The notes under the pieces are model-generated. The model did not search any database. It was not told where the DNA came from and was given only the letters and a program-made list of their open reading frames with translations. From an uncultured Gammaproteobacteria bacterium (lineage in GTDB: Bacteria; Patescibacteriota; Patescibacteriia; Magasanikbacterales; UBA922), in the NCBI GenBank assembly GCA_964447765.1, contig CAYUTO010000005.1, forward strand, positions 1 through 63,343: a stretch of 63,343 nt of DNA, read 5' to 3'. The translations under genes and the position numbers were made by a program. How positions within the stretch are numbered: position 1 is the first letter of the stretch; each line of letters begins with the position of its first letter. Positions 1 through 63,343 of this stretch are shown here, piece by piece.

Positions 1-142
1 GATCAATTTCCGCAAGCACAAAAAAATATCCCTGGTTTTCTCCATCTGGTTTACCAGGGGAAGCGATATGGAGGAGTACGTGGGATAGGTGACTATTTTT
101 TCCTTCAACAAAAAATTCGTATACTTCACTTTTTATAGACAT
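1..142 (-). CDS. Hypothetical protein, N-terminal 47 codons; runs off the window edge
   Basis: Manual translation from ATG at 142: MSIKSEVYEFFVEGKNSHLSHVLLHIASPGKPDGENQGYFFVLAEID, no stop before base 1; not in the ORF track. Confidence 0.6.
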   Translation of the reverse strand, partial: MSIKSEVYEFFVEGKNSHLSHVLLHIASPGKPDGENQGYFFVLAEID

Positions 143-241
143 AGCTTTTGACACTATAATACCTACATAGTATACTACAGACTGTCTATTTCGCAATAAC
201 GTACCCCTTTATTTTGCTTAAATACACAAGTTTTCAATCGT

Positions 242-841
242 ATGCTCGAACACTTATTTGGCTCAAAGACGCGAGTCAAAACTCTTAAATTACTATACCG
301 AAGGCCTGATCGACCTTTTTTTGTTCGTGAACTTTCTCGGGAAATTGGCGTACAGATCAATGCTGTGCGGAGGGAATTAGAGCTATTATTGAGGCTTGGC
401 ATTATTTTGGAGAAAACAGACACTAAGCCGGCCGACGTAGAGAAAGCAGGGGTCACGCTCCGTAAATATTATCAGTTGAACCCTGAATCATTATTGTACA
501 CAGAATTGCAGGCTCTTCTTATCAAAGAGACAGTTATCGAACAAAAACAGTTTATTGATGACCTGAGCACAAAAATTGGAGATATTAAATTGCTTATTTT
601 GACGGGTGCATTTACTCATGATATCAAGGTCGAGACTGATCTACTTATCATTGGTGTCGTAAAACTCCGTGCGCTCTCAAAACTTATTGAACACTACCAA
701 CATGAGATGGGATTTGATATCCGCTATACGATTATGACTGAAGATGAGTTTATTGATCGCAGATATGTGATGGATAAATTTTTATTCTCGATTTTTGAAG
801 CAGAACATGTCAAAGTTATTGATCAGATAACACAGAACTAG
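242..841 (+). CDS. Winged-HTH (ArsR-like) protein fused to a minimal nucleotidyltransferase-like domain
   Basis: N-terminal FVRELSREIGVQINAVRRELELL helix-turn-helix; C-terminal LTGAF...ETDLLIIG resembles the Pol-beta superfamily G[SG]...DxD motif. Confidence 0.7.
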   Translation: MLEHLFGSKTRVKTLKLLYRRPDRPFFVRELSREIGVQINAVRRELELLLRLGIILEKTDTKPADVEKAGVTLRKYYQLNPESLLYTELQALLIKETVIEQKQFIDDLSTKIGDIKLLILTGAFTHDIKVETDLLIIGVVKLRALSKLIEHYQHEMGFDIRYTIMTEDEFIDRRYVMDKFLFSIFEAEHVKVIDQITQN

Positions 842-843
842 GT

Positions 844-1233
844 ATGTACTTGTTTATTGATCCTGCGTCTCAAGACTCAATTCGATTGGTCGTCTTTTCA
901 AATAACACCTCTCGTGAACATGTATTTGAGGTAAGGAATAGGGATCTTCTGTTAGTTATTGTGGAAGCGCTTGATCGAGAGCGTGTAGCACTTGCAGATT
1001 TGCAAGGAATCGTAGTACTAGTTGGCGAAGGTAGGTTTTCCAGTACGCGAATTGCGAGCGTTGTTGGGAACACACTGTCGTATGTGCTACATATTCCAGT
1101 AGTTGCGACTACGAGAGGTGGTGAGCCGACGGATGCGACTATTGAGACCTTTTTTGCTGCATCGGATACTTCATATTACATTACTCCGACGTATAGTGGT
1201 GAGCCACATATTGGCACACATTCACCATCCTAA
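844..1233 (+). CDS. tsaB: Shortened TsaB/YeaZ-like t6A biosynthesis protein
   Basis: LFIDPA start, GIVVLVGEGRFSSTRIA (cf. GPGSFTGLRIG), LSYVLHIPVV; only 129 aa. Confidence 0.75.
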   Translation: MYLFIDPASQDSIRLVVFSNNTSREHVFEVRNRDLLLVIVEALDRERVALADLQGIVVLVGEGRFSSTRIASVVGNTLSYVLHIPVVATTRGGEPTDATIETFFAASDTSYYITPTYSGEPHIGTHSPS

Positions 1234-1240
1234 ATTTTCT

Positions 1241-2725
1241 ATGCTTTCACCCTATCAACGTTATCGTTTGTACGAAATGCTTCCGGGCATCTCTATATGG
1301 GGTACCCTCATTCTCGCGGTCGTTTTTTCTTTTTTATATCCGCTTGCAATGATTTACTTTATTATTATTTTTGATATCTATTGGGTGCTTAAAGTATTTA
1401 ATTTTTCTTTTTACTTAATCGTATCGTGGATTAGATACCGCAAAGTACAGCGGATTGATTGGAAAGACGCACTTCAGCATGATATTCCTGATGCCACACG
1501 CTTGCGTCACGTTGTTTTTTTGACTGTTCTTAATGAAACGTGGGATGTGGTCGAGGGTGCGGTCGCAAGTGTTGCGGCTTCTGTGTACAATCCGTCGTTG
1601 TTTACTTTGGTTATTGCTGGAGAAGAGCGTCAGGCGGAACATTGCAGATCATTGTTTCAAAAGATAGAAACTCGTTTTTCTGGTGTATTTGACCATATCG
1701 CTTTTACCCTTCATCCAAGTAACCTTCCTGATGAAATTCCAGGTAAAGGTTCTAATTTGCATTTTGCTGAAGGTGAAATGAAGAAGTATATTGATCAGCG
1801 TGGTTGGAAATATGAAGACGTAATTATTACGGTGTTTGATATTGATACGGTATGTCATCCTAATTATTTTGCGTATTTAACCTATACCTACGCTACTCAT
1901 CCAAATCCAACAAAGAGTTCATATCAACCGATCGCGCTCTACAATAATAATATGTGGGAGTCACCATCGGTGTTGCGTATTATGGCATTTGGTACCACAT
2001 TTTGGATGATGATGTCTCTTGCCCGTCAAGATTCGCTTGTTACATTTTCTTCACATTCGATGAGTTTCAAGGCACTAGTTGATGCAGGATTTCATGATAA
2101 ACGTATCGTGAGTGAGGATTCACGAATTTTTTATCAGTGTTTGCTTACATATAACGGGAAATATGAGGTAACTCCATTATATATCCCCGTATCGATGGAT
2201 ACGGTTCGGGATACTTCCTGGTGGCAGAGTATTCGAAATCTGTATCGGCAGCAGAGACGTTGGGCGTGGGGAGTAGAGCATGTACCGTTTTTATTGTGGG
2301 AATTTAGGAAAAAAGGAAAATTGATACCATGGTATACTAAATTTAAATGGCTTTTTATCGAATGGGAAGGTAAATGGTCGTGGTGTCTTGCAGCTCTTCT
2401 CATTACTATTCTTGGTAGATTCCCACTCTGGGTTGCTAGTCCAAGTATTAGACAAAGTGCACTGTATTTTAATGCTCCGCATTTACTTGAAATTCTTATG
2501 ACTGCTGCTATGAGTGGACTTATTCTTTCCGCGATGCTCAGTTTACCACTTCTCCCTCCTCGACCACAGTCACATCCAAAATATCGGTATGTAATCATGG
2601 TGTTGCAATGGATTTTATTACCTGTTTCAATGCTTTTTGTTGCTGCAGCTCCAGGTATTGATGCGGTAACGCATCTTATGCGTGGTAAATATTTAGGATT
2701 TAACATTTCTCAAAAAAAACGTTAA
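1241..2725 (+). CDS. Membrane GT2 glycosyltransferase with processive-synthase motifs
   Basis: N- and C-terminal TM helices, FDIDT (DxD), SED, QQRRW; start moved from track GTG 1103 (overlaps tsaB) to ATG 1241. Confidence 0.8.
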   Translation: MLSPYQRYRLYEMLPGISIWGTLILAVVFSFLYPLAMIYFIIIFDIYWVLKVFNFSFYLIVSWIRYRKVQRIDWKDALQHDIPDATRLRHVVFLTVLNETWDVVEGAVASVAASVYNPSLFTLVIAGEERQAEHCRSLFQKIETRFSGVFDHIAFTLHPSNLPDEIPGKGSNLHFAEGEMKKYIDQRGWKYEDVIITVFDIDTVCHPNYFAYLTYTYATHPNPTKSSYQPIALYNNNMWESPSVLRIMAFGTTFWMMMSLARQDSLVTFSSHSMSFKALVDAGFHDKRIVSEDSRIFYQCLLTYNGKYEVTPLYIPVSMDTVRDTSWWQSIRNLYRQQRRWAWGVEHVPFLLWEFRKKGKLIPWYTKFKWLFIEWEGKWSWCLAALLITILGRFPLWVASPSIRQSALYFNAPHLLEILMTAAMSGLILSAMLSLPLLPPRPQSHPKYRYVIMVLQWILLPVSMLFVAAAPGIDAVTHLMRGKYLGFNISQKKR

Positions 2726-2729
2726 TTAT

Positions 2730-4208
2730 ATGTTTTTACAGACCAAGCCTAAAGAAGAGAAAAGAAAGAAATTGCCTTATATATTGCTGGGTATTTTTTT
2801 AGTACTGACGTTACTTGGTCTTACTGCATATTACAGTATTCGACATATTGGAATTGAAGGATTTCTCTCGTCTAATTTTGTACAGAAACAAATTACTAAG
2901 CATGTTGGTGGAGCTGAGGGTGATATTTTTGAGCTATTACCAACAGCACTTGGTTTTGATGAGCCAAAGACCTATTTGGTTTTATTTTTGAATAATACGG
3001 AGATGCGTCCGGGTGGGGGATTTATTGGTGTGTATGGTACCGTTCGGGTTACGGGCGGACATATTGAGGTTTTGAAAGTTGAAGGAACCGAAATACTGGA
3101 TAATCAATCTTCACCTGTTAATGTTCCTGTTCCACCGACTCCCTTGTCTCAATATCTGAAAGTTTCGGGATGGTATTTTAGGGATAGTAATTGGTCTCCA
3201 GATTTTAGTGAGAGCTCAAAACAGGGGCTCGCGTTGTATGCTCGTGAAAATGGTGTTGCGGCAGAAGAGATTGATGCGGTTATTGGAGTTACAGCAACAG
3301 TTCTTGAAGAACTTATGAAAAAAACGGGACCACTTACTATTAATGGAATTACGTTTACTCCAGAAAATGTAATAGAAGAGCTTGAGCATGAGGTTGAATA
3401 TAAATTTGTTGACCGTGGAATTTCTCGAAGTGATCGTAAAGGTATTATCGAACCTTTTATGCTTGCGATTATTGATAAATTAAAGAGCGATGTGTTGCGT
3501 CATCCTTTCGAATATCGAACACTGGCTGAAAAGTTATTACATGAAAAGCATATTATTTTGTATGCTCTTGATTCAGATATCCAAAACACTTTACGTGAGC
3601 ACTCAGCGGATGGAAGTATGGTTGATACGAACGGTGACTATCTATTGTGGGTGGATGCAAATCTCGGGGCGCTCAAAACTGATCATGCGATTACGCGCAC
3701 ATTGTCTTACACGATTCAACCACGAATGTCTGCTACGGGTGATCGGTATTATGAAGCGACAGCAACGATGAAGTATGTGCATTCACTACCGTTTGATTGG
3801 AGAACGTCTCGATATCGAACGTACTCACGAGTTTTTGTGCCACAAGGATCTGAATTAATTTCGACTGTTGGTTCAATGGCGACTGATCAAAGTGTTGAGA
3901 GTGGTGTTGAAAAAAATAAACAATGGTTTGGCACTTTTGTTTCAGTTGAACCTCTTACTACTCAGTCTCTTACCTTCACCTATCGTTTACCCGATTCTCT
4001 TGAGTCATCTATTGATCAGGGTCTGTATACACTGTTAGTTCAAAAACAAATTGGACTGGTGGGTGGCTCATTGACGCTCGACCTTGATTTTGATACAACT
4101 ATTCAGGCGGCAGAGATTCCTGAAATTGAATCTGAGTGGGGTGATGATGTGTACCGAATAGATATGCCTTTAGTTACTGATTTGAATTTTGAGGTTACCC
4201 TAAAGTAA
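2730..4208 (+). CDS. DUF4012-like membrane-anchored protein
   Basis: N-terminal TM; YLVLFLNNTEMRPGGGFIG, FRDSNWSPDF, VDANLGALKTD motifs. Confidence 0.75.
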   Translation: MFLQTKPKEEKRKKLPYILLGIFLVLTLLGLTAYYSIRHIGIEGFLSSNFVQKQITKHVGGAEGDIFELLPTALGFDEPKTYLVLFLNNTEMRPGGGFIGVYGTVRVTGGHIEVLKVEGTEILDNQSSPVNVPVPPTPLSQYLKVSGWYFRDSNWSPDFSESSKQGLALYARENGVAAEEIDAVIGVTATVLEELMKKTGPLTINGITFTPENVIEELEHEVEYKFVDRGISRSDRKGIIEPFMLAIIDKLKSDVLRHPFEYRTLAEKLLHEKHIILYALDSDIQNTLREHSADGSMVDTNGDYLLWVDANLGALKTDHAITRTLSYTIQPRMSATGDRYYEATATMKYVHSLPFDWRTSRYRTYSRVFVPQGSELISTVGSMATDQSVESGVEKNKQWFGTFVSVEPLTTQSLTFTYRLPDSLESSIDQGLYTLLVQKQIGLVGGSLTLDLDFDTTIQAAEIPEIESEWGDDVYRIDMPLVTDLNFEVTLK

Positions 4209-4212
4209 TAGT

Positions 4213-5214
4213 ATGCGTAAAGTAGGAATTGATCTTGGTACCACAAATATTTTGGTATATATTCCAAAACGAGGGATTGTAGTAAACGAACCTTCTGTTG
4301 TTGCTATCTCAAAAGAAGATAGGAGAGTATTGGCGGTAGGAGCAGAAGCAAAAGAAATGATTGGTAGAACTCCTGATACGATTATCGCTGAGCGTCCGTT
4401 AAAAGATGGAGTTATTGCGAGTTACAAAACTACGGAAGCGATGCTTCGTTATTTTATTAATAAAGCACTAGGGGGAATTCGCTTATTTCGCCCTGAAGTG
4501 ATGGTCGCCGTACCTGCGGGGATTACCTCAACCGAGAGAAGAGCGGTGATTGACGCGGCTATGGCAGCTGGTGCAAAAGCGGCATATATTATTAAAGAGC
4601 CTATTGTTGCGGCAATTGGAGCTGATATTCCTATTGGCTCTCCATCTGGGCATATGATTATTGATATTGGTGGAGGAACTGCTGAAATTGCGGTTATTTC
4701 GCTGGGGGGAATTGTATCAGTTGGATCAGTGCGTATTGGAGGAAATAGGTTTGATCTATCAATTGCTGAATTTATACGCAGAAAATATGGACTTGCTATT
4801 GGAGAACAAAGTGCTGAAGAAGTGAAGATCCAGATTGGAAGTGCCATGTTTATGGATACCCCGCTCACTATGGATGTAAAGGGGAGAGATATGGTTACAG
4901 GTCTTCCACGTACGGTTACGGTCACGTCTGATGATACTACTGAAGCCTTGCAACATGATCTCGAAGGACTTATCGAGGCCGTAAAAGAAGTGTTGAATCG
5001 TACCCCTCCTGAACTCTCTGCTGATGTGATGAATAAAGGTATTATTATGTCTGGGGGATCAAGTTTGCTCAGAAATCTTGATGAGCTTATTGCGCAAGCA
5101 ATTGGGGTTGCGGCGTATGTGGCTGAAGAGCCATTGCTTTGTGTTGCAAAAGGCACGGGTATTGCGCTTGAGAATCTTGATAATTATAAACGATCGATTG
5201 TGTCGACGAGGTAA
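4213..5214 (+). CDS. mreB: Rod shape-determining protein MreB/Mbl
   Basis: IDLGTTN, EPSVVA, RPLKDGVIA, IDIGGGT, GGSSLL. Confidence 0.95.
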   Translation: MRKVGIDLGTTNILVYIPKRGIVVNEPSVVAISKEDRRVLAVGAEAKEMIGRTPDTIIAERPLKDGVIASYKTTEAMLRYFINKALGGIRLFRPEVMVAVPAGITSTERRAVIDAAMAAGAKAAYIIKEPIVAAIGADIPIGSPSGHMIIDIGGGTAEIAVISLGGIVSVGSVRIGGNRFDLSIAEFIRRKYGLAIGEQSAEEVKIQIGSAMFMDTPLTMDVKGRDMVTGLPRTVTVTSDDTTEALQHDLEGLIEAVKEVLNRTPPELSADVMNKGIIMSGGSSLLRNLDELIAQAIGVAAYVAEEPLLCVAKGTGIALENLDNYKRSIVSTR

Positions 5215-5282
5215 TTAACAACTAACAAGGAACAATTAGCAAAAATTTAAACTTGTTAATTGTTAGTTGCTCATTGTTAATT
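5213..5282. repeat. Periodic palindrome, AAyTAAC heptamer family (copy 1)
   Basis: Left arm AATTAAC AACTAAC AAGGAAC AATTAGC AA (5213-5242); right arm 5253-5282 reads on the minus strand AATTAAC AATGAGC AACTAAC AATTAAC AA; 10-bp loop. Confidence 0.8.
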
Positions 5283-5289
5283 TTATTTT

Positions 5290-6459
5290 ATGATCATCGG
5301 TATTGACGCATCTCTAGTGGCTCGGGAACAACGTACGGGGGTGGAGTCGTATGCGTTTCAGATTATTACGCATTTGAGTACCGTTATTCCTTCTGAAGTT
5401 GAGGTTCGGCTCTACAGTGATCGTGCGCTCCCTACAAATTTTGTACAACGTATCCCTGCGCATTGGAAACAGATAATTCTTGCCTGGCCCCCTCGATTTT
5501 TGTGGACCCAAGTTCGGCTTAGTTTTGAGATGTTACAACATCCTCCAGATATTTTATTTGTGCCGGGACATGTAGAACCGGTGATTCAACCAAAAGCCAC
5601 TCTCATGATGGTACATGATGTAGCTGCATGGAGAGTTCCTCGTGCGTATTCAAAATTTGATCGGTGGTATACACTTTTTTTGACCATGAGGGCAGTACAG
5701 AAAAATCCAGTGATTCTTACTCCGAGTTTTTTTACTAAACAAGAATTAGAACAATTAGTACATGAACGAAAAATTACCAAAAAAGCTGAAGTATTGGTTA
5801 TTCCTCATGGTCATGTTTCTCGACGGATTACTGTTCCCACTACTCCTGCAAAAGTTTTTGTTCGCTACGGAATTGATCAAAATACTCGTTATATACTTTG
5901 TGTTGGTCGAATTGAATATAAAAAGAATATTGATACAATACTTTCCGCATTTGAGAAATTAAAGTCAGAAAACCCTGAACACACTACTCTGAAACTGGTA
6001 CTTGCGGGAAAGCCAGGTGTTGGATATGAGGATATACAGAGTTTGATTGCTTGCAGTCGGTACCGGACAGATATTATTGAAACTGGATGGCTTCATGAAG
6101 ATGAACTAATGCAACTATTTTTCCATGCGCGTGTATTGGCTTTTGTGAGTCGATATGAAGGATTTGGTTTTCCTGTTTTGGAGGCACTTGATCTTGGTGT
6201 TCCTGTTGTTGCTTCTCGTGGTATAGGTTTAGAAGAGGTGGGTGGAGTGTGTGTGACCTATGTATCTTCTACTGATCCAGATCAGATTTCTCGGGCAATA
6301 CAGAAAAGTCTTTCTCTTTCTTCGGCTGCTCGTCTTGAATTTGGAGCTCAGGCACGTGCGCATGTATCGCAGTTTTCTTGGGCTCGTTCTGCTGAGGCAA
6401 CCTATGGAGCTATCACGAGGGCATATGAAATTGCCGAGGCGAGTAAGCGTGTGATATGA
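5290..6459 (+). CDS. GT4 (glycosyltransferase family 1) protein
   Basis: MIIGIDAS...TGVESY start, VGRIEYKKN, SRYEGFGFPVLEAL. Confidence 0.9.
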   Translation: MIIGIDASLVAREQRTGVESYAFQIITHLSTVIPSEVEVRLYSDRALPTNFVQRIPAHWKQIILAWPPRFLWTQVRLSFEMLQHPPDILFVPGHVEPVIQPKATLMMVHDVAAWRVPRAYSKFDRWYTLFLTMRAVQKNPVILTPSFFTKQELEQLVHERKITKKAEVLVIPHGHVSRRITVPTTPAKVFVRYGIDQNTRYILCVGRIEYKKNIDTILSAFEKLKSENPEHTTLKLVLAGKPGVGYEDIQSLIACSRYRTDIIETGWLHEDELMQLFFHARVLAFVSRYEGFGFPVLEALDLGVPVVASRGIGLEEVGGVCVTYVSSTDPDQISRAIQKSLSLSSAARLEFGAQARAHVSQFSWARSAEATYGAITRAYEIAEASKRVI

Positions 6460-6474
6460 TTGTCTACAAGAACT

Positions 6475-7389
6475 ATGTCATGTATTGGTCATGAAAAAAT
6501 AATTTCTTTTTTTGATGCTTGTATTTCAGAGCGTAAGCTTAGTCATGCCTATGTTTTTTCTGGTCCACGGCATGTAGGTAAACGAACAATTGCTAATACT
6601 ATTGCACGAACTATTCTTGGTATTTCTCGGGACCAGGCACTGGTACATCCTGATTTGATTGTGGTTCAGCGGGAACTCGATGAGAAGACAGAAACTTTGA
6701 AAAAAGATATTAGTGTTACTCAGATTCGAGATTTGATCCATCGATTGAGTCAGAGTGCTTTTGCAAAAGATGGATATACTGTTGCAATTGTTGACGGAGC
6801 TGAACATATGAATGCGGCAGGAGCGAATGCGCTTTTGAAAACACTTGAGGAGCCACGAGCACGTACGATAGTTTTTCTTATTACTCAGGATGAGTACACA
6901 TTGTTACCTACTATCCGATCTCGGACGCAGTCAATATATTTTTCTCTCGTTGGTGTAGAAAAAATTAAAACGTACCTAGAATCTGTGGGTATTCCGGCTG
7001 GTCAGGCGGAGGAATATGCACATGAAGCTCATGGTTTGCCTGGATATGCCTGTGATTGGGCGCATGATTCGACTCTCTATGAATATCATGTGTCTCTCAA
7101 GCAGCGCTGCGTATCACTTATGCATATTCCGTTTTATGAGAAGATCAAAAAAATAGAAGAATTTTTTCAAGATAAAGATGACCATATTGAAGCGAGGGCA
7201 CGGATAATCGACATGCTTGGAGTTTGGACATTTACACTTCGTGATATAATGACGCTACACTCGTCTAATTCTGAGAGTCGATATGTAGTTTCTCAGGTAT
7301 TGGATTCAATACGTCACGCAGAAAAACAATTAAAACAGAATATTCACCCTAGATTAATTCTCGAGCATATCATGCTCGCACTACCTTAA
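6475..7389 (+). CDS. holB: DNA polymerase III subunit delta-prime
   Basis: SHAYVFSGPRHVGK, HPD, AANALLKTLEEP, LLPTIRSR; ATG 6475 preferred over TTG 6460. Confidence 0.9.
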   Translation: MSCIGHEKIISFFDACISERKLSHAYVFSGPRHVGKRTIANTIARTILGISRDQALVHPDLIVVQRELDEKTETLKKDISVTQIRDLIHRLSQSAFAKDGYTVAIVDGAEHMNAAGANALLKTLEEPRARTIVFLITQDEYTLLPTIRSRTQSIYFSLVGVEKIKTYLESVGIPAGQAEEYAHEAHGLPGYACDWAHDSTLYEYHVSLKQRCVSLMHIPFYEKIKKIEEFFQDKDDHIEARARIIDMLGVWTFTLRDIMTLHSSNSESRYVVSQVLDSIRHAEKQLKQNIHPRLILEHIMLALP

Positions 7390-7402
7390 TTATCCAGTTC
7401 GT

Positions 7403-8488
7403 ATGAAACGATCGCTTTCATCCATCTTTCTTTTATTCATCGTTATTGTCTTAAGTGGGCAAGCGTGTGTTGTTTTTGGAAGTAAGAAAAATACAGCACT
7501 TGGTCCTGCGGGAGTCTGGGTTACGACCGAGAATGGTGAATCGTGGACGCATATTGTGTCAGTTCCTACTGCTACAGGAGTGGTGCAAGTTCCACAAGCT
7601 GGAGTGTACAAGCTTGTTGATGATCCTCAAGATTCTCGTGCGCTTTATTGGGCATCGAGAGAAGATGGAATTTTTTATACTTATGATGATGGAAGAACGT
7701 GGACTCGCGCTGAAGCTCCGCTAAACACTGGATTAGTATATAGTATTGCAGTGCACCCTAAAGAAAAATGTACTATTTATGCTTCGAATGGAAGACAGGT
7801 CTTCAAAACACTCGACTGTATGCGTTCGTGGACTGAAGTATATCGAGAAAATCGTGCTGAATTTGTTGTGACTTCAGTTTCTATCAATCCGTTCAATCCT
7901 TTTGAAGTGCTCACGGCAACAAGTGCGGGTGATTTGTATGAGAGTGCCGATGGGGGAAATTCATGGCAAGTAAATACTCGACTTAATAGGACAGACATTC
8001 GTGAGGTGGTCTTTGATCAGAATAAAGAAGGAATTATTTATTTAGCTACCAGAGAAAGTGGATTATATCGTACGCGTGATGGGGGAGTTACGTGGGAAAA
8101 TCTTGCTCCTAATTTTAAGGAATACGCAGGTTCTTTACAGTTCCGTAGATTTATGGTATATCCTTCCAAAGCCGAGCAAATTTTCTGGGTTTCAAAATAC
8201 GGAATCCTAACGTCACGTAATTCTGGAGAAGAGTGGGAGCCAATCTCTCTCGTGACTCCTCCTGGAAGCGTCGACATCTATGGATTTTCAGTTAACCCAA
8301 AAAATGATAAAGAAATGTATTACACGGGGAGTATTGGGGATCGTTCTACGTTTTACCGGAGTATTGATGGTGGGGTGACCTGGGAAACACGTAAGCTGCC
8401 TACAAAACAAACCCCTACTGCACTTCGTGTCCACCCTGAGCAAGAGGGGTGGGTGTACCTCGGATTTACGACGATTATGAAGAAATAA
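7403..8488 (+). CDS. Secreted Asp-box/BNR beta-propeller protein with a lipobox-like signal
   Basis: Hydrophobic leader ending LSGQAC; about 7 Asp-boxes (TYDDGRTW, SADGGNSW, TRDGGVTW, SIDGGVTW, etc.). Confidence 0.8.
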   Translation: MKRSLSSIFLLFIVIVLSGQACVVFGSKKNTALGPAGVWVTTENGESWTHIVSVPTATGVVQVPQAGVYKLVDDPQDSRALYWASREDGIFYTYDDGRTWTRAEAPLNTGLVYSIAVHPKEKCTIYASNGRQVFKTLDCMRSWTEVYRENRAEFVVTSVSINPFNPFEVLTATSAGDLYESADGGNSWQVNTRLNRTDIREVVFDQNKEGIIYLATRESGLYRTRDGGVTWENLAPNFKEYAGSLQFRRFMVYPSKAEQIFWVSKYGILTSRNSGEEWEPISLVTPPGSVDIYGFSVNPKNDKEMYYTGSIGDRSTFYRSIDGGVTWETRKLPTKQTPTALRVHPEQEGWVYLGFTTIMKK

Positions 8489-8563
8489 ATTTAAATTGAG
8501 ATATCAAATCGTTCTCTTGTATATTTCGTGTAATGGGTAATTAATCAGTGTAATCAATGTCAT

Positions 8564-9109
8564 ATGACTTCAGAATATAAAGCACAAATACATAAATCAC
8601 TTGAGCATTTGAAGCAAGATATCTCGAGTCTTCGTACGGGTCGTGCGACACCTGCGATTGTTGAAGATATTATGATTGAAGCTTATGGTATGAAACAGCC
8701 AGTCAAAGCGCTCGCATCAATTTCGGTTTTGGATGCAAAAACTCTTGCGATTGAACCATGGGATAAGAGTATTATCCAGGCCCTTGATACTGGACTTCGT
8801 ATGTCTGATTTGGGGATAAACCCGGTCAATGACGGAAAAATGATTCGATTGCCGCTTCCTGAGCTTAGTCAGGATCGTAGACAGGAACTTATCAAGGTTC
8901 TACATACAAAATTAGAAAGCGCTCGAATTGTTCTCCGAAAACTTCGCGAAGAAGCTCGTGAAAGTGTGGATATCCAGGAAGAGCATGGATCTATTAGTGA
9001 AGATCAGAAGTATAAATTGCATGACGAAATTGAAAAACTTGCGAAAGAGGCAAATGAAAAGGTCAAAGAGATTGGTGAGGAAAAAGAAGTGGAGATTTTG
9101 AAAGTGTAG
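8564..9109 (+). CDS. frr: Ribosome recycling factor
   Basis: LRTGRATP, IEPWDKS, GINPVNDG, LPLPELSQDRR. Confidence 0.97.
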   Translation: MTSEYKAQIHKSLEHLKQDISSLRTGRATPAIVEDIMIEAYGMKQPVKALASISVLDAKTLAIEPWDKSIIQALDTGLRMSDLGINPVNDGKMIRLPLPELSQDRRQELIKVLHTKLESARIVLRKLREEARESVDIQEEHGSISEDQKYKLHDEIEKLAKEANEKVKEIGEEKEVEILKV

Positions 9110-9127
9110 GTGTGGATAGTGTGTAAT

Positions 9128-9157
9128 AAAAAATTGGCTTACAAGCCAATTTTTTTT
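9128..9157 (+). terminator. Intrinsic terminator after frr
   Basis: AAAAAATTGGCTT-AC-AAGCCAATTTTTT inverted repeat with T-run. Confidence 0.8.
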
Positions 9158-9273
9158 GTATTTATAATATGTAAAAGAGTTATAGTCTACTGTTCATACC
9201 TTTATACACGTTTTTTATTTGGAGCTTTTCTTCAAAAATGATATACTTTGGAATATATTTTTAGATACGCACA

Positions 9274-10638
9274 ATGTCACTTATTGATATTAAAAATTTA
9301 TCCGTTGGATATTTTCTTGGCAAAAGTAATGAAGTCAGGGCACTTAGTGATGTAAGTTTGAAAATTGAACCTGGTGAATTTATTATTTTTTTTGGCGCTT
9401 CTGGTTGTGGAAAATCCACCTTGCTTTATACGATTGCTGGGCTCGAACGTCCCACAGGCGGGAGCGTGCTTGTTACGGGTATAAATTTGGCAGAAATGAA
9501 AAATAAAGAACTTGAATATTATCGTCAGCACACTATTGGTATGGTATTTCAGGCGTTTCATCTCATTCCATCTCTCTCTATTGCTAAAAACATCATGTTG
9601 CCTCAAATTGCGATTGGTGGTGACCCAAAAAAACGACGTGAAGAAGCTGAAAGACTCATGAAGTATTTTGGTGTATATGAACAACGCAATAAAGTGCCAA
9701 ATGAATTGTCTGGTGGTCAGCAACAACGTGTTGCGATTTGTCGTTCATTGATTAATGATCCAGAAATTATTTTTGCAGATGAGCCGGTAGGAAATCTTGA
9801 TTCAAAGTCTGCTCATGATGTGCTTGGGCTTATACAAGAATTAAATATCAAGCAGAAGAAAACGGTTATTCTGGTTACCCATGATCCGTCGCATTTGGAT
9901 ATTGCTGACCGGGTCTTTTTTATGAAAGATGGAAAAGTAATTGATACTAAAGTCAATAAAGAAACTAGAAAAATTACTATCGAAAAGCCTGGAGAAGAAG
10001 CAAAGAAGAGCAATCTGGAGCTTGTGTCAAAAACACTTGCCACTTCAGAGCATATGGGAATTGGGGGATTATTTCTTGAATATAAGGTTAAAGAAATTGT
10101 TTCTGATGCACTTACTGGACTCACGATTGAAGAAGTTTCAGGCATTGAGCGTCGAGTATCAGAAATTTTAAAGAATAAATTAAGCGACTATCGTGATTTG
10201 GAAGATTATCTTGACCGTGAGTATACGTTTGGTGGGCTTGATTTGAATAAACGTACCGCACATCGTTTGACTGATAATATACGTGGTGTTGTTGAAGAAA
10301 TGAAGACTTTGGTGGAAGCTGATGCGTCTGGTAAGAAGAGTTTGAGTTACGTTGAAAAACTACGCTTTAATTTACTTGATACATTTGACGTGCATGTTTC
10401 TAGCACTGAGATTGTCGAGCGTATTGAAAGTATTATTCGTGAACGTGTAGAAGGTCGTACTGACCGTAAAGGTGTACAGGCATTATTTGATACGTCAGTC
10501 GTTCAGGGTGGGGCTGGGCTTGATCGGAGAGATGCAAAACGAATGTCAAAACATCTTGAGCTATTGTTGTTGACCAGATACGATGGTCACGTAAAAAACG
10601 ACAAAGAAGGTCATTCAAAATCAAAAAAGTCTAGTTAG
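9274..10638 (+). CDS. MacB/LolD-type ABC ATPase with a ~220-aa C-terminal extension
   Basis: GASGCGKST Walker A, LSGGQQQR, ADEPVGNLD, VTHD; extra domain follows. Confidence 0.9.
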   Translation: MSLIDIKNLSVGYFLGKSNEVRALSDVSLKIEPGEFIIFFGASGCGKSTLLYTIAGLERPTGGSVLVTGINLAEMKNKELEYYRQHTIGMVFQAFHLIPSLSIAKNIMLPQIAIGGDPKKRREEAERLMKYFGVYEQRNKVPNELSGGQQQRVAICRSLINDPEIIFADEPVGNLDSKSAHDVLGLIQELNIKQKKTVILVTHDPSHLDIADRVFFMKDGKVIDTKVNKETRKITIEKPGEEAKKSNLELVSKTLATSEHMGIGGLFLEYKVKEIVSDALTGLTIEEVSGIERRVSEILKNKLSDYRDLEDYLDREYTFGGLDLNKRTAHRLTDNIRGVVEEMKTLVEADASGKKSLSYVEKLRFNLLDTFDVHVSSTEIVERIESIIRERVEGRTDRKGVQALFDTSVVQGGAGLDRRDAKRMSKHLELLLLTRYDGHVKNDKEGHSKSKKSS

Positions 10639-10639
10639 T

Positions 10640-11920
10640 ATGACTACAAACTCAGTAGAAAAAAAATCTGTACACAAAGAGGATAAGAAAAAAATTCTTT
10701 CACGACGCATGGTGGTGAAGGATATCTTGTCACTCTCAACACGTACCTTTAAGACTCGACCAATGCGTACTGCGCTTACGATCCTTGGTATGAGTGTAGG
10801 TATTGGTGCGGTATTGTTTTTGGTATCTTTGGGTTATGGTTTACAGGAAACAGTATTGAATCGTATTACCAATGCTGATGCATTGCTTAGTCTTGATGTA
10901 AGTGCTGGGCAGTCTGAGCTCATAAAATTAGATCGTGCGAATTTGGATAAAATGGCACAATTGCCTAATGTGGAAGAAGTAAGTCCTATTACTGCAATTT
11001 CTTCCCAGATTACACTCAAAGATTTGACTGGAATCGTTACGCTCTATTCGGTGAAACCTTCGTTTTTCCGTCTCAGTGGTATTTTGCCGTTTAAAGGAAA
11101 ACTATTTGAGGCAGCTCAATCAGGAGAAACTAAGCGAGAAATAGTGGTTTCTTCGGCTCTTGCAACTATTTTTAATCTTGATCCTGATTCTATTATTGGA
11201 GAAACAGTTTCTATTACTGCTTTTGTATCAAGACTTGATGAAACAGGGACTGAGGTTGTAAGTACTACTATTATTAGCGACCCTTTTGTAATTGTCGGGG
11301 TGGTGCAGGATGATAAAGAAAGTTTTATGTATTCACCTGAAAGTTTGTTGCAGGATATACATGTAGAGACATACATCGGCGCAAAGATAAAAGTCACTTC
11401 TCCTGAGGTGATGGGAACTATTCGTGATCAGGTTATTGATATGGGTTTCTTTGTTTCTGCATTGCAGGATACAATCGATCAGGTTAAAAAGATTTTCTCA
11501 ATTGTCCAGATAGTCTTGGGTTTGTTTGGGCTTGTTGCTTTGATTGTGTCAGCGATTGGAATGTTTAATACTATGACCGTACTTCTTATGGAACGTACGA
11601 ATGAAATTGGTATTATGCGTTCAATCGGGGTTACGAGAAATGATGTGCGGAAACTTTTTATGGTTGAGGCTATGGTGATGGGTTTTTTGGGAGGGTTAGG
11701 TGGAGTTGCCTTGGGACATCTCGGTGGTGTCTTGGCTAATTTTGGTATCAATTTACTTGCAAAGAATTTTGGAGGACAAGCTCTTAGTTTATTTAGCCGA
11801 CCAGCTTCATTTATTGTGGGTATTATTATATTTTCTACTATCATCGGTTTCATCACTGGTATATTTCCAGCACAACGTGCTGCAAAGATTAAGCCACTTG
11901 ATGCATTGCGGTACAAATAG
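10640..11920 (+). CDS. MacB/FtsX-family ABC permease
   Basis: RTALTILGMSVGIGA, ERTNEIGIMRSIG, PAQRAAKIKPLDALRY. Confidence 0.92.
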   Translation: MTTNSVEKKSVHKEDKKKILSRRMVVKDILSLSTRTFKTRPMRTALTILGMSVGIGAVLFLVSLGYGLQETVLNRITNADALLSLDVSAGQSELIKLDRANLDKMAQLPNVEEVSPITAISSQITLKDLTGIVTLYSVKPSFFRLSGILPFKGKLFEAAQSGETKREIVVSSALATIFNLDPDSIIGETVSITAFVSRLDETGTEVVSTTIISDPFVIVGVVQDDKESFMYSPESLLQDIHVETYIGAKIKVTSPEVMGTIRDQVIDMGFFVSALQDTIDQVKKIFSIVQIVLGLFGLVALIVSAIGMFNTMTVLLMERTNEIGIMRSIGVTRNDVRKLFMVEAMVMGFLGGLGGVALGHLGGVLANFGINLLAKNFGGQALSLFSRPASFIVGIIIFSTIIGFITGIFPAQRAAKIKPLDALRYK

Positions 11921-11959
11921 GGAACATAGTATTTTTTGCATTTTTTTTCGTCATTATTC

Positions 11960-11986
11960 AACTGTGAGATAGCTCACAGTTTTTTT
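11960..11986 (+). terminator. Intrinsic terminator after the ABC permease
   Basis: AACTGTGAG-ATAG-CTCACAGTT followed by a T-run. Confidence 0.8.
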
Positions 11987-12077
11987 CTTTTTTTATCCCC
12001 ATATTTAGCGTAATTTTTCTATTATAACATGAGAAAAAATGGTATACTGTTTTTACTACTTCGTGTGATAGTTTTTT

Positions 12078-15000
12078 ATGGTAAAAGTGAAGAAAAATGA
12101 ACAGAAGTTAGTGAAATCACAATCACGTAATTCTAACAGCAAATATGATTTTGCTGCTTATTGGGTTTGGCATGAATTACTATTATCATATGGTAGACTT
12201 CGTAAAACTACCAAAACTCGCACAGCAAAAAAAGAACTTAATGCTCTTGGTAAACAAATCATGCGTCATTATGTAAAAAACTTTGTTTATTTTCCTGTTT
12301 GGCTGTTTAAATTACTTACACCGTCGTATTTGAAGGGTCCGGTAACGGTGTGGACCAATTTACGCACCATTCTTCGGAGTTCTGAATTTCGCCCTCTTCG
12401 ACTTGCGGTGGTTTCGCAGGCAGTCTTTTGTTTTGTGTTTATTAGATTAGGAATGCTTATTTTTTATAATCTTTCAACTCCAGCTGATGCCGCTACGTTT
12501 GGCTGGATACAGACCACCTGGACTGGGGGAGTCTCGACTACGGCGACAGCGACACATTCGAGTGATCGTACGGGGTGGACTACCTATGTCAGTTCGACTC
12601 AATTGAATACTACTGTTTCATCTGGAAATATCACTATCTCAACTTCATCGTATACAACGACAGATGATAGTAGTCTTTCGACTGACGGGTTGGCAAGTGG
12701 CGGTGGGTTTGCAAATGGAACGACGTCTAGTGTTGTAGTAAGCGGTGGAGATGTGACACTCGGTATTGCATCTGCGGGGGGAGAAATTAATCAGTGGGAT
12801 GCAAGCCCTTATAATCTTCCTGCAACTATCAGTGGTACTGAAGATGGAAATGGAGTAATGATTAGTGATGGGGTTGATGCTTTCTATATCCTTCGTGGAG
12901 GTGGAACGACTGGGTTTTATAAATTTATTCCCTCTGATAAAACAACGAGTACACTTACCTCTGTACCTACCTCTATTCCACCAAACGGTGGTGGTGGATC
13001 AATTGCGCTGTCAGGTGACTATATTTATCTTTATTCTGGTGGCAATAGTAGTGTTAAATTTTACGCGTATTCGATTTCGGGAAATTCATGGACCACTCTC
13101 GCGAACCCGCCAAGTTCCCCTTATGGTGATGGTATTGGTAGTACTATGGCTGTCGATGCTCTGGGAAATATTTATTTTGCAGCAGGTGGGGCGACGACGA
13201 ATTTTTTAAAGTATACAGTAACTTCAAGTGCTCCGTATGGGGAGTGGAGTGTTTTGTCTAACATTGGAAGTTCTGTTGGAAGAGGTTCGCGAGCAATATA
13301 TGATAGTGAGAATAATGATATCCTTATTCTTACAGGTAATAATGGTCATATGATAAGCAAATATGACATTGATTTAAGTGTGATGACTAATTATAGTGGT
13401 GCACCTAATGATCCTGGTTTTACCTCAGGTGCTTCGATGGTAAAAAATGATGATAATGATATTGTATATGCAATTACCGGTCAAAACTATGCATGGCTTG
13501 AGAGATTGAATTTGAATACTGGTACATGGGCTTCAAGACAAACTTCTTCAACGCCTGCTGCAGGAAATACCGTCGGGTATATGATACATAAGCCTGGAGA
13601 AAACAGGATATATACGACATTTGGAGGAACTAGTTTTTACTATCTTCGACCGTTGAATGGAGACTGGATGTTTACGACAACTACCAAACCAATTCCTGGG
13701 TCAATTGGTGCGGGAGCCACGATGATTCGACATAACAATGACGAAATTTATGTATTGGCAGGAGGAGGTAGTAGTGCGATTTATCGTTTTGCGATTAATG
13801 CTGGTACGCAATACACGACTACAGGTACACTCACTTCTGCGACCATTGATCTTAAATATGCTACCTCTACACGGATTTCATGGTCCTCGAGTGCGCATGG
13901 TCAGACTGGTTCTGATCCGGTAAAATTTCAAGTTGCTGCAAATACGGATAATGCTACGTGGAGCTATGTAGGTCCGGATGGAACTTCTGGTACGTACTTC
14001 ACTAGTTCAAATACTGCATTGCCAGGGTCGTTAAATGGAAAAAGATACTATCGATATCGAGCCTATTTAACTACTGCAAATACTTCATTCACTCCGACAC
14101 TTAGTAGTGTTACCTTTACGTATCACAGTTATTTGACCTCTGGTTCACTTGCTTCTAATCCTTTTAATGCTGAGGACGATACTAATGTGCTTGCTGCAGT
14201 CTCATGGGTGGGTAGTACTCCCACAGGTACGGTAATTAAATTCCAGGTACGCACCAGTCCTGATAACTCAAACTTTACTTCATGGATGGGACCTGATGGA
14301 ACTTCTGGTACGTATTTTACTGATAGTAGCGGTGCACAAATGATGCCTGCTCAGTTGATCGATGGCGAAGATGATCGTTGGATTCAGTATAAGGTATTTT
14401 TTGAGTCTGACGGAACAGGTACTCCGATTCTTGAGCAAAGTACGCTCACTTATGTAGTGAATGCACCGCCTGAGATTGTTATTACTAATACTGTCTCGAC
14501 TACGTCTGGTGGAATTGTGGTTGTGAATTATGATGTACGTGATATTGATAGTTCTACAGGTGTTACCGCAGGGGTTGTTGGAGTTACACTTCAGTATTGT
14601 ACGGCGAGTTGTTCGAGTGTGGGGAATGAGGTCTGGGCTACAGCTGCAACCTCGAGTTTGACCGGAACCTTTGGTCCGAGTGTTTCAGTGGATACTGTTT
14701 CAACTACTCAGTATACAAGTTACTCATTAACATGGACCCCGACTAGTTCGTATAATAATCAATATAATGGATCGGATTTTAAAATCCGTCTCCGTGCGAA
14801 TGATTCTGAGGCGGCAAATAATATTGGTGTTGATGAGTCTAATACATTTGTACTTGATACTACTGATCCTATACCAACAATTATTATTGATGGACGGAGC
14901 ACTGCTACTAATACGCTTTCGATTAGTGTGACTGATGATACGATGGCAGGATTAGAAATGAAATTATCAAATGATAGTGATTTGTCTTCTGATGGATTAA

Positions 15001-18000
15001 ATGGGAGTTCAGGTACATGGATCCCCTATGCAACAACCTCGACGTGGAATTTGGGTACTGGAGGAACAACGGTCTATTACCAGGTTAGGGATGCATTTGG
15101 AAATATCTCTGCAAATGGTATTATCTCCTCTGCAGAGACTCCTGAAATTCCTGGAAATTTATTTTTTAAAGATATTTCGAACTCTGATACTTTGGAATGG
15201 CGAGAATTTATTGCATGGCAGATTATTGATGATCCGACTCCTGGATTTGCACAATATGCGATCTATCGTTCAAGTGACGGTATTAATTATACTGAAATTG
15301 CTACTCAAGTATCACGTGTTATTAATTATTATCTTGATACTGATATTGATACAGGGACAACATACTATTACAAAGTCACCTCAGAAGATCTCGATGGTAA
15401 TATTTCGGCGTTTTCGACTATTGTATCTGATGATCCGAATGGGACTGGAGGAACCGATGTGTCTGCACCGACTATTTCAAATATCACGACGAGTTCAGTT
15501 GGGTCTAATTCGATTACCATTTCCTGGGAGACTGATGAAGTATCTGATTCGTATGTTGATTATACAACCGAAGAGGGAAGTGATTTTAGTAATGTAGATA
15601 CGGTGGGTCTGACGACGATGAGAAATAACGCAGCAGGACTTGGTGTTCACACTGTATCTCTCACGAATCTTGCACCAAATACGACGTATTATTTCCGTGT
15701 ACGTTCTCTTGATCCTGATGGTAATGAAGGAATTGGAACACAAGCTCCGAATGGATATGTGTATACGACGCTCACTGGTCCGATCATTTCAGATGTCTCA
15801 GTCGCTGAAATTCGGAATACTGAAGCTATAATTACCTGGACTACTGATCAAGCGAGCGATTCGTATGTAGTTTTTTCCACTTCTTCAAGTTTTACGGCGT
15901 CTTCGACTGTAGGCTCTCCGCTTGCCGTGTCGTCTCATGAAGTTACTTTACCTTCGCTTATTCCAGGTACGGTGTATTATTATTTTGTTCAATCTGGCCA
16001 GGTTACTGATAAGAATATTGTCGAAGGACAGTATGAGTATTATACGTTTGAGACAACTGCGGACCTTACTGCTCCGGTTATTACTTTTGATTCTGAAGAT
16101 GATCTGATTATTACGGACTCATCTCTCGTTATTACTTTTGCAACTGATGAGCCTGCAACCTCGACTATTTTGTATGGTACAAGTGATGAATACGGATCGA
16201 GTGTGATAAATAATAATCTCAATAGTGATCATCATGTGTCGCTTACAGGGCTTCTTCCTGGAACGGTGTATTATCTGAGTATCCAAGTTTCAGATGAAGA
16301 TCGTAATCGATCGAGTGCTTTAGAATTTACTGCGACTACCACTGATAGTGCAGATTATACGGCTCCTATTATTAGTTCAGTTTCTACTCGAGTGGTGACT
16401 GATGATGAGGCACTCATACTCTGGTCAACTGATGAGGGTGCGACGGGTCGGGTTTATTATGGTACGACAAGTTCACTCTATGCTCAATCGAGTAGTTTAA
16501 TTTCAACTTACAATCGCGAGCATGCTATAACTCTAAGTAGTCTCACTACCTCAACTGAATATTTTTATGTAGTTGTATCAGTGGATGCGAGTGGAAATAG
16601 TAGTACTTCAACTGAAAATTCATTTACCACCCTCGAAGAATTATCTGAAGAGAGTGAAGTTCGATTACGTGAAGAAACAGCGTATGCACAAGGTTTGGCT
16701 GATGCTTCTCCGCCTCCAGATTTTGTTGCACCAGTTATTTCAAATGTTACCTCTACAGTCGTGACTGATGATGAGGCTCTTATTATCTGGTCTACTGATG
16801 AAGGTGCGACGGGACGGGTTCATTATGGCACTACTCCTTCATCATATACCGAGTCGAGTGATTTTGTGTCTACGTTTAATAGTGAACATGCGATCACACT
16901 TCATAATCTTGCGACTTCTACACAGTATTATTTTATTGTAGTGTCTGCTGATTCTAGTGCAAATACTTCTACGTCTGCTGAATATACGTTTACTACACTT
17001 GAGACGCTCTCAGAAGAAAGTGAAGTATTACTCCGTGAAGAAACTGCCCGAGCACAGGGTGTGGTGCAGGGATCTGCAACCGTGCCATCGAGCGGTGGTG
17101 GAGGTGGTTCTTCGGTTGATCGGGTGGGTCCCACAATTTCTAATGTTGTCGTGGGAAATATTACCTCTGATAGTGCTTCGATTACGTGGAATACGAATGA
17201 AAATGCAAATACTCTGGTTGAATTTGGAAAAACTACTGATTATGGACGAGGTTCTCTTGATCTTGAAAATACACAGGTACACTCGATTGATTTGGTTGAA
17301 CTCATGCCAGAGACGGTGTATTTTTATCGAGTGAGTTCAATTGATACTTCTGGAAATCGAAGTGCGGGAGTAACTGGATCGTTTACGACTATTTCTCTCG
17401 TGGAAGATATTGTATCGAGCACTGAGGATATTATTGAAGAGCCAGATGAAGAAGCGTCTGATGCAGCAGAACAATTATTCCTCTCTACTATTGAAAAAGC
17501 TGGTCAGATTATCAAGAGTCTTGCTGGTCGTGTGAGTGTGGGTGTGCTCGAGTCATCCTTACTTGCTCAGGCACAGATTATTGAACAATTGTCTGACATT
17601 TTGCCATTACCAATTATTGGTGGACAGCCCGTTGTTGATGCAGGATCGAATTATGCTACGATCTCATGGAGTACTGATAAAAATGCAAATTCACTAGTTG
17701 AGTTTGCGCCTGAAGGAGAGTTTCTGTCTGATAGGACTTATGACCAGACGGTAGGAGAGCCTACGGCTTCTCGAACGGGGCATGTAGTTGAAGTGAAAGG
17801 GTTGCTTCCTGATACGGTATATCATTATCGTGTGGTTTCTCGTACACAAACAGGATCTGAAACAAAGTCTCAGGATTTTGTATTTAAAACGAGATCTCAG
17901 ACTAATGAAATTACGAATTATAATGTGACTGTGCTTTCTCCTGAAGAAGCTACGTTCTCATGGGCAACGACTGTCCCTACTGATTCGGCTTTGACCTATA

Positions 18001-18581
18001 CTCCGTATCGAAATGGGGTACCGCAGGTTGAGGCACGGCAGACGGTGCGACAAGCAGGACTTACTACTCAGCATATTCTCAAAGCATCAGGATTCGAGGC
18101 AGGAGTTCTCTATGATGTGGAATTGCTTGGTACTGACACGGGCAATAATGTGTCGAGTAAGGTGATTAAAGGTTTTTCTACTGAAGGAGAAGATCTTGCT
18201 CCGGTGATTTCACAAATTCAGACTGATGCGGCAATTGTGCCTGGCGGAAAAGAAAAGATTCAAATTATTATTTCATGGCAGACCAATGAATTGTCAACGA
18301 GTAGATTGTTTTATCGTAAAGGATTTGCTGCTGAAGGAATTGAATTTACTGCGAGTACTACTCTCGATCAAAATTACACGAAAAAACATGTGGTAGTAGT
18401 CACCAACTTTGAACCAGGTACGGTGTATCAGTTTGTGGTTGAGAGTATTGATTCAAGTGGTAATACCGGAATTTCCAAAACAATTACTATTCTTACTCCT
18501 CAAAAAGAACAATCAGTGTTTCAGGTGATTTTTAGCAACGTAGAAGACATGTTCTCATGGGTGGGCAAGCTTAGAAGTTAG
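12078..18581 (+). CDS. Giant (2167 aa) surface protein: long leader/TM, Kelch-like propeller, about 10 FN3/purple-acid-phosphatase-N-like domains
   Basis: Hydrophobic segment then ADA|AT cleavage-like site; IYxxxGG...W Kelch-like blades; repeated xPxISxV...IxWxTDE modules; Ser/Thr/Gly rich. Confidence 0.8.
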   Translation: MVKVKKNEQKLVKSQSRNSNSKYDFAAYWVWHELLLSYGRLRKTTKTRTAKKELNALGKQIMRHYVKNFVYFPVWLFKLLTPSYLKGPVTVWTNLRTILRSSEFRPLRLAVVSQAVFCFVFIRLGMLIFYNLSTPADAATFGWIQTTWTGGVSTTATATHSSDRTGWTTYVSSTQLNTTVSSGNITISTSSYTTTDDSSLSTDGLASGGGFANGTTSSVVVSGGDVTLGIASAGGEINQWDASPYNLPATISGTEDGNGVMISDGVDAFYILRGGGTTGFYKFIPSDKTTSTLTSVPTSIPPNGGGGSIALSGDYIYLYSGGNSSVKFYAYSISGNSWTTLANPPSSPYGDGIGSTMAVDALGNIYFAAGGATTNFLKYTVTSSAPYGEWSVLSNIGSSVGRGSRAIYDSENNDILILTGNNGHMISKYDIDLSVMTNYSGAPNDPGFTSGASMVKNDDNDIVYAITGQNYAWLERLNLNTGTWASRQTSSTPAAGNTVGYMIHKPGENRIYTTFGGTSFYYLRPLNGDWMFTTTTKPIPGSIGAGATMIRHNNDEIYVLAGGGSSAIYRFAINAGTQYTTTGTLTSATIDLKYATSTRISWSSSAHGQTGSDPVKFQVAANTDNATWSYVGPDGTSGTYFTSSNTALPGSLNGKRYYRYRAYLTTANTSFTPTLSSVTFTYHSYLTSGSLASNPFNAEDDTNVLAAVSWVGSTPTGTVIKFQVRTSPDNSNFTSWMGPDGTSGTYFTDSSGAQMMPAQLIDGEDDRWIQYKVFFESDGTGTPILEQSTLTYVVNAPPEIVITNTVSTTSGGIVVVNYDVRDIDSSTGVTAGVVGVTLQYCTASCSSVGNEVWATAATSSLTGTFGPSVSVDTVSTTQYTSYSLTWTPTSSYNNQYNGSDFKIRLRANDSEAANNIGVDESNTFVLDTTDPIPTIIIDGRSTATNTLSISVTDDTMAGLEMKLSNDSDLSSDGLNGSSGTWIPYATTSTWNLGTGGTTVYYQVRDAFGNISANGIISSAETPEIPGNLFFKDISNSDTLEWREFIAWQIIDDPTPGFAQYAIYRSSDGINYTEIATQVSRVINYYLDTDIDTGTTYYYKVTSEDLDGNISAFSTIVSDDPNGTGGTDVSAPTISNITTSSVGSNSITISWETDEVSDSYVDYTTEEGSDFSNVDTVGLTTMRNNAAGLGVHTVSLTNLAPNTTYYFRVRSLDPDGNEGIGTQAPNGYVYTTLTGPIISDVSVAEIRNTEAIITWTTDQASDSYVVFSTSSSFTASSTVGSPLAVSSHEVTLPSLIPGTVYYYFVQSGQVTDKNIVEGQYEYYTFETTADLTAPVITFDSEDDLIITDSSLVITFATDEPATSTILYGTSDEYGSSVINNNLNSDHHVSLTGLLPGTVYYLSIQVSDEDRNRSSALEFTATTTDSADYTAPIISSVSTRVVTDDEALILWSTDEGATGRVYYGTTSSLYAQSSSLISTYNREHAITLSSLTTSTEYFYVVVSVDASGNSSTSTENSFTTLEELSEESEVRLREETAYAQGLADASPPPDFVAPVISNVTSTVVTDDEALIIWSTDEGATGRVHYGTTPSSYTESSDFVSTFNSEHAITLHNLATSTQYYFIVVSADSSANTSTSAEYTFTTLETLSEESEVLLREETARAQGVVQGSATVPSSGGGGGSSVDRVGPTISNVVVGNITSDSASITWNTNENANTLVEFGKTTDYGRGSLDLENTQVHSIDLVELMPETVYFYRVSSIDTSGNRSAGVTGSFTTISLVEDIVSSTEDIIEEPDEEASDAAEQLFLSTIEKAGQIIKSLAGRVSVGVLESSLLAQAQIIEQLSDILPLPIIGGQPVVDAGSNYATISWSTDKNANSLVEFAPEGEFLSDRTYDQTVGEPTASRTGHVVEVKGLLPDTVYHYRVVSRTQTGSETKSQDFVFKTRSQTNEITNYNVTVLSPEEATFSWATTVPTDSALTYTPYRNGVPQVEARQTVRQAGLTTQHILKASGFEAGVLYDVELLGTDTGNNVSSKVIKGFSTEGEDLAPVISQIQTDAAIVPGGKEKIQIIISWQTNELSTSRLFYRKGFAAEGIEFTASTTLDQNYTKKHVVVVTNFEPGTVYQFVVESIDSSGNTGISKTITILTPQKEQSVFQVIFSNVEDMFSWVGKLRS
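16395..17060 (+). repeat. Recent 366-bp tandem duplication inside the giant gene
   Basis: GTGACTGATGATGAGGC at 16395 and 16761; GAAGARAGTGAAGT at 16647 and 17013; both offsets are 366 bp (122 aa). Confidence 0.85.
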
Positions 18582-18605
18582 GTATCTATTGTACTGGTTC
18601 TTTTG

Positions 18606-18635
18606 TTGACAAAACGCACTGTTTTTACGTATACT
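18606..18635 (+). promoter_or_regulatory. Sigma70-type promoter of the T-box-glyS transcript
   Basis: TTGACA-N18-TATACT. Confidence 0.7.
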
Positions 18636-18643
18636 ATCTATCG

Positions 18644-18787
18644 ATAAGTTAAGGTAATGATAAGGGGTGGCTCCCTTTGAACTTTTGGCTTATATAAGGT
18701 AAAAAAGTGTCCCGACTGAGTCGGGAAACTTGGGTGGAACCCCCGGTCGAATGGCTGGGCCCAAGACCATTAATGTGGTCTTTTTTT
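18644..18787 (+). ncRNA. Glycyl T-box riboswitch with ultra-short Stem I and no Stem II
   Basis: Stem I 18644-18693 with K-turn and GGC at 18669-71; Stem III 18710-26; antiterminator CUUGGG-UGGAACC-CCCGGUC/GGCUGGG-CCCAAG 18729-65; overlapping terminator AAGACCA/UGGUCUU plus U-run 18763-87. Confidence 0.88.
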
Positions 18788-18803
18788 ATTCAAAATATTG
18801 CTT

Positions 18804-20114
18804 ATGTCTCAAGATACCATGGAAGCTCTTATATCACTATGCAAACGTCGAGGTTTTGTTTTTCCTGGAAGTGAAATCTACGGGGGTCTTGCTAATGCGT
18901 GGGATTATGGTCCATTGGGTGCACAGATGAAGAAAAATATTAAAGACTTGTGGTGGAAGCAATTTGTTGAAAGCAGAAGTGATATGGTTCCATTTGACGG
19001 GGCAATACTTATGAATCCTAAGGTGTGGGAGGCAAGTGGACACGTGGCTACGTTTAATGATCCTTTAGTTGCGTGTAAGAATTGTCATGGTCGTTTTCGA
19101 GCTGATCATGTAGATATTTCCAAAAACTGTCCAACCTGTGGAAAAAAAGATTGGACCGAAGCCAAACAATTTAATCTGATGTTTAAAACGTCTATTGGTC
19201 CCTCAGAAGAAAGTGCTAATACCGTATATCTTCGTCCAGAAACTGCGCAAGCAATGTTTGTGAATTTTAAACATGTCGCTAATACCAGTCGAAAAAGACT
19301 TCCTTTTGGAATTGCTCAAATCGGAAAAGCATTCCGTAATGAAATTACACCAGGGAATTTCATTTTCCGAACACTTGAATTCGAGCAAATGGAAATTGAG
19401 TATTTTATCGAAGAGAGCGATTGGGAAAAATTGTTTGAAAATTGGTTGAAAGATACCTATTCTTTTGCTCGAGCATTGGGAATCAAAACAGATCTTATGC
19501 ATGATTTAGAAGTTCCCGAAGATGAGCGAGCTCACTATTCCAAGCGCACGGTTGATATCATGTTTGATTTTCCCTTTGGACAAAAAGAGTTGTGGGGTCT
19601 CGCGTATCGAGGAGATTATGACTTACGTCAGCATGAAGCTCATTCCAAGCAATCTCTCGAATATACGGATCCTGATGATAATAAACGAAAAATAATTCCA
19701 CATGTGATTGAACCTTCATTTGGAGTAGATCGAACACTTCTTGCAGTCCTAGTGTCCGCATACGAAGAGCAGGTAGTGAAAGAAGGGGATACTCGTGTGG
19801 TATTACATCTGAAGCCATCAATTGCACCTTATCATGTTGCCGTATTACCACTCATGAAAAAAGACGGACTTGCTGAAAAGGCACAGGCGCTGCATGTAGA
19901 ATTATTGAAATATTTTAGAGCCGATTATGATGAATCGGGAAGTGTGGGAAAACGGTATCGAAGACATGATGAGATTGGAACTCCGTTTTGTGTCACAGTG
20001 GATTATGAGTCAAAAGATGATAATTGTGTCACTGTTCGCGACCGTGATACAATGACGCAGGAAAGAGTTAAGATTGAGGAGCTGGTTGAATATTTGCAGA
20101 GTAAACTAACATAA
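18804..20114 (+). CDS. glyS: Glycine--tRNA ligase, homodimeric (alpha2) type
   Basis: KRRGFVFPGSEIYGG, LRPETAQ, GKAFRNEITPGNFIFR, IEPSFG, YRRHDEIGTP. Confidence 0.97.
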   Translation: MSQDTMEALISLCKRRGFVFPGSEIYGGLANAWDYGPLGAQMKKNIKDLWWKQFVESRSDMVPFDGAILMNPKVWEASGHVATFNDPLVACKNCHGRFRADHVDISKNCPTCGKKDWTEAKQFNLMFKTSIGPSEESANTVYLRPETAQAMFVNFKHVANTSRKRLPFGIAQIGKAFRNEITPGNFIFRTLEFEQMEIEYFIEESDWEKLFENWLKDTYSFARALGIKTDLMHDLEVPEDERAHYSKRTVDIMFDFPFGQKELWGLAYRGDYDLRQHEAHSKQSLEYTDPDDNKRKIIPHVIEPSFGVDRTLLAVLVSAYEEQVVKEGDTRVVLHLKPSIAPYHVAVLPLMKKDGLAEKAQALHVELLKYFRADYDESGSVGKRYRRHDEIGTPFCVTVDYESKDDNCVTVRDRDTMTQERVKIEELVEYLQSKLT

Positions 20115-20125
20115 CGTAAGTAAAG

Positions 20126-20190
20126 GAATGAAGATTGAAGAATAAAGATTACATTTTTTTCTTTCAATTTTCAATCTTTAGTCTTTCAAT
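20126..20190. repeat. Periodic palindrome, GATTGAA heptamer family (copy 1)
   Basis: GAATGAA GATTGAA GAATAAA GATTA on the left; right arm 20161-20190 reverse complement contains GACTAAA GATTGAA AATTGAA. Confidence 0.7.
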
Positions 20191-20206
20191 ATTATAATCT
20201 TTTTCT

Positions 20207-21466
20207 ATGTACGAACGTTATAATCTCCATAATGGGGCAGAAGTGTGCTTGGTGCCTATCAAGGATGCACAGTCGACGACGGTGCTTATTATGTATCCCG
20301 TTGGTTCACGCTATGAATCTTTTAAATTGAATGGGGTATCACACTATATTGAACATCTTTTTTTCAAAGGTACGAAGAAACGTCCAACGACTTTGAAATT
20401 GACGAGTGAAATTGATCGACTTGGTGCCGAATATAATGCATTTACGAGTAAAGAATATACGGGATATTATATTAAAGCTGCGGGAAATTTTCTTGAAACT
20501 TCGCTTGATATTCTTTCAGACATGCTTTTCAATTCATTGTTTGATGCGCGTGAAATGGAGAGAGAGAAGAAAGTAATTGCTGAAGAAATCAAAATGTATA
20601 ATGATAATCCACTGATGCACATTGATTCAGTGTTCGAAAGTTCACTTTATAAGGGTAGTCCTCTTGCGTGGGATATTGCCGGAACAGTAAAGCACGTACA
20701 AGAATACAAGCGTGAGGATGTATTGAAGTATCGTGATACCTATTATGATGCAAGTGCAATGAAGATTGTGATTGCGGGTGCGATGAATGCTGAAACGAAA
20801 AATTTGATTGAAAAATATTTTGGTATACCTGCAACCAAGAAAAAAATGAAAAATGTGTATAAGCCAATGGTGCAGGGATCAACCAAGCGAGAAGATCGAT
20901 TGGTCATTGACCATAAAACTACTGATCAGGTACAGATGATGCTCGGCTTCCCCTCATTTTCGCATACTGATAAAGGATTGCATGCTCAGACGGTCATGAA
21001 TACTATCCTCGGAGGATCGATGAGTTCACGCTTGTTTATACAGATTCGTGAACGCAGAGGCTTGGCATATATGGTGCGCTCAGGAGCTGATCAATTCAGA
21101 GATACTGGCTATACTTTTATTCGTTCTGGGCTTGAAGCGACGAATGTCAATAAAGCGCTTGATGTTATTAAAAATGAAATTGAAAAAATGGTTGAGAAGG
21201 GCGTAACTAAGAAAGAGTTGGAAGATGCAAAAACTCATATCAGGGGATCATTTACTCTGTCTCTTGAGGATAGTAGTATCCAGGCGAATTATTATGCACG
21301 ACATATGCTCTTCCAAAACAATATTGAAACTCCTGAAGAAATACTTTCAAAAATTGATGAAGTTACTCATGATGAGATCAAAGCGGTCGCAAAGAAATTA
21401 TTTAATTGGAAACAGGCTCGACTTGCAATTATTGGAAATACTGACGAGTCAAAGATTAAGTTTTAG
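20207..21466 (+). CDS. M16 (pitrilysin) family zinc peptidase
   Basis: HYIEH inverted zinc motif, NAFTSKEYTGYY, LGGSMSSRLF. Confidence 0.93.
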   Translation: MYERYNLHNGAEVCLVPIKDAQSTTVLIMYPVGSRYESFKLNGVSHYIEHLFFKGTKKRPTTLKLTSEIDRLGAEYNAFTSKEYTGYYIKAAGNFLETSLDILSDMLFNSLFDAREMEREKKVIAEEIKMYNDNPLMHIDSVFESSLYKGSPLAWDIAGTVKHVQEYKREDVLKYRDTYYDASAMKIVIAGAMNAETKNLIEKYFGIPATKKKMKNVYKPMVQGSTKREDRLVIDHKTTDQVQMMLGFPSFSHTDKGLHAQTVMNTILGGSMSSRLFIQIRERRGLAYMVRSGADQFRDTGYTFIRSGLEATNVNKALDVIKNEIEKMVEKGVTKKELEDAKTHIRGSFTLSLEDSSIQANYYARHMLFQNNIETPEEILSKIDEVTHDEIKAVAKKLFNWKQARLAIIGNTDESKIKF

Positions 21467-21479
21467 AACAGGTTATACG

Positions 21480-21595
21480 CGAAATTTGAATGAATCGAAT
21501 TTATGAATAGGGGAAAAGTTTTCTGGTTTACTGGTTGTCTAGTTGTCGGGTGAATTCGTATGTTCTTTTGACTTTCGACTTTTTACTTTTGACTT
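21480..21595. repeat. Stack of unpaired periodic arms from different repeat families
   Basis: GAAT units 21480-21508; 8-bp-spaced CTGGTT/CTAGTT units at 21523, 21531, 21539, 21547; 7-bp-spaced (G)ACTTT units at 21571, 21578, 21585, 21592. Confidence 0.6.
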
Positions 21596-21604
21596 CACAT
21601 GGAT

Positions 21605-22342
21605 ATGAAATATATATTTGGAAATTGGAAAATGTATCTTGATTACACTGAAAGCGTTGCACTTGCAACCAGTCTTCGAGATGTACCTCTACCAGAGGAC
21701 TCGGTGTGCGCTGTATTTCCAAATACGCTTGCATTTGTAGGTGTGCATGACATTTTGAAAGATACTCGTATTGGTCTCGGTGCGCAGAATGTTTCGTGGG
21801 TACCTCGGGGAGCGTATACTGGTGCCACTTCAACTGAATTGTTTCATAGTGTGGGGGCATCATACGCACTCGTTGGACATTCTGAAAGACGGTATATTTT
21901 TGGAGAAACAGACGAGGCTGCTCGGAAAAAATTGGAAGCATGTCTCGATGCAAAACTTACACCAGTGGTTTGTATTGGTGAAACCAAAGAAGATCGTGCA
22001 GATCAGAAAGCTGAGTACCGAGTGAAAAAGCAGGTTATGAAGTTGTTTGAAGGACTTACTACAACTGAGCAGATTATTGTGGCATACGAGCCTGTGTGGG
22101 CTATTGGTACGGGAGATGCATGTGATGCTGAGGAAGCTCTCCGTATGATTACGCTTATTAAAGAAGAAATAAAGATCTATTTTTCGGGAGCTGTTCCTGT
22201 GCTCTATGGTGGGAGTGTGGATGAGAAAAATGCTGCTGAGTATTTATCCTACGGAATTATTGATGGTGTGTTGGTCGGATCAGCATCGACTGATGAGGTG
22301 CGATTTAAAAAAATAATTGAGAGTTCTGTGATTTCTGTATGA
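21605..22342 (+). CDS. tpiA: Triosephosphate isomerase
   Basis: GNWKM, GHSERR, AYEPVWAIGTG, LYGGSV; start 21605 or 21599. Confidence 0.97.
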   Translation: MKYIFGNWKMYLDYTESVALATSLRDVPLPEDSVCAVFPNTLAFVGVHDILKDTRIGLGAQNVSWVPRGAYTGATSTELFHSVGASYALVGHSERRYIFGETDEAARKKLEACLDAKLTPVVCIGETKEDRADQKAEYRVKKQVMKLFEGLTTTEQIIVAYEPVWAIGTGDACDAEEALRMITLIKEEIKIYFSGAVPVLYGGSVDEKNAAEYLSYGIIDGVLVGSASTDEVRFKKIIESSVISV

Positions 22343-23241
22343 TGCTTATTATTCCTATTATTTTGGCAGTGGTTTCTCTCGGTGTTATTGTGGGTATTAT
22401 TTACCGACACTATCATCAGATAACGCTTCTTAATGTTGAATCTTTGCCGTACATGCGGGAAGAAAAGAAAAAAGAAGAGTTTATTCGGAAAAAAGCTGCG
22501 CAGAAAAGTTCACAAGTACATGCTCGTGTTCGTGTGATGGTCGTGTCACCAGTTATTAGTGTTGCAAAACAAATACAGCTCAAATTCAGAAGATTTGTTG
22601 GGTTGGTGGAGCGTCGTGCGATGATGCAGGATACTTCTAAAAGAAAGTATGCGACTCCTGAAGAAGAAACGCGTCATCAATTGAATATCCAGCAATTAAT
22701 GCTTGAAGCAAAACGTGATTTTGATGCTGAGGATTATGATACTGCTGAAAAGAAATATTTAACGGTCTTGCGTCAAGAGTCAAAGAATACTGATGCATAT
22801 CAAGGGCTTGCAGAAGTATATCAACAGCAAGGTCAATTAATTGAAGCAAAAGAAACATATCAATTTATTTTGCAGATTAATCCGTCTGATGATCAGACAC
22901 TTATTCGGCTTGGGGATATGTATGAGGAAGAGGGACGTCTAGAAAAAGCAGTGGAATATTACGAGCAGGCAGTAATGGTAAACCCTCACAATCCTATACG
23001 TTTTGCAAAATTATACGACTTGCTTTTTGAGCTCAAACAGTATGAGACAGCGCTTGAGGCAATTCAGCAAGCGCTCGAGATTGAGCCTCAAAATCCAAAA
23101 TATCTTGACAATTTCACTGAAGTAGCTATACTATTGAAACAAAAAGTGTTGGCAGAGAAGGGATATCGGGAGCTTCGTATGATTAATCCTGAGAATCAAA
23201 AGCTTCAGTCATTTCGACAGCGTATTGATGAACTCTCCTAG
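22339..23241 (+). CDS. Membrane-anchored TPR protein
   Basis: N-terminal TM; five or more TPR-like repeats (AYQGLAEVY, LIRLGDMY, ALEIEPQN); ATGA overlap with tpiA. Confidence 0.85.
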   Translation: MMLIIPIILAVVSLGVIVGIIYRHYHQITLLNVESLPYMREEKKKEEFIRKKAAQKSSQVHARVRVMVVSPVISVAKQIQLKFRRFVGLVERRAMMQDTSKRKYATPEEETRHQLNIQQLMLEAKRDFDAEDYDTAEKKYLTVLRQESKNTDAYQGLAEVYQQQGQLIEAKETYQFILQINPSDDQTLIRLGDMYEEEGRLEKAVEYYEQAVMVNPHNPIRFAKLYDLLFELKQYETALEAIQQALEIEPQNPKYLDNFTEVAILLKQKVLAEKGYRELRMINPENQKLQSFRQRIDELS

Positions 23242-23270
23242 TTTTTTTTACTTGCATTTGTCGTTAACGA

Positions 23271-23343
23271 GCCGTCTTAGCTCAGCTGGTAGAGCAACGG
23301 TTTTGTAAACCGTAGGTCCGGGGTTCGAACCCCCGAGACGGCT
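23271..23343 (+). tRNA. tRNA-Thr(TGT), CCA not encoded
   Basis: GCCGTCT/AGACGGC acceptor, ACGGT-TTTGTAA-ACCGT anticodon arm, TTCGAAC T-loop. Confidence 0.95.
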
Positions 23344-23371
23344 CGTTGATGATAAATTTTTTAAATAGCAT

Positions 23372-23456
23372 GGGTCGATTCCCGAGCGGTCAAAGGGGGC
23401 AGACTGTAAATCTGCTGGCTCCGCCTTCGTAGGTTCGAATCCTACTCGGCCCACCA
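23372..23456 (+). tRNA. tRNA-Tyr(GTA), CCA encoded
   Basis: GGGTCGA/TCGGCCC acceptor, GCAGA-CTGTAAA-TCTGC anticodon arm, long variable arm. Confidence 0.95.
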
Positions 23457-23459
23457 ATA

Positions 23460-23487
23460 AAAAGTCGCTTTACCAAGCGTCTTTTTT
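23460..23487 (+). terminator. Terminator-like hairpin after tRNA-Tyr
   Basis: AAAAGTCGCTT-TACC-AAGCGTCTTTT plus T-run, one mismatch. Confidence 0.6.
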
Positions 23488-23505
23488 CGTATATAGTAAT
23501 GCTAT

Positions 23506-23763
23506 ATGAAAAAACTTTGGTTCAAACGAAAAATATATGGCTGGGGATGGTATCCTGCCACCTGGGAAGGGTGGGTGGTGATTTTGGTGTATATGGGTGC
23601 AGTATTCGCGTTTGCTGCCACTATTGATGAGCAGTCTCCCCCTCGTGAATTAATGTTTACCTTTTTTCTTCCTATTACATTTTTGACGATCGCTCTTTTG
23701 CGTATCTGTTATGCCACGGGTGAAAAACCACGTTGGCAGTGGGGGAATAAGGATAAACAGTAA
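23506..23763 (+). CDS. Small two-TM membrane protein, Trp-rich
   Basis: WFKRKIYGWGWYPATWEGW then two hydrophobic helices, ends KPRWQWG. Confidence 0.75.
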   Translation: MKKLWFKRKIYGWGWYPATWEGWVVILVYMGAVFAFAATIDEQSPPRELMFTFFLPITFLTIALLRICYATGEKPRWQWGNKDKQ

Positions 23764-23766
23764 TGT

Positions 23767-24234
23767 CTACGTTTTGTTTGAAATATCTTCAAGAACTTCT
23801 TCTGGATGATTTGCAGGTTTTACGTCAGTGTAATGTTTGAGAATAGTTCCATCTAGTCCAATCAGAAACGATTCACGAACTATTCCCATATTTTTTTTAC
23901 CAAACATTTCTTTTTCTCTCCATACTCCGTATGCTTCAATCACTTTCTTTTCAGGGTCAGATAGGAGCGGAAAATTAAGATCGTATTTTTCAACAAATTT
24001 TTTGTGTGACTCGGTATCATCAGCGCTTACGCCCAAGACTTGCACATTTTTTTCTTTGAGTTCATTTAATCGATCACGAAAACCACAGGCTTCGATTGTA
24101 CAGCCCTCGGTATCATCCTTGGGATAGAAATAGAGAAGTATATATCTGCCTGCGTATTCGGCGAGACTATGTACGGTACCAAATTGATCTTGGAGCATGA
24201 AATCAGGTGCTGGTGAATTGAGTGGGGGAGTCAT
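23767..24234 (-). CDS. bcp: Peroxiredoxin BCP/PrxQ
   Basis: FYPKDDTEGCTIEAC (PxxxTxxC plus resolving Cys), GVSAD, FPLLSD. Confidence 0.93.
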   Translation of the reverse strand: MTPPLNSPAPDFMLQDQFGTVHSLAEYAGRYILLYFYPKDDTEGCTIEACGFRDRLNELKEKNVQVLGVSADDTESHKKFVEKYDLNFPLLSDPEKKVIEAYGVWREKEMFGKKNMGIVRESFLIGLDGTILKHYTDVKPANHPEEVLEDISNKT

Positions 24235-24322
24235 AGGGTAAGAAATGGTTACTTACTAGAATTATATTTTTAGTATACCACCACTTGCGTATCTGTACAG
24301 TCTTGTGTTAGCGTATGGCGGT

Positions 24323-24886
24323 ATGAATACTGAAGCGTATATTAACGTGTGTAAGGATTTGGAAGATAGCAGGTCTACCGGAAACCCGTATTGGAATGCG
24401 GGTCCTCGGACTGTTGATCTTATTATTTCCTATATACAGAAGTTGGGTCAGTGTCGAGTGCTCGAGATTGGTACTTCGAATGGGTATACCGCTTTGCGAT
24501 TAGCGCCTTCACTTATTGAGGTTGGGGGAAGTATTACTACCATTGAATCGCATAAAGAGCGAGGTGATATAGCAGAACATAATTTTCGATCTGTTGATGT
24601 GGGAAGTATTGTTACTCTGGTGCATGGTCATGCGCCTGAAATATTTGATTCACTTGCAGGGGTATTTGATCTTATATTTCTTGATGCTACCAAATATGAG
24701 CATGTTTCATATGTGCAAGCACTTCTTCCATTGATGAGTGAACATTGTGTGGTAATTGCGGATAATATTCATTCGCATGAAGAATCCATGAAGCCGTTTA
24801 TTGAGTACATGTATTCTTTGCCTGGTTTCTCAGTTGAAATTTTGTCTACTGAGACTGGAATTCTCGTGGCTGAGAAGGAGTTGTAA
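24323..24886 (+). CDS. Class I SAM-dependent O-methyltransferase
   Basis: VLEIGTSNGYT, FDLIFLDA, VIADN; ATG 24323 preferred over GTG 24305. Confidence 0.88.
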   Translation: MNTEAYINVCKDLEDSRSTGNPYWNAGPRTVDLIISYIQKLGQCRVLEIGTSNGYTALRLAPSLIEVGGSITTIESHKERGDIAEHNFRSVDVGSIVTLVHGHAPEIFDSLAGVFDLIFLDATKYEHVSYVQALLPLMSEHCVVIADNIHSHEESMKPFIEYMYSLPGFSVEILSTETGILVAEKEL

Positions 24887-24903
24887 GTGTGCTTATTTTC
24901 CTG

Positions 24904-24932
24904 TTGACAGGAGAAAAAAATTTGAGTATAAT
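24904..24932 (+). promoter_or_regulatory. Perfect-consensus sigma70 promoter for tRNA-Val/Thr
   Basis: TTGACA-N17-TATAAT. Confidence 0.9.
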
Positions 24933-24965
24933 GCTCTCCGCATATTGATTACCTTTTAAAACCAT

Positions 24966-25039
24966 GCGCGCCTAGCTCAGTTGGTTAGAGCATCTCGTTT
25001 ACACCGAGAGGGTCGGGGGTTCGAATCCCTCGGCGCGCA
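24966..25039 (+). tRNA. tRNA-Val(TAC), CCA not encoded
   Basis: GCGCGCC/GGCGCGC acceptor, TCTCG-TTTACAC-CGAGA anticodon arm. Confidence 0.95.
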
Positions 25040-25046
25040 CTGAGAA

Positions 25047-25115
25047 AATGAACAATTAGCAATAAACAATTAACAGTACCGCATTTTGTTAATTGCTCTT
25101 TGATAATTGTTCATT
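25047..25115. repeat. Periodic palindrome, AAyTAAC heptamer family (copy 2), between two tRNAs
   Basis: AATGAAC AATTAGC AATAAAC AATTAAC A; right arm 25087-25115 reverse complement AATGAAC AATTATC AAAGAGC AATTAAC A; 11-bp loop. Confidence 0.8.
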
Positions 25116-25125
25116 TTTCATTCGT

Positions 25126-25201
25126 GCTGTCATAGCTCAGTCGGTAGAGCGCGTCCATGGTAAGGACGAGGTCTCCAGTTCAATCCTGGATGACAGCTCC
25201 A
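25126..25201 (+). tRNA. tRNA-Thr(GGT), CCA encoded
   Basis: GCTGTCA/TGACAGC acceptor, CGTCC-ATGGTAA-GGACG anticodon arm. Confidence 0.95.
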
Positions 25202-25298
25202 TTATGAAAATATTGCTCATGGCAGTATTTTCTATTTCTTAATATGCAATAGTGTGCTAGTGTTCATTATGCGGTTAATTAACTTAATCAGTATGCAT

Positions 25299-25916
25299 AT
25301 GAGCTACACAGAACTCGCATCGAAAGAAACTATTGATAAAACAATTGCAGCCTTGAAAGCACGAAATGTTGAGGCGCTATTTGTTGAAACCAAAGAAGAA
25401 GCTTTTGAAAAAGTGAAAGAGTTGATTCCTTTGGGGGCTTCTGTTCATAATGGTTCTTCTCGTACACTTGAGGAGATTGGTATGATTGAATATTTAAAAG
25501 GTACTGAGCATGGATGGAATAATCTTCATTCTGCTGTTGTTGCAGAGACCGATCCAGAAAGACAAGTTGAACTTCGACAGAAAGCTCTCCATGCAGATTT
25601 TTATTTGGGCAGCTTGCATGCGTTGTCTGAAACTGGAGAGATCGTCATAGCATCAGCGAGTGGTAGTCAGCTCCCTCATCTTGTGTTTACTTCAAAAAAT
25701 ATTATTCTCGTTGTGGGAGTTCAAAAAATTACTTCATCGCTAGAAACTGCTATTCAGCGTTTACGTGAGTATGTGTATCCTCTTGAAGATGAGCGTATGA
25801 AATCAGTGGGTATGGGTGGTAGTGTGATGTCAAAAATTTTGATTCTTGAACACGAACCCGAATTCATGGGTCGAAGTTTTAAAGTTATCTTGGTTAATGA
25901 AAAATTGGGATTCTAA
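25299..25916 (+). CDS. LUD-domain (lactate utilization-like) protein
   Basis: GSSRTLEEIG, ADFYLGSLHALSETG, SASGSQL, VGVQKI; start 25299 or 25293. Confidence 0.75.
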   Translation: MSYTELASKETIDKTIAALKARNVEALFVETKEEAFEKVKELIPLGASVHNGSSRTLEEIGMIEYLKGTEHGWNNLHSAVVAETDPERQVELRQKALHADFYLGSLHALSETGEIVIASASGSQLPHLVFTSKNIILVVGVQKITSSLETAIQRLREYVYPLEDERMKSVGMGGSVMSKILILEHEPEFMGRSFKVILVNEKLGF

Positions 25917-25937
25917 TTTTTGAATCAGTTTCATTTC

Positions 25938-25967
25938 AAAAAGCATCAGAAAAATCTGGTGTTTTTT
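25938..25967 (+). terminator. Intrinsic terminator after the LUD gene
   Basis: AAAAAGCATCAGA-AAAA-TCTGGTGTTTTTT with G-T wobbles. Confidence 0.65.
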
Positions 25968-26020
25968 GTTTGAAAAAATAATATGCTATACTTTTCTCAT
26001 AATTCAGTAATTTCGTCTCT

Positions 26021-26431
26021 ATGACCCAGTATATTCTCCCGGTGCTTGTGTGTACTATATTTGCCCAAGCTCTAGGAATGCTCTGGTACTCTAAGTTTTT
26101 GTTTGGGGCGGTGTGGATGAAAGCATCGGGTATTACTCCCGAGCAGATGGGGAAGGGGAAGAAAAACATGGCATTATATATGGTTTTAGCAGCACTCGGT
26201 GCTGTGGTTGGAGCTATCGTTTTGTTACTTACGATTCGATGGTTTGGGGCATTTAGTATCCTTGCAGGAGCCCATGTAGGCTTTCTCGTGTGGCTAGGGT
26301 ATATCATGGTTACACAGCTCGACAGTGTGCTCTGGGATGGAAAGACACCTACGTATTTTTTTATCAATACGGCTTATTCGTTGGTAAAATTTGTAGGTAT
26401 GGGAATGATTCTTGGAGTATGGCTTGGTTAG
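26021..26431 (+). CDS. DUF1761-like four-TM membrane protein
   Basis: LGMLWYSKFLFGAVWMKASG, four hydrophobic segments, FFINTAY. Confidence 0.75.
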   Translation: MTQYILPVLVCTIFAQALGMLWYSKFLFGAVWMKASGITPEQMGKGKKNMALYMVLAALGAVVGAIVLLLTIRWFGAFSILAGAHVGFLVWLGYIMVTQLDSVLWDGKTPTYFFINTAYSLVKFVGMGMILGVWLG

Positions 26432-26450
26432 GTTATAGTATAACCCGCAC

Positions 26451-26479
26451 TTGACATATACCTTGTAATCCTGTATTAT
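26451..26479 (+). promoter_or_regulatory. Promoter of rpmG
   Basis: TTGACA-N17-TATTAT. Confidence 0.7.
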
Positions 26480-26508
26480 TTTGATACTTCATTTTTAGTT
26501 CCTGTATT

Positions 26509-26676
26509 ATGGCTTCCAAGTCAAAAGAACGACAAAATAAGATCAAGCTCTCATGTACTGAGTGTAAGACGGTGACGTATTTCAAAAACAAGAATAAAGC
26601 AATCAAACAGCGTCTTGAAATCTCAAAGTTTTGCAAACACTGCACAAAACACACCATGCACAAAGAGACCAAATAA
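26509..26676 (+). CDS. rpmG: 50S ribosomal protein L33, zinc-binding form (absent from the ORF track, 55 aa)
   Basis: Manual translation MASKSKERQNKIKLSCTECKTVTYFKNKNKAIKQRLEISKFCKHCTKHTMHKETK; CxxC...CxxC. Confidence 0.93.
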   Translation: MASKSKERQNKIKLSCTECKTVTYFKNKNKAIKQRLEISKFCKHCTKHTMHKETK

Positions 26677-26685
26677 GATCTTAGT

Positions 26686-26718
26686 CAAAAACAGCCCTAC
26701 CTATAGGTGCTGTTTTGA
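26686..26718 (+). terminator. Terminator after rpmG
   Basis: AAAACAGC-CCTA...TAGG-T-GCTGTTTT hairpin. Confidence 0.65.
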
Positions 26719-26731
26719 ATTAATATATAGT

Positions 26732-27583
26732 ATGAAATATTTTCTTGATGTATTCTACAAAAGTTTTATTAATCCTGTGTGGTTTTCGAAACAGTCAAAG
26801 CAATCAAAAAAATCTACGTGGTTTTTTGTTCTTACTGTTCTCTTGTTAGCTCTGAGTGCGGCAGCAGTTGTTACTTTTAGAGCTATTCCATATGTAGTAG
26901 TTTCAGTGAAAGAGGTGATTGCAGAAGAAGTTCCTGATTTTCATGCAACTATTACTGACCACAAACTTTCGGTGACTGGTGTAGAACAGCCGTATATTCG
27001 AAAATTTGAGACAGAGGAGGAAGGTGCTCTTATACTTATTGTTGATACGGTGAGTACGAGTACGCTTAGTGTTGAACAATTTGTTACTTCTTCAGAAAAA
27101 GCAATACTCGTTACACAAGATCATGTACTCTCAAATACTACTGAAATTTTTGGAAGTACCAAAGAAGATTTTTCTGATATACCAAACATGTCTTTTTCAC
27201 GAGCAGATGCAATACAAACACTTGAGAATTTGGTGGGCTCATGGAGACCGATGATTATGGTTGTAATACTCACAATTGTTTTCTTGATTTGGGGATTGGG
27301 ATTATTGGCGTATCTTCTTATTTGTTCATCACTTGTATACCTCGTGTATACCCGCACTACCAAACAACCTGTAGGTGAGCGTTACACCTGGAAAGAAGTA
27401 TTCACACTCTCCCTATTTGCCTTTGCACTTCCAAAAATCATAATCACGGCGCTTTCATTTGGCTTTTTAGTCTCTATCCCTTACGTGGTTACTCTTGCGA
27501 TGGTTATCGCTGTATTCCGCGCTTTGAGTGTGAAAAAGTCTGTATCTGAACAAGAAAATGGTTCAGAAATACCGAATCTCTAG
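26732..27583 (+). CDS. DUF1189-like membrane protein
   Basis: TM, then IAEEVPDFHATITDHKL extracytoplasmic domain, then three TMs; the track TTG 26615 start overlaps rpmG. Confidence 0.65.
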   Translation: MKYFLDVFYKSFINPVWFSKQSKQSKKSTWFFVLTVLLLALSAAAVVTFRAIPYVVVSVKEVIAEEVPDFHATITDHKLSVTGVEQPYIRKFETEEEGALILIVDTVSTSTLSVEQFVTSSEKAILVTQDHVLSNTTEIFGSTKEDFSDIPNMSFSRADAIQTLENLVGSWRPMIMVVILTIVFLIWGLGLLAYLLICSSLVYLVYTRTTKQPVGERYTWKEVFTLSLFAFALPKIIITALSFGFLVSIPYVVTLAMVIAVFRALSVKKSVSEQENGSEIPNL

Positions 27584-27677
27584 AGTTTTCCACACTTGAT
27601 CAACTCGTTTAATTCAGCTATACTGTCTATTCGAGTGCTTTTATGTGCTCCTGTTATTTTATTACTGTCGTGATGTT

Positions 27678-28283
27678 ATGATTACACTATACGGATCTGC
27701 GAATTCAAGTGCGGGCAAATGTATTTGGCTTCTTGAAGAATTGAATGTTCCTTATGAGCAAAAGGAGTTAAACATGAAGATGAAAGAACAAAAGTCTGAG
27801 TGGTTTTTGAAATTAAATCCTAACGGGAAAGTTCCTGTATTGGTTGACGAAGAGTTTGTGTTGTGGGAATCTTTTGCGATCAATCAATATTTGGCAGAAA
27901 AATACAAACCTCAGCTTTTGGGAAGAACGATTGAAGAAAAGGCTCATGTGTCGCAGTGGAGTTGGTGGGCGGCACTTCACCCACAGCAATATTTTGATAC
28001 TATTTTGCTTTTTGTTATGTATTCAGTGGGAACTCAAGCTGAAGCAATCAAAGCAGGGGAAGATGTAAAACCATATCTCAAAACTCTTGAAGCACACCTC
28101 ACGAATAAAGATTTTGTGGTGGGAAAAGAATTTACCCTTGCTGATGTGAGTATCGGTTCAATCATTAATCTTGGGTTTGGATTGAATTATGATTTCAGTG
28201 AATACCCTGCAATTACTGCATGGATGGGCCGACTAAAGACTCGCCCAGCAATGATCTCTCTTTTGGCAAAATTAGGAAGATAA
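27678..28283 (+). CDS. Glutathione S-transferase family protein
   Basis: LNPNGKVPVLVD, LWESFAINQYL, FTLADV. Confidence 0.92.
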   Translation: MITLYGSANSSAGKCIWLLEELNVPYEQKELNMKMKEQKSEWFLKLNPNGKVPVLVDEEFVLWESFAINQYLAEKYKPQLLGRTIEEKAHVSQWSWWAALHPQQYFDTILLFVMYSVGTQAEAIKAGEDVKPYLKTLEAHLTNKDFVVGKEFTLADVSIGSIINLGFGLNYDFSEYPAITAWMGRLKTRPAMISLLAKLGR

Positions 28284-28324
28284 TAGAGGGTACTCGTAAA
28301 AAGAAAAAATCAAAATCACTGGGC

Positions 28325-28353
28325 TTGACAAAACGTTACCTTTTTTGTACACT
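28325..28353 (+). promoter_or_regulatory. Promoter of typA
   Basis: TTGACA-N17-TACACT. Confidence 0.75.
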
Positions 28354-28446
28354 AAGCCCATATTTTCGCCTTGAGCGTATCAGCTCGGGGCGTTTTAAAT
28401 CTCACTCTCCTTTCGGAGGATTATCGCGGGTTCCGCTTTGCTTCAT

Positions 28447-30234
28447 ATGGAAATTCGAAATATCGCAATTATCGCACACGTAGACCATGGTAAAACCACT
28501 TTGACCGATGCTTTGCTTCGCGAGTGTGGCATGATTACTGAGGAAGGTCAGACTATGGATTCAAATACGCTTGAACAAGAGCGTGGTATTACTATTTATG
28601 CAAAAAATACCTCCTTGTTTTATAAAGGAACTAAAGTAAATATCGTTGATACCCCAGGCCATGCTGACTTTGGATCTGAAGTAGAGCGTGTACTTCGATC
28701 GATTGATTCAGTATTATTGATTGTTGATGCACAGGAAGGTCCGATGCCTCAGACCAAATTTGTATTGAAAAAATCTCTTGAAATTGGATTGAAGCCAATT
28801 GTAGTTTTGAATAAAATCGATAAGCCAGCTGCTCGACCACAAGAAGCACATGACATGGTACTCGAATTGTTTATGGATCTTGGTGCAAATGATGAGCAAC
28901 TTAATTTTACGACTGTATACGCAATTGGTAAACTCGGTATTGCAAAAAAGAATCTTACTGATGAGTCAACCAATCTTGAACCATTACTTGATACGATCCT
29001 TGAAAAAGTACCTCCAGCTCGTGATGATGTTTCGAAGCCTCTTCGTATGCAGCCCTTCAACCTTGCGTATGACAACTATCTTGGTCGTCTTGCTGTTGGG
29101 CGTATCTACGAAGGTGTAGTAAAGCAGGGTGATAAAGTATTTATCAAAAACGAGGATGGTAGTGTTCGAACGGGAAATATTACTAAAATTCAGAATTTTA
29201 AAGGTTTTGCTCGTGAAGAAGTGCAGCAAGCTGAAGCAGGGGACATCGCTATGATTGCGGGAATTCCTGATATTTATATTGGTGAAACAATTTGCGCTTC
29301 AGCTGATCAGGAAGCTCTTCCTGCAATCAAGGTTGATGATCCAACCATTTCTATTGATTTTCTCGTTAACAATTCTCCATTTGCGGGAAAAGAAGGAACC
29401 TATGTAACCAGTAGACAAATTCGTGAACGATTGGAAAAAGAACTTGAGGTGAACGTGGGTCTGCATGTGGAATTTGGCAGTGGAGACCGTTATACGGTCT
29501 ATGGACGAGGAGAAATGCATATTGCAATCCTCCTTGAAAACATGCGCCGTGAAGGATTCGAACTTCAGGTTTCTCAGCCTCGTGTAATTATCAAAGAAGA
29601 AAATGGAGAAAAGGTAGAACCGTTTGAAGAGGTGACGATTGATGTACCTGATATTTATGTTGGTGTCGTGATTGAAAAAATGAGTAAGCGAAAAGGAAAT
29701 ATGACGAATATGATGCCTGAGGGTGGTCATACTCGTATTATTTTTGAAATCCCAACTCGTGGTATCCTTGGATATCGTGGAGAATTTGTGATGGATACTC
29801 GTGGAGAAGGAATTATGGCGTCACGCGTGACTGGATTCCGACCTCATGTGGGTGTGATTGAAAAACGAGAAGTTGGATCAATGGTTTCTATGCTTACTGG
29901 AAAAGCGCTTGGATATGCACTGTGGAATCTTCAGGAACGAGGTACGCTCTATATCGGACCAAATATTGAAATTTACGAGGGAATGGTTATTGGTAACGTT
30001 GCGAAAGGTCAGGATATGGCAGTGAATGCGATCAAAGGAAAGAAACTTTCAAATATGCGTGCGAGTGGAAGTGATGATGCGATTATCCTTACTCCTCCAT
30101 TTGAAATTTCACTTGAGCGTGGTATGGAAATTATGACTGATGATGAATATCTTGAAATTACTCCAAAAAGTATTAGACTTCGAAAGAAATATTTGACTGA
30201 AGTTGAACGAAATAAGGCGAAGAGATCAAGTTAA
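28447..30234 (+). CDS. typA: Translational GTPase TypA/BipA
   Basis: [48 protein letters not shown]. Confidence 0.97.
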
Positions 30235-30256
30235 CTGGTTATCTAGTTGTCTGGTT
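30234..30256. repeat. Unpaired 8-bp-periodic arm (CTGGTT/CTAGTT family)
   Basis: Units at 30235, 30243, 30251; ACTGGTTATCTAGTTGTC is 17/18 identical to 21530-21547. Confidence 0.6.
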
Positions 30257-30260
30257 TTGT

Positions 30261-30327
30261 AAGATTGAAGATTAAAAACTGAAGATTAAGGAAAATTTAA
30301 AATCTTTAGTCTTTAATCTTCAATCTT
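30261..30327. repeat. Periodic palindrome, AAGATTR heptamer family (copy 2)
   Basis: AAGATTG AAGATTA AAAACTG AAGATTA; right arm 30301-30327 reverse complement AAGATTG AAGATTA AAGACTA AAGATT; 12-bp loop. Confidence 0.8.
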
Positions 30328-30357
30328 TTTTATTTATTCATATCAGGGTGTGAGCTA

Positions 30358-30386
30358 TTGAAAAAGTTATTTATATTCGCTATACT
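30358..30386 (+). promoter_or_regulatory. Promoter of tRNA-Trp
   Basis: TTGAAA-N17-TATACT. Confidence 0.65.
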
Positions 30387-30406
30387 CTGGTAGATAATTA
30401 ATCCAT

Positions 30407-30477
30407 GGGCGCGTGGTGAAATGGTATCACTAAGGTCTCCAAAACCTTCGTCGTAGGTTCGATTCCTACCGCGCCTG
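30407..30477 (+). tRNA. tRNA-Trp(CCA), 3'-CCA not encoded
   Basis: GGGCGCG/CGCGCCT acceptor, AAGGT-CTCCAAA-ACCTT anticodon arm, G73, followed by CAA. Confidence 0.92.
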
Positions 30478-30493
30478 CAATTTTAATTTTTTT

Positions 30494-31696
30494 ATGAGAA
30501 ACAGGTTGTTGTATGTATTGGCCGCTTTATTACTTGTAGGTTTGAGTGTCTTTTTTTATTTTTCTCCTAAACCTACAACGATTAAGGGTGCTGTCGTAGC
30601 GCATTCAGAAGTAGCTGGTCAATGGGGTATCCGACCTAAGGGAATTTTATTTTCTCGTGATATTGTTTATGTACATGAGTTACCAACTTCACTTCAAAAA
30701 GAAGGACTAAGTGTGAAGTGTGGTTATAAAGACAATATTCGTGATGTAATTGGAATGGGAGATTGGGGAGTAGTGATTGATGCAAGTGATTGTCGTCTCA
30801 CTGATAGTTCTAATGTTGATACCTTGGAAGATGAGTGGAGAACATATACTAATGATATACTTGGATTTTCATTAGATATTCCAAGAAAAATATTTCCAAC
30901 CTATTGCCCTGAACAAGGAGTCACTGATTTACTTGTGATTGAAAGCGAAACTGATTCAATCCATTTTGGGTATCGATGTGGGGAGAACATAAGAGTTGTT
31001 TCTGGATGGAATATTAAAATTTTCAATAATATAGCATCCAATCAAGAAATTAGCAGTGTCTTTAGAGAAGTTTATTATAAGAATTGCGAAATAGATTTGA
31101 ATTTTGTTCCTGATACACAAGGTAACGTGGAAATTCGAGCAGCGAATTTTGAAGAACCCGTTAGTCCTGATAGTTGTTTTATTAATTACGCTACTCATTT
31201 CAAATATAATCCTCAGTTTAAGAAGATTGCGACGTGGAATATTGGTCATGAAGCAAATTTTTGGAAAGACAATGGAGGAGTGGGATACGATGAGGCGATG
31301 ACTGAGAGTTTCCGTTTTTTAGGTAATTTAGAAGATCAAGGTCCACATACGATGACAGATGTTGCAAATTGGCAAACATATGAATATGACGACGCTGGAT
31401 TTTCGATTAAATATCCACCTGGATGGAGGATTGATATAGATCGTGATGGTGCTTTGTATGTAATTACTAGTCTAGGCTTAGAACATAGGCAACTTCAAAT
31501 TAGTATTGTAGATTATGTAGCTGAAAAACAAGAAAGTGTCCTTCAAGATATTCTCATTGGTGGTGTTAGACCACTAAAAGTTTCTGATCGGGAAATTGTC
31601 GTTGTGGCAAATGGAAAGACGTATTACTTGTATGCTGACACTTTTTCTGATCAAGATATTAGTTCCATCGTACAAACCTTAACCTTTATAAAATAG
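30494..31696 (+). CDS. Membrane-anchored hypothetical protein with two PsbP-like repeats
   Basis: N-terminal TM; EWRTYTNDILGFSLDIP and NWQTYEYDDAGFSIKYPPGW. Confidence 0.65.
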   Translation: MRNRLLYVLAALLLVGLSVFFYFSPKPTTIKGAVVAHSEVAGQWGIRPKGILFSRDIVYVHELPTSLQKEGLSVKCGYKDNIRDVIGMGDWGVVIDASDCRLTDSSNVDTLEDEWRTYTNDILGFSLDIPRKIFPTYCPEQGVTDLLVIESETDSIHFGYRCGENIRVVSGWNIKIFNNIASNQEISSVFREVYYKNCEIDLNFVPDTQGNVEIRAANFEEPVSPDSCFINYATHFKYNPQFKKIATWNIGHEANFWKDNGGVGYDEAMTESFRFLGNLEDQGPHTMTDVANWQTYEYDDAGFSIKYPPGWRIDIDRDGALYVITSLGLEHRQLQISIVDYVAEKQESVLQDILIGGVRPLKVSDREIVVVANGKTYYLYADTFSDQDISSIVQTLTFIK

Positions 31697-31737
31697 TTCT
31701 AATAGTTCCGTGTGATGGTTTGTTTGCGGCAAGACCA

Positions 31738-31766
31738 TTGACAAATTCTCTTCTTTCTGCTATACT
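31738..31766 (+). promoter_or_regulatory. Promoter of the DEAD-box helicase gene
   Basis: TTGACA-N17-TATACT. Confidence 0.8.
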
Positions 31767-31869
31767 CGCATTTCATTCATTACTGAGGGGATTTACCTCT
31801 CATAGACTCGAATCTTCTTGTTCCATAGTTATAGTGGCCCAGTAGACATCGGGTCACTATATTTATTTT

Positions 31870-33312
31870 ATGGAACACACACCACAAACTTCAGGTTTTG
31901 ATAACCTCGGACTTGCTCCGAAAATCGTCGACATTTTGATTCAAAATAAGTTTACTCAACCGACTCCGATACAAGCGAAGTCTATTCCTGTTGCACTTGA
32001 AGGAAAAGATATGGTAGGAATTGCTCAGACTGGTACGGGAAAGACCCTTGCGTTTGGATTACCGATGATCCAGCGTTTATCACAGTTGAAAGGTCAAGGA
32101 TTGGTACTCGTACCAACTCGTGAACTTGCGCTCCAAGTGGAAGAAACACTTCGAAAGATTGGTAATAGTTTTGGTCTCAAAACTGCGGTAGTTATCGGGG
32201 GAGCTTCAATGCACATGCAAATTAATGAGCTTCGTCGTAAACCACATATTATTGTGGCGACTCCTGGACGATTGGCAGATCATCTTGAGCAAAAAACAGT
32301 AACACTTGATCAGATCAAAGTGGTGGTACTTGATGAAGCTGATCGTATGTTTGATATTGGATTTGCACCACAAATCAAGCGAATCTTATCGCTTACACCA
32401 AAAGAACGTCAGACACTTCTTTTTTCTGCTACCATGCCTGCTGAAATTGCAAAAATGGCAGCACAACATATGAAATTGCCGCTTCGAATCGAAGTTGCTC
32501 CGCAAGGAACGAGTTCAGCAAATGTTGAACAGGAAATTTTTATTATTAGTAAAGAACAAAAATTACAATTACTTCAAAAATTACTTGATGATAACAAAGG
32601 AACGGTACTCGTGTTTTCCCGAACAAAATTTGGGGCAAAACGAATTGCAGCTTCTCTTCGTCACATGAAGCATACTGCTGTTGAAATTCATTCGAACCGT
32701 ACGCTTGCACAGAGAAAAGCAGCGCTTGCTGGATTCAAATCTGGGCAGTATCGAATTCTCGTTGCAACTGATATTGCTGCGCGTGGAATCGATGTAACTG
32801 GAATTTCACTCGTTATCAACTTTGACTTACCTGACAATTCTGAAGATTATGTTCATCGTATTGGTAGAACAGGTCGAGCTGGAATGAGTGGTAAAGCAGT
32901 TTCTTTTGTAACACATCAAGAAAAATCACAAATTAGACAGATTGAGCGATTGATCAAGAAGTCATTACCTATTATCGGACTTCCAACGCTTCCTCCACGA
33001 ATTGAAATTCCTCGAGAAGAGAATGGACCTGAAAGAGGATATGGACGCCCTTATCGCGGTGGACAAGGCGGGGGTCAGGGTCGAGAAGAGAGAAATTTTG
33101 GAGGTGGAGGTAATAATAGTCAAAGACGAAATCGAACTCATCGATATGGCAACAATCGCCCACGACCAGAAGGTGAGCGCGGTGGTAGCTCAGGAGAGAG
33201 ACCTGCGTACAATCGTGGACCACGTACCGAAGGTCAGGGGAGCTCTGATGGTTCTCAACAGCGTTCATTTCAGCGCACCTTTCGAAGACCTACACGTCCT
33301 CAGAGTACCTAG
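31870..33312 (+). CDS. DEAD-box RNA helicase (RhlE-like) with an Arg/Gly-rich tail
   Basis: PTPIQ, AQTGTGKT, PTRELA, LDEAD, SAT, HRIGRTGR. Confidence 0.96.
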   Translation: MEHTPQTSGFDNLGLAPKIVDILIQNKFTQPTPIQAKSIPVALEGKDMVGIAQTGTGKTLAFGLPMIQRLSQLKGQGLVLVPTRELALQVEETLRKIGNSFGLKTAVVIGGASMHMQINELRRKPHIIVATPGRLADHLEQKTVTLDQIKVVVLDEADRMFDIGFAPQIKRILSLTPKERQTLLFSATMPAEIAKMAAQHMKLPLRIEVAPQGTSSANVEQEIFIISKEQKLQLLQKLLDDNKGTVLVFSRTKFGAKRIAASLRHMKHTAVEIHSNRTLAQRKAALAGFKSGQYRILVATDIAARGIDVTGISLVINFDLPDNSEDYVHRIGRTGRAGMSGKAVSFVTHQEKSQIRQIERLIKKSLPIIGLPTLPPRIEIPREENGPERGYGRPYRGGQGGGQGREERNFGGGGNNSQRRNRTHRYGNNRPRPEGERGGSSGERPAYNRGPRTEGQGSSDGSQQRSFQRTFRRPTRPQST

Positions 33313-33334
33313 AGTTAATTACAAGTCACTATCT

Positions 33335-33364
33335 ACCCCGCATCAGAAATGATGCGGGGTTTTT
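33335..33364. terminator. Terminator between convergent genes
   Basis: ACCCCGCATCA-GAAA-TGATGCGGGGT followed by a T-run. Confidence 0.85.
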
Positions 33365-33367
33365 GTT

Positions 33368-34177
33368 TTAGCCGAATATTCGTTTAAAGAATCCTGAAAC
33401 TTTGTTTGGTTTTTTGGTAGATTCTTGCTTAGGAAGTTCTTGTATTTGAATATCTTCTGTTTCTGGTGCGGAATGTATATCAATATGGAGTAGACCGGGT
33501 AATTCTTCTGGTCGCTGTTCTCTAATTATTTTTGCAGCTACGATAGGTTCAATATGTTTTCTGAAATTAATTTCTGCATTTTCAGTGTATGTATCTTCGA
33601 GATTCCTTAATGTTTTTAGGAGTCTTGTTTTGAATTGATCAGGTAATTCATTAATTGATTCAAGAATTTCCTGTTCTTTTTTGCTTTCAAATGCAGGGAA
33701 GAAATCTTGGAATCTTCTTGTAATCATTTCAATAATTTGGTGTTTAAGAATAGCTTTTTCACTATCCGAGATATCACTAGGGTTTTTCTTTATTTTATTA
33801 TCAAAAATTTCAGTATATGCTTCTTCGATTGTATCCATTAGTGAAATATTTTCAGACTCTGCACGGCGTAGAGTTTGTGAAATATCGTAGTTTGCATATG
33901 CAGAGTCGATTTCATCTGATATTTTTTGAGTTTTTTCTCGATCTGAGGATTGAGATTCACGCTTTGTGTTTGTTATTTTTTCATATGCTTTTCCTGCTCC
34001 GTAAGCAAGTTTACTGATAATTCGGTTTTCTTCTTCTGGTATTTCAGGGATTTTTTTAAGTTCTTGTGGTGTTACTAGCCCGCGGTTTGTTTTTGCTGCT
34101 TCTACAATGTGTGCAGTTGGTACTTGAGGCATGGTATCTGGGCGTCTTGTTTTTCTAGTTGAAGATTGTTCGTTCAT
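33368..34177 (-). CDS. AT-rich orphan, helical, with a C-terminal amphipathic motif
   Basis: 269-aa ORF; ends KVSGFFKRIFG; 14/60 GC at 33781-33840. Confidence 0.7.
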   Translation of the reverse strand: MNEQSSTRKTRRPDTMPQVPTAHIVEAAKTNRGLVTPQELKKIPEIPEEENRIISKLAYGAGKAYEKITNTKRESQSSDREKTQKISDEIDSAYANYDISQTLRRAESENISLMDTIEEAYTEIFDNKIKKNPSDISDSEKAILKHQIIEMITRRFQDFFPAFESKKEQEILESINELPDQFKTRLLKTLRNLEDTYTENAEINFRKHIEPIVAAKIIREQRPEELPGLLHIDIHSAPETEDIQIQELPKQESTKKPNKVSGFFKRIFG

Positions 34178-34228
34178 ATTTATAAATGTGGTTTAATCTG
34201 TGCTATACTATAACTCAATCATTTTCTT

Positions 34229-35590
34229 ATGGCAACAAAACAAAAAACATTTTCAGAAGCCTACATTGTCACGGTCGACATGGGGTATGGTCACCAGCGT
34301 GCAGTGCATCCACTGCGAGATATTGCTGCGTCTCCTGTGGGATGGCAGGATGCGACTATTATTACGGCAAATAATTATGCCGGAATTCCCAAGAGTGACC
34401 GCATCAAGTGGGAAAGTAGTCGTAAAGTCTATGAATGGATATCACGGCTTAAGAAAGTGCCGCTCATTGGTCCGTTGTCATTTTTTGTCATGGATTATAT
34501 CCAGCGGATTGATCCTTTTTATCCTAAGCGTGATTTATCTAAGCCTACACTTCAAGTAAAAGAAATGTATCGGATGATTGGGGAAGGGTGGGGGAGTCAT
34601 TTGATTGAAACTCTTAATCAGAAACCATTACCATTGCTTACTTCTTTTTTTGCAGTTGCTTTTTTTGCTGAGGAACATGGTTATCAGGGCGACATTTATT
34701 GTTTGTGTACAGACACCGATATTAGTCGAGCATGGGCACCGCTTGATCCAAAGACGAGCAGAATCAAATATTGTGCTCCAAATAAACGAGTAAAACAGCG
34801 ACTCTTGCACTATGGTGTTCCTGAGAAACATATTTTTGTAACAGGGTTCCCATTGCCAAAAGAAAATACGGGAACCAAAAAATTAAATATACTCAAACAG
34901 TCTCTCGGATGCAGAATTACTAATCTGGATCCTAATTTACGCTATCAGCGAAAGTATGAGCCTACGATTGAATCATATTTGGGTGCTCGCTATTGTAGTC
35001 GTGACCATGAACATCCATTGACTATTACGTTTGCGGTAGGTGGGGCAGGGGCGCAGAGAGATATTGGTATTACGATCCTTGAAAGTCTGCATGAACATAT
35101 TGATGCTGGTAGAGTAAAATTGAATTTGGTAGCTGGATCACGTAATGATGTGTATGTGTATTATGAAAATAAAGTAAGAGAATTGCATCTCAATGAAAAT
35201 CATCCGGGGATGATTAATATTATTTATGATGAGCAGAAGACGGAGTATTTTGAGAAATTCAATGAAGCCCTTCTGACTACTGATATTTTGTGGACCAAAC
35301 CAAGTGAACTTTCTTTTTATGCAGCACTTGGGCTCCCGATTATTATTGCTCCTTCGATTGGTTCTCAGGAAAACTATAATCGAGCATGGTTGCATTCAAT
35401 TGGTGCTGGATTTGAGCAAGAAGATCCTCGCTACACTCACCAATGGCTTTTTGACTGGCTTGAATCTGGTTGGCTTGCTGAAGCTGCGGTAAGTGGTTTT
35501 CTTCATGCGCCAAAAAGTGGTGCCTATCATATTGAGGAAGTGGTGTTGCGAGGAAAGCGGAGTGAAATTGAAGATGTTCATCTTTTGTAA
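34229..35590 (+). CDS. GT-B glycosyltransferase, MGDG-synthase/GT28-like
   Basis: VDMGYGHQRA, IYCLCTDTD, VTGFPL, VGGAGA, TKPSELSF. Confidence 0.65.
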   Translation: MATKQKTFSEAYIVTVDMGYGHQRAVHPLRDIAASPVGWQDATIITANNYAGIPKSDRIKWESSRKVYEWISRLKKVPLIGPLSFFVMDYIQRIDPFYPKRDLSKPTLQVKEMYRMIGEGWGSHLIETLNQKPLPLLTSFFAVAFFAEEHGYQGDIYCLCTDTDISRAWAPLDPKTSRIKYCAPNKRVKQRLLHYGVPEKHIFVTGFPLPKENTGTKKLNILKQSLGCRITNLDPNLRYQRKYEPTIESYLGARYCSRDHEHPLTITFAVGGAGAQRDIGITILESLHEHIDAGRVKLNLVAGSRNDVYVYYENKVRELHLNENHPGMINIIYDEQKTEYFEKFNEALLTTDILWTKPSELSFYAALGLPIIIAPSIGSQENYNRAWLHSIGAGFEQEDPRYTHQWLFDWLESGWLAEAAVSGFLHAPKSGAYHIEEVVLRGKRSEIEDVHLL

Positions 35591-35595
35591 CTTGT

Positions 35596-36513
35596 ATGAA
35601 TTGGATTCTTATCGCACTTATTGGATACGGTTTGCTCGCACTTACCTTTATTCTTGATAAATACATATTATCATCAACTACTATTCAGCGTCCGAGCGTA
35701 TATGCGTTTTATTCCACCATTATTATGTGGGGTGCATTAGTGCTTTTGTTTTTTTCAAAAGAAACATTTGGGTATTATGATATTTTGATTGGGCTTGGCT
35801 CTGGAGTCGCATTTGGGTTTGGGTTATTAACGTTGTATGTTGCAGTGAAGGGTGGAGAAGCCTCACATGTAAACCCCTTTAGTGGAGCTGTGGTTGCGGT
35901 CACTACCTATGCATTGTCGCATTATTTTTTGGAGGAAATATTAACTCGAGGACAGCTCTGGGGAATGGTATGTCTCGTAGTCGCCTCCGTCGTGCTTTCG
36001 TATCAGGAGACCAAGCTGAAAAAAGGATTTTCATGGAGTTATCTCTGGGCAATATTATCAGGAGTGTTTTTTGCTGTTTCTCATGTGAGTGCTAAATTTT
36101 TGTATATGGCACATGATTTTATTCCTGCGTTTGCGTGGAGTCGCGCTGGAGCTGGAATTGTTGGTTTACTCCTACTTTTTCATCCGCGAGTATGGAAAGA
36201 ACTTTCTTTTCGATTGTCACATAGAAAAAAGTCAAAGAAAAAAATACAGCCAACTTCGCTTGCAATTGTGTGGATTGCGAAAATTGTGGGTATTGCAGCG
36301 GTAGTCCTCATCCAGTATGCCGGGGCGCTTGGTTCGGTCTCGGTCGTGCAGGCACTCAGCGGGCTTCAGTACGCGCTTATGTTTGCATTAATTTTTATAT
36401 TAAGTAAATGGTCACCAAAAACATTTAAAGAATATTTTTCACCACGCGAGCTCATAGTACAGAGTTCTGGTATTATATTAGTTATTATTGGTGGAGCATT
36501 ATTTATTTTGTAA
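35596..36513 (+). CDS. EamA/DMT-family transporter
   Basis: About 10 TMs in two repeats; GEASHV, GSVSVVQAL. Confidence 0.8.
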   Translation: MNWILIALIGYGLLALTFILDKYILSSTTIQRPSVYAFYSTIIMWGALVLLFFSKETFGYYDILIGLGSGVAFGFGLLTLYVAVKGGEASHVNPFSGAVVAVTTYALSHYFLEEILTRGQLWGMVCLVVASVVLSYQETKLKKGFSWSYLWAILSGVFFAVSHVSAKFLYMAHDFIPAFAWSRAGAGIVGLLLLFHPRVWKELSFRLSHRKKSKKKIQPTSLAIVWIAKIVGIAAVVLIQYAGALGSVSVVQALSGLQYALMFALIFILSKWSPKTFKEYFSPRELIVQSSGIILVIIGGALFIL

Positions 36514-36517
36514 TTTT

Positions 36518-37516
36518 ATGCGCATGTCAGCCTTTGGTATTCTCATTGGACTTTTGGCTCTTATCTATGGGGGATTGTGGTGGTATGGAAAATCTACGCA
36601 TCCGATACAGTATGGGATCAGTTTTAGTTCGCAACATGCATCGTGGCTGATACCTGATTGGAGACCAATGTATCGAGAAATGCTTACTGATTTGAAACCT
36701 GGTTTTATCCGATTGTCTGTTGATTGGGATCAGGTGGAGAAAAAAGAGGGGGTCTATGACTTTTCTGATGTTGATTTCATGATGAATGAAGCGGGTAAAC
36801 AGAATGTCCGCGTGCTTTTGGCTGTAGGACAGAAGACTCCTCGTTGGCCAGAGTGTCATCTGCCGTCTTGGCTTGAAGAAAAAACGCGTGATGAATATTT
36901 GCATAAGTTATACGCGTATGTCTCAACTACGGTAGATCGATACAAAGATCACGAAGCGCTTGAATATTGGCAGGTCGAAAACGAACCATATATCAAGTTT
37001 GATTTTGGTAGTTGTGAACGGTTTGAGTCCCTTGCAATAGATGAAGAGATTTCTATTGTTCGATCAAAAGATGATATTCATAACATTGTAGTAACTGATA
37101 CAGGTGAATTGTCAGTGTGGTATCCTGCGGCAAAAAAAGGGGATATTTTTGGAAGTACGATGTATCGAGTGGTTACTACTCCGAAAGGAAATATATTCAC
37201 GTATGATTGGATGCCTGCCGGATGGTTCAAAGCTCGGGCAAAAATATTTGGATTATCACCGGATAGATTTTTTATCTCAGAATTGCAGGCTGAACCGTGG
37301 ATTCACAATGGGGATCTCGTTGGAATGCCAATTGAAAACCAATTTGAGACGATGAGTGTCGAGCAGATGAAGAAAAATTTGGAGTTTGCGAAGCATACGA
37401 GTGCCTCGCGAGCGTACTTATGGGGGGTGGAATGGTGGTATTGGATGAAGTACACGCACAATGATTCTAGATTTATTGATTTGGCACGTGAGTATATTAG
37501 TGAAGTGAAAAAATAG
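36518..37516 (+). CDS. Membrane-anchored clan-A glycoside hydrolase (GH5/GH42-like)
   Basis: N-terminal TM; WDQVEKKEGVYDF, WQVENEP acid/base, ISELQAEPW nucleophile. Confidence 0.75.
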   Translation: MRMSAFGILIGLLALIYGGLWWYGKSTHPIQYGISFSSQHASWLIPDWRPMYREMLTDLKPGFIRLSVDWDQVEKKEGVYDFSDVDFMMNEAGKQNVRVLLAVGQKTPRWPECHLPSWLEEKTRDEYLHKLYAYVSTTVDRYKDHEALEYWQVENEPYIKFDFGSCERFESLAIDEEISIVRSKDDIHNIVVTDTGELSVWYPAAKKGDIFGSTMYRVVTTPKGNIFTYDWMPAGWFKARAKIFGLSPDRFFISELQAEPWIHNGDLVGMPIENQFETMSVEQMKKNLEFAKHTSASRAYLWGVEWWYWMKYTHNDSRFIDLAREYISEVKK

Positions 37517-37522
37517 TTCAGT

Positions 37523-38707
37523 ATGTATTTGGGAAATAAAATAACAGAAGAAGTGGTGCATTTCCGAGGATTATTCCAGCGGCGTATTGGTTTGTGGCAG
37601 GGGGTTGCATTAATTGTGAGTGGAACGATTGGTGCTGGAGTATTAGGGCTTCCTTATGCGATTTCCCGTTCAGGAGCGATCGTTGGTTTTTTGTATATTG
37701 TTGCGCTTGGTTTGATTATGATGGTTTTGAATCTTATGCTTGGACAATTGGTTTCAATCCAGCCTAAGCCACTACAGCTTACAGGTCTTGCTCGAAAATA
37801 TTTGGGTACGTGGGGTGGGTATCTTATGACTGCAATTCTCTACACTATGCTTGTAGGGGTGTTATTGGTCTATCTGATTGGTGAGGGCCAGACGTTATCT
37901 GCGTTATTTGGTGGTGAGAGTGAATATTGGACTATTGGTTTTTTCTTGCTTGCAACGGTACTTATTGCTAGTGGAATGCGTACGGTAAAACGTGTTGAAT
38001 CGGTATTGGTAATTGGAGTTTTGGCTGTGGTATTCATGATTATCCTTGTAAGTTTTCCACATGTACAAGTAGTAAATTTAATTTCGTATAATTTTTCTGA
38101 ATTGTTGTTTCCCTATGGTGTGGTACTTTTTGCATTTCACAGTACTATGTCTATGCCGGAGGCTTATTCCATACTTAAGCATAAAAATGGTACCTACAAA
38201 CTTTCAATCGTCTATGCGGGGATTATTTCAATTTTGGTGTACGCTGCGTTTGCACTACTTTCAGTTGGTGTTATGGGTTCTTCTACACCCGAGATAGCAA
38301 CCACAGGTTTGGGTGAATTTATTGGTCACCGGGCATTTGTATTTGGTAATATTTTTGCAATTCTTGCGATGGGAATGAGTTTTCTTATTAGTTCACTTTC
38401 TTTTCGTGATTCATTGGTGTGGGATCATGGAGTTCGGGAATGGAAAGCAACGATTGCAGTGTGTCTTATTCCATTTTTGCTTTTTTATTTTGGCTTACGG
38501 AGTTTTATTGCAGTTATTGATATTATTGGTGGAGTATTGGTCACCGCTGAGCTCTTTTTGATTATTCTCATGTATTGGAATGCGCATCGAAAGGGGGAAT
38601 TCAAAGGAACACGTACTTTTTCACTTCATCGAGTAGGGTTGTCTATTATCCCGGTACTTCTTGCACTCGCTATTGGTGCGGTGTATAGTGTGGGGAAACT
38701 GTTTTAA
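37523..38707 (+). CDS. Aromatic amino-acid permease family (TyrP/Mtr-like) transporter
   Basis: GTIGAGVLGLPY, PYGVVLFAF, about 11 TMs. Confidence 0.85.
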   Translation: MYLGNKITEEVVHFRGLFQRRIGLWQGVALIVSGTIGAGVLGLPYAISRSGAIVGFLYIVALGLIMMVLNLMLGQLVSIQPKPLQLTGLARKYLGTWGGYLMTAILYTMLVGVLLVYLIGEGQTLSALFGGESEYWTIGFFLLATVLIASGMRTVKRVESVLVIGVLAVVFMIILVSFPHVQVVNLISYNFSELLFPYGVVLFAFHSTMSMPEAYSILKHKNGTYKLSIVYAGIISILVYAAFALLSVGVMGSSTPEIATTGLGEFIGHRAFVFGNIFAILAMGMSFLISSLSFRDSLVWDHGVREWKATIAVCLIPFLLFYFGLRSFIAVIDIIGGVLVTAELFLIILMYWNAHRKGEFKGTRTFSLHRVGLSIIPVLLALAIGAVYSVGKLF

Positions 38708-38709
38708 AT

Positions 38710-38777
38710 AAGTCGTAAAGTCGATAAAGTCTAAAGTGATTTGTATTCTACTTTCGACTTTACAGACTTTCTGACTT
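38710..38777. repeat. Periodic palindrome, AAAGTC family (copy 1)
   Basis: AGT units spaced 8,9,7 on the left and ACT units spaced 7,9,8 on the right (mirror image). Confidence 0.8.
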
Positions 38778-38791
38778 TTCACTTATTTTAT

Positions 38792-39592
38792 ATGACTATA
38801 CTTCAAGCTATTGTGCTAGGTATTGTGCAGGGCTTATGTGAATTTTTGCCAATTTCTTCATCAGGACATCTGATTTTGGTGCCGGTTATTTTTGGGTGGG
38901 AGGTGCAAGATCAGTCATTTGATGTTGTGCTGCATGTCGCGACATTGGTTGCGGTTGTTCTTTTTTTTCGTACCACAGTCACACGAATTTTTCGCGCACT
39001 TATCCATTTTAGACAGCCTACGGTAGACCGAAATATAGGATTTGCAGTTATTATTTCTACTATTCCTGCGGCGCTTGTGGGATTACTATTTGGAGGTAAG
39101 ATTGAATCTGCATTTCGATCGCCTCAATCAGTTGCGATTAGTCTGATTGTGGGGGCTATTATACTATTTGCGGCAGATCGGTATATTCATCGTCGTCATG
39201 AAACGCATCCTATTTCTAAAGTTACTTTTCGGAATGCAATTGTCGTTGGATGTGCTCAAATCCTGGCTTTTGTTCCTGGTATGAGTAGGTCAGGAGTAAC
39301 GATTTCTGCAGCGTTATTTCAAAATTTTTCAAAGACTGCTGCTGCAGAATTTTCATTTTTGATGAGCATTCCTATTATTACGTTGGCTGGAGCTGCAGCG
39401 TTGAGGGATATTATTGGTAGCGGTGGAATTTCATATGGAATACCGAGCTTGATTGCTGGTTTTATTGCTGCAATGCTTAGTGGGCTTTTTTCTATCTGGC
39501 TTACTCTTACCGTTATACGAAAAGTGAGCTTTATTCCTTTTGTAATCTATCGAATTATTATTGCTGGTGTTATTTTGGTGTTGTTTATCTAG
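38792..39592 (+). CDS. uppP: Undecaprenyl-diphosphate phosphatase
   Basis: GIVQGLCEFLPISSSGHL, PGMSRSGVTI, AAEFSFLMSIP; the track TTG 38741 lies in the repeat. Confidence 0.96.
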   Translation: MTILQAIVLGIVQGLCEFLPISSSGHLILVPVIFGWEVQDQSFDVVLHVATLVAVVLFFRTTVTRIFRALIHFRQPTVDRNIGFAVIISTIPAALVGLLFGGKIESAFRSPQSVAISLIVGAIILFAADRYIHRRHETHPISKVTFRNAIVVGCAQILAFVPGMSRSGVTISAALFQNFSKTAAAEFSFLMSIPIITLAGAAALRDIIGSGGISYGIPSLIAGFIAAMLSGLFSIWLTLTVIRKVSFIPFVIYRIIIAGVILVLFI

Positions 39593-39595
39593 TAC

Positions 39596-39624
39596 TTGAC
39601 GAGAGTTGTTCGATAGAGTATGAT
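39596..39624 (+). promoter_or_regulatory. Promoter of the AbrB-efflux operon
   Basis: TTGACG-N17-TATGAT. Confidence 0.75.
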
Positions 39625-39644
39625 AAGTATGATTTTTCATACTT
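39617..39644. promoter_or_regulatory. Candidate operator of the AbrB-like regulator
   Basis: Perfect AAGTATGA-TTTT-TCATACTT (39625-44) plus a direct AGTATGA copy at 39617 over the -10 box. Confidence 0.65.
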
Positions 39645-39648
39645 TTTT

Positions 39649-39891
39649 ATGCCATCAACCAAAAAAGATTTGAATATATATGGGACATGTCATGGTACTA
39701 CTTCTCTAGGGGAGCGAGGCCAGGTTGTTGTTCCGAAAAAAGTAAGATCTAAGCTTTCTCTCAAGAAAGGTGATAACTTTTTGGTTATTGAAAAAGATGG
39801 GGTTATTATTCTGGCCCCGACGAGCGTAGTTGAGTCGATGATTTCTAATTTATCAAACCTTAGTGAAGAATTAAAAAATTCACATATATAA
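39649..39891 (+). CDS. AbrB/MazE/SpoVT-family DNA-binding protein
   Basis: TTSLGERGQVVVPKKVRSKLSLKKGD. Confidence 0.88.
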   Translation: MPSTKKDLNIYGTCHGTTSLGERGQVVVPKKVRSKLSLKKGDNFLVIEKDGVIILAPTSVVESMISNLSNLSEELKNSHI

Positions 39892-39910
39892 TAATATACA
39901 CACGATTACT

Positions 39911-41563
39911 ATGAGCACATCTGTACAGTTGTCTACAACCAAACCTTGGTACAAAAAGAAATGGATATACATTGTAGGAATTATTGTTCTTCTTGTTGGG
40001 GGCTATGCTTTTGCTCAGTCACAAAAACAAAATCAGGGACCTTCCTATGAAACCTTTGTAGTCGAACGGGGGACTTTGACTCAAACGGTCGATGCTTCGG
40101 GAAATGTAAAATCAGCAGACGAACTCGATTTACGTTTTGAATCCAGTGGTCGAATTGCAAAAATTTATACTGAGATTGATTCACAGGTCCGCGCAGGAAC
40201 AATATTGGCTGATCTCAATTTGAGTGAAGTTAATGCTCGAATTGGAGAGGCAAGTGCAGGCGTAGGGCAAGCACAGGCTAATTTGTCCCAGATCAAAGCT
40301 GCAGGACAGGATGCAATCACGAATGCTAAAGCTGCTGTTGAGAAAGCATTGATTAATTTGAAATTATCTGAAGGAGGATTGGATAGTGAGATTGTTCGGG
40401 ACACATATAATGATGCATTTGCGCTGATGGTGCAGATTCAGGCAACGATATCTCAGGCGATTACTGATGCTGATAATATTTTAGGTATTGATAATGAATT
40501 TGTGAATGATGCGTTTGAAACACAGCTGGGTGTTCAGCGGCCAAGTACACTTACTTCTGCTCGCAATCAGTATTTACTCGCAACCATTGACCAGGATGCC
40601 TTTGATGTAAAAGCAAATTCGCTTTCTCTTGGTTCTTCTCAAGCTGATATTGATGCGGCGATTATGGTTGCTGACAAAGTACTCACTTCTACTAAAGATT
40701 TATTGTATCAGATTTCTGAAGTCCTCAATGCATCGCCAGCAGTGGGTGGTTTGACTCAGGCCTTGCTTGATACTATGAAATCTTCGATTTCGTCTGAACG
40801 CTCTCTCATTACGACTAAACTTACGTCTCTTATTTCTCAGAGACAGGCGATTCAGGATGCAAAAAGTAGTTATACAACGAATAGTGTGCTCTATGAGCAG
40901 GCAAAACAGAATTTGATCAATGCGGAGAATAAGGCGGTGGCAGATGTGGCTGCATATGAAGCGTCTATTCGATCTTCACAAGCATCAGTCGGGGCAGCAG
41001 TTGCAAGTCGAAATAAATCTCGTATTGTCGCGCCTATTGCAGGTAAGGTTGCCAAGGTTGCGTTTAAGCCAGGTGAATTTGTAACCAGTCAGGATGTGGT
41101 AATAAAATTGGTGAGTCCACGTTTTGAGGTCAAAGTAGATATTCCAGAAACTGATATTGTAAAAATTGCTAACGGAGTTTCAACTACTGTTACGCTTGAT
41201 GCGTATGGAAATGATGTGAAATTTACTGGGGTAGTAACTGAAATTGAAACAGGTGAAACAGTGATACAGGATGTAGTGTATTATAAAGTTACCGTGGTAC
41301 TGGAAGAAAAAACTGAATATCAAATATTGAATGGTATGACTGCTGATGTCATGTTCTTTACTGAAAATAAAGGTGACGTTCTCTTTATTCCACAACGTGC
41401 GATTCGTTCTGAAGATAGTAAGAAATTGGTTCGAGTTCTTGAGAATGGACAGGTGCGCGAAGTGGAAGTAGTTACGGGACTTCGAGGAGACGATGGGTTA
41501 ATTGAAATCCTGTCTGGGCTTGAATCAGGGCAGGAGATTGTAATTCGTGAGAAAGCCGAATAA
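39911..41563 (+). CDS. Efflux periplasmic adaptor (HlyD/MacA-like) with a very long helical hairpin
   Basis: TM, ASGNV...SGRIAKI lipoyl half, about 270 aa of helical sequence, IVAPIAGKV, VPQRAI-like, VVTGLRGD. Confidence 0.88.
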   Translation: MSTSVQLSTTKPWYKKKWIYIVGIIVLLVGGYAFAQSQKQNQGPSYETFVVERGTLTQTVDASGNVKSADELDLRFESSGRIAKIYTEIDSQVRAGTILADLNLSEVNARIGEASAGVGQAQANLSQIKAAGQDAITNAKAAVEKALINLKLSEGGLDSEIVRDTYNDAFALMVQIQATISQAITDADNILGIDNEFVNDAFETQLGVQRPSTLTSARNQYLLATIDQDAFDVKANSLSLGSSQADIDAAIMVADKVLTSTKDLLYQISEVLNASPAVGGLTQALLDTMKSSISSERSLITTKLTSLISQRQAIQDAKSSYTTNSVLYEQAKQNLINAENKAVADVAAYEASIRSSQASVGAAVASRNKSRIVAPIAGKVAKVAFKPGEFVTSQDVVIKLVSPRFEVKVDIPETDIVKIANGVSTTVTLDAYGNDVKFTGVVTEIETGETVIQDVVYYKVTVVLEEKTEYQILNGMTADVMFFTENKGDVLFIPQRAIRSEDSKKLVRVLENGQVREVEVVTGLRGDDGLIEILSGLESGQEIVIREKAE

Positions 41564-41665
41564 GTTGTTCTTAGTAATCTCATACTTTTGGTCCATCTTA
41601 TTCTAATGGTACTAATTGGCCTAACTATTCAAAAGGGTTGTACTAATTAGAAATCGCTTGCTTTT

Positions 41666-43117
41666 ATGATTGATCTTGCAAAAGTGTATATCACGATTGG
41701 AAAACTTGCAGAAGATAAAAAAGTTCACGCGTATGCTGTGGGCGGATTTGTTCGTGATATGCTCATGCGTCGAGAATCAGTCAAAGATTTGGATGTAGTG
41801 GTCGAAGGTAGTGGAATTGAGTTTGCCAGGGCTTTTGATGAGGCGGTAAAACAAGAGGGGAGTCTGATTGAGTTTTCTGATTTTGATACTGCGCGATATG
41901 TCTATACGACTGAGCAGGAGGATGGAAAAACTGAAAAAGTATTTGAACTTGAATTTGCAGGTGCGCGGAGTGAAGCGTATGACAAGACTTCACGAAAACC
42001 AATCGTTGCCTCTACTACTCTTGAAGAAGATTTGAAGCGGCGCGATTTTACGGTCAATGCTCTCGCATTACCGATTACTTCTCTCGGACTGAGTAATGAA
42101 GTTATTGATCCTTTTGATGGAGCAATCGATATTGAAAAAAAAATACTTCGAACACCGCTTGATCCGGATACGACTTTTTCTGAAGATCCGCTTCGTATGC
42201 TTCGTGCTGCTCGGTTTGCATCACAGCTGGGGTTTACTATTGAAGAGAGTGCGTACGATGCAATTACGCGTAATCGTGAACGATTGAAGATTGTTTCAAA
42301 AGAGCGAGTGTGCGAGGAATTTTTTAAGCTTCTTGCTACACCTACTCCATCGGTCGGATTGTGGATTTTATATCAGACCGGACTTATTAATGAATTTCTT
42401 CCTGAGGTGAGTGAGTTGAATGGAGTCGAGGAATTGTACGGACATCAGCATAAGAATAATTTGGTGCATACATTCAAAGTCGTTGATAATATTTCTGAAC
42501 GTACTAATAATGTACTACTCCGATTTGCAGCACTTATGCATGATATTGGAAAACCAGGAACCAAATCATTTATTGCTGGTCGTGGCTGGGCATTTGATAT
42601 GCATGAACATTTGGGTCGAAAAATTGTGCGGGATGTGGGGCGTCGACTTCGAATGAGTAAGAATGATATCGAATATGTAGCACTATTGGTACGCTGGCAT
42701 CAGCAGCCAATTGCGCTTATGGATGATGGAGTGACTGATAGTCCTGTTCGACGTTTGATTGTGAATTTGAAAGACAAACTTGATGATTTGCTCACACTTT
42801 GTCGAAGTGATATTACAACAGGGAATCCCTATAAGTTGAAGAAACGATTGAAAAATTATGATCTTCTTGAAAAACGTATTGTAGAAGTAACTGAAAAAGA
42901 CAAGCTTCGTGCGTTTCAGTCTCCGGTGCGTGGAGAGGAAATTATGGAGTTGACTGGGTTGAAAGGTGGTCCTACAATTGGAAAAATTAAGAAAGCTTTG
43001 GAAAATGCAATTCTTGATGGTAAAGTAGAGAATGATTATGAAAAAGTAAAAGAATATTTTTTTTCGATTAAAGATGAATATTTGAGTCAGGTGGAGGAGT
43101 GGGAGAAACTAACGTAG
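41666..43117 (+). CDS. cca: CCA-type tRNA nucleotidyltransferase with HD domain
   Basis: VGGFVRD...DLDVV, EDLKRRDFTVNALA, FSEDPLRMLRAARF, HDIGKP. Confidence 0.9.
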   Translation: MIDLAKVYITIGKLAEDKKVHAYAVGGFVRDMLMRRESVKDLDVVVEGSGIEFARAFDEAVKQEGSLIEFSDFDTARYVYTTEQEDGKTEKVFELEFAGARSEAYDKTSRKPIVASTTLEEDLKRRDFTVNALALPITSLGLSNEVIDPFDGAIDIEKKILRTPLDPDTTFSEDPLRMLRAARFASQLGFTIEESAYDAITRNRERLKIVSKERVCEEFFKLLATPTPSVGLWILYQTGLINEFLPEVSELNGVEELYGHQHKNNLVHTFKVVDNISERTNNVLLRFAALMHDIGKPGTKSFIAGRGWAFDMHEHLGRKIVRDVGRRLRMSKNDIEYVALLVRWHQQPIALMDDGVTDSPVRRLIVNLKDKLDDLLTLCRSDITTGNPYKLKKRLKNYDLLEKRIVEVTEKDKLRAFQSPVRGEEIMELTGLKGGPTIGKIKKALENAILDGKVENDYEKVKEYFFSIKDEYLSQVEEWEKLT

Positions 43118-43131
43118 AATAATTTACTGCT

Positions 43132-43857
43132 ATGCCCAAACTTATTGAAGTCAAAAATTTGAAAAAGCAATACGAAAATGAAGAAGTAGTTACCAAAATT
43201 TTACATGGGGTGACTTTTGATATCGATAAAGGTGAATTTGTATCTATCATGGGTCCATCTGGATCAGGAAAGTCTACACTTATGCATATTCTAGGTTTTC
43301 TTGATACCTTATCAGAAGGAACATTCTTTTTTGAAGGGCAAGATGTGAGTATGCTCTCTGATGATCAGCTTGCAATCATGCGCAGTAAAAAAATTGGTTT
43401 TGTGTTTCAGGCATTTAATTTGCTCAATCGTTCTACGACCCTTGAGAATGTGATGCTCCCCCTGCTTTATACTGATGTGTCAAAGAAAGAGAGAGTTATG
43501 CGCGCGACTGAGCTTTTGAATCAGGTGGGATTGGGGCATCGACTTGAGTATTCTCCCAATAAATTATCTGGTGGTGAAAAACAGCGTGTTGCTATTGCAC
43601 GAGCGCTCGTTAATAATCCAGAAGTTATTTTTGCAGATGAGCCTACGGGAAATTTGGATTCAAAGTCGGGATTGCAGGTTATGAAAATTTTACAAGATTT
43701 GAATGAAAAAGGTCATAGCATTATTCTCGTGACACATGAAAAGTATACAGCGGAACATGCAAAACGTATTATTCGCCTCAAAGACGGTCTTATTGAGTAT
43801 GACAAGGAAGTAGAGCAACGACAGCTTGCTGGAGAGAATGCTGCGTTGATGAAATAA
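43132..43857 (+). CDS. MacB/LolD-type ABC ATPase
   Basis: [26 protein letters not shown]. Confidence 0.95.
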
Positions 43858-43886
43858 GATTATTATACAGAACCTGTTTGGTATTT

Positions 43887-45125
43887 ATGGATTTTTTGGA
43901 AAGTATAAGTAATGCGTGGAAAATAATTACTCGAAGCAAGGCTCGATCTTTTTTGACCATGCTTGGTATTGTGATTGGTGTCATGGCAGTGATTATTGTA
44001 ATGTCTGTTGGTGCCGGCGCCCAAAGTCTTATTCTTAATCAAGTAAAAGGCTTGGGTTCGAATTTGGTAGTTGTATTACCAGGGGCCTCTGAAGATGATG
44101 GTCCTCCTGCCTCTGCGCTTGGAATTGTGGTTACGACTCTTACCTCTGAAGATGGAGAAGCGATTATGAGAGACGCATGTCCATGTATCGAAGATTTGGC
44201 AGTGTATGTAACTGGTAATGATATTATTACTGCAGGAGAATATACGACGAGAGGCAATTATACGGGAACCAGTGCATCATACATACGAGTAGAAGATACT
44301 GAAGTTGAAACGGGGAGATTTTTTTCTAGTGATGAAGAAAAGAATTTTGCTCATGTCGCAGTACTTGGGTCAGGAATGAAAGATGAGTTATTTGAAAATA
44401 GTGATGCTATTGGTGAACGTATTAGAATCGGCAAGGTGAGTTTTACCGTGATTGGTGTTATGAAACAGCGTGGGGTTTCTGGTTTTCAAAATCAAGATGA
44501 TCAGCTTTTTATTCCTGCGAGCGCTGCACAAAAATTACTTCTTGGTGTCAATTATGTGAATTACATACGAATGAAAGTTGATACCCCAGAGAATGTAGAC
44601 GGTGCTATGGAAGAGGTGAGGCAAGTACTACGTGACAGACATGATATCAAACCAGATGAAGATGCTGATTTTTCGGTACGATCCATGGCTGAGGGATTGA
44701 GTGCTCTTACGAATATTACTAATGCGTTGAAATTTTTTCTTGTTGCAATTGCAAGTATTGCTTTGGTTGTTGGAGGATTTGGTATTATGAATATTATGCT
44801 TGCGACGGTGCAAGAACGTACACGAGAGATCGGGCTCCGTAAAGCAGTAGGAGCAACTTCCGGACAAATTACACTGCAGTTTTTAATAGAATCAGTAGTA
44901 ATTACGTTTGTGGGAGGAACCATTGGTCTCATTTTGGGAATATTAATTTCTGTGATTGTTGCACAAGTTGCTCAAAAGTTGGGGTATTCTTGGGACTTGG
45001 TTATTACCGTCGGATCAATAGTGCTCGGATGGGGAGTGTCTGTTGGAATTGGTCTTATGTTTGGAATATTACCTGCGCGACGTGCAAGCAAATTGAATGC
45101 GATTGATGCCTTACGATACGAATAA
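43887..45125 (+). CDS. MacB-family ABC permease 1
   Basis: RSFLTMLGIVIGV, ERTREIGLRKAVGA, PARRASKLNAIDALRYE. Confidence 0.93.
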   Translation: MDFLESISNAWKIITRSKARSFLTMLGIVIGVMAVIIVMSVGAGAQSLILNQVKGLGSNLVVVLPGASEDDGPPASALGIVVTTLTSEDGEAIMRDACPCIEDLAVYVTGNDIITAGEYTTRGNYTGTSASYIRVEDTEVETGRFFSSDEEKNFAHVAVLGSGMKDELFENSDAIGERIRIGKVSFTVIGVMKQRGVSGFQNQDDQLFIPASAAQKLLLGVNYVNYIRMKVDTPENVDGAMEEVRQVLRDRHDIKPDEDADFSVRSMAEGLSALTNITNALKFFLVAIASIALVVGGFGIMNIMLATVQERTREIGLRKAVGATSGQITLQFLIESVVITFVGGTIGLILGILISVIVAQVAQKLGYSWDLVITVGSIVLGWGVSVGIGLMFGILPARRASKLNAIDALRYE

Positions 45126-45135
45126 TATTGCTACT

Positions 45136-46365
45136 ATGATGTTTAAAGATTTATTTACTATTGCGGGGGGAGCATTGCTCAGACAGAAAATGCGCACCAT
45201 ACTTACGGTTGTCGCACTTGGTATTGGTATTGCGTCAGTTGTTATTATTGTTTCTGCGGGTAGGGGACTCGAATCAATGGTCCTTGGTGAATTGGATGTG
45301 TATAGTCCAAATACCATGAATGTTGAGGTGCGTGTTCCTGGTAAAGGAGGTGGAAGTATGACGAGTGGGGTCACTATTACCACTCTCAAAAATTCGGACA
45401 TGGAAGCTATTATGAAGCATCCGAATATTTCTCTTGCGTATAGTTATATTACTAGCCAGCAAGTGGTGAAATATCGTGAAGAGAATAAGACTGTAACGGT
45501 TTTTGGGTATGGCGCATACGCGGCCGAGGTGGATAGCGTAAAAATTTTAGAAGGAAGATTTTATACACCTGATGAAGAAGCTTCACTCGCACAGGTGGTA
45601 TTTATTGGATCAAAAATAAAAGAAGATTTTTTTGGTGATGATACTGCGGTTGGTAAAAATATTTTTATCAAAGGAAAATCATTTCGTGTCGTCGGAGTTC
45701 AGGAAGTAATGGGTGCTTCGTTTGGTTTTGATATGGATAGTATTGTCTATATGCCGACCGAGACACTTCAGAAACGGTTTTTGGGTACGGACTATGTGAT
45801 GGGTATTAATGCTCATGTGATTGATATGAGTCAACTTGATTCTACTAAAGAAGATGTAGAAATGTTACTTCGTGAAAGACATGATATTACCGATCCAGAT
45901 AAAGATGATTTTGAGGTAGCAACCATGGATGAGATTAGAGATACACTGGAGACGGTGGTAGGAGGAATCACTTTACTTCTGATTGCTTTGGTGTGTATTT
46001 CGCTTATTGTTGGTGGAGTTGGGATTACCAATATCATGTATGTAACGGTCTCTGAGAGAACGTTTGAAATAGGACTTCGCAAATCACTTGGTGCTAAGTC
46101 ACGAGATATTTTATTACAATTTTTAATCGAAGCCATGCTCCTTACATCTATTGGAGGAGTGATAGGAGTAATTTTTGGGGTATTAGTTTCATATCTCGTA
46201 TATCTTGTCGCTACTAGTGTAGGGCTTAATTGGGTATTTGCAGTGCCACTATATGCTGTGGTGCTTGCTATTGGCTTTTCGACTACGGTAGGTTTGTTTT
46301 TTGGCCTCTATCCAGCAAAGAAGGCAGCGCGACTCAATCCGATCGAGGCACTCCGTAAGGAATGA
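45136..46365 (+). CDS. MacB-family ABC permease 2
   Basis: RTILTVVALGIGI, ERTFEIGLRKSLGA, PAKKAARLNPIEALR. Confidence 0.93.
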   Translation: MMFKDLFTIAGGALLRQKMRTILTVVALGIGIASVVIIVSAGRGLESMVLGELDVYSPNTMNVEVRVPGKGGGSMTSGVTITTLKNSDMEAIMKHPNISLAYSYITSQQVVKYREENKTVTVFGYGAYAAEVDSVKILEGRFYTPDEEASLAQVVFIGSKIKEDFFGDDTAVGKNIFIKGKSFRVVGVQEVMGASFGFDMDSIVYMPTETLQKRFLGTDYVMGINAHVIDMSQLDSTKEDVEMLLRERHDITDPDKDDFEVATMDEIRDTLETVVGGITLLLIALVCISLIVGGVGITNIMYVTVSERTFEIGLRKSLGAKSRDILLQFLIEAMLLTSIGGVIGVIFGVLVSYLVYLVATSVGLNWVFAVPLYAVVLAIGFSTTVGLFFGLYPAKKAARLNPIEALRKE

Positions 46366-46370
46366 TACTG

Positions 46371-46458
46371 CAGTCAAAAGTCGGAAAGTCTATAAAGTCG
46401 AAAGTAATTTCAAATGCATATATATTTCTTGACTTTATGGACTTTTGACTTTCGACTG
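46371..46458. repeat. Periodic palindrome, AAAGTC family (copy 2)
   Basis: AGT units spaced 7,8,9,7 on the left; 46378-46405 is 25/28 identical to 38710-38737. Confidence 0.8.
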
Positions 46459-46473
46459 TTTTAAGGCTATACT
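46445..46473 (+). promoter_or_regulatory. Promoter of yidC, with the -35 box inside the repeat arm
   Basis: TTGACT-N17-TATACT. Confidence 0.65.
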
Positions 46474-46482
46474 AAGCCTACT

Positions 46483-47202
46483 ATGTTCGAATTTATTTGG
46501 AACGAAATACTCTATCAGCCATTGTTCAATGTCCTTATTTGGATGTACAACAATGTCACTGATCATAATCTCGGGTGGGCGGTAATACTCGTTACTATTG
46601 CTCTGCGAGTTCTCATGTTGCCCTTATCGGTTATTTCTGAGTATAACCGTGTGAGAAATCAGGAACTTGCGGCTGAAATTGAGACAATGGGTCAAGATTT
46701 CAAATTTGATCCTATTCTTCGAAAGGAACATATTCGAAAACTGGTGAGAGCACGAAAGGTACATCCTTGGGCAAAAACATTAGGACTCGTAGTCCAACTT
46801 CTCGTGTTGTTGTTACTCTATCAAGTATTCTGGCGTGGAATTACCGGTGAAAAGTTGATTACCTACCTCTATGACTGGGTGGATTTTCCAGGGACCATCA
46901 ATATCATGTTTTACGGCTTTAATTTGGCGGCCCATCATGATATAGTATGGGCGGGAATTGTAGCGCTTCTCATGCTCGCTGAAGTGTATCTCGAGGTGAG
47001 ACGGAATAAGAATGCTCCGACCAAATCAGACCTTCTGTACTTCATTTTATTCCCCTTGGCAACGTTCTATATTCTCTGGATGCTGCCGATGGTAAAATCC
47101 CTCTTTGTATTGACTTCTATCCTATTTTCTGCTATAGTGAACCCTTTATTGCATAGCGCAATGAAGCCAAAAAAGAAGGAAAATACCGATACTCATCATT
47201 AA
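46483..47202 (+). CDS. yidC: Short YidC/Oxa1-family membrane insertase
   Basis: YQPLFN, LGWAVILVTIALRVLMLPL with the conserved Arg, helical hairpin, VQLLVLLLLYQVF. Confidence 0.8.
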   Translation: MFEFIWNEILYQPLFNVLIWMYNNVTDHNLGWAVILVTIALRVLMLPLSVISEYNRVRNQELAAEIETMGQDFKFDPILRKEHIRKLVRARKVHPWAKTLGLVVQLLVLLLLYQVFWRGITGEKLITYLYDWVDFPGTINIMFYGFNLAAHHDIVWAGIVALLMLAEVYLEVRRNKNAPTKSDLLYFILFPLATFYILWMLPMVKSLFVLTSILFSAIVNPLLHSAMKPKKKENTDTHH

Positions 47203-47210
47203 TCTCTTAT

Positions 47211-47831
47211 ATGGCTGATTCGTCACTCGACAAACTCATGTATTCATTCGTGATGGAAGATGTCCTCAAAGGACTGTTTATCTATGTTCCACCAGGATAT
47301 GTGGCGTGTGTTTATGATCTTGGTCGAGGAGTATTGAAGAAAGTATTGACCCCAGGGCTTCATTTCAAAATTCCTTTCTGGCAGAAAGCGAAGCTTTTTA
47401 ATACTCAGACACTTGAATACGGTATTTCTCGCCAGTTTAATACGGCGAACCAAAAAGCAATGGGGGATATTCCAATTGCTGCGGTTACGACTGATAACAA
47501 ACGAATTGCAGTAGAAGGAACGATTCTTCTCCGCCTTGATATTCACCAGATTCCGATGATCTGGCAGACGATTGGTGAAGATTTTGTAGAAAAAATTATC
47601 CGCCCGACAATTCGCAGTCGTATGCGTATGGTTGCGACTCGATTTACCTATGAAGATTTGGTTGGTGCAAAACGTGATGCGGTTGAGACTGAAGTCAAAA
47701 ATGAACTTGAACGCATCTTCTATCCTCGTGGAATTTATGTAGAAAACATTCTTCTCAGTGAAATTTCTCAGGTCTCCGCTGCAAGTGGTGCAGGTGAAGC
47801 TCCGAAGAAAGATGATCACGGCCATCACTAA
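47211..47831 (+). CDS. SPFH/prohibitin (band 7) family protein
   Basis: PGLHFKIPF, IIRPTIRSRMR, RGIYVENILL. Confidence 0.85.
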   Translation: MADSSLDKLMYSFVMEDVLKGLFIYVPPGYVACVYDLGRGVLKKVLTPGLHFKIPFWQKAKLFNTQTLEYGISRQFNTANQKAMGDIPIAAVTTDNKRIAVEGTILLRLDIHQIPMIWQTIGEDFVEKIIRPTIRSRMRMVATRFTYEDLVGAKRDAVETEVKNELERIFYPRGIYVENILLSEISQVSAASGAGEAPKKDDHGHH

Positions 47832-47861
47832 GGTGATGGTTTTGTTTTTTAATATACGTAT

Positions 47862-48878
47862 ATGGTGTTTGGCGAAAGTTTTATAAAAAGATTATTTGGT
47901 AGTAATAGGCCAGAAAATAAACGAGAAATTGAGAAGAAAGAAATTCCTCAGTTTTTGAGTAATGCTGAAAGTAGAAAAGGTGATAATCATGAAGAGAATG
48001 AGGATAGTTCTATTTCTAATCATGAGCATCAGCTCTATGCGGTTTTTGATGGTGTGAGTGGTGCTGAAGGTGGTAAAATTGCTTCTGAAATTGCACGAGA
48101 TATATTTGAAAAAGGTTTTGATTCTGTTCCTTTTGAGTTAAGCGAGAATGATGCTATTGAAAAAATGCGTTCTTTGATTCAAGAAGCTCATACTGAAATT
48201 TGTAAACTAAAAACAGAGGAGAGTGGTATGGCGCCAGGCACTACGGCTACGGTAATTAAATTTTTACGAGATCCTAAAACTCAAAATTTTTATGGAGTAA
48301 TCGGGAATATCGGTGATAGTAGATTGTATCATGTAAGTAAGGGAAATTTTCGTAGACTCACCCGTGATCATAATAAACAATATCAAGAATCCATGGATCG
48401 TCAGGGTAAAAAAAATGCTTTTGTGAATAATTTGAGTTTTGTTGATGCTAATACAGGATCTGTTGAAGATGAACTCGATCATTGGGGAGGGGTAGATTAC
48501 AGTACTCTTGATGGAAAAAATGTATTTGCACAGAGTAAGAGTCGTAATGTAATTACTAGTTCGCTTGGTGTTACAAATGCTCGGCCAAATTATGTGGATA
48601 TAGTAATTGTTCGAGGAATTCTTCCGGGGGATAAATTTTTATTAACCAGTGATGGTATTCATGATAATTTAACTGCTGATGAGATTAGTAGTGTTATTAT
48701 TGAAAGCACTGATACAAAGCAATTGGTTCAGACTGCATATGAGCGTAGTCTCGATCTTGGCAAGGAAGACGGTAATTTGAGAGCAAAGCCTGATGATATG
48801 ACGGCGGTCTTGCTTGAGATTAATCCATCCAAAAAACAAGCAAGTTCTACAAGGCAGTCTCTTGAACAAGCTGCATAG
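47862..48878 (+). CDS. PP2C-family Ser/Thr protein phosphatase
   Basis: AVFDGVSG, GTT, NIGDSRLY, LLTSDGIHD, DDMT. Confidence 0.88.
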   Translation: MVFGESFIKRLFGSNRPENKREIEKKEIPQFLSNAESRKGDNHEENEDSSISNHEHQLYAVFDGVSGAEGGKIASEIARDIFEKGFDSVPFELSENDAIEKMRSLIQEAHTEICKLKTEESGMAPGTTATVIKFLRDPKTQNFYGVIGNIGDSRLYHVSKGNFRRLTRDHNKQYQESMDRQGKKNAFVNNLSFVDANTGSVEDELDHWGGVDYSTLDGKNVFAQSKSRNVITSSLGVTNARPNYVDIVIVRGILPGDKFLLTSDGIHDNLTADEISSVIIESTDTKQLVQTAYERSLDLGKEDGNLRAKPDDMTAVLLEINPSKKQASSTRQSLEQAA

Positions 48879-48895
48879 TGTACTTCTATTTTATA

Positions 48896-48926
48896 CAAAA
48901 AAGAGGCTCTTGACGCCTCTTTTTTG
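48896..48926 (+). terminator. Terminator after the PP2C gene, overlapping the hrcA -35 box
   Basis: CAAAAAAGAGGC-TCTTGAC-GCCTCTTTTTTG, perfect 12-bp stem. Confidence 0.8.
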
Positions 48927-48938
48927 TAGTGGTATATT
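48910..48938 (+). promoter_or_regulatory. Promoter of the hrcA-dnaK operon
   Basis: TTGACG-N17-TATATT with an extended TG. Confidence 0.7.
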
Positions 48939-48963
48939 ATCACTCAGATACTAAGAGTGATAA
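48937..48963. promoter_or_regulatory. CIRCE operator variant
   Basis: TTATCACTC-N9-GAGTGATAA versus consensus TTAGCACTC-N9-GAGTGCTAA, directly before hrcA. Confidence 0.9.
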
Positions 48964-48964
48964 T

Positions 48965-49648
48965 ATGATGACTCCTCGCAAGGAAGCTATTCTCAAATAT
49001 GTCGTTGAGACCTATATCAGGGACGCCGAACCAATCGGGTCTAAATTGATGTCTGAGAATGCGGCACTTGAGGTCTCGGGAGCAACGCTCCGTAATGAGA
49101 TGCGAGAGCTTGAGGAAGAAGGGCTTCTCACTCATCCGCACACCTCATCGGGCAGAATCCCAACTGAAAAAGGGTATCGATATTATATCGAGCATCTGAT
49201 GAAGCCGGAAATTATTGCAAAACGCACTGCAGAAAAAATTGCTCAGTCACTTTGTGAGTATCGAGATCGGGAGCAAAAACTCAAGATGTTTGCTCGAATC
49301 GTGTCTGAATTGTGTGGAAGTGCGGTTGTTATATCCTTTGAAAAAAATTCGTTGTACTATACTGGAATTTCTCATTTTTTTGCGCAGCCAGAATTTCAAG
49401 ATTATGAATTTACGGTGACTATGTCTGGAATGTTTGACTCGTTTGAAGATTTGATTCCAGAATTGTATGACGGGTATATCGGCACTGATCCACATATTGT
49501 TATCGGGTCCGAGAGCCCATTTGGAGACATGAGCGGCGTCGTTGGTGGACGCTTGAAAGGGGAAGAGTTTTTTGCTATACTCGGTCCACTTCGAATGCGT
49601 TATAACCGGGCCATTTCTCTTATTACCTATGGTCGAGATCTATTATAA
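48965..49648 (+). CDS. hrcA: Heat-inducible repressor HrcA, shortened (227 aa)
   Basis: EPIGSK, SGATLRNEM, HTSSGRIPTEKGYR, LGPLRMRY. Confidence 0.92.
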   Translation: MMTPRKEAILKYVVETYIRDAEPIGSKLMSENAALEVSGATLRNEMRELEEEGLLTHPHTSSGRIPTEKGYRYYIEHLMKPEIIAKRTAEKIAQSLCEYRDREQKLKMFARIVSELCGSAVVISFEKNSLYYTGISHFFAQPEFQDYEFTVTMSGMFDSFEDLIPELYDGYIGTDPHIVIGSESPFGDMSGVVGGRLKGEEFFAILGPLRMRYNRAISLITYGRDLL

Positions 49649-49657
49649 TATACATAT

Positions 49658-50167
49658 ATGAGCGATGAACAACAGGGAACAACTAATAATCAACCGCCAT
49701 CTGATGTTGAAAAAATGACGCAAGAGTGTCTGGAATATAAAACAGGTTGGCAGAGGGCAGTGGCAGATTACCAGAATTTGAAAAAAGAAATGGAATCGAA
49801 TCGTCAGGAATTATTTCAGTGGAGTGAAGAGAAAATTTTATCTGAATTTATTCCAGTCTACGATAATTTCAAAAAAGCGTTTGATCACCATCCTGAGCTT
49901 GATGGAGCAGATGAATTCCATAAGAAAGTACAGAATTGGGTGAATGGGATTGGATTTATTAAAAAACAATTTGAGGATGTGTTGAAGAATCATGGGGTAG
50001 AGGAGATTAAAACAGAAGGAAAATTTGATCCGCAGTTCCATGATGCGGTGACTGAAGAAGAAAGTGAGCTTGATCACGGAGCGATTGTTCGAGCAGTGGA
50101 ATCGGGATATACGATGAAGGGGAAAGTGATCAAGGTGGCGAAGGTGGTTGTCTCGAAAGGTAAATAA
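49658..50167 (+). CDS. grpE: Nucleotide exchange factor GrpE
   Basis: RAVADYQNLKK, FDPQFHDAV, GYTMKGKVIKVAKVVV. Confidence 0.94.
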   Translation: MSDEQQGTTNNQPPSDVEKMTQECLEYKTGWQRAVADYQNLKKEMESNRQELFQWSEEKILSEFIPVYDNFKKAFDHHPELDGADEFHKKVQNWVNGIGFIKKQFEDVLKNHGVEEIKTEGKFDPQFHDAVTEEESELDHGAIVRAVESGYTMKGKVIKVAKVVVSKGK

Positions 50168-50186
50168 GTTAGTATACATGTAACTT

Positions 50187-50990
50187 ATGTCAGAACGATT
50201 TCGAGGACAGAGCGTGGAAAAAAGTAATAAAACTGAAAAATCTGCTGAAGTAAAAACTTTACGTGATCGTCTTTTTAATAAGTGGATAGTGCTTTTTACT
50301 ACATTAGCTGTACTAGTCGGGCGTGAAGTTTCTTCCACAGAAGTAAGTCAGGGTATTAGTGAAGAAAATTTGCCGGATGATAAAGAATCATTAGTAGAAG
50401 TCGACCACGCTTTAAATGTACTTGGTGAAGCGATTTTGGAAAAAAATCACCGAGTCAAGAGTATGCAAAATCATGAGTTGGAAATGAAAAAAATTGCTCG
50501 GCTAATTCAGCGCGAAGAGGGTTGGAAAGGTGAATCTTCAAGTGTAGATGAAGAATTGATTGATCTGGCGACACTAAAACAAAAATCAAAAGAGGTGGAA
50601 GAGTTGGCTGTGGATCAGTGGGCAAAAGAAACATACCAGAAGATTTTTGATGCTCTACCGGATGATACATTTAAATTGTCGGTTAAAGAGTATGGGAAAG
50701 AGGAATTTGTTATTTCTAATCCCGAGGATGAATTTGAGGCGGAGTTAATTGTAGAACATGAAGATCCTGATGAGCAATATGAACTTGGGCAAGTAGCAGG
50801 AAATGAAACATTTACGTTAATAGTAAAATTAGAAGGTAAAAATCAGTCCTTTAATGTTGATTCATTACCTCAATTTTCAAAAATACTTTCTCATGTTCAT
50901 GATTTGCATGGCTTGTGGAATCAATATAAAGATGGAATGTTGACTCAAGAACAATATGAATTAAATAAGGAGAGTATAAAAAATAAATAG
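50187..50990 (+). CDS. Acidic orphan with one TM, inserted between grpE and dnaK
   Basis: 267-aa ORF; WIVLFTTLAVLVG; no recognised motif. Confidence 0.65.
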   Translation: MSERFRGQSVEKSNKTEKSAEVKTLRDRLFNKWIVLFTTLAVLVGREVSSTEVSQGISEENLPDDKESLVEVDHALNVLGEAILEKNHRVKSMQNHELEMKKIARLIQREEGWKGESSSVDEELIDLATLKQKSKEVEELAVDQWAKETYQKIFDALPDDTFKLSVKEYGKEEFVISNPEDEFEAELIVEHEDPDEQYELGQVAGNETFTLIVKLEGKNQSFNVDSLPQFSKILSHVHDLHGLWNQYKDGMLTQEQYELNKESIKNK

Positions 50991-51017
50991 AATTTTAACT
51001 AATCACTAATTAAGTAA

Positions 51018-52964
<1,947 letters not shown>

Positions 52965-52977
52965 TGATAGACTAATA

Positions 52978-53002
52978 CTAGCTAGGGAGTACCCCTGGCT
53001 AG
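52978..53002 (+). terminator. Hairpin after dnaK (terminator or mRNA stabiliser)
   Basis: CTAGCTAGGG-AGTAC-CCCTGGCTAG; weak T-tail. Confidence 0.55.
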
Positions 53003-53021
53003 TTATTTCTTACATATTTAT

Positions 53022-53606
53022 ATGACCAAACAAACACGAATTATCGCTGTAGTGGTAGGCTTGGTAGGAGTTGGTATTGCGTATTGGCTTATTTCTCCAT
53101 TGTTTATTGATAAGGAGGTAAATGAGGAAATTCCATTTGTGTCACAAAATAGCAATATTGCAGAACAAATTCCGGACACAGAGATTAGAGGTGATTATGG
53201 AAGTGCAATGATGGAAGTTCGTGATCTCGGAAAAGAGATGTCTGATTCTATGTCATCTGATGATCCAAAAGAAGTAGCGACTGGGACATTCGTAGAAGTG
53301 GCTCACGAGGGTGTGGGGGATGCAAAGATTATTACTTTGGGTGAGAATGAATCAATACTTCGATTAGAAAATCTTGATGTATTGAATGGTCCTGATTTGC
53401 GGGTACTTCTATCGCCAAGCACCTATATCAAAGGTAAAGGTGATTTGGGTGATTATGTGGAATTGGGTGAATTGAAAGGAAACAAGGGAGATCAGAATTA
53501 TGAAATTCCATCTCACATAGATCTTACTAAATATAATAGTGTCGTTATTTACTGCAAGCCGTTTGGTGTAGTGTTTAATGTTGCACTTCTTGATCGAAGC
53601 GAATAG
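53022..53606 (+). CDS. DM13-domain protein with an N-terminal TM
   Basis: [47 protein letters not shown]. Confidence 0.85.
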
Positions 53607-53614
53607 TCTTACTT

Positions 53615-54721
53615 ATGTCATCAAAAGATTATTATAAAATTCTCGGTGTAGAAAAGACTGCGTCTGCCGAAGAAGTGAAAAAAGCATTTCGTAAGCTTGC
53701 GCATAAATATCATCCGGATAAGCAAGGAGGGGACGAAGCAAAGTTCAAAGAAGTGAACGAGGCTTTTCAGGTAATCGGTGATGAGACGAAGCGAAAGCAA
53801 TATGATCAGTTTGGTGCTGATTTCAATCAACAGGGTGGGTTTGGTGGTGGAATGAGTTGGGATGACTTTATGCGGGCTAGTCGTGGCCAGGGCGGAGCCC
53901 AGGGAGGATTTAATGGTAATTTTGGTGGGTTTGATTTTGGAGATATTTTTGGTGAGGCATTTGGGTTTGGTGGGGGCAGATCATCTCGTCAACGCAGAGG
54001 AAATGATATTCAGGTGGATATTGAATTAGAATTCAAAGATGCTGCATTTGGTATTGATCGAGAAATTAAGCTTACCAAAAATAATGCGTGCGATGTATGT
54101 ACTGGATCTGGCGCTGAACCTGGAAGCAAGGTTAATAATTGTGAAGAATGTAAAGGGTCTGGGCAAGTTCGACGAGTACAGCAAACGATACTTGGTGCCA
54201 TGCAAACAGCGGTAACTTGTTCCAAATGTAAGGGTGTAGGAAAATTTCCAGAAAAAAAATGTAAGCATTGTGGTGGTGATGGAGTTGTTCGTAGTGAATC
54301 ATCATATAATGTAAAAATTCCCGCTGGAATTTCTGAGGGTGAGGCAGTACGATTGGCTGGAAAAGGTGAGAGTGGCGGAGCGGGAGTAGTGCCAGGTGAT
54401 TTGTATATTCGTGTGCATGTTCGCGAACACAAAGGCTGGGAACGTGATGAATATGATATCCATAGTGAGATTGCTATCAACTATCCTCAAGCAGTGCTTG
54501 GAGATACAGTACCTGTAGAGACTCTTGATGGAGAAAAGAAAATTGCAGTGCCTGAGGGTGTACAAGCGGGGCAAGTAATTCGTCTGAAGGGTTTAGGAAT
54601 CCCTCGTTTGCACGGCACAGGGAGAGGGGATCACTATGTACATGTGAAAGTTGATGTACCAAAGAAAATTTCGAAGGCTGCGAAGAAATTGATTGAAGAG
54701 TTGAAGAGTGAATTAGAGTAA
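53615..54721 (+). CDS. dnaJ: Chaperone DnaJ
   Basis: HPD J-domain, G/F region, four CxxCxGxG repeats. Confidence 0.98.
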
Positions 54722-54723
54722 TA

Positions 54724-54750
54724 AAAAATCACCCTTATCGGGTGATTTTT
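54724..54750. terminator. Bidirectional terminator
   Basis: AAAAATCACCC-TTATC-GGGTGATTTTT between convergent genes. Confidence 0.85.
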
Positions 54751-54753
54751 GTT

Positions 54754-55194
54754 TTACACAATAACTAGGTGTGTTTGTAGTTCTTCTACATCGTCCTCTA
54801 ATCTTTCTATCCGTCCTTCATGTCGCAGCAGTGCATGGTTAGTTGCTGCCATCTCCTCAGTCATTTTCTTGAGTACTCCGGTTATCTCATCCTGTACGGT
54901 GAGAATAGTATTTAAATTTTCTGGGATGTCCTTTATTTTTTCTTTGATGTCTGACACATTAGTTTGAAGATTAACGATTGATGTTGCCATTCTGTCAGCT
55001 GTGCTAGACAGTGTTTCTACTCTTCCTGATAGGATGCCCACTGTTCCAGAGAGTGTGCTGACTGTCCCAGTCAATTGATCTACTGTCCCGGTTAACGTGT
55101 CAACTACTCCAACTGTCTTATTTACTGTTTCCTTAATCTCAGAAACATCTGTTTGAAGCTGGGTTATTGGCTCAGCTATTTTATCTTCCTCCAT
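54754..55194 (-). CDS. Heptad-repeat coiled-coil protein
   Basis: TGTVDQL TGTVSTL SGTVGIL SGRVETL; ACTGTYCC at 55040, 55061, 55082 (21-bp spacing); AAGGAGG SD. Confidence 0.75.
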   Translation of the reverse strand: MEEDKIAEPITQLQTDVSEIKETVNKTVGVVDTLTGTVDQLTGTVSTLSGTVGILSGRVETLSSTADRMATSIVNLQTNVSDIKEKIKDIPENLNTILTVQDEITGVLKKMTEEMAATNHALLRHEGRIERLEDDVEELQTHLVIV

Positions 55195-55253
55195 ATAATT
55201 CCTCCTTAAGAATAATATGTGTATGTTATCTTACTCTGTGAAACATTGTCAAT

Positions 55254-55658
55254 TTAGTACGCTTTACCATCAAGTACGCGATTGACTTCTGCATCGGCTT
55301 CTTTATTTTTATGCCGCAATACATGGGTAATTCTCACTCGTTTGAATTTTTGTAACAAATTCCATGCTTCAATAAATAGTTTTTGAAGTGTTGGTTCTTT
55401 TACTTTCCATCGTCTGTTCAGTTGTTCTACGACGAGTTTACTATCCGCAATGCATTCTACTTCGTCGGCTCCTAGTTCCAGTGCTTTTTTGAGCCCAGAA
55501 ATAATTGCCATGTATTCGGCATAATTATTTGTTTGTTTGCCTAGATAATCACCAAATGCACTTACTTTTTTTCCTGTATCATCTTTGATTACTACTCCAG
55601 TTGCTGCAGGACCTGGATTTCCTCGAGCTCCGCCGTCGGTGTAGATAGTTAGTTTCAT
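55254..55658 (-). CDS. rnhA: Ribonuclease HI family protein
   Basis: YTDGGARGNPGPA, TNNYAEY, DSKLVVEQ, NKEADAEVN. Confidence 0.93.
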   Translation of the reverse strand: MKLTIYTDGGARGNPGPAATGVVIKDDTGKKVSAFGDYLGKQTNNYAEYMAIISGLKKALELGADEVECIADSKLVVEQLNRRWKVKEPTLQKLFIEAWNLLQKFKRVRITHVLRHKNKEADAEVNRVLDGKAY

Positions 55659-55670
55659 AAGTTTTATGGC

Positions 55671-55745
55671 ACACAGATTACCATGATCTCCATGATAATC
55701 CAGGATTATATCTTGGTTAATCCGGGTAATTCTGGTAATCTGTGT
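55671..55745. repeat. Periodic palindrome with ~9-bp units (CAGATTAC family)
   Basis: Perfect 13-bp terminal inverted repeat ACACAGATTACCA/TGGTAATCTGTGT; GAT cores at 55676, 55685, 55694, 55704. Confidence 0.75.
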
Positions 55746-55754
55746 TCTATTAGA

Positions 55755-57524
55755 TTATTGATTAACTTCTGATTTTCTTAGATCGACGATAGTCAACTGC
55801 AATTCTCTATTTCCATTCCATTCGTTTACGTTAATGTGGAATACCATATCAATTTTATCACCAGGCTTCAGTACTTTGCCCCAATTAGTGTCTCCATCAC
55901 AGAGTCCCCAGCCAATGGTTTTTTTTATTTTATGCGTTTTATGTTTTACCATGATTCGCAAATGTTTTCCTTCTTTTCCTACTGGTTGAATTTGGTGTAC
56001 GGTGACACCTCGAGCGAGGTATTGGGGCTGTTCATTTGCGACACCAAATGGTTTGAATTTATCCAGTATATCAAATAATTCCCAATTCACATCCTCGACA
56101 TCAATTTCTGCATCCACGAGAAGGGTAGGAGTCATGTCTAAACCTTTTGTTTTTTCAATGTACGCTTTATTAATTGCTACTTTAAATTCATTGAACTTTT
56201 CTTTTGAAAGTAAGGTAAACCCGCATGCCATCGGGTGCCCACCAAATTTGAGGAAATATTGTGGCATTTCTTGCAGTGTCGCGATCATATCAAATCCGGG
56301 TACACTTCTGCCTGAGGCAACAATTACACCTTCATTTTCGGCGCACACGATGGTGGGTTTGTGGTATTTTTCTTTGAGTCGTCCCGCAATGAGTCCTACG
56401 AGTCCTGGAGACCAGCCGACTCCATAGATAAGGATGACTGATGCATCTTTGTCTTTTTGCGCTTGTTGAATGGCTTCTTTTGCAAGTTCTTCAGTAAGTT
56501 TTTGACGGTCTTGGTTATTGGTATTCAGTTCAAATGCGAGATCGATTGCATCAGTTCCTTTTTCTGCAATCATGAGATTAAAAGCAGTTTTTGCATGATT
56601 CATTCTTCCTGCAGCATTAATTCGGGGTGCAATTTGAAAGCCGATAGTATCGGTGGTGATTTCTTTTTTCTTTTCATCGCCTTCTTGATGAAATCGTGCT
56701 TCGAGTAATAATTTTTTTAAACCCAAACGACGAGTATGATTGAGTACGATTAATCCATATTTGGTGAGTGTGCGTGATTCTCCAATTAGGGGGATCATGT
56801 CAGCTACGCTTGCGATCGCGACCATATCCAAAAGCCATTTTTCGTGCGACTCGTGGTTTTTTCCGTTAGGCAGTAATTCATTCGATTCTTTGTGTTTTCT
56901 CATGAGTCCTTGTACTAGTTTGAATGCTACTCCTCCACCTGCAAGATTTTTGTCTGGGTATAATTCTCCCGGAACTTTTGGGTGAATTATGGCGAATGCT
57001 GGGGGCGGAATTTCTGGTACTGCATGGTGATCGGTCACGATTACATCAATTCCTGCTTCTTGTAGTTTTATAATTTCGGCTACATTACTTACCCCACAGT
57101 CGCAGGTGACTACTAGATTCACTTTGTCTTTGATAAATGTATTGACGGTATTCATGCTGAGTCCATAGCCATCGCGTTCTCGGTGGGGGATAAAGACATT
57201 GGTATTTTTACTCCCAAGTGCTCGAAATGTGGAAACGAGTATTACTGATGCTGATACACCGTCAGCATCGTAGTCCCCGTGCACGATGATTGATTCTTGA
57301 TTTTCTATAGCTTTAAAAATTCGAGCAATCGCTTTTTCCATATCCTTGAATAGGAATGGATCATAGATATTTCGCTCATAATCAGGATTCAAAAATTCGT
57401 CTATTTCTTTTTGAGTCCGCATATTTCGATGGTACAACAAACGAGCCACAATAGGGAGTAGTTCGGGATGTTCTTCCATGAATTGTTCGGGAGGCGCTGG
57501 TTGGAGCGCCCATTTTTTTTGCAT
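55755..57524 (-). CDS. recJ: ssDNA exonuclease RecJ
   Basis: GDYDADG, TCDCG, TDHH, APRINAAGR, GGHPMACG, C-terminal OB fold. Confidence 0.97.
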   Translation of the reverse strand: MQKKWALQPAPPEQFMEEHPELLPIVARLLYHRNMRTQKEIDEFLNPDYERNIYDPFLFKDMEKAIARIFKAIENQESIIVHGDYDADGVSASVILVSTFRALGSKNTNVFIPHRERDGYGLSMNTVNTFIKDKVNLVVTCDCGVSNVAEIIKLQEAGIDVIVTDHHAVPEIPPPAFAIIHPKVPGELYPDKNLAGGGVAFKLVQGLMRKHKESNELLPNGKNHESHEKWLLDMVAIASVADMIPLIGESRTLTKYGLIVLNHTRRLGLKKLLLEARFHQEGDEKKKEITTDTIGFQIAPRINAAGRMNHAKTAFNLMIAEKGTDAIDLAFELNTNNQDRQKLTEELAKEAIQQAQKDKDASVILIYGVGWSPGLVGLIAGRLKEKYHKPTIVCAENEGVIVASGRSVPGFDMIATLQEMPQYFLKFGGHPMACGFTLLSKEKFNEFKVAINKAYIEKTKGLDMTPTLLVDAEIDVEDVNWELFDILDKFKPFGVANEQPQYLARGVTVHQIQPVGKEGKHLRIMVKHKTHKIKKTIGWGLCDGDTNWGKVLKPGDKIDMVFHINVNEWNGNRELQLTIVDLRKSEVNQ

Positions 57525-57550
57525 ACGATTAATAGAACACGGATGGTGCG

Positions 57551-57570
57551 CCTGCCTGCCGGTAGGCAGG
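57551..57570. repeat. GC-rich 20-bp REP-like palindrome
   Basis: CCTGCCTGCC-GGTAGGCAGG (one G-T wobble), embedded among ACACGGAT/AACGGAT units. Confidence 0.7.
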
Positions 57571-57632
57571 GATTTAACGGATTGAGATGAATTAAAGTTA
57601 CTATTATTGAAAATTTCGTGCCTTGTTTTATC

Positions 57633-57734
57633 TTAGTAATAAAATGCGGGCATGATGGTGAAGAAGATCATTGCAAATACTGCAATGATCGAGATAATGG
57701 TCCATAGAAGTTTCATTTTTTTGTTTCCGTACAT
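57633..57734 (-). CDS. 33-aa single-TM small protein (absent from the ORF track)
   Basis: Manual translation MYGNKKMKLLWTIISIIAVFAMIFFTIMPAFYY; TATG start; co-directional between the 2H gene and recJ. Confidence 0.7.
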   Translation of the reverse strand: MYGNKKMKLLWTIISIIAVFAMIFFTIMPAFYY

Positions 57735-57748
57735 ACGATATTGAATAT

Positions 57749-58333
57749 TTATGTTAATTGCCATGAATGAATGAGTTTGCGGCAGGTATTGTAATTTCCC
57801 AAATGATATAGCGCAAGTTTGGAAGAGGTAAATGTTTTGGGTATTTGATCTCTTTCTTTCTCACTTTTCGTCCATGACGTAATATGTGGGTTGAAATTAT
57901 CGAGACTATACTTTGAATCAAATTCATTAATCCACGTCAGGACTGAAGGATCGATTATTTCACCTGGATCAGTTCGGTGGTACATTTCAGCGGTACCTCC
58001 TCGTTCAAATACGACATATACTTTTTCCATTAGTGTGGCGTGGAGCTCCATCAATTCTTTTGTCCGGCTAATTGTTATCCAGGGATTATTAGTGTGCGCG
58101 ACAGCGAGTTCGATTTTTTCTATGAATGAAACAATATTATTTATTTCATCTATTACTTTTTTTTCGTTTTCAGTATCTAGTACGCCCATGACGAGTGAGA
58201 GATGGGGTACATAATCTTCAAACCCGAGCCTGACCAGTGTCTGTTGTTTTGCAAAATCTTCGTTGTTTGATTGTACGATGCGTTCAATGATTGGTAGTGG
58301 GGGAATGAGTACGATGTCTGCGGTGTATTTCAT
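57749..58333 (-). CDS. 2H phosphoesterase (2'-5' RNA ligase superfamily)
   Basis: Two HxS/T motifs: PHLSL and PHITS. Confidence 0.8.
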   Translation of the reverse strand: MKYTADIVLIPPLPIIERIVQSNNEDFAKQQTLVRLGFEDYVPHLSLVMGVLDTENEKKVIDEINNIVSFIEKIELAVAHTNNPWITISRTKELMELHATLMEKVYVVFERGGTAEMYHRTDPGEIIDPSVLTWINEFDSKYSLDNFNPHITSWTKSEKERDQIPKTFTSSKLALYHLGNYNTCRKLIHSWQLT

Positions 58334-58335
58334 AG

Positions 58336-60123
58336 TTATCGTTTCAATACTGCCAAATATGCTTCGGTTGGAATATTCACTTTTCCTTTGCTCATAGAGA
58401 GCATTTTTTTCTTTCCTTTTTTCTGGCGATCGAGCAATTTATTTTTTCTGGTTACGTCACCGCCATATAGTTTTGCGGTGACGTCTTTTCGGAGTGCGGA
58501 TATTCGTTCACTTGCAACTATTTTTCCACCAATCATTGCCTGGATTTTAATGACAAATTGTTCGCGATCAAGTGTATCTTTCAATACTTCTACAATTTTT
58601 TTGCCTGCTCGGTGCGCGTCATCTTCCCAGACGAGGGTTGCGAGCTCTTCCACTGCTTCGTCAGCAATTGAGATATCGAGTTTCACTACATTTGCTTCGC
58701 GGTATTCTTTGTAATCATAATTAAGTGATGCGTAGCCGCTTGAAACAGATTTCAGTTTATCATAAAAATCAGTGATGAGTGAAGCTAGAGGCATGTCATA
58801 ATGAAGCATGGCACGCTGCCCTGCGCCAGTGCTTAGATATTCGGTATTTTTGTATACTCCTTTTCGTTCAGCAATAAGCCCCATGATGTTTCCAATGTAT
58901 TCTTGGGGGGTGATAATGTCGACAGTCATCCATGGCTCTTCGATATGTTCAATTTTTTGCACTTCAGGAAGATCTTGTGGACTTTTGATAATGAGATCTT
59001 CTCCATTTGTTTTGAATACATGGTAGGCAACACTCGGAATGGTTGCAATAATGGAAAGCCCAAATTCACGACGAAGGCGTTCTTGAAAAATTTCGAGATG
59101 AAGCATTCCTAAGAGTCCACATCGGAATCCAAATCCGAGCGCTTGGGAATGCTCTGGTTCGTAGTAAAGCGCTGAATCACTTAATTTTAGTTTGTCTACT
59201 GCTTCGCGGAGTATTTTGTAATCATCTCCTTCGCGAGGAAAAATACCGGCAAATACCATGGGTTTTACTTCTTTGTATCCGTCCAATTGTTCGGTCGCAC
59301 CATTTTTGGTAAATGTAATCGTATCACCGACACGCACATCACCTAATACTTTCACTCCACTGGTGAGATATCCGATTTGTCCGTTTTCAAGAATGCCGTC
59401 TGAAGACATCTGTGGAGAAAAATGTCCGATATCCAATACTTCTCCCGTAGCACCAGTTCCCATGAATAGTATTGCGTCTCCTTTTTTCATGCTCCCGTCT
59501 TTCATTCTGATCGCAGCGACAATTCCACGGTAGTCATCATACATGGAATCAAAAATTAGGGCACGGGCCGGTAAGTTACTCGTCTCAACTGGTGGAGGAA
59601 CTTTTTTAATCACTTCATCCAATAGTTCGGGAACACCGACGCCTGTTTTTCCAGAGCAGGTAAGAATTTCTTCACGAGTGCATCCGAGCAAATGAATAAT
59701 TTCTGCAGCAACTTTATCTGGGTCAGCATTTGGTAAATCAATTTTATTCATTACTGGAATAATCGTAAGGTTTTGATCGATCGCAAGATATAAATTTGCA
59801 ATAGTCTGTGCTTGTACACCCTGACTTGCGTCGACCAGAAGAATGGCGCCTTCGACTGCAGCAAGCGATCGTGATACTTCGTAGGTAAAATCTACGTGCC
59901 CGGGGGTATCAATGAGGTTGAGTGTGTAGCCTTTGTGCTTCATACGCACTGGCTGGAGCTTGATGGTGATCCCACGTTCTTGTTCGAGCTCCATCTGATC
60001 AAGAATTTGAGCTTTCATGTTTCGTTTGTCTATAGTTCCAGTAACCTCAAGAAATCGATCCGCGAGAGTTGATTTGCCGTGGTCAATGTGAGCTATGATG
60101 CAGAAGTTTCTAGTTTGACTCAT
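58336..60123 (-). CDS. lepA: Elongation factor 4
   Basis: RNFCIIAHIDHGKSTL, ERGITIK, GFRCGLLGMLH, RKDVTAKLYGGD. Confidence 0.98.
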   Translation of the reverse strand: MSQTRNFCIIAHIDHGKSTLADRFLEVTGTIDKRNMKAQILDQMELEQERGITIKLQPVRMKHKGYTLNLIDTPGHVDFTYEVSRSLAAVEGAILLVDASQGVQAQTIANLYLAIDQNLTIIPVMNKIDLPNADPDKVAAEIIHLLGCTREEILTCSGKTGVGVPELLDEVIKKVPPPVETSNLPARALIFDSMYDDYRGIVAAIRMKDGSMKKGDAILFMGTGATGEVLDIGHFSPQMSSDGILENGQIGYLTSGVKVLGDVRVGDTITFTKNGATEQLDGYKEVKPMVFAGIFPREGDDYKILREAVDKLKLSDSALYYEPEHSQALGFGFRCGLLGMLHLEIFQERLRREFGLSIIATIPSVAYHVFKTNGEDLIIKSPQDLPEVQKIEHIEEPWMTVDIITPQEYIGNIMGLIAERKGVYKNTEYLSTGAGQRAMLHYDMPLASLITDFYDKLKSVSSGYASLNYDYKEYREANVVKLDISIADEAVEELATLVWEDDAHRAGKKIVEVLKDTLDREQFVIKIQAMIGGKIVASERISALRKDVTAKLYGGDVTRKNKLLDRQKKGKKKMLSMSKGKVNIPTEAYLAVLKR

Positions 60124-60212
60124 AATTTGAAACAATATTTTGCTAGGTTGAGCTATTTTTTTTGTTATTTATATAGTCTTATTTTAGCTGAACTTAGTAT
60201 AAAAAGCAAGGA

Positions 60213-60241
60213 TTGACAAAATGGCTAAAATAGGGTATTAT
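60213..60241 (+). promoter_or_regulatory. Promoter of the pentapeptide-repeat gene
   Basis: TTGACA-N17-TATTAT. Confidence 0.7.
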
Positions 60242-60299
60242 TTTTTGTTCTGTTACTTTTGGTGGCAGAGTCAAGAAGGTTTAATCTGGGAGGATTTAC

Positions 60300-60908
60300 A
60301 TGTCAGATGCTAAAGAAGAAAAGCAGCTTTTTGAGTTGCTCAAGTCGGGTGATCGCGAGGCTTTCAATGCTCTGCAGGAGGCAAGGATCACACAGGATGG
60401 TTCTGACTCTTCCCTCGAGGACGCACGCCCGATAGGTCTGCACTTCGTGGATAAAGAGCTCACGAATTTCGACTTTCGAGGTTTCGACTTGTCCGATGTC
60501 TCGTTCAAGAGCTGTGATCTCTCAGGTGGAAACTTCGAGGGAATGGATCTGAGATCGACTCATCTGTACCTGTGTCTGTTGGTCGGTGCGAACCTCAACG
60601 ACACTAACCTCTCGTACTACGGGAAGGATGATGATCCTTGGACGAGTCCGTTCAAACTGCTTGGTGCGAACCTTACGGGTGCTTCACTCATCGGCGCGAA
60701 CCTCCATGGACAGGTTCTGATCTCGTACTCGGGAGAGGATGTCAATCTTCGTGGTGCAAACCTGACCAACGCGAAGTTGAGCAAGTGCAAACTCAAGCGG
60801 ATCCCTGTTGAGGTGTGGGCATCGATCATCGGGCTTGAGACGGTCTATGGACTGCCTCATGGCATCTATGCAGATGCCGCAGCATATCGCCGCGAGATGC
60901 GCGAGTGA
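60300..60908 (+). CDS. Pentapeptide-repeat protein, GC-elevated
   Basis: FDFRG FDLSD, ANLND TNLS, ANLTG ASLIG ANLHG, ANLTN AKLSK; GGGAGG SD; 32/60 and 31/60 GC in two spot counts. Confidence 0.88.
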   Translation: MSDAKEEKQLFELLKSGDREAFNALQEARITQDGSDSSLEDARPIGLHFVDKELTNFDFRGFDLSDVSFKSCDLSGGNFEGMDLRSTHLYLCLLVGANLNDTNLSYYGKDDDPWTSPFKLLGANLTGASLIGANLHGQVLISYSGEDVNLRGANLTNAKLSKCKLKRIPVEVWASIIGLETVYGLPHGIYADAAAYRREMRE

Positions 60909-61020
60909 TAGGCTGAGACAAAGAAGTCCTGATAATTCTGCCGACTGATCTTGAGGTAATTCAGCCTCGGTCATGCGCCCAATAAAAGGGCAAAGGCGAC
61001 TGCAACATGCGGTCGCCTCA

Positions 61021-61060
61021 AAACAAAACCCCATGAATTAATCACGGGGTTTTGTTTTTT
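61021..61060. terminator. Bidirectional terminator
   Basis: AAACAAAACCCC-N13-GGGGTTTTGTTT between convergent genes. Confidence 0.8.
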
Positions 61061-62670
61061 TATTTTTCAATCGATCCAATTTCCGGATCAGGAGTTTTGA
61101 CTTTGAACCATTTTTTTCTGAAACTTTCGACGAATACTTGCATTTCTTCTACTCGGACGAGGTAACAGATTAATCCATATACAATCAGCCCTATTATTCC
61201 TGAGATTAGTCCTTGTGCAAATATTCCCCAGAATTTTTGCATGTCGACTATACTCGCTATTACATATTTCAATGCTTGTATCACCATTCCCATACCAGCC
61301 GCAGCAACCGAAATTTTTGCGAGTGTTTGGAGTACTAGACTTTCGTTAAGAGATCCTAATTTTACTCGAAGAAGCATCCAGAGGAGTGCCATCTGTGCGG
61401 TAGCACTTATCGAATATCCGAATGCTAATCCAGGTACTCCCCAGTGTTTGCTCGCGTATAGTCCAACGGTAATATTTATTCCTGCAGATATAAGCGTTGT
61501 CATGAGTGGGATCCAGGTATTTTTGAGTGCAAAAAAAGCTCGGGTAAGGGTGGGAGTAAGTGATTGCGCAAATAATGAAATAGAGAAAAACGCAAGACAA
61601 TGTGCAGTGAGAATAGTGTCTTCCCAGTCGAATGCACCAGTGCCGAGTACGACACGTACAATCTGTGCGCGGAGTAACAATATAATGATGGTGAGCGGAA
61701 TAATGAGCCAGATAATTTGTCGTGCGATTCGGGAAATTCGATCTCTCATTTCTGCTATATTTTTTTCTGCATAGAGTTCTGAGAGGGTAGGGAAGATAGC
61801 GATTGCAAATGAAATACCAATAATTCCTGTGGGCACAGCTTGTAGATTATCTGCAAAAGAAAATATGGAGAGACTTCCGGCACCAATGGTTGATGCAATG
61901 ATGGTGATTGCGATGACATTTACCTGGTTTGCAGCAGCCCCAAGCATGCGAGGAATCATGAGTTTACCAATTGTTCGCACTGCTTGATTGTGCAATTGAA
62001 GAGTGGGGCGATATCGATATCCGTATTGTATGACTGCTGGGAGTTGAATAATGAGGTGTAAGAATGCTCCCAATACGACGCCATACGCAAGTCCAATGGT
62101 ACCAACTATTGGTACCAAGAAAATAGCACCAACAATAATTCCCATGTTGTACATGATTGGTGTGAGGGAATAGATGGCAAATGCTTTGTAGGATTGGAGA
62201 ACACTTCCGAAAATACTGCTGAGTCCAAGAAGTATGGGACTTACAAACATGATACGAGTGAGCGTAATTGTGAGTGCGAGTTTATCTCCTCCGAATCCTG
62301 GGGTGAGCCACTGGATAAGTGCGGGCGTCTGCCACATGGCAATGGCTGATAGCGTGATTAATAAAATTCCCAGAATGTTTACAATACCGTTTACTACTTC
62401 CCACGACTCTTCCTTATTTTTTTTCATTACCTCAATAAACACGGGTATAAATCCTGCAGAAAGTGCGCCGATAATGAGGAGGCTGTACACCAGGTCTGGA
62501 ATTTTGAATGCGGCGTAATATGCATCCATTACATCTCCGGCACCGTAGTAATGTGCAAATACACGATCCCGAAGCATTCCTATGATTCTACTCATAAGCG
62601 AAGCAGCCCCGACCAAAATCGCGGCTCCTGTAATACTATGGATTTTTGAAGAGAGTATGTTTTTTATCAC
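61060..62670 (-). CDS. murJ: Lipid II flippase MurJ (MviN)
   Basis: SRIIGMLRDR, AYYAAFKIPD, GALSAGFIPVF, AFFALKNTWIP; GTG start. Confidence 0.95.
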   Translation of the reverse strand: MIKNILSSKIHSITGAAILVGAASLMSRIIGMLRDRVFAHYYGAGDVMDAYYAAFKIPDLVYSLLIIGALSAGFIPVFIEVMKKNKEESWEVVNGIVNILGILLITLSAIAMWQTPALIQWLTPGFGGDKLALTITLTRIMFVSPILLGLSSIFGSVLQSYKAFAIYSLTPIMYNMGIIVGAIFLVPIVGTIGLAYGVVLGAFLHLIIQLPAVIQYGYRYRPTLQLHNQAVRTIGKLMIPRMLGAAANQVNVIAITIIASTIGAGSLSIFSFADNLQAVPTGIIGISFAIAIFPTLSELYAEKNIAEMRDRISRIARQIIWLIIPLTIIILLLRAQIVRVVLGTGAFDWEDTILTAHCLAFFSISLFAQSLTPTLTRAFFALKNTWIPLMTTLISAGINITVGLYASKHWGVPGLAFGYSISATAQMALLWMLLRVKLGSLNESLVLQTLAKISVAAAGMGMVIQALKYVIASIVDMQKFWGIFAQGLISGIIGLIVYGLICYLVRVEEMQVFVESFRKKWFKVKTPDPEIGSIEK

Positions 62671-62692
62671 ACAACCAATGTAAACCAGCAGT

Positions 62693-63343
62693 CTAGAGCC
62701 AGCGTTTTTTTCGTAGTTGGTATATCAAAAAAGTGATACCAAGCAGGAGTATTCCAAATATACCAAACACCACGGTTGAATTATGCGCGAGTGGTAGATC
62801 GATATTCATTCCGTAAATACCTGAGAGTAGGGTGAGGGGCATGAATGCAACCGAAATTACGGTCAAGGCACTAATGACTTTGGTGGTTCTCTGATTGATA
62901 ATTGATTCAATCGTCCAGTGCAGACCATCGCTGGTTTGGCTGTATGATTCGGTGACTACCCATAGACGATCGAGTAAATCTCGCACATCGTCAAAATAAA
63001 TTGAGAGTGATTCATCGAGGAATGTTCGTCGTGTGTGGGACAAAGTGGAGATGATAAATCGTTGTGGGTCGATAATACGTCTTACGGTATGTATATTTCT
63101 TCGGTGTTGACCCAATTGTTTGATCTCGCTTACTGTTTGTCCTTCTTCGCGGTACACTTCGTCTTCGATTACGGCGAGTTGTTTGCCTATTTCTCGGAGA
63201 CTGGATCCAACTTCAGAGAAAAGTTCGTTTAAAATATTGTATAACAAAAATCCCGATCCTTTTTCCATCCATTCATTTCGTATTTTTCGATTATTTGCAC
63301 ATCGGTAAAATAAATTTTTTATTTCACGATTTTTTGATTCCTG
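62693..63343 (-). CDS. corA: CorA-family Mg2+ transporter, N-terminus outside the window
   Basis: YFDDVRD, LTVISVAFMPLTLLSGIYGMN; the frame stays open from 63268 to the window edge. Confidence 0.92.
   Translation of the reverse strand, partial: QESKNREIKNLFYRCANNRKIRNEWMEKGSGFLLYNILNELFSEVGSSLREIGKQLAVIEDEVYREEGQTVSEIKQLGQHRRNIHTVRRIIDPQRFIISTLSHTRRTFLDESLSIYFDDVRDLLDRLWVVTESYSQTSDGLHWTIESIINQRTTKVISALTVISVAFMPLTLLSGIYGMNIDLPLAHNSTVVFGIFGILLLGITFLIYQLRKKRWL

Follow-up and report, generated by a model that had tools for sequence, protein, structure and literature searches.

Start sites in the window

The window, i.e. the whole stretch of 63,343 nucleotides analysed, belongs to a genome of Candidatus Magasanikbacteria (Patescibacteria, candidate phyla radiation, class ABY1). 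Its curated start sites are listed below by position and strand, each with the start codon and the base before it, together with two Shine-Dalgarno (SD)-like motifs; "first ATG" denotes the first ATG of the ORF.

241..244, +, TATG start of 242-841 (199 aa, HTH-like); first ATG; independently called alike in loci L091-L094
843..846, +, TATG start of 844-1233 (129 aa); from the ORF list; L091 calls the same start
1240..1243, +, TATG start of glycosyltransferase 1241-2725; 494-aa product independently called in L091-L094
2729..2732, +, TATG start of DUF4012 protein 2730-4208; first ATG; upstream stop 4 nt before
4212..4215, +, TATG start of mreB 4213-5214; NCBIfam N-terminus, residues 2-3 at profile 4-7; 4-nt gap
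5289..5292, +, TATG start of GT4 glycosyltransferase 5290-6459; first ATG
6474..6477, +, TATG start of holB 6475-7389; first ATG past a TTG; profile fit; 304-aa product in L091
7402..7405, +, TATG start of 7403-8488; first ATG; 13-nt gap
8563..8566, +, TATG start of frr 8564-9109; NCBIfam, residue 7 at profile 2
9273..9276, +, AATG, true exception, ABC ATPase 9274-10638; residue 1 at profile 1; AATG also in close relatives L091 and L093
10639..10642, +, TATG start of permease 10640-11920; upstream stop 1 nt before (TAGTATG)
12077..12080, +, TATG start of 2167-aa FN3-repeat protein 12078-18581; first ATG
18803..18806, +, TATG, candidate glycine-tRNA ligase start (ambiguous); first ATG; profile position 1 is the CATG at 18819
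20206..20209, +, TATG start of M16 peptidase-like 20207-21466; first ATG
21598..21601, +, CATG, true exception, triose-phosphate isomerase 21599-22342; residue 5 at profile 5; ORF has no upstream ATG
22338..22341, +, TATG start of TPR protein 22339-23241; overlaps upstream gene by 4 nt (ATGA)
23505..23508, +, TATG start of 85-aa ORF 23506-23763; first ATG
24232..24235, -, TATG start of peroxiredoxin 23767-24234; first ATG; residues 8-10 at profile 2-9
24322..24325, +, TATG start of methyltransferase-like 24323-24886; first ATG past a GTG
25268..25271, +, TATG start of 25269-25916; first ATG
26020..26023, +, TATG start of 26021-26431 (uncertain gene); first ATG; rival ORF on opposite strand
26731..26734, +, TATG start of 26732-27583; first ATG
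27677..27680, +, TATG start of 27678-28283; first ATG
28446..28449, +, TATG start of typA 28447-30234; profile position 1 is 2 residues past the ATG
30493..30496, +, TATG start of 30494-31696; first ATG
31869..31872, +, TATG start of DEAD-box helicase 31870-33312; first ATG; profile from residues 7-10
34175..34178, -, TATG start of 33368-34177; first ATG
34228..34231, +, TATG start of 34229-35590; first ATG
35595..35598, +, TATG start of 35596-36513; 5-nt gap
36517..36520, +, TATG start of 36518-37516; first ATG; 4-nt gap
37522..37525, +, TATG start of 37523-38707; 6-nt gap
38791..38794, +, TATG start of uppP 38792-39592; profile position 1 is exactly this ATG
39648..39651, +, TATG start of 80-aa ORF 39649-39891; first ATG
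39910..39913, +, TATG start of RND adaptor-like 39911-41563; 19-nt gap
41665..41668, +, TATG start of CCA-adding enzyme 41666-43117; first ATG
43131..43134, +, TATG start of ABC ATPase 43132-43857; residue 1 at profile 1
43886..43889, +, TATG start of MacB-type permease 43887-45125; first ATG; profile fit
45135..45138, +, TATG start of second MacB-type permease 45136-46365; profile from one residue past the ATG, paralogue alike
46482..46485, +, TATG start of 46483-47202; first ATG
47210..47213, +, TATG start of 47211-47831; 8-nt gap
47861..47864, +, TATG start of 47862-48878; first ATG
48964..48967, +, TATG start of hrcA 48965-49648; profile position 1 is 2 residues past the ATG
49657..49660, +, TATG start of 49658-50167; 9-nt gap
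50186..50189, +, TATG start of 50187-50990; 19-nt gap
51023..51026, +, TATG start of dnaK 51024-52964; residue 1 at profile 1
53021..53024, +, TATG start of 53022-53606; first ATG
53614..53617, +, TATG start of dnaJ 53615-54721; residue 1 at profile 1
55192..55195, -, TATG start of coiled-coil protein 54754-55194; first ATG; strong SD ahead
55200..55207, -, AAGGAGGA, SD-like motif 6 nt ahead of ATG 55194; -12.1 kcal/mol to the canonical anti-SD
55656..55659, -, TATG start of RNase HI 55254-55658; residue 1 at profile 2
57522..57525, -, TATG start of recJ 55755-57524
58331..58334, -, TATG start of 57749-58333; upstream stop 2 nt before
60121..60124, -, TATG start of lepA 58336-60123; profile fit
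60288..60294, +, GGGAGGA, SD-like motif 6 nt ahead of ATG 60300; duplex -10.2 kcal/mol
60299..60302, +, CATG, exception, pentapeptide-repeat protein 60300-60908; first ATG; strong SD
62668..62671, -, TGTG, probable GTG start of murJ 61060-62670; orthologues 529-558 aa

The first ATG of the ORF of glycosyltransferase 1241-2725 is a GATG further upstream, at 1133. For murJ, a start at ATG 62595 was rejected as internal, orthologues having GTG, TTA or CTC there.

Genes were also defined mechanically, as greedy non-overlapping ORFs of at least 80 aa starting at the first ATG, GTG or TTG after a stop. This gave 54 genes; in 39 of these ATG is the first start codon, with T before it in 34 of the 39 (binomial P = 1e-12). 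The five others were 9274 (A), 21599 (C), 60300 (C), 45097 (A) and, on the minus strand, 63268 (G). The last two were rejected as starts: the AATG at 45097 entails a 29-nt overlap with the upstream gene and the family profile sets in only at the TATG at 45136, while the CorA gene 62693-63268 runs off the window, profile positions 109-290 of 292 being matched. The true exceptions are therefore 9274, 21599 and 60300, the same three that had been named in a first-pass annotation of this DNA; its count of T at -1 in 36 of 39 genes is thus reproduced in substance, and the pattern holds on both strands, as it had stated. Its figure of about 54 of 56 with homology-chosen starts included agrees with the curated list (n = 54), which comprises 50 TATG, one TGTG, two CATG and one AATG and in which start choice is partly circular for a few genes.

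Simply taking the first ATG in each ORF gave T at -1 in 46 of 51 cases. Where an ORF opened with TTG or GTG the first in-frame ATG was almost always TATG, consistent with family profiles. The profile fit is exact for UppP (38792), the starts of TypA, LepA, HrcA and HolB also fit, and in the window profiles back 16 TATG starts and 2 non-T starts. Internal in-frame ATGs, by comparison, show no similar enrichment: T precedes 32% of them (111/348) and 21.5% of out-of-frame ATGs, and it makes up 40.5% of third codon positions.

Content of the start signal

In the pooled set of loci described below, position -1 was the only informative upstream position (0.84 bit). Each position from -30 to -2 carried less than 0.06 bit, -2 and the rest being at background level, and T makes up 38% of the T-rich sequence upstream. 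With the anti-SD taken in its canonical form, which may not be the host's own, duplex energy averaged -0.64 kcal/mol at starts versus -2.53 kcal/mol mid-gene, SD-using loci giving -4.8 to -7.9 kcal/mol; neither the 16S gene nor the tRNA-fMet gene lies within the window. Strong SD motifs were found, as first annotated, at two genes only, 55194 (minus strand) and 60300. The former, the coiled-coil gene, is present in the closest relative L001 only; the latter has no orthologue in L001-L003 and is thus an accessory gene.

Genes lying at most 25 nt behind the previous one in an operon have T at -1 in 16/16 cases in the window and 31/34 in the pooled set. Non-AUG starts are mostly T-preceded too (tGTG or tTTG in 3/4 cases in L096 and L097, and murJ in the window). 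The residual non-T starts are mostly C: two in the window, two in L095, three in L099 and four of ten in an Uhrbacteria locus.

The RNA around true starts is G-poor, and local structure is weaker there than at internal TATGs (MFE -5.6 vs -10.0 kcal/mol, P = 2e-25). Such internal TATGs number about 4.6 per gene on the sense strand and are not avoided (O/E 0.92, the same as in controls), so that TATG alone cannot select starts. The first-pass interpretation therefore stands in part. T at -1 is selected, start-specific and the sole position-specific upstream signal, with SD absent, but the 0.84 bit it carries does not make UAUG the main start-site determinant that had been proposed.

Distribution across lineages

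When five independent Magasanikbacteria loci (35-56% GC) were pooled, T was found at -1 in 104/116 starts against a background of 29% (P = 1.5e-42). In a genome of 55-56% GC the counts were 12/15, 10/11 and 18/20, with only 12-15% for its internal ATGs. Gene calls made by others, including non-syntenic regions, gave 58/66 and 41/45 (88-91%), with AUG as the start codon in 66/72, about 90%. The mechanical rule gave 90%, versus 37-42% for AT-rich control loci in the same analysis, and other bacterial loci gave 200/660 (30%), mildly above their background of 19%. A comparison across Patescibacteria showed the trait to be lineage-restricted: Magasanikbacteria and Veblenbacteria have it in strong form and Uhr-, Moran- and Doudnabacteria in partial form, and it is absent from the other Patescibacteria loci analysed (L098, L100 and L033) and from most other bacteria. 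The suggestion that it belongs to the lineage and not to this window is therefore borne out.

T at -1 is kept at orthologous starts in RNase H (8/8), RecJ (8/8) and DnaK (5/5), while the other upstream sequence is unalignable; it is also kept in DnaJ and in all Magasanikbacteria copies of lepA. As judged from these orthologues, T at -1 is under purifying selection. No prior description of a near-universal U before AUG starts in such a lineage was found in the literature.

Possible basis of the preference

At the level of sequence, initiation in this lineage evidently proceeds without SD pairing, at an AUG preceded by U in G-poor, weakly structured mRNA, and the same context evidently serves both at 5' ends with short leaders and 1-20 nt past the stop of an upstream cistron. 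The lineage may have made a weak, known start context almost obligatory. We propose that U(-1) would add a fourth Watson-Crick pair, to A37 in the initiator tRNA (quadruplet UAUG:CAUA), and so stabilise the initiation complex on an mRNA that is not anchored by an SD:anti-SD helix. In E. coli this context is worth about 20%; here it could in this way gain enough value for selection to bring it to about 90% of genes. UAUG would then be a near-obligatory context and not a site selector, the remaining specificity coming from how accessible a site is and where on the mRNA it lies (near the 5' end, or placed for re-initiation after termination). We regard this combination, quadruplet pairing with selection supplied by structure and position, as reasonably probable. 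The single extra informative position, -1 and not -2, matches the expectation for a quadruplet pair. A37 is nearly universal in the initiator tRNAs of bacteria and is assumed for this lineage on that ground; yet most lineages show only a mild excess of T at -1, so that pairing by itself fails to explain the extreme one. An extra factor would have to raise the value of U(-1) here, for example an anti-SD that is lost or masked, or initiation factors that have changed.

A more tentative possibility is that U, or a pyrimidine, at -1 is read not by the tRNA but by the ribosome or an initiation factor, a lineage-specific change having made the preference strict; 16S rRNA residues at the E/P-site mRNA kink, uS7, uS11, bS1 and IF3 are candidate readers. 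This would suit a trait restricted to certain lineages when A37 is expected to be universal, and CPR ribosomes are altered in both rRNA and proteins (PMC9297842). The residual C at non-T starts also fits a pyrimidine preference (e.g. through stacking or ribosome contact) as well as it fits strict U:A pairing. It is A37 pairing, however, that has direct compensatory-mutation evidence, and the window holds nothing bearing on ribosome components. We know of no bacterial reader of the -1 base.

It is improbable that UAUG is instead an RNA processing site, at which an endonuclease cuts polycistronic mRNA between U and A to give leaderless cistrons and 70S starts. Such cutting would accord with upstream sequence that otherwise carries no information, with nearly exclusive AUG, a requirement of leaderless translation, and with the same signal at operon-internal and promoter-proximal genes. 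Given the abundance of unavoided internal TATGs, however, an endonuclease specific for UAUG would break down the cell's own mRNAs unless RNA structure restricted it. To our knowledge no enzyme with this specificity has been described.

Very unlikely, and already largely refuted, is the reading of T at -1 as a transcription-start signal (Y at -1, R at +1) on leaderless mRNAs beginning at the A of AUG. RNA polymerase does generally favour Y(-1)R(+1), and in a few genes, e.g. 20207 and 46483, a TATAAT-like box ends 6-9 nt ahead of the ATG, but the retention of T at -1 in operon-internal genes rules this explanation out. Furthermore, -10-like hexamers lie 0-54 nt upstream, most at 19-35 nt, with no peak at leaderless spacing, and positions -12 to -7 are uninformative in the pooled set. 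Finally, a compositional or start-calling artefact (T-rich intergenic DNA, biased start choice) is refuted by the control loci, the GC-rich genome, the outside gene calls and the profiles, as well as by the background level at -2 and all other positions, even though upstream regions are rich in T and some first-pass starts and a few curated ones were picked with the pattern in view.

Comparison with known systems

The proposed U(-1):A37 pairing has a precedent in direct experiments. Among some 200,000 variants in E. coli, U(-1) had the largest single positive effect (+23%), which followed compensatory changes at position 37 of tRNA-fMet (Hollerer & Jeschek 2023, PMC10018350); extended pairing at petA of the Chlamydomonas chloroplast (Esposito et al. 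2003) is cited there. Base (U), position (-1) and the single extra position at the start codon are alike in both cases. In E. coli, however, U(-1) is a modest modulator, on average, on top of SD, whereas here it marks about 90% of genes, lineage-wide and with SD absent.

Bacteroidia likewise initiate independently of SD; their upstream adenines are "Kozak-like" and their anti-SD is sequestered (Baez et al. 2019, PMC6847099; Jha et al. 2021, PMC7797042). They share with the present lineage the essential absence of SD, G-poor, weakly structured upstream RNA and rare strong SDs. Their signal, however, is A at -3, -6, -12 and -13, positions that are uninformative here (A at -3 0.35 vs background 0.32), and Bacteroidota loci in the same analysis had T at -1 in only about 12-60% of starts. 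No genome survey for a -1 preference is included in the E. coli paper or in the Bacteroidetes paper.

Some Parcubacteria have lost the anti-SD motif, CCTCCT being detected in 48% (Tsurumaki et al. 2022, PMC9297842); that study covers the rRNA side only and is silent on start marks in mRNA and on whether Magasanikbacteria are among the lineages without the motif. Parcubacteria belong to the same superphylum, and SD initiation is dispensable in some CPR lineages.

Leaderless initiation occurs in Actinobacteria, Deinococcus, archaea and mitochondria. It shares with this lineage a strong preference for AUG and the absence of an upstream ribosome-binding motif, but most starts here are not transcript 5' ends, as genes inside operons and the scattered positions of promoter-like boxes indicate. 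The eukaryotic Kozak sequence is likewise a short, near-universal context beside the AUG and modulates how the initiator tRNA complex recognises that codon; there it is a purine at -3 with 5'-cap scanning, here a U at -1 on polycistronic mRNAs.

T at -1 at the starts in the window

The gene set was built mechanically from ORFs of 80 aa or more, picked greedily and without overlap, each start being taken as the first ATG, GTG or TTG after a stop, and start context played no part in its construction. In the 63,343 bp of the window (40% GC) this gave 54 genes, 39 with ATG as the first start codon, and T was found directly before the ATG (T-1) in 34 of these 39 (binomial P 1e-12). The other five were:

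9274: A at -1
21599: C at -1
60300: C at -1
45097: A at -1
63268, minus strand: G at -1

Position 45097 was rejected as a start, as it would give a 29-nt overlap with the upstream gene and the MacB-type profile begins one residue after the TATG at 45136, whose position relative to that profile is exactly that of the paralogue at 43887. Position 63268 (-) was also rejected: 62693-63268 corresponds to residues 109-290 of the 292 in the CorA profile, the gene being cut by the window end. With these two removed, the remaining exceptions are the same three genes that had been named in the first-pass annotation, where T-1 was counted at 36 of 39 ATG starts; the excess is thus confirmed by a rule blind to context. 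It is not shared by ATGs inside genes, where T-1 was seen at 32% of in-frame (111/348) and 21.5% of out-of-frame occurrences, against a T content of 40.5% at third codon positions.

Fifteen ORFs begin with TTG or GTG, and in nearly all of them the first in-frame ATG is a TATG. This ATG fits the family-model N-terminus exactly for UppP (38792) and agrees with it for TypA (28447), LepA (60123), HrcA (48965) and HolB (6475). Taking simply the first ATG in each ORF gave T-1 in 46/51, and a curated list of 54 starts, some of whose choices are partly circular, contained 50 TATG, two CATG, one AATG and one TGTG. The start of glycine-tRNA ligase is ambiguous between TATG 18804 and CATG 18819, profile position 1 aligning with the CATG.

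Some other features of the window were noted:

61060-62670 (-): murJ; orthologues have GTG, TTA or CTC where the window has TATG 62595, which is therefore internal to MurJ, the start being most likely GTG 62670, with T before that GTG
12078-18581 (+): protein of 2167 aa with a Kelch motif and at least eight repeats of the purple-acid-phosphatase-N/FN3 type; it is probably one of the giant surface proteins that are common in CPR bacteria
48965-49648 (+): HrcA, 227 aa from the TATG, matching only residues 1-127 of the 338 in the profile; the orthologue in the related locus L006 is likewise short (216 aa), so the lineage seems typically to have a truncated HrcA
25126-25201 (+): tRNA-Thr(GGU), found by ARAGORN and not by Rfam at the gathering threshold; the other four tRNAs were detected by both

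About 45 of the 54 genes lie on the plus strand, and the base counts are G 14628 against C 10748 (skew +0.15) and T 19962 against A 18005. The whole window is probably on one replichore, with its genes co-oriented with replication.

Conservation in Magasanikbacteria

The best 120 homologues of LepA and of TypA (74-99% and 72-96% identical, respectively) are nearly all named Candidatus Magasanikbacteria or 'Patescibacteria group', a lineage placed by GTDB in class ABY1 (PMC12641178). RecJ is 87-97% identical in the closest genome records, one labelled Magasanikbacteria and two 'uncultured Gammaproteobacteria'. The latter label, carried by the MAG records L001 (CAYSXR010000004.1) and L003 (CAZMEW010000004.1), looks wrong from their sequences. 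The mechanical rule was applied to homologous loci, and typA loci with entirely different neighbouring genes (L095-L097) were added.

T-1 at ATG starts in Magasanikbacteria loci other than the window
L006 (GW2011_GWA2_56_11, 55% GC): 12/15; internal ATGs 12-15%; mechanical rule
L007 (GW2011_GWA2_56_11, 55% GC): 10/11; internal ATGs 12-15%; mechanical rule
L008 (42% GC): 13/15; mechanical rule
L010 (35% GC): 20/21; mechanical rule
L011 (40% GC): 13/14; mechanical rule
L095 (56% GC): 18/20
L096: 7/9
L097: 16/16

Pooling the window with L006, L008, L010 and L011 gave T-1 at 104/116 starts (90%) against 29% at internal ATGs (P = 1.5e-42), which extends the observation beyond the window. The gene calls in the public records, made without regard to -1, have ATG at 66/72 starts and T-1 at 58 of these 66. 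T also precedes 3/4 of the GTG or TTG starts called in L096 and L097, and the 10 kb that precede the window in L091 hold a further six TATG starts. In orthologues T-1 is kept at 8/8 RNase H, 8/8 RecJ and 5/5 DnaK starts, and the remaining 24 bases upstream show no relationship from one species to another. This implies purifying selection on orthologous starts. An artefact of composition or gene calling was considered and rejected, given the identically analysed control loci, the relative with 55% GC, the calls made by others and the family-profile N-termini.

Anatomy of the signal

Among the upstream positions of the pooled starts, -1 carries 0.84 bit of information and each position from -30 to -2 less than 0.06 bit. 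The value at -2 is 0.02 bit, which leaves -1 alone as informative.

No SD motif 5-10 nt upstream of most starts was found among the 116 pooled starts. The mean duplex energy of positions -20 to -2 with ACCUCCUUA, the canonical anti-SD, from which the lineage's own 16S tail may differ, was -0.64 kcal/mol. Mid-gene sequence pairs more strongly (-2.53 kcal/mol), and the identical analysis gave -4.8 to -7.9 kcal/mol in SD-using control loci. The adenines of the Bacteroidia type were also sought in the pooled set and no preference was seen: the frequency of A is 0.35 at -3, 0.40 at -6 and 0.34 at both -12 and -13, where the background is 0.32, and each position holds below 0.06 bit.

The duplex energies bear out the earlier remark that strong SD motifs occur at only two window genes, both of them accessory:

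54754-55194 (-): coiled-coil protein, AAGGAGGA + TATG; present only in the closest relative
60300-60908 (+): pentapeptide-repeat protein, GGGAGGA + CATG; present in none of the related loci L001-L003

Shortly before the window begins there is a third such gene start (L091:3995, GGAGG + CATG). GGAGG stands at the correct spacing in 2/64 occurrences, against about 0.16 expected by chance, and many internal GGAGG-N(3-11)-ATG combinations are tolerated. The two SD-bearing genes may be recent imports from SD-using donors, and import explains the two spaced GGAGG as well as a working anti-SD would.

Several stored calls in L091 (5231, 7643-9955 (-), 18224 and similar) have GTG or TTG starts, one of which adjoins the G-rich, SD-like string 'aagggggcacgttaTTG', and RRF is called at 204 aa in one record against 181 aa in the window and in the comparison locus L093. 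All these calls look like errors of SD-trained gene callers in an SD-free lineage.

A leaderless or transcription-start reading, in which the message would begin at the A of AUG, was rejected, as T-1 is retained inside operons and the spacing of -10-like boxes varies. All 16 window genes that lie at most 25 nt behind a co-directional gene have T-1; in the pooled set the figure is 31/34 for such genes and 60/67 where the gap is at least 50 nt. The -10-like hexamers are found 0-54 nt upstream, with no peak at 6-8 nt, and positions -12 to -7 of the pooled set each hold less than 0.05 bit. As most of these hexamers lie 19-35 nt upstream, short leaders are indicated rather than leaderless mRNAs.

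At most operon junctions 1-19 nt separate the two genes (for example 2725/2730, 10638/10640 and 58336/58333), with sequences such as TAGTATG and TAATTATATG. Among co-directional window junctions a 4-nt overlap (ATGA) occurs once, and overlaps of 1 nt (TAATG or TGATG) do not occur; the absence of the latter fits a requirement for T-1, because such overlaps force A at -1.

Sufficiency of TATG

The 116 pooled genes contain 532 further sense-strand TATGs, about 4.6 per gene, 218 of them in frame. Internal TATG was examined for avoidance, which would point to a potent signal, and none was detected, the observed/expected ratio being 0.92 against 0.91 and 0.79 in control groups, and T precedes 29% of in-frame ATGs compared with 36% of Ile codons and 30% of all ANN codons. 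Because these further TATGs are so many and are not under-represented, TATG by itself cannot define starts. True starts are distinguished by their surroundings: the 60-nt minimum free energy is -5.6 kcal/mol at starts and -10.0 kcal/mol at internal TATGs (P = 2e-25), and the GC content is 0.33 and 0.41, respectively.

Within 40 nt of starts ATG occurs at 8-10 per kb against 16-18 deeper in genes, and TATG at 1.7-2.1 against 4.4 per kb, both comparisons being subject to confounding by base composition and by the choice of the first ATG as start. Just downstream of starts the ATG/GAT ratio is 0.60, and elsewhere it is 0.81-0.95. This roughly two-fold scarcity of ATG and TATG near starts, with the same confounding, is suggestive and would fit selection against competing starts.

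Distribution across bacteria

A metagenome scan with a LepA alignment yielded 80 loci, group labels being assigned by exact-sequence cluster look-ups.

T-1 at ATG starts outside the Magasanikbacteria loci
Veblenbacteria: 10/13
Unlabelled relative (61% identity): 5/7
L099 (GCA_020632445.1), labelled 'Candidatus Nomurabacteria': 17/21
Moranbacteria: 11/19
Uhrbacteria (61% GC): 5/11; internal ATGs 4%
Doudnabacteria: 8/19
Parcubacteria GW2011_GWF2_38_76: 1/8; SD-like motifs 6/8
L098 (comparison locus): 10/24; A-rich upstream
L100 (comparison locus): 6/17; A-rich upstream
All other loci, mostly Bacteroidota and SD users: 200/660 (30%); internal 19%
Subset of these other loci below 45% GC: 41%; internal 27%

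T-1 is therefore graded across Patescibacteria, from about 90% through 50% to background. Only Magasanikbacteria and close relatives approach fixation, and a slight excess is found widely, which the E. coli data discussed below would predict. L099 may be mislabelled, given its start context of the Magasanikbacteria type. Two Bacteroidales-type metagenome loci have T-1 at 5/7 (L069) and, at 58% GC, 5/9 starts (L077; internal ATGs 2%), and other Bacteroidota loci range from 12 to 60%. Some Bacteroidales may have a partial preference, the numbers being small.

Mechanism

Magasanikbacteria starts thus combine a start-specific, selected U at -1 of the mRNA with an SD-free, weakly structured context, at internal as well as first cistrons. 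Among about 200,000 5'UTR-CDS variants in E. coli, U at -1 had the largest single positive effect (+23%), and this effect tracks position 37 of tRNA-fMet in a compensatory fashion; earlier chloroplast work agrees with a U(-1)-A37 contact (PMC10018350). Pairing of U(-1) with a presumed A37 of the initiator tRNA is likely to be the contact behind T-1. A fourth base pair of this kind would stabilise Magasanikbacteria initiation complexes that have no SD helix, and the absence of that helix would raise the selective value of the pair to near-fixation. The first-pass annotation had proposed UAUG as the main start determinant; the contact it invoked is likely right, and 'main determinant' overstates the role of one extra base.

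We hold more tentatively the further idea that the initiator tRNA reads UAUG as a near-obligatory quadruplet, which would replace the SD helix as the sequence-specific contact. An altered 16S 3' tail or altered initiation factors may go along with such reading. Neither a tRNA-Met gene nor rRNA was found in the window or the loci compared with it.

The main rival to tRNA pairing is a ribosomal contact that reads a pyrimidine at -1, and the residual non-T starts, which are mostly C, fit this. A lesser one, a U|A processing site that produces leaderless cistrons, sits poorly with the abundance of internal TATGs and the lack of any avoidance of them.

In the text of Tsurumaki et al. 2022 the anti-SD motif CCTCCT is detected in only 48% of Parcubacteria, mRNA start contexts are not among the features examined and the status of Magasanikbacteria is not given. 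In that text loss of uL1 is also linked with loss of the anti-SD, and for this reason the presence of uL1 elsewhere in the genome matters. In the 10 kb upstream of the window (L091:5137-7484) rplJ-rplL is preceded by tRNA-Glu and an acyltransferase gene, not by rplK-rplA.

Significance and comparison with known systems

In a full-text literature search, covering few subscription journals, no earlier account of a TATG/UAUG context at CPR starts came to light. SD-independent initiation, start-codon context and tRNA-mRNA contact are each known; what appears from the sequences to be new is their variant here. To our knowledge, start choice without an SD in bacteria is an open question, answered in detail for Bacteroidia only, and the Magasanikbacteria lineage presents a second answer that differs at the sequence level. 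As far as we know, the U(-1):A37 contact was until now limited to a minor quantitative influence in E. coli and chloroplasts. The lineage lends itself, as a natural case, to tests of quadruplet pairing at initiation and, if the quadruplet reading is true, would be the first natural lineage in which such pairing is near-obligatory and genome-wide. As T-1 is graded by lineage, its frequency can be set against variation in rRNA, tRNA and initiation factors. Current gene callers consider motifs 3-15 nt upstream and ignore -1, and with a T-1 rule the starts of many uncultivated bacteria, which form a large group, would be annotated better.

Canonical SD-led initiation relies on a purine-rich upstream motif, which most Magasanikbacteria starts lack, and on a free anti-SD (CCUCC) at the end of the 16S rRNA. 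In leaderless initiation the signal is confined to first cistrons, whereas here operon-internal genes share T-1. With the SD-independent initiation of Bacteroidia, absence of the SD and reduced structure at the start are shared, but there the upstream adenines are at -3, -6, -12 and -13 (PMC6847099), for which no preference is seen here, the signal being T-1. The Bacteroidia type is further marked by a scarcity of AUG beside the start and by an anti-SD that bS21, bS18 and bS6 sequester. [quoted passage not shown]

Follow-up and report, generated by a model that had tools for sequence, protein, structure and literature searches.

The gene spacers of a 63,343-nt chromosome piece, which we call the window, carry several families of dispersed, imperfectly palindromic 70-110-bp repeats that appear to be lineage-specific. 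We read them as the Patescibacteria counterpart of cyanobacterial STRR hairpins, with REP/MITE-like dispersal and a putative role as intercistronic punctuation, and give this reading a probability of about 55%. The best-matching loci are Magasanikbacteria metagenome-assembled genomes; judged by these matches, the window is a piece of the chromosome of a Candidatus Magasanikbacteria (Patescibacteria/CPR), an ultra-small bacterium.

Seven two-armed palindromes with a period of 7-9 bp and three one-armed arrays occupy entire gene spacers in the window. Each arm is a chain of about four units of 7-8(-9) bp, the second arm is inverted, the loop measures 7-23 nt, and the whole is a hairpin-forming element of 70-110 bases. 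The A-rich arm comes first and the T-rich arm second in all window elements. An inverted-repeat scan (which recovered the elements at 5213, 20123, 25045 and 30261 as inverted repeats), TRF (arrays of period 7 to 9) and direct reading confirmed the seven elements and the arm architecture described in the first-pass annotation. Its statement that unit sequences are unrelated between families also held, the window having five or more that are unrelated: A (AAYTAAC), B (AAGATTG), C (AAAGTCR), D (CTGGTTKT) and CAGATTAC. The elements, with predicted fold energies (dG, kcal/mol) and z-scores, are as follows.

5213-5282, plus strand: family A (AAYTAAC / GTTARTT), arms 5213-5242 and 5253-5282; fills the mreB / GT4 glycosyltransferase spacer, with the mreB stop codon in its first unit, TTTTATTTT after it and an ATG 8 nt past the arm; dG -22.1, z -4.0.
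20123-20186, plus strand: family B (AAGATTG / CAATCTT), arms 20123-20151 and 20162-20186; glyS / M16-peptidase spacer; dG -18.2, z -2.6.
21518-21547, plus strand: family D one-armed array (CTGGTTKT, period 8); peptidase / tpiA spacer; no stable fold (z +0.8).
21565-21595, plus strand: family C one-armed T-rich array (GACTTTY x4) that stops 4 nt short of the tpiA ATG.
25045-25122, plus strand: family A, arms 25045-25075 and 25087-25117, then TTTTT; fills the tRNA-Val / tRNA-Thr spacer; dG -25.6, z -6.2.
30235-30256, plus strand: family D one-armed array directly 3' of the typA stop codon, sharing about 20 of 23 nt with the copy at 21518.
30261-30340, plus strand: family B, arms 30261-30287 and 30301-30327, then TTTTTTATTTATT; upstream of the tRNA-Trp promoter (TTGAAA-17-TATACT, 30358-30386); dG -30.1, z -5.3.
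38710-38778, plus strand: family C (AAAGTCR / YGACTTT), arms 38710-38737 and 38750-38778; fills the amino-acid permease / uppP spacer; dG -25.4, z -5.1.
46370-46461, plus strand: family C, arms about 46370-46407 and 46424-46461; macB-like permease / yidC spacer; its last unit supplies the -35 hexamer (46445-46450) of TTGACT-17-TATACT (46445-46473); dG -43.8, z -7.8.
55671-55745, minus strand: CAGATTAC-type, period 8-9, arms 55671-55705 and 55713-55745; recJ / rnhA spacer between minus-strand genes; sense strand without T-tail; dG -29.9 sense, -36.3 antisense.

The one-armed copies proposed earlier were real at 21518-21547, 21565-21595 and 30235-30256; the one at 57536, which no scan reported, is a GC hairpin region and no periodic array. 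At 60463-60490, what looks like an array belongs to pentapeptide-repeat coding sequence and is no element.

Chance origin of the window arrays is ruled out. Intergenic DNA of the window held 10 arrays with a lag of 6 to 9, versus 0.5 +/- 0.7 expected from 200 dinucleotide shuffles (maximum 3), a control that had been named beforehand as a possible refutation. The whole window gave 17 arrays versus 3.1 in shuffles, and two-armed exact 5-mer chains numbered 4 versus 0.02 expected. The seven two-armed elements have predicted RNA stems of 23-37 bp, with dG of -18 to -44 kcal/mol and z of -2.6 to -7.8 against dinucleotide shuffles.

Heptamer-built palindromes are a wider feature of the Patescibacteria. 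We surveyed loci of this phylum over about 0.9 Mb and found arrays of period 7/8 at 75 per 100 kb in intergenic DNA, 6 in coding DNA and 1.3 in shuffles; the corresponding values for non-CPR loci were 4.6, 2.1 and 2.1. The period histogram showed an excess only at 7 (39 versus 2.8) and 8 (11 versus 1.6), with a sharp peak at 7. Other CPR lineages place the T-rich arm first in some palindromes, and in one distant CPR locus (L018) single-arm heptamer runs lie in frame within the coding gene prmC. This case recalls the Rickettsia palindromic elements (RPE), 100-150-bp palindromes found in frame in protein-coding genes at tolerated loops, but it is confined to that locus, involves single-arm runs and has no parallel in the window.

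The elements had been described as always lying between co-directional genes. This is true of the window: among gaps of 60 nt or more, they occupy 8 of the 23 co-directional ones and none of the 4 others, a difference that is not significant (hypergeometric P about 0.22). It is false in relatives. The nearest genome, L001, has a two-armed element in the 5' UTR of the divergent ahpC, between the ahpC -10 box and ATG, and L008 and L009 carry arrays at convergent junctions.

Copies of the same family are collinear over their full length at unrelated junctions, with paralog scores of 29-56 versus a null 99th percentile of 20. The family A copies at 5213 and 25045 are separated by one compensatory U-A to G-C pair, the family C copies at 38710 and 46370 are likewise collinear, and L001 holds three copies of an E-type element with ends ACATTGATT...AAATCAATGT, whose relation to the 55671 element is confined to the unit. 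Such alignments show the elements to be dispersed paralogous families, with paralogs in both orientations relative to transcription. Copy number per family may be low: family A was found at two loci only in the roughly 0.9 Mb searched.

The suggestion that these are non-autonomous mobile units gains from the collinear copies and from presence/absence and family swaps in relatives. Against it, no transposase, RAYT or reverse transcriptase was found among window ORFs and no cargo gene was seen; filled-empty pairs (glyS leader, ahpC leader, g36518 / perm) bear no target-site duplication or flanking direct repeat, the whole spacer being replaced. Some changes, namely altered unit numbers and one site that may have collapsed or grown, resemble in-place change. 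MITEs (miniature inverted-repeat elements) share with these elements the multiple collinear copies with common terminal inverted repeats at unrelated loci (A, C and the three L001 E-type copies); unlike MITEs, our families have arms of 7-8-bp repeats, and target-site duplication, clean empty sites, a parent IS and fixed length were not found. The Correia/NEMIS elements of Neisseria are MITEs transcribed as hairpins; RNase III acts on their long stems, and some copies supply promoter hexamers. They resemble our elements in palindromic ends, insertion polymorphism among close genomes, putative co-transcription with neighbours and a promoter hexamer, here 46445-46450.

REP, REPIN and BIME sequences of proteobacteria are also short extragenic imperfect palindromes in families, often between co-directional genes, and REP/REPIN are co-transcribed, as the window elements may be. 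REP arms are without internal tandem periodicity, a REP/REPIN family shares a conserved palindrome of 20-40 nt, and REP/REPIN differ further in that the window ORFs include no RAYT (REP-associated tyrosine, or Y1, transposase) and copy number here looks low. Published work connects REPs, as extragenic imperfect palindromes, with termination and with protection of mRNA 3' ends (PMC3733652, PMC3116915) and describes a GTAG or CGTC head (PMC3733652); this head is absent from every window family.

Comparison of orthologous junctions, as the first-pass annotation had proposed, revealed both retention and exchange. Between the window and L001, 4-fold-site divergence is 0.34; identity is 100%, 94%, 91% and 91% for the retained elements and 56-95% for the rest of the intergenic DNA. 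On these alignments, retained copies are shown to be far more conserved than synonymous sites, and at deeper divergence arms are conserved above loops. The tRNA-Val / tRNA-Thr element is kept in L001 and L006, and its changes between the window and L006 lie in bulges or loops or produce G.U pairs; in L002 and L043 that spacer is 38 nt long, with a small hairpin and T5. The 55671 element is identical in L082 and L083. The 5213 ortholog in L077 has seven substitutions, four of which, clustered together, give a perfect 20-bp stem and lower dG from -19.1 to -28.8. The 172-nt spacer 3' of typA, which includes the 30261 element, is identical to L001 at 172/172 positions, and this could be a recent recombination tract instead of constraint. 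One-armed arrays behaved similarly: the 30235 array is identical in L001, that at 21518 almost unchanged, and that at 21565 exactly one 7-nt unit shorter. These unstructured arrays equal the hairpins in conservation, for which hairpin function cannot account.

Sequence comparison also showed turnover by gain, loss and family swap, with elements conserved in some relatives and exchanged in others. The sites are glyS / pep, perm / uppP, mreB / GT, GST / typA, g36518 / perm, the ahpC leader and the glyS leader. For example, the mreB / GT junction bears a different family in L076/L078, the glyS / peptidase junction of L001 an unrelated palindrome of CTAATTA type, and the 38710 element, retained in L002, is replaced by an E-type element in L001.

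Such turnover would suit a functionless by-product of heptamer-prone slippage or template-switch bias, or selfish MITE-like DNA tolerated in spacers. The sharp intergenic period-7 excess across Patescibacteria loci, the in-frame arrays of L018 and the absence of both orientation preference and strand asymmetry point the same way, and heptamer over-representation in many bacteria has been ascribed to slippage of the polymerase (reference 33 as cited in PMC4692102). We nevertheless find this quite unlikely, given the 91-100% identity of retained copies while 4-fold sites differ by 34%, the conservation of arms above loops and the compensatory changes. Across 19 elements, G.U pairs number 44 sense versus 42 antisense and energy is likewise symmetric; this strand symmetry, together with paralogs in both orientations, leaves room for a purely DNA-level role.

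Arrays for cognate binding proteins, an earlier suggestion, are disfavoured: a 63-kb piece of a small genome already has five or more unrelated families, and orthologous junctions bear different families in genomes about 90% identical. A related view makes the heptamer chains tandem sites for a protein whose domains, for example cold-shock or S1-type OB folds, each read about 7 nt of ssRNA or ssDNA, or else sites for DNA binders with sequence specificity, and treats the hairpin as secondary. Period 7 fits no DNA helical repeat, the footprint of a cold-shock domain matches about 7 nt, cold-shock-domain ORFs were found in some CPR loci, and two start codons, that of tpiA in the window and that of ahpC in L002, have a conserved, unstructured one-armed array shortly before them. 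The many unrelated unit sequences, the family swaps without change in flanking genes and the lack of a candidate binding protein linked to the elements make this view very unlikely.

Intrinsic terminators offer another reading. The first-pass annotation had set the elements apart from terminators as having neither GC stem nor U-tail; GC-rich stems are indeed absent, but a run of at least four T lies at or overlaps the stem 3' end in five of the seven (5213, 25045, 30261, 38710 and 46370), is weak at 20123 and is absent at 55671. The elements could simply be what this lineage uses as intrinsic (Rho-independent) terminators, their AT-rich stems being unusually long. They follow stop codons, the A-rich arm precedes the T-rich one throughout the window, no window junction has both a canonical terminator and a periodic hairpin, and a canonical promoter follows two elements (30261 and 46370). 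Relatives hold canonical terminator-type hairpins in the same slots: 3' of typA, L004, L005 and L006 have a short hairpin AAAGATTGAAGA...TCTTCAATCTTT with a T-run, its sequence as in the window unit and with a compensatory GGAGA/TCTCC change in L006, and L007, L010, L012 and L015 have canonical GC terminators.

Several observations argue against this reading. An intrinsic terminator has a short G+C-rich stem of about 5-14 bp and a 3-8-nt loop; the AT-rich 23-37-bp stems and loops of up to 23 nt fall outside this pattern, and a terminator scan called 0 of the 7 two-armed elements. Five of the seven are followed by a gene or tRNA within 4-21 nt with no promoter between, T content after 20123 is unremarkable, and copies lie inside operons and between tRNAs. 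One-armed arrays occur, as do T-first palindromes, an order that suits no terminator-like role. In L001, one copy sits in the ahpC 5' UTR and another follows the T-box terminator and precedes the glyS ATG; such 5'-UTR copies and the divergent junction indicate that the elements are not simply terminators. The proposed distinction was therefore half right, and we judge an identity with terminators unlikely.

The position between co-directional, promoter-less genes and the common geometry with differing sequences might also suggest integron attC-like or other site-specific recombination sites between gene cassettes. The neighbours are syntenic core housekeeping genes and tRNAs, R''/R' core sites (RYYYAAC/GTTRRRY) common to the families are absent, and the window holds no integrase; flanking-gene synteny conserved across relatives effectively refutes this idea.

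Position and conservation favour mRNA processing or stability hairpins, also proposed earlier, as the best-fitting function. The elements would be transcribed with their neighbours and fold as AU-rich RNA hairpins of about 20-37 bp, which would punctuate polycistronic mRNA and tRNA precursors in either orientation. A hairpin followed by a T-run may cause leaky (partial) termination; elsewhere it may shield the 3' end of the upstream RNA or the 5' end of the downstream one, perhaps once RNase III has cut the long stem. Processing hairpins of the T7-early-mRNA type have a minimum of roughly 20 bp of dsRNA between co-transcribed cistrons; the elements resemble them in predicted stems of 23-37 bp within spacers that lack a promoter. 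At the DNA level, whole-unit replication slippage and correction of one arm templated by the other would account for change, and some copy-and-paste or recombination route would seed new junctions.

The closest known counterparts are the STRR (short tandemly repeated repetitive) sequences of heterocystous cyanobacteria, which are likewise tandem 7-bp units, dispersed and mainly intergenic, with inverted arrays able to form hairpins between putatively co-transcribed genes. The units of STRR1-3 are CCCCAGT, TTGGTCA and CAACAGT. Our elements differ in their phylum, in AT-rich units that include none of these, and in a standard form that is a two-armed palindrome, with some four units in each arm, copied in collinear 70-110-bp families. 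Hairpins from inverted heptamer STRR arrays separate co-transcribed genes, for instance hupS-hupL; the function of the arrays is unknown, and transcript stability or translational coupling has been proposed (PMC2670836). Nostoc and Xanthomonas are reported to show a heptamer excess as well, and corresponding junctions differ between relatives in length or sequence (PMC4692102). Period-7 palindromic repeats have apparently not yet been described in Patescibacteria/CPR, and the heptamer palindromes reported here would extend the known STRR-type repeats to this phylum, with different units and a two-armed standard form.

The palindromic elements in the window are a real, non-random and constrained feature. 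All seven two-armed elements of the first-pass annotation were found in place (named here by start position: 5213, 20123, 25045, 30261, 38710, 46371 and 55671), each with approximately four units of 7-9 nt per arm. Families are designated by unit: A (AAYTAAC), B (AAGATTG), C (AAAGTCR) and the one-armed D (CTGGTTKT). Folded as RNA, each element forms a single long hairpin of 23-37 pairs (dG -18 to -44 kcal/mol, z -2.6 to -7.8). The control that the annotation had itself named as a possible refutation did not refute them: 200 dinucleotide-preserving shuffles of the window's intergenic DNA yielded 0.5 +/- 0.7 arrays (maximum 3), compared with 10 in the actual sequence; two-armed chains of exact 5-mers numbered 4 versus 0.02. 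A degenerate copy had been listed at 57536, where we found no array. A further candidate at 60463-60490 was rejected, its apparent periodicity being that of a pentapeptide-repeat coding sequence.

The elements fill the spacers of transcription units. Each takes up its whole spacer, starting 0-27 nt past the upstream stop codon or tRNA end and leaving 4-21 nt to the start codon or tRNA that follows. Contrary to the initial description of elements lacking a U-tail, in five of the seven two-armed elements a T-run marks the stem's 3' end. They had also been described as always separating co-directional genes, which holds within the window without statistical weight (P about 0.22, as just four junctions there are not co-directional yet large enough for an element) and is contradicted in relatives. 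Of the candidate promoters in 3' arms, 46445-46473 alone was convincing, while 20168-20195 and 55720-55692 were at chance level. An Rfam search (gathering threshold and E<=1) returned no match overlapping any element, and Pfam and NCBIfam searches of about 50 window ORFs detected no transposase, integrase, reverse transcriptase or RAYT (the tyrosine transposase associated with repetitive extragenic palindromes, REPs). The spacer that holds two of the one-armed arrays also contains an imperfect 14-nt tandem duplication at 21483-21510 (GAATTTGAATGAATC / GAATTTATGAATAG), kept in L001, the locus from the nearest genome.

The window has a G+C content of about 40%, and its genes lie nearly all on the forward strand up to 54.7 kb and on the reverse strand beyond. 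Assemblies of SRR12712864 and SRR12712865 yielded the same sequence. Its genes and other features are as follows:

Housekeeping genes: mreB, a GT4 glycosyltransferase gene, frr, glyS behind a T-box leader, an M16 peptidase gene and tpiA
Further genes: five tRNAs, typA, a DEAD-box helicase gene, uppP, MacB-type ABC transporter genes and a short yidC
Further genes: hrcA-grpE-dnaK-dnaJ, rnhA, recJ, lepA and murJ
12078-18581: 2167-aa ORF with many FN3 and purple-acid-phosphatase-N-type repeats and one Kelch motif, probably encoding a giant surface protein
18606-18803: region upstream of glyS, with promoter TTGACA-18-TATACT, then the T-box leader (Rfam RF00230, 42.7 bits, E 4e-6, below the gathering score of 93), then the leader's terminator
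39649-39891: 80-aa ORF, MazE/AbrB-type antitoxin-like, with no obvious adjoining toxin partner
54722-63343: block past the strand switch; GC skew remains positive, if weaker, so the block runs against the prevailing strand bias with no switch in skew

Many window spacers plainly show canonical promoters (TTGACA-17-TATACT) and GC-stem/T-run terminators, so the organism also uses ordinary signals. A recognisable Shine-Dalgarno motif is missing before the start codons of most window genes. In the spacers, the ATG often lies 4-21 nt beyond the end of a T-rich array arm. Among species-representative genomes, the loci closest to the window come from metagenome-assembled genomes of Candidatus Magasanikbacteria and other Patescibacteria, with TypA identities of 98% for L001 (from assembly GCA_964435035.1) and 89-94% for L002-L006 and L043. 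Together with the flanking genes, these loci rule out the cyanobacterial origin that the repeat style might suggest. Four of the contigs (L001, L002, L004 and L005) are titled "uncultured Gammaproteobacteria bacterium", and their gene matches and synteny with Magasanikbacteria indicate that these public labels are probably wrong.

While present, the elements are under purifying selection. Between the window and the L001 genome, 34% of 2380 4-fold degenerate sites differ. By comparison, the sequence downstream of typA is identical at 172/172 nt, the tRNA spacer element is 94% identical with changes mostly in the loop, and the peptidase/tpiA and mreB/GT4 spacers are each 91% identical, with a single clean indel of one 7-nt unit in the former. 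Identity in the other intergenic regions spans 56-95%. At the deeper distance of L006, the arms differ at about 4/58 positions by our count; all of these changes fall in predicted bulges or give G.U pairs, and the loop and flanks have been replaced. At mreB/GT4, three clustered substitutions in one arm and one in the other gave the L001 lineage a 20-bp stem without mismatches (dG -28.8, versus -19.1), a pattern that would be expected if one arm templates the other. Turnover of the elements involves indels of whole units, correction between the arms, gain, loss and the replacement of one family by another.

The most informative evidence is the comparison of the same junctions in relatives. Between typA and tRNA-Trp, the window and L001 carry a D array plus a long family B palindrome. 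A short plain hairpin, AAAGATTGAAGA...TCTTCAATCTTT with a T-run after it, takes this position in L004, L005 and L006; its sequence is that of the window's own unit, and L006 shows a compensatory change in it (GGAGA/TCTCC). The slot is occupied by a long palindrome from a different family (AAAACTCA) in L002, by a GC hairpin in L003 and L043, and by textbook terminators in L007, L010, L012 and L015. Between tRNA-Val and tRNA-Thr, an 85-nt family A palindrome in the window, L001 and L006 gives way in L002 and L043 to a spacer of 38 nt that holds a small hairpin and T5. Because both slots hold plain hairpins or terminators in relatives, the periodic palindromes positionally replace terminator-type hairpins. 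At typA, either the palindrome looks like a plain hairpin that has grown longer, or the plain hairpin is a palindrome that has collapsed.

Elsewhere, families are exchanged at fixed junctions. At glyS/peptidase, the window's family B element has a CTAATTA-type palindrome as its counterpart in L001. Between permease and uppP, family C in the window and L002 is matched by a distinct E-type element in L001. At mreB/GT4, family A is shared by the window and the L001 genome, but L076 and L078 (the latter from assembly GCA_018061425.1) have an AAAGnnn-type palindrome, although the MreB protein sequence is identical. Junctions may also lack an element in the window: GST/typA has none there, an AAACTCA-type in L001 and a C-type in L004, and the 6-nt gap between g36518 and the permease gene corresponds to a B-type hairpin in L001. 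This exchange among many families is difficult to reconcile with arrays of protein-binding sites, one of the readings first proposed; the one-armed arrays and the 7-nt period do fit such sites, and we regard this explanation as decidedly improbable. Integron-type attC-like sites were excluded by the core-gene synteny.

The E-type element of L001 is present in three copies of about 93 nt with common ends (ACATTGATT...AAATCAAT), two of which run on into GTTGT, and every copy abuts a start codon. One copy, a 93-nt palindromic sequence, separates the glyS ATG from the T-box terminator ahead of it; in the window this interval is just 14 nt and resembles the joined ends of the element. Another sits in the leader of the divergently transcribed ahpC, after the -10 box and before the ATG; this leader lacks the copy in the window and L043 and holds a one-armed CTTTTnn array in L002; the third is the permease/uppP copy. 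That the elements are plain terminators is unlikely, as this would not account for the copies in 5' UTRs, the tRNA spacer or downstream genes without promoters of their own. The order of the arms, A-rich arm first, was considered as a terminator signature; it is true of Magasanikbacteria elements and fails in L008, L021, L025 and L046.

Copies of one family at unrelated junctions behave as paralogs. Collinear whole-length alignments were obtained for family A (5213 versus 25045), family B (20123 versus 30261), family C (38710 versus 46371) and the three L001 E-type copies, with local alignment scores of 29-56, where shuffled sequences reached 20 at the 99th percentile. A compensatory change, from a U-A to a G-C pair, distinguishes the two A paralogs, and both orientations relative to transcription are present. 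A family A covariance model run over 0.9 Mb of loci recovered just the two known junctions and their orthologs, so the families are restricted by lineage and, within the DNA sampled, not especially abundant. A metagenome scan with the D-array core CTGGTTRTCTAGTTGTC gave 64 matches, about our estimate of chance; approximately one-third lay within periodic arrays, on unrelated contigs of unknown taxonomy, and no copy of the window's lineage was recognised at a new junction. Arrays of CTGGTTGT/CTAGTTGT type were seen in eight unrelated, taxonomically unassigned metagenome contigs with a G+C content of 35-51% (L086, L090, L103, L104, L109, L119, L126 and L138); several of these arrays have a partner in inverted orientation.

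The elements belong to a wider, non-random class of heptamer-built palindromic repeat families in Patescibacteria. We surveyed 74 loci gathered by a typA search, including about 0.9 Mb of Patescibacteria sequence. Period-7/8 arrays occurred at 75 per 100 kb in intergenic DNA, 6 in coding DNA and 1.3 in shuffled sequence, compared with the background of 4.6, 2.1 and 2.1, respectively, in non-CPR loci of the same set. Only two periods were in excess, 7 with 39 arrays against 2.8 expected and 8 with 11 against 1.6, with periods 4-6 and 9-13 close to background. Density was uneven: several Magasanikbacteria, Falkowbacteria and "Parcubacteria" loci were rich in arrays, and G+C-rich loci were poor in them. 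At 7984-8230, L059 holds a composite or nested element: six perfect copies of AGGTGGTC, then arms of AAGACAT / ATGTCTT type on either side of a canonical terminator hairpin. Five period-7/8 arrays lie in frame within the prmC/hemK ORF of L018 (403-1359), at:

562-589
719-759
836-876
998-1028
1191-1222

Four of the five are of one family, in both orientations, and all sit exactly at the protein's insertions relative to Thermotoga HemK (structures 1sg9 and 1nv8). Such coding-gene arrays, along with the turnover at junctions, are what functionless slippage products or selfish DNA would leave behind. This explanation does not fit the conservation of the elements, and we consider it quite unlikely.

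Our preferred reading, to which we assign a probability slightly better than even (about 0.55), is that the elements are co-transcribed with their neighbours and function, whichever way they face, as long AU-rich hairpins in the RNA. Hairpins followed by a T-run would cause leaky termination; those within operons, between tRNAs and in leaders would serve as mRNA-end protection or RNase III-type processing sites, as REP elements do in E. coli. A role in transcript stability or translational coupling has been proposed for the hairpins of cyanobacterial heptamer repeats (STRRs; PMC2670836). The hairpin role does not explain the conserved one-armed arrays, the period-7 preference or the route of dispersal. 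Strand asymmetry was uninformative about function at the RNA level (44 sense versus 42 antisense G.U pairs, energies unbiased), and the elements might act at the DNA level. A broader reading, speculative and unlikely as a whole, would join these aspects: a self-propagating class of heptamer-built hairpins, copied by hairpin- or slippage-based means without a dedicated transposase, would have been adopted as general gene punctuation replacing canonical terminators and leaders, and an OB-fold protein of cold-shock or S1 type, binding single strands, would read its 7-nt units with one domain each and open or close the hairpin. Were this so, the same logic could account for STRR function.

The closest known kind is indeed the STRR of heterocystous cyanobacteria, alike in unit length and in forming hairpins between co-transcribed genes, and of still unknown function as of 2009 (PMC2670836). 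For Nostoc and Xanthomonas, too, a heptamer excess is reported, with arrays conserved at junctions yet variable in sequence, and such an excess has been ascribed to polymerase slippage (PMC4692102). REP/REPIN elements and hairpin miniature inverted-repeat elements (MITEs) resemble ours in dispersal and co-transcription, but lack internal periodicity, and their defining REP heads, RAYT genes and target duplications were not found here. A literature search of limited coverage found no description of such elements in Patescibacteria; they are STRR- and REP-like repeats in a phylum from which they have apparently not been reported.

In metagenome-assembled genomes, assembly errors and strain-level variation concentrate in these elements, which could also mislead terminator and promoter predictors. 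They also provide a second, phylogenetically remote case of heptamer-repeat hairpins, and comparing it with the cyanobacterial one could part mutational cause from function. Patescibacteria have tiny genomes with very short spacers, and to our knowledge the way they delimit transcripts and start translation is essentially unstudied. Conserved, repeat-built hairpins that fill these spacers, including tRNA spacers and 5' UTRs, offer a testable handle on operon punctuation in this phylum.

Follow-up and report, generated by a model that had tools for sequence, protein, structure and literature searches.

A recurring glycine T-box leader with a truncated Stem I and no Stem II

The leader of glyS, the gene for glycyl-tRNA synthetase (GlyRS), in an uncultured bacterium of the Magasanikbacteria (Patescibacteria) is a shortened glycine T-box of about 120 nt and, judging from its sequence, probably acts as a tRNA-Gly-sensing transcription attenuator through which GlyRS is autoregulated. 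The leader lies in the window, the term used here for the whole stretch of 63,343 nt that was analyzed. Sixteen further leaders with the same layout were found, for a total of 17 with the one in the window, and a set of this size indicates that the element defines a recurring variant. What appears to be new is this recurring shortened form of the glycine T-box; the T-box discriminator, the K-turn, and the UGGAACC bulge that it contains are already known.

An original prediction made from the letters alone had described a T-box within positions 18644–18787, and inspection of the sequence from 18400 to 19000 located every one of its elements where it had been placed (Table 1). The promoter that had been proposed upstream of the leader is also there, and its position puts the start of the transcript at approximately the first base of Stem I. 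A comparison of leader sequences found a TTGAC-type −35 box at the equivalent position in most of the related leaders. The start codon of glyS in the window is an ATG, 16 nt downstream of the end of the terminator. The GlyRS of the window is 96% identical to a protein deposited under Candidatus Magasanikbacteria. ARAGORN found no tRNA-Gly gene in the window or in the collected loci, the run over all loci having listed 19 tRNAs, which may be an incomplete set.

Table 1. Features of the glyS leader region in the window, with the proportion of modeled base pairs that covary among the 17 leaders
Feature	Position	Strand	Basis	Covarying pairs
Promoter, sigma-70 type, TTGACA-18 nt-TATACT	18606–18635	+	11/12 consensus matches	
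Truncated Stem I, 50 nt: C-stem, K-turn, 6-bp upper helix, apical specifier loop	18644–18693	+	Rfam alignment, covariation in 17 leaders	
C-stem, 12 bp with one bulged U	18644–18655 with 18681–18693	+	Sequence	4/4
K-turn bulged strand, AAU (18656–18658) plus G59 and A60	18656–18660	+	Sequence, comparison of leaders	
Upper Stem I helix				6/6
Apical hexaloop GUGGCU, specifier GGC at 18669–18671	18667–18672	+	Loop comparison, 17 leaders	
Purine-rich linker, 16 nt, ending in AAGUG (RRRxG motif 5′ of Stem III)	18694–18709	+		
Stem III, 7 bp with 3-nt loop; AA follows at 18727–18728	18710–18726	+		6/7
Antiterminator: helix A1, UGGAACC bulge, helix A2	18729–18765	+	Rfam alignment	
Helix A1, CUUGGG/CCCAAG	18729–18734 with 18760–18765	+		0/6 (five invariant; U-A to U.G in two leaders)
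T-box bulge, 7 nt, UGGAACC	18735–18741	+		
Helix A2	18742–18759	+		3/4 modeled
Intrinsic terminator: 8-bp hairpin AAGACCAU/GUGGUCUU (18763–18782), then U7	18763–18787	+		
glyS, dimeric-type glycine–tRNA ligase, 436 aa, the regulated gene	18804–20114	+	NCBIfam NF003211, 631 bits	

Homology to T-boxes is indicated by the Rfam family RF00230, which in a sensitive search matches positions 18648–18766 of the plus strand with a score of 42.7 bits, under the family's gathering score of 93, and with an E-value of 2e-8 on the local region or 4.3e-6 over the whole 63-kb window. At the Rfam gathering thresholds, only tRNAs are reported in the window. The alignment covers model positions 1–219 with internal deletions. 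Some 76 Stem I positions of the model are replaced by 8 nt, which removes the distal T-loop platform, and where the model has two Stem II blocks, of 27 and 13 positions, the leader has just 2 and 3 nt; both regions are thus deleted, just as had been proposed when the leader was said to have no Stem II and no distal T-loops. Posterior probability is high at the base of the K-turn, the purines ahead of Stem III, Stem III itself, the bulge, and helices A1 and A2. The base of the K-turn is aligned to model positions 1–18 and to the matching 3′ strand. Given an alignment at both ends, the leader is homologous to T-boxes in its 5′ as well as its 3′ part, and the expectation that RF00230 would match only the 3′ half did not hold. 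The E-values, together with the same layout and covariation at 16 other loci, argue that the match is not due to chance.

Standard annotation generally passes over these leaders. Four of the related leaders (L092, L094, L112, and L119) also fall below the RF00230 gathering threshold, and none of the five shortened leaders tested passes it; among 16 other leaders, which precede thrS or lie on contigs that are cut off, one does. An E-value search with Rfam gave no T-box match at E ≤ 0.01 for locus L036 or for locus L027, and misses of this kind make Rfam unusable for collecting members of the group. For comparison, the T-box database TBDB uses RF00230 for class I, and class II was sought there only in Actinobacteria or among the class I matches.

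Related leaders were therefore collected along three routes. The first scanned 80 loci around relatives of GlyRS in species-representative genomes, where only L036, from Magasanikbacteria GW2011_GWA2_56_11, has a shortened leader. The same 80 loci include a canonical T-box (L048, from Allobacillus) and an aberrant one (L027). The second route was a metagenome scan with the pattern GGRAAAYTYGGGTGGAACC, drawn from the discriminator domain only, a restriction that leaves Stem I unbiased. This pattern matched 59 loci, nine of which are shortened glyS leaders (L092, L094, L099, L101, L103, L111, L112, L119, and L131); L101 and L036 are the same contig. In the third route, the contigs of eight close GlyRS relatives were inspected. 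All seven relatives with a GlyRS identity of 70–91% carry the leader (L140–L146), and the eighth, at 66% identity (L147), has no shortened leader. Nor is there one at L030 and L059, where GlyRS identity is 77–78%, and the leader is thus patchily distributed among relatives.

Only the window and L140–L146 were collected by way of the GlyRS gene, and GlyRS nevertheless lies downstream wherever the contig continues, directly in 14 cases and behind a QueD-like open reading frame in L131. GlyRS identities among the leader-bearing loci range from 41% to 96%. Besides Magasanikbacteria, the sources are other Patescibacteria and a lineage in which UGA is read as glycine, and several are known as metagenome contigs only; the GlyRS of L119 was deposited as 'Patescibacteria group bacterium'.

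The 17 leaders show extensive covariation. MAFFT alignments (numbered A1–A5) misplaced the loops and helix A2, and a structure written by hand on alignment A5 was used to make a covariance model, R1, with which the leaders were realigned as A7. Alignment A7 leans toward the handwritten structure, and the checks on it are a control with slid pairing partners and RNAalifold. Standard pairs make up 95.0% of the cells in A7, where shuffling gives 76.8 ± 1.3%, and in 19 of the 27 pairs both partners change. The score for covariation reaches 0.615, compared with 0.233 in shuffled alignments and 0.08–0.12 when the partners are slid by one to three columns, and RNAalifold recovers the same helices independently. 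Invariance of the 5′ strand of A1 and of the bulge is partly a matter of construction, since the scan pattern fixes both; the leaders that were chosen through their protein (L140–L146) show the same invariance. Single-sequence folding was uninformative for Stem I of L099, which was resolved by alignment to the model. With R1, the 17 leaders score 63–105 bits, against 16–56 bits for the T-boxes of thrS described below. A shared layout and these scores bear out the proposal of a distinct class of glycine T-box.

Stem I is reduced to a K-turn and a short hairpin. The tandem sheared G.A/A.G pairs of the K-turn join 18659–18660 to 18679–18680 (G79 and A80), and above them come a U.U pair and five Watson-Crick pairs, AAGGG/CCCUU. 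The GA on both strands is invariant (17/17 leaders), the bulge is 3 nt long in 16 of the 17, and 10 have a non-Watson-Crick pair at 3b.3n, directly after the tandem G.A. The K-turn signature is therefore present at the level of sequence, with a 3-nt bulge, tandem G.A/A.G pairs, and a C-stem that is 98.5% paired across the 17 leaders, and the kink in three dimensions is predicted from it. The most that any leader of the class carries above an upper helix of 5–7 bp is a loop of 6–9 nt.

That loop displays a glycine codon ahead of the gene for GlyRS. Sixteen leaders have GGC as the apical triplet and the remaining one has GGA, so that a glycine codon stands in all 17 loops, and the reading of the apical GGC as the cognate specifier, conserved along with the K-turn in homologous leaders, stands. 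The codon lies in a terminal loop, not an internal one, with no S-turn, and a single loop base follows it. The base 5′ of the codon is U in 15 of 17 leaders; on its 3′ side, 11 leaders have A, 3 have U, 2 have G, and 1 has C, hence a purine in 13, with U in the window. The closing pair of the upper helix is variable (G-C in eight leaders, U-A in five, others in four), as are the remaining loop bases. The individual loops are GUGGCU (window, L140, L141), GUGGCA (L142, L144, L145, L111), UUGGCA (L143), UUGGCC (L146), AAGGCA (L101), GUGGCG (L092), CAGGCA (L103), CUGGCA (L131), UUUGGCA (L119), UUUGGCG (L112), GAUUGGCA (L094), and UCUGGAAAA (L099). A UGGC tetraloop closed by G67-U72, as originally described, was rejected after this comparison. 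The two positions read G/A, U/C, A/A, G/G, or C/A in relatives, and with their complementarity lost the loop is one of 6 nt, NNGGCN.

The sole GGA leader, L099, comes from the lineage that reads UGA as glycine. Its GlyRS gene contains 12 in-frame TGA codons, four of which align with glycines of the window protein, and ends with TAA TAA. Even in this lineage, the specifier has stayed a glycine codon.

An independent check on the specifier comes from threonine. The remaining matches to the scan pattern, on Patescibacteria-like metagenome contigs, precede the threonyl-tRNA synthetase (ThrRS) gene where a gene is present (L083, L088, L104, L105, L116, L123, L125, L133, and L136). Most of these thrS leaders have the hairpin loop YUACCAA, with ACC in the loop equivalent to the glyS specifier loop. 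The tRNA-Thr(GGU) encoded in the window has U73 followed by an encoded CCA, which fits the UGGA of the bulge. With ACC before ThrRS and GGC or GGA before GlyRS, the loop codon tracks the downstream synthetase. The thrS leaders (L121 and L123, for example) resemble the shortened glyS leaders in the UGGAACC bulge, the discriminator domain, the K-turn with a short helix, and the U-codon-A arrangement of the loop, here UACCA. Unlike the glyS leaders, they have at least one extra hairpin between Stem I and Stem III, or a multihairpin junction, and their scores with the glyS model R1 reach only the range given above. We know of no published description of these Patescibacteria-like thrS leaders. The U-codon-A flanking that is usual in both sets is complementary to tRNA positions 33–37 and may add extra pairs to the codon–anticodon contact.

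The segment between Stem I and Stem III spans 12–26 nt across the 17 leaders. In the window, it consists of 16 unpaired nt, and neither a Stem II with an S-turn nor a Stem IIA/B pseudoknot is present there. A cryptic Stem II within the linker was considered and rejected, given that the linker is short and unpaired and that its sequence is not conserved between clades. The discriminator domain that follows is complete, running AAGUG-Stem III-AA-CUUGGG-UGGAACC-A2-CCCAAG in the window. The variable base A of the UGGA in the bulge is presumably complementary to U73 of bacterial tRNA-Gly. The RRRxG-Stem III-AA motif was defined as part of the T-box discriminator domain (PMC7583486), and UGGAACC is the conserved bulge of glycyl T-boxes (PMC11404447). 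One expected feature is missing. Studied T-boxes have at the foot of A2 a G.U wobble that is described as their main steric sensor of the 3′-aminoacyl group (PMC7583486, PMC6197855, PMC11297988, PMC11404447), and in the window the corresponding pair is C-G. Among the 17 leaders, it is C-G in seven, G-C in three, U-A in three, A-U in two, G.U in one, and U.G in one.

The switch between antiterminator and terminator is unusually small in its overlap compared with that of the canonical T-box at L048, in which the entire 3′ half of the antiterminator is shared with the terminator. In the window the overlap is 3 nt, the first three bases of the terminator (AAG) being the last three of the 3′ strand of A1. 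An AAG or GAG overlap with an AC...GUCUU-U-run is found in 15 of the 17 leaders, and the overlap is larger in L094 and L099. The AAG of the window (18763–18765) can pair with either of two CUU segments, 18729–18731 or 18780–18782. By computation, the state that joins the antiterminator to the top 5 bp of the terminator has a free energy of −33.6 kcal/mol, and the state with the complete terminator, GGG/CCC, and A2 has one of −34.2 kcal/mol. Near-equal energies suggest that the two states are almost in balance and that the switch is a toggle of 3 bp at the foot of the terminator, beside the U-run. In intrinsic terminators, completion of the stem matters most at the base next to the U-run. The terminator had originally been called mutually exclusive with the antiterminator, of which the shared AAG is confirmed; exclusion does not extend beyond 3 bp, and neither state is clearly favored by energy. 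A transcriptional mode of action, also proposed at the outset, agrees with the hairpin and its run of U6–U7, conserved in 15 of 17 leaders.

Among studied systems, the closest is the class I glyQS/glyS T-box of Firmicutes (Bacillus subtilis, Geobacillus kaustophilus, Oceanobacillus iheyensis; Allobacillus halotolerans L048 served as the example). In both, GGC stands a single base away from the 3′ strand of the helix that tops the K-turn; both also have the UGGAACC bulge, the RRRxG-Stem III-AA motif, a single-stranded purine-rich linker of about 14–16 nt in place of Stem II, an intrinsic terminator, and GlyRS as the product of the regulated gene. Glycine T-boxes that lack Stem II have a Stem I of about 100 nt whose double T-loop platform stacks against the elbow of the tRNA (PMC7583486). 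The Firmicutes Stem I, of this length, contains an internal specifier loop with an S-turn, an AG bulge, and a distal loop, whereas the shortened leader has a 6-nt hairpin loop. L048 has the G.U pair at the base of A2, which the window leader lacks.

The other comparison is with the ileS T-boxes of Actinobacteria (Mycobacterium tuberculosis, Nocardia farcinica), which share with the shortened leader a K-turn with a short helix, a specifier in the terminal loop, and the lack of an elbow platform. These T-boxes have a truncated Stem I, act on translation, and need Stem II and its pseudoknot (PMC7583486, PMC11297988). They keep Stem II, with its S-turn purine string, and the Stem IIA/B pseudoknot, and the shortened leader has neither. 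They sequester the ribosome-binding site, whereas the shortened leader ends in a terminator and a U-run, and their codon is AUC, not GGC. The 3′ helix in the window is not a class II sequestrator; it is a hairpin with U7 that ends ahead of the ATG. The shortened leader therefore joins both reductions, having neither the platform nor Stem II, and departs further in its A2 pair and its 3-nt overlap.

The layout suggests how the leader would work. Transcription would begin at about 18643. Stem I, made of the K-turn and a 6-bp helix, would present GGC in its hexaloop, and the GCC anticodon of tRNA-Gly would pair with it. The flanking U, and the A found in most relatives, could lengthen the pairing toward A37 and U33. 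The K-turn and the 16-nt linker would then steer Stem III and the antiterminator back to the acceptor end of the tRNA. With uncharged tRNA, the 3′-UCCA would pair with the UGGA of the bulge and stabilize helix A1. Stable A1 would hold the AAG on the upstream CUU (18729–18731), leave the bottom 3 bp of the terminator open, and allow read-through into glyS. With charged tRNA, or with none, the AAG would shift to the downstream CUU (18780–18782), the 8-bp terminator would be completed, and transcription would stop. Since the element controls GlyRS, the quantity sensed would be the charging state of tRNA-Gly. The original suggestion that an auxotroph might in this way monitor glycine supplied by its host is speculative. 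From the arrangement of these parts, we infer tRNA binding, discrimination between charged and uncharged tRNA, and read-through. Counting against this account are the roles that the missing platform and Stem II play elsewhere, the absence of the G.U pair from A2, a competition of only 3 bp, and the patchy distribution.

How much of this the RNA could achieve unaided is less certain. We lean slightly toward the view that two contacts would suffice, a 6-nt kissing loop on the anticodon and UGGA on the tRNA 3′ end, with no platform, Stem II, protein, or A2 G.U pair. The same T-box might instead need a helper, RNA alone being too weak, either an L7Ae-family protein that binds the K-turn or GlyRS itself clamping Stem I to the tRNA. 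Such a helper would fit the fact that no part of the shortened Stem I is conserved more strictly than the K-turn, and L7Ae-family proteins such as YbxF may stabilize T-box K-turns (PMC7583486). It would also fit what is known of weakened T-boxes, in which tRNA binding is barely detectable when Stem I is truncated and Stem II is absent (PMC7583486) and a single point mutation in the glyQS T-loop platform makes first-step binding approximately 50-fold weaker (PMC6197855). Against these points, the leader gives no hint of a protein site beyond the K-turn, and the GC-only pairing of glycine codon and anticodon is the published reason that glycine T-boxes dispense with Stem II (PMC7583486). Loop–loop pairing of as many as 5 bp, between UGGCA and tRNA positions 33–37, may be enough, and dependence on a helper seems unlikely.

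Tighter still is the case against a decayed T-box, which would leave a partial terminator that acts constitutively, or an attenuator set by nucleoside triphosphate levels or by pausing of RNA polymerase. The platform, Stem II, and the A2 G.U pair are all missing, the score lies well under the Rfam threshold, and close lineages do without the leader altogether, all of which a relic would explain. A relic would not be expected to keep a glycine codon at a fixed position in the loop, the UGGAACC bulge, the RRRxG and AA elements, and compensated helices across the whole range of GlyRS divergence sampled, nor to exchange GGC for GGA, still glycine, in the lineage with UGA as a glycine codon. These features point to purifying selection on the codon, the bulge, and the purine motifs, and decay is on these grounds very improbable.

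Synthetases that autoregulate through their own mRNA leaders are known, and the leader could in principle control translation, by hiding the ribosome-binding site, or could serve as an operator like that of Escherichia coli thrS, with GlyRS binding the hairpin as a mimic of the anticodon arm. For this last reading, hardly credible here, there is the precedent of the truncated Stem I T-boxes of Actinobacteria, which act on translation (PMC7583486, PMC11297988), but the 3′ hairpin with its U-run is conserved in nearly all leaders and ends 16 nt before the ATG of the window, the 3′ helix there sequesters no Shine-Dalgarno sequence, and the loop carries the codon GGC and not the anticodon GCC, a codon sense that rules out the anticodon-arm mimic.

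A search of the full-text literature found no T-box in which the platform and Stem II are both missing, although such T-boxes may have been cataloged earlier, for example in TBDB, and found nothing that links T-boxes with Patescibacteria or the Candidate Phyla Radiation. Work on T-boxes has held that anticodon pairing alone is too weak and that either the elbow platform of Stem I or the purine string of Stem II is required. A conserved class without the platform, Stem II, or the A2 G.U pair is therefore a natural experiment on how little an RNA needs in order to read the identity and charging of a tRNA. If the leader does read tRNA through two contacts, then at about 115–120 nt it would be smaller than any other RNA known to sense tRNA aminoacylation, and the accessory domains of T-boxes would be dispensable where the codon–anticodon pair is all G-C. 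A scaffold as compact as this, at approximately 120 nt, could also serve for engineered tRNA-responsive switches.

The Rfam threshold misses the shortened leaders, and censuses of T-boxes outside Gram-positive bacteria are therefore likely to be underestimates. Taken together with the thrS leaders and their apical specifier loops, the glyS leaders would mean that Patescibacteria hold a reduced family of T-boxes that standard annotation does not see. In these bacteria, which have small genomes and few recognized regulators, GlyRS, and apparently ThrRS as well, may be autoregulated through the sensing of tRNA.

The long open reading frame (ORF) upstream of the window leader is probably a large surface protein, because its homologues in related contigs match the fn3 and Pur_ac_phosph_N domains. 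The order of giant ORF, glyS and M16 peptidase is kept in three related contigs (L141, L143 and L144) and probably also in L140 and L142, where the upstream ORFs have no domain record. A tRNA-Thr(UGU)–tRNA-Tyr cluster lies a few kilobases downstream of glyS in the window and in two other loci, L101 and L119, indicating conserved synteny. Of the window's two tRNA-Thr genes, which both have U73, only that for the GGU isoacceptor encodes CCA. In the case of the L131 locus, a QueD-like ORF sits between the mini T-box (the shortened glyS T-box) and glyS, so this leader may control a small operon.

Coordinates of the features discussed
Feature	Locus	Positions	Strand	Remark
2167-aa ORF	window	12078-18581		ends 63 nt ahead of the T-box transcript
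Octamer, first copy	window	18650-18657		C-stem 5' strand
Octamer, second copy	window	18695-18702		linker
tRNA-Thr(UGU)–tRNA-Tyr cluster	window	23271-25201
tRNA-Thr(UGU)–tRNA-Tyr cluster	L101	4903-9344
tRNA-Thr(UGU)–tRNA-Tyr cluster	L119	5687-6255
QueD-like ORF, 124 aa	L131	4108-4482 (oriented)		6-carboxytetrahydropterin synthase motif HGHTY
GlyRS gene	L099	7791-7874 and the remainder of the gene	minus	in-frame TGA codons
glyS leader (Parcubacteria)	L027	2546-2920
Mini leader, A2 loop with insertion	L092	2443-2509
YUACCAA-loop leaders	L121, L123, L090, L136, L116, L082, L098, L105, L122, L125, L088			for each, the ~200 nt preceding the UGGAACC bulge

The GlyRS gene of locus L099 contains 12 in-frame TGA codons, four of which align with glycines of the window GlyRS, and it ends in TAA TAA; the contig therefore belongs to a lineage in which UGA is read as glycine (genetic code 25). 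Among the mini leaders, only that of L099 has GGA instead of GGC as its loop triplet. The terminator of this leader extends over the whole 6-nt 3' strand of antiterminator helix A1.

The octamer TAAGGTAA occurs twice in the window leader; in an alternative fold, the 3' strand of the C-stem could be paired with the copy in the linker. Likewise, the C-stem 3' strand of L142 has UGCC, complementary to GGCA in its linker. The loop of antiterminator helix A2 tolerates large insertions, since the L092 mini leader keeps the helices on either side intact despite an insertion of ~50 nt. The L027 leader has the UGGAACC bulge, with ~170 nt interrupting A2, and a hairpin, AAGG-UUUGGCAG-CCUU, is found upstream. 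No K-turn was recognised within the tabulated L027 leader, which scores just 14.5 bits against the covariance model of the mini glyS leader (R1).

Leaders upstream of ThrRS genes present hairpin loops of the form YUACCAA, i.e., the threonine codon ACC with a U before it and an A after it. Two of them (L121 and L123) consist of a K-turn, a 4-bp helix and a 9-nt loop, ACUACCAAC, followed by one additional hairpin; a multi-hairpin junction takes the place of this layout in L090, L136, L116 and L082. The Rfam T-box threshold was passed by a single locus (L083) among the 16 non-glyS loci scanned, which are either thrS leaders or contigs that end before the gene. The thrS-type leaders appear to make up a second class of reduced T-boxes, likewise unannotated.
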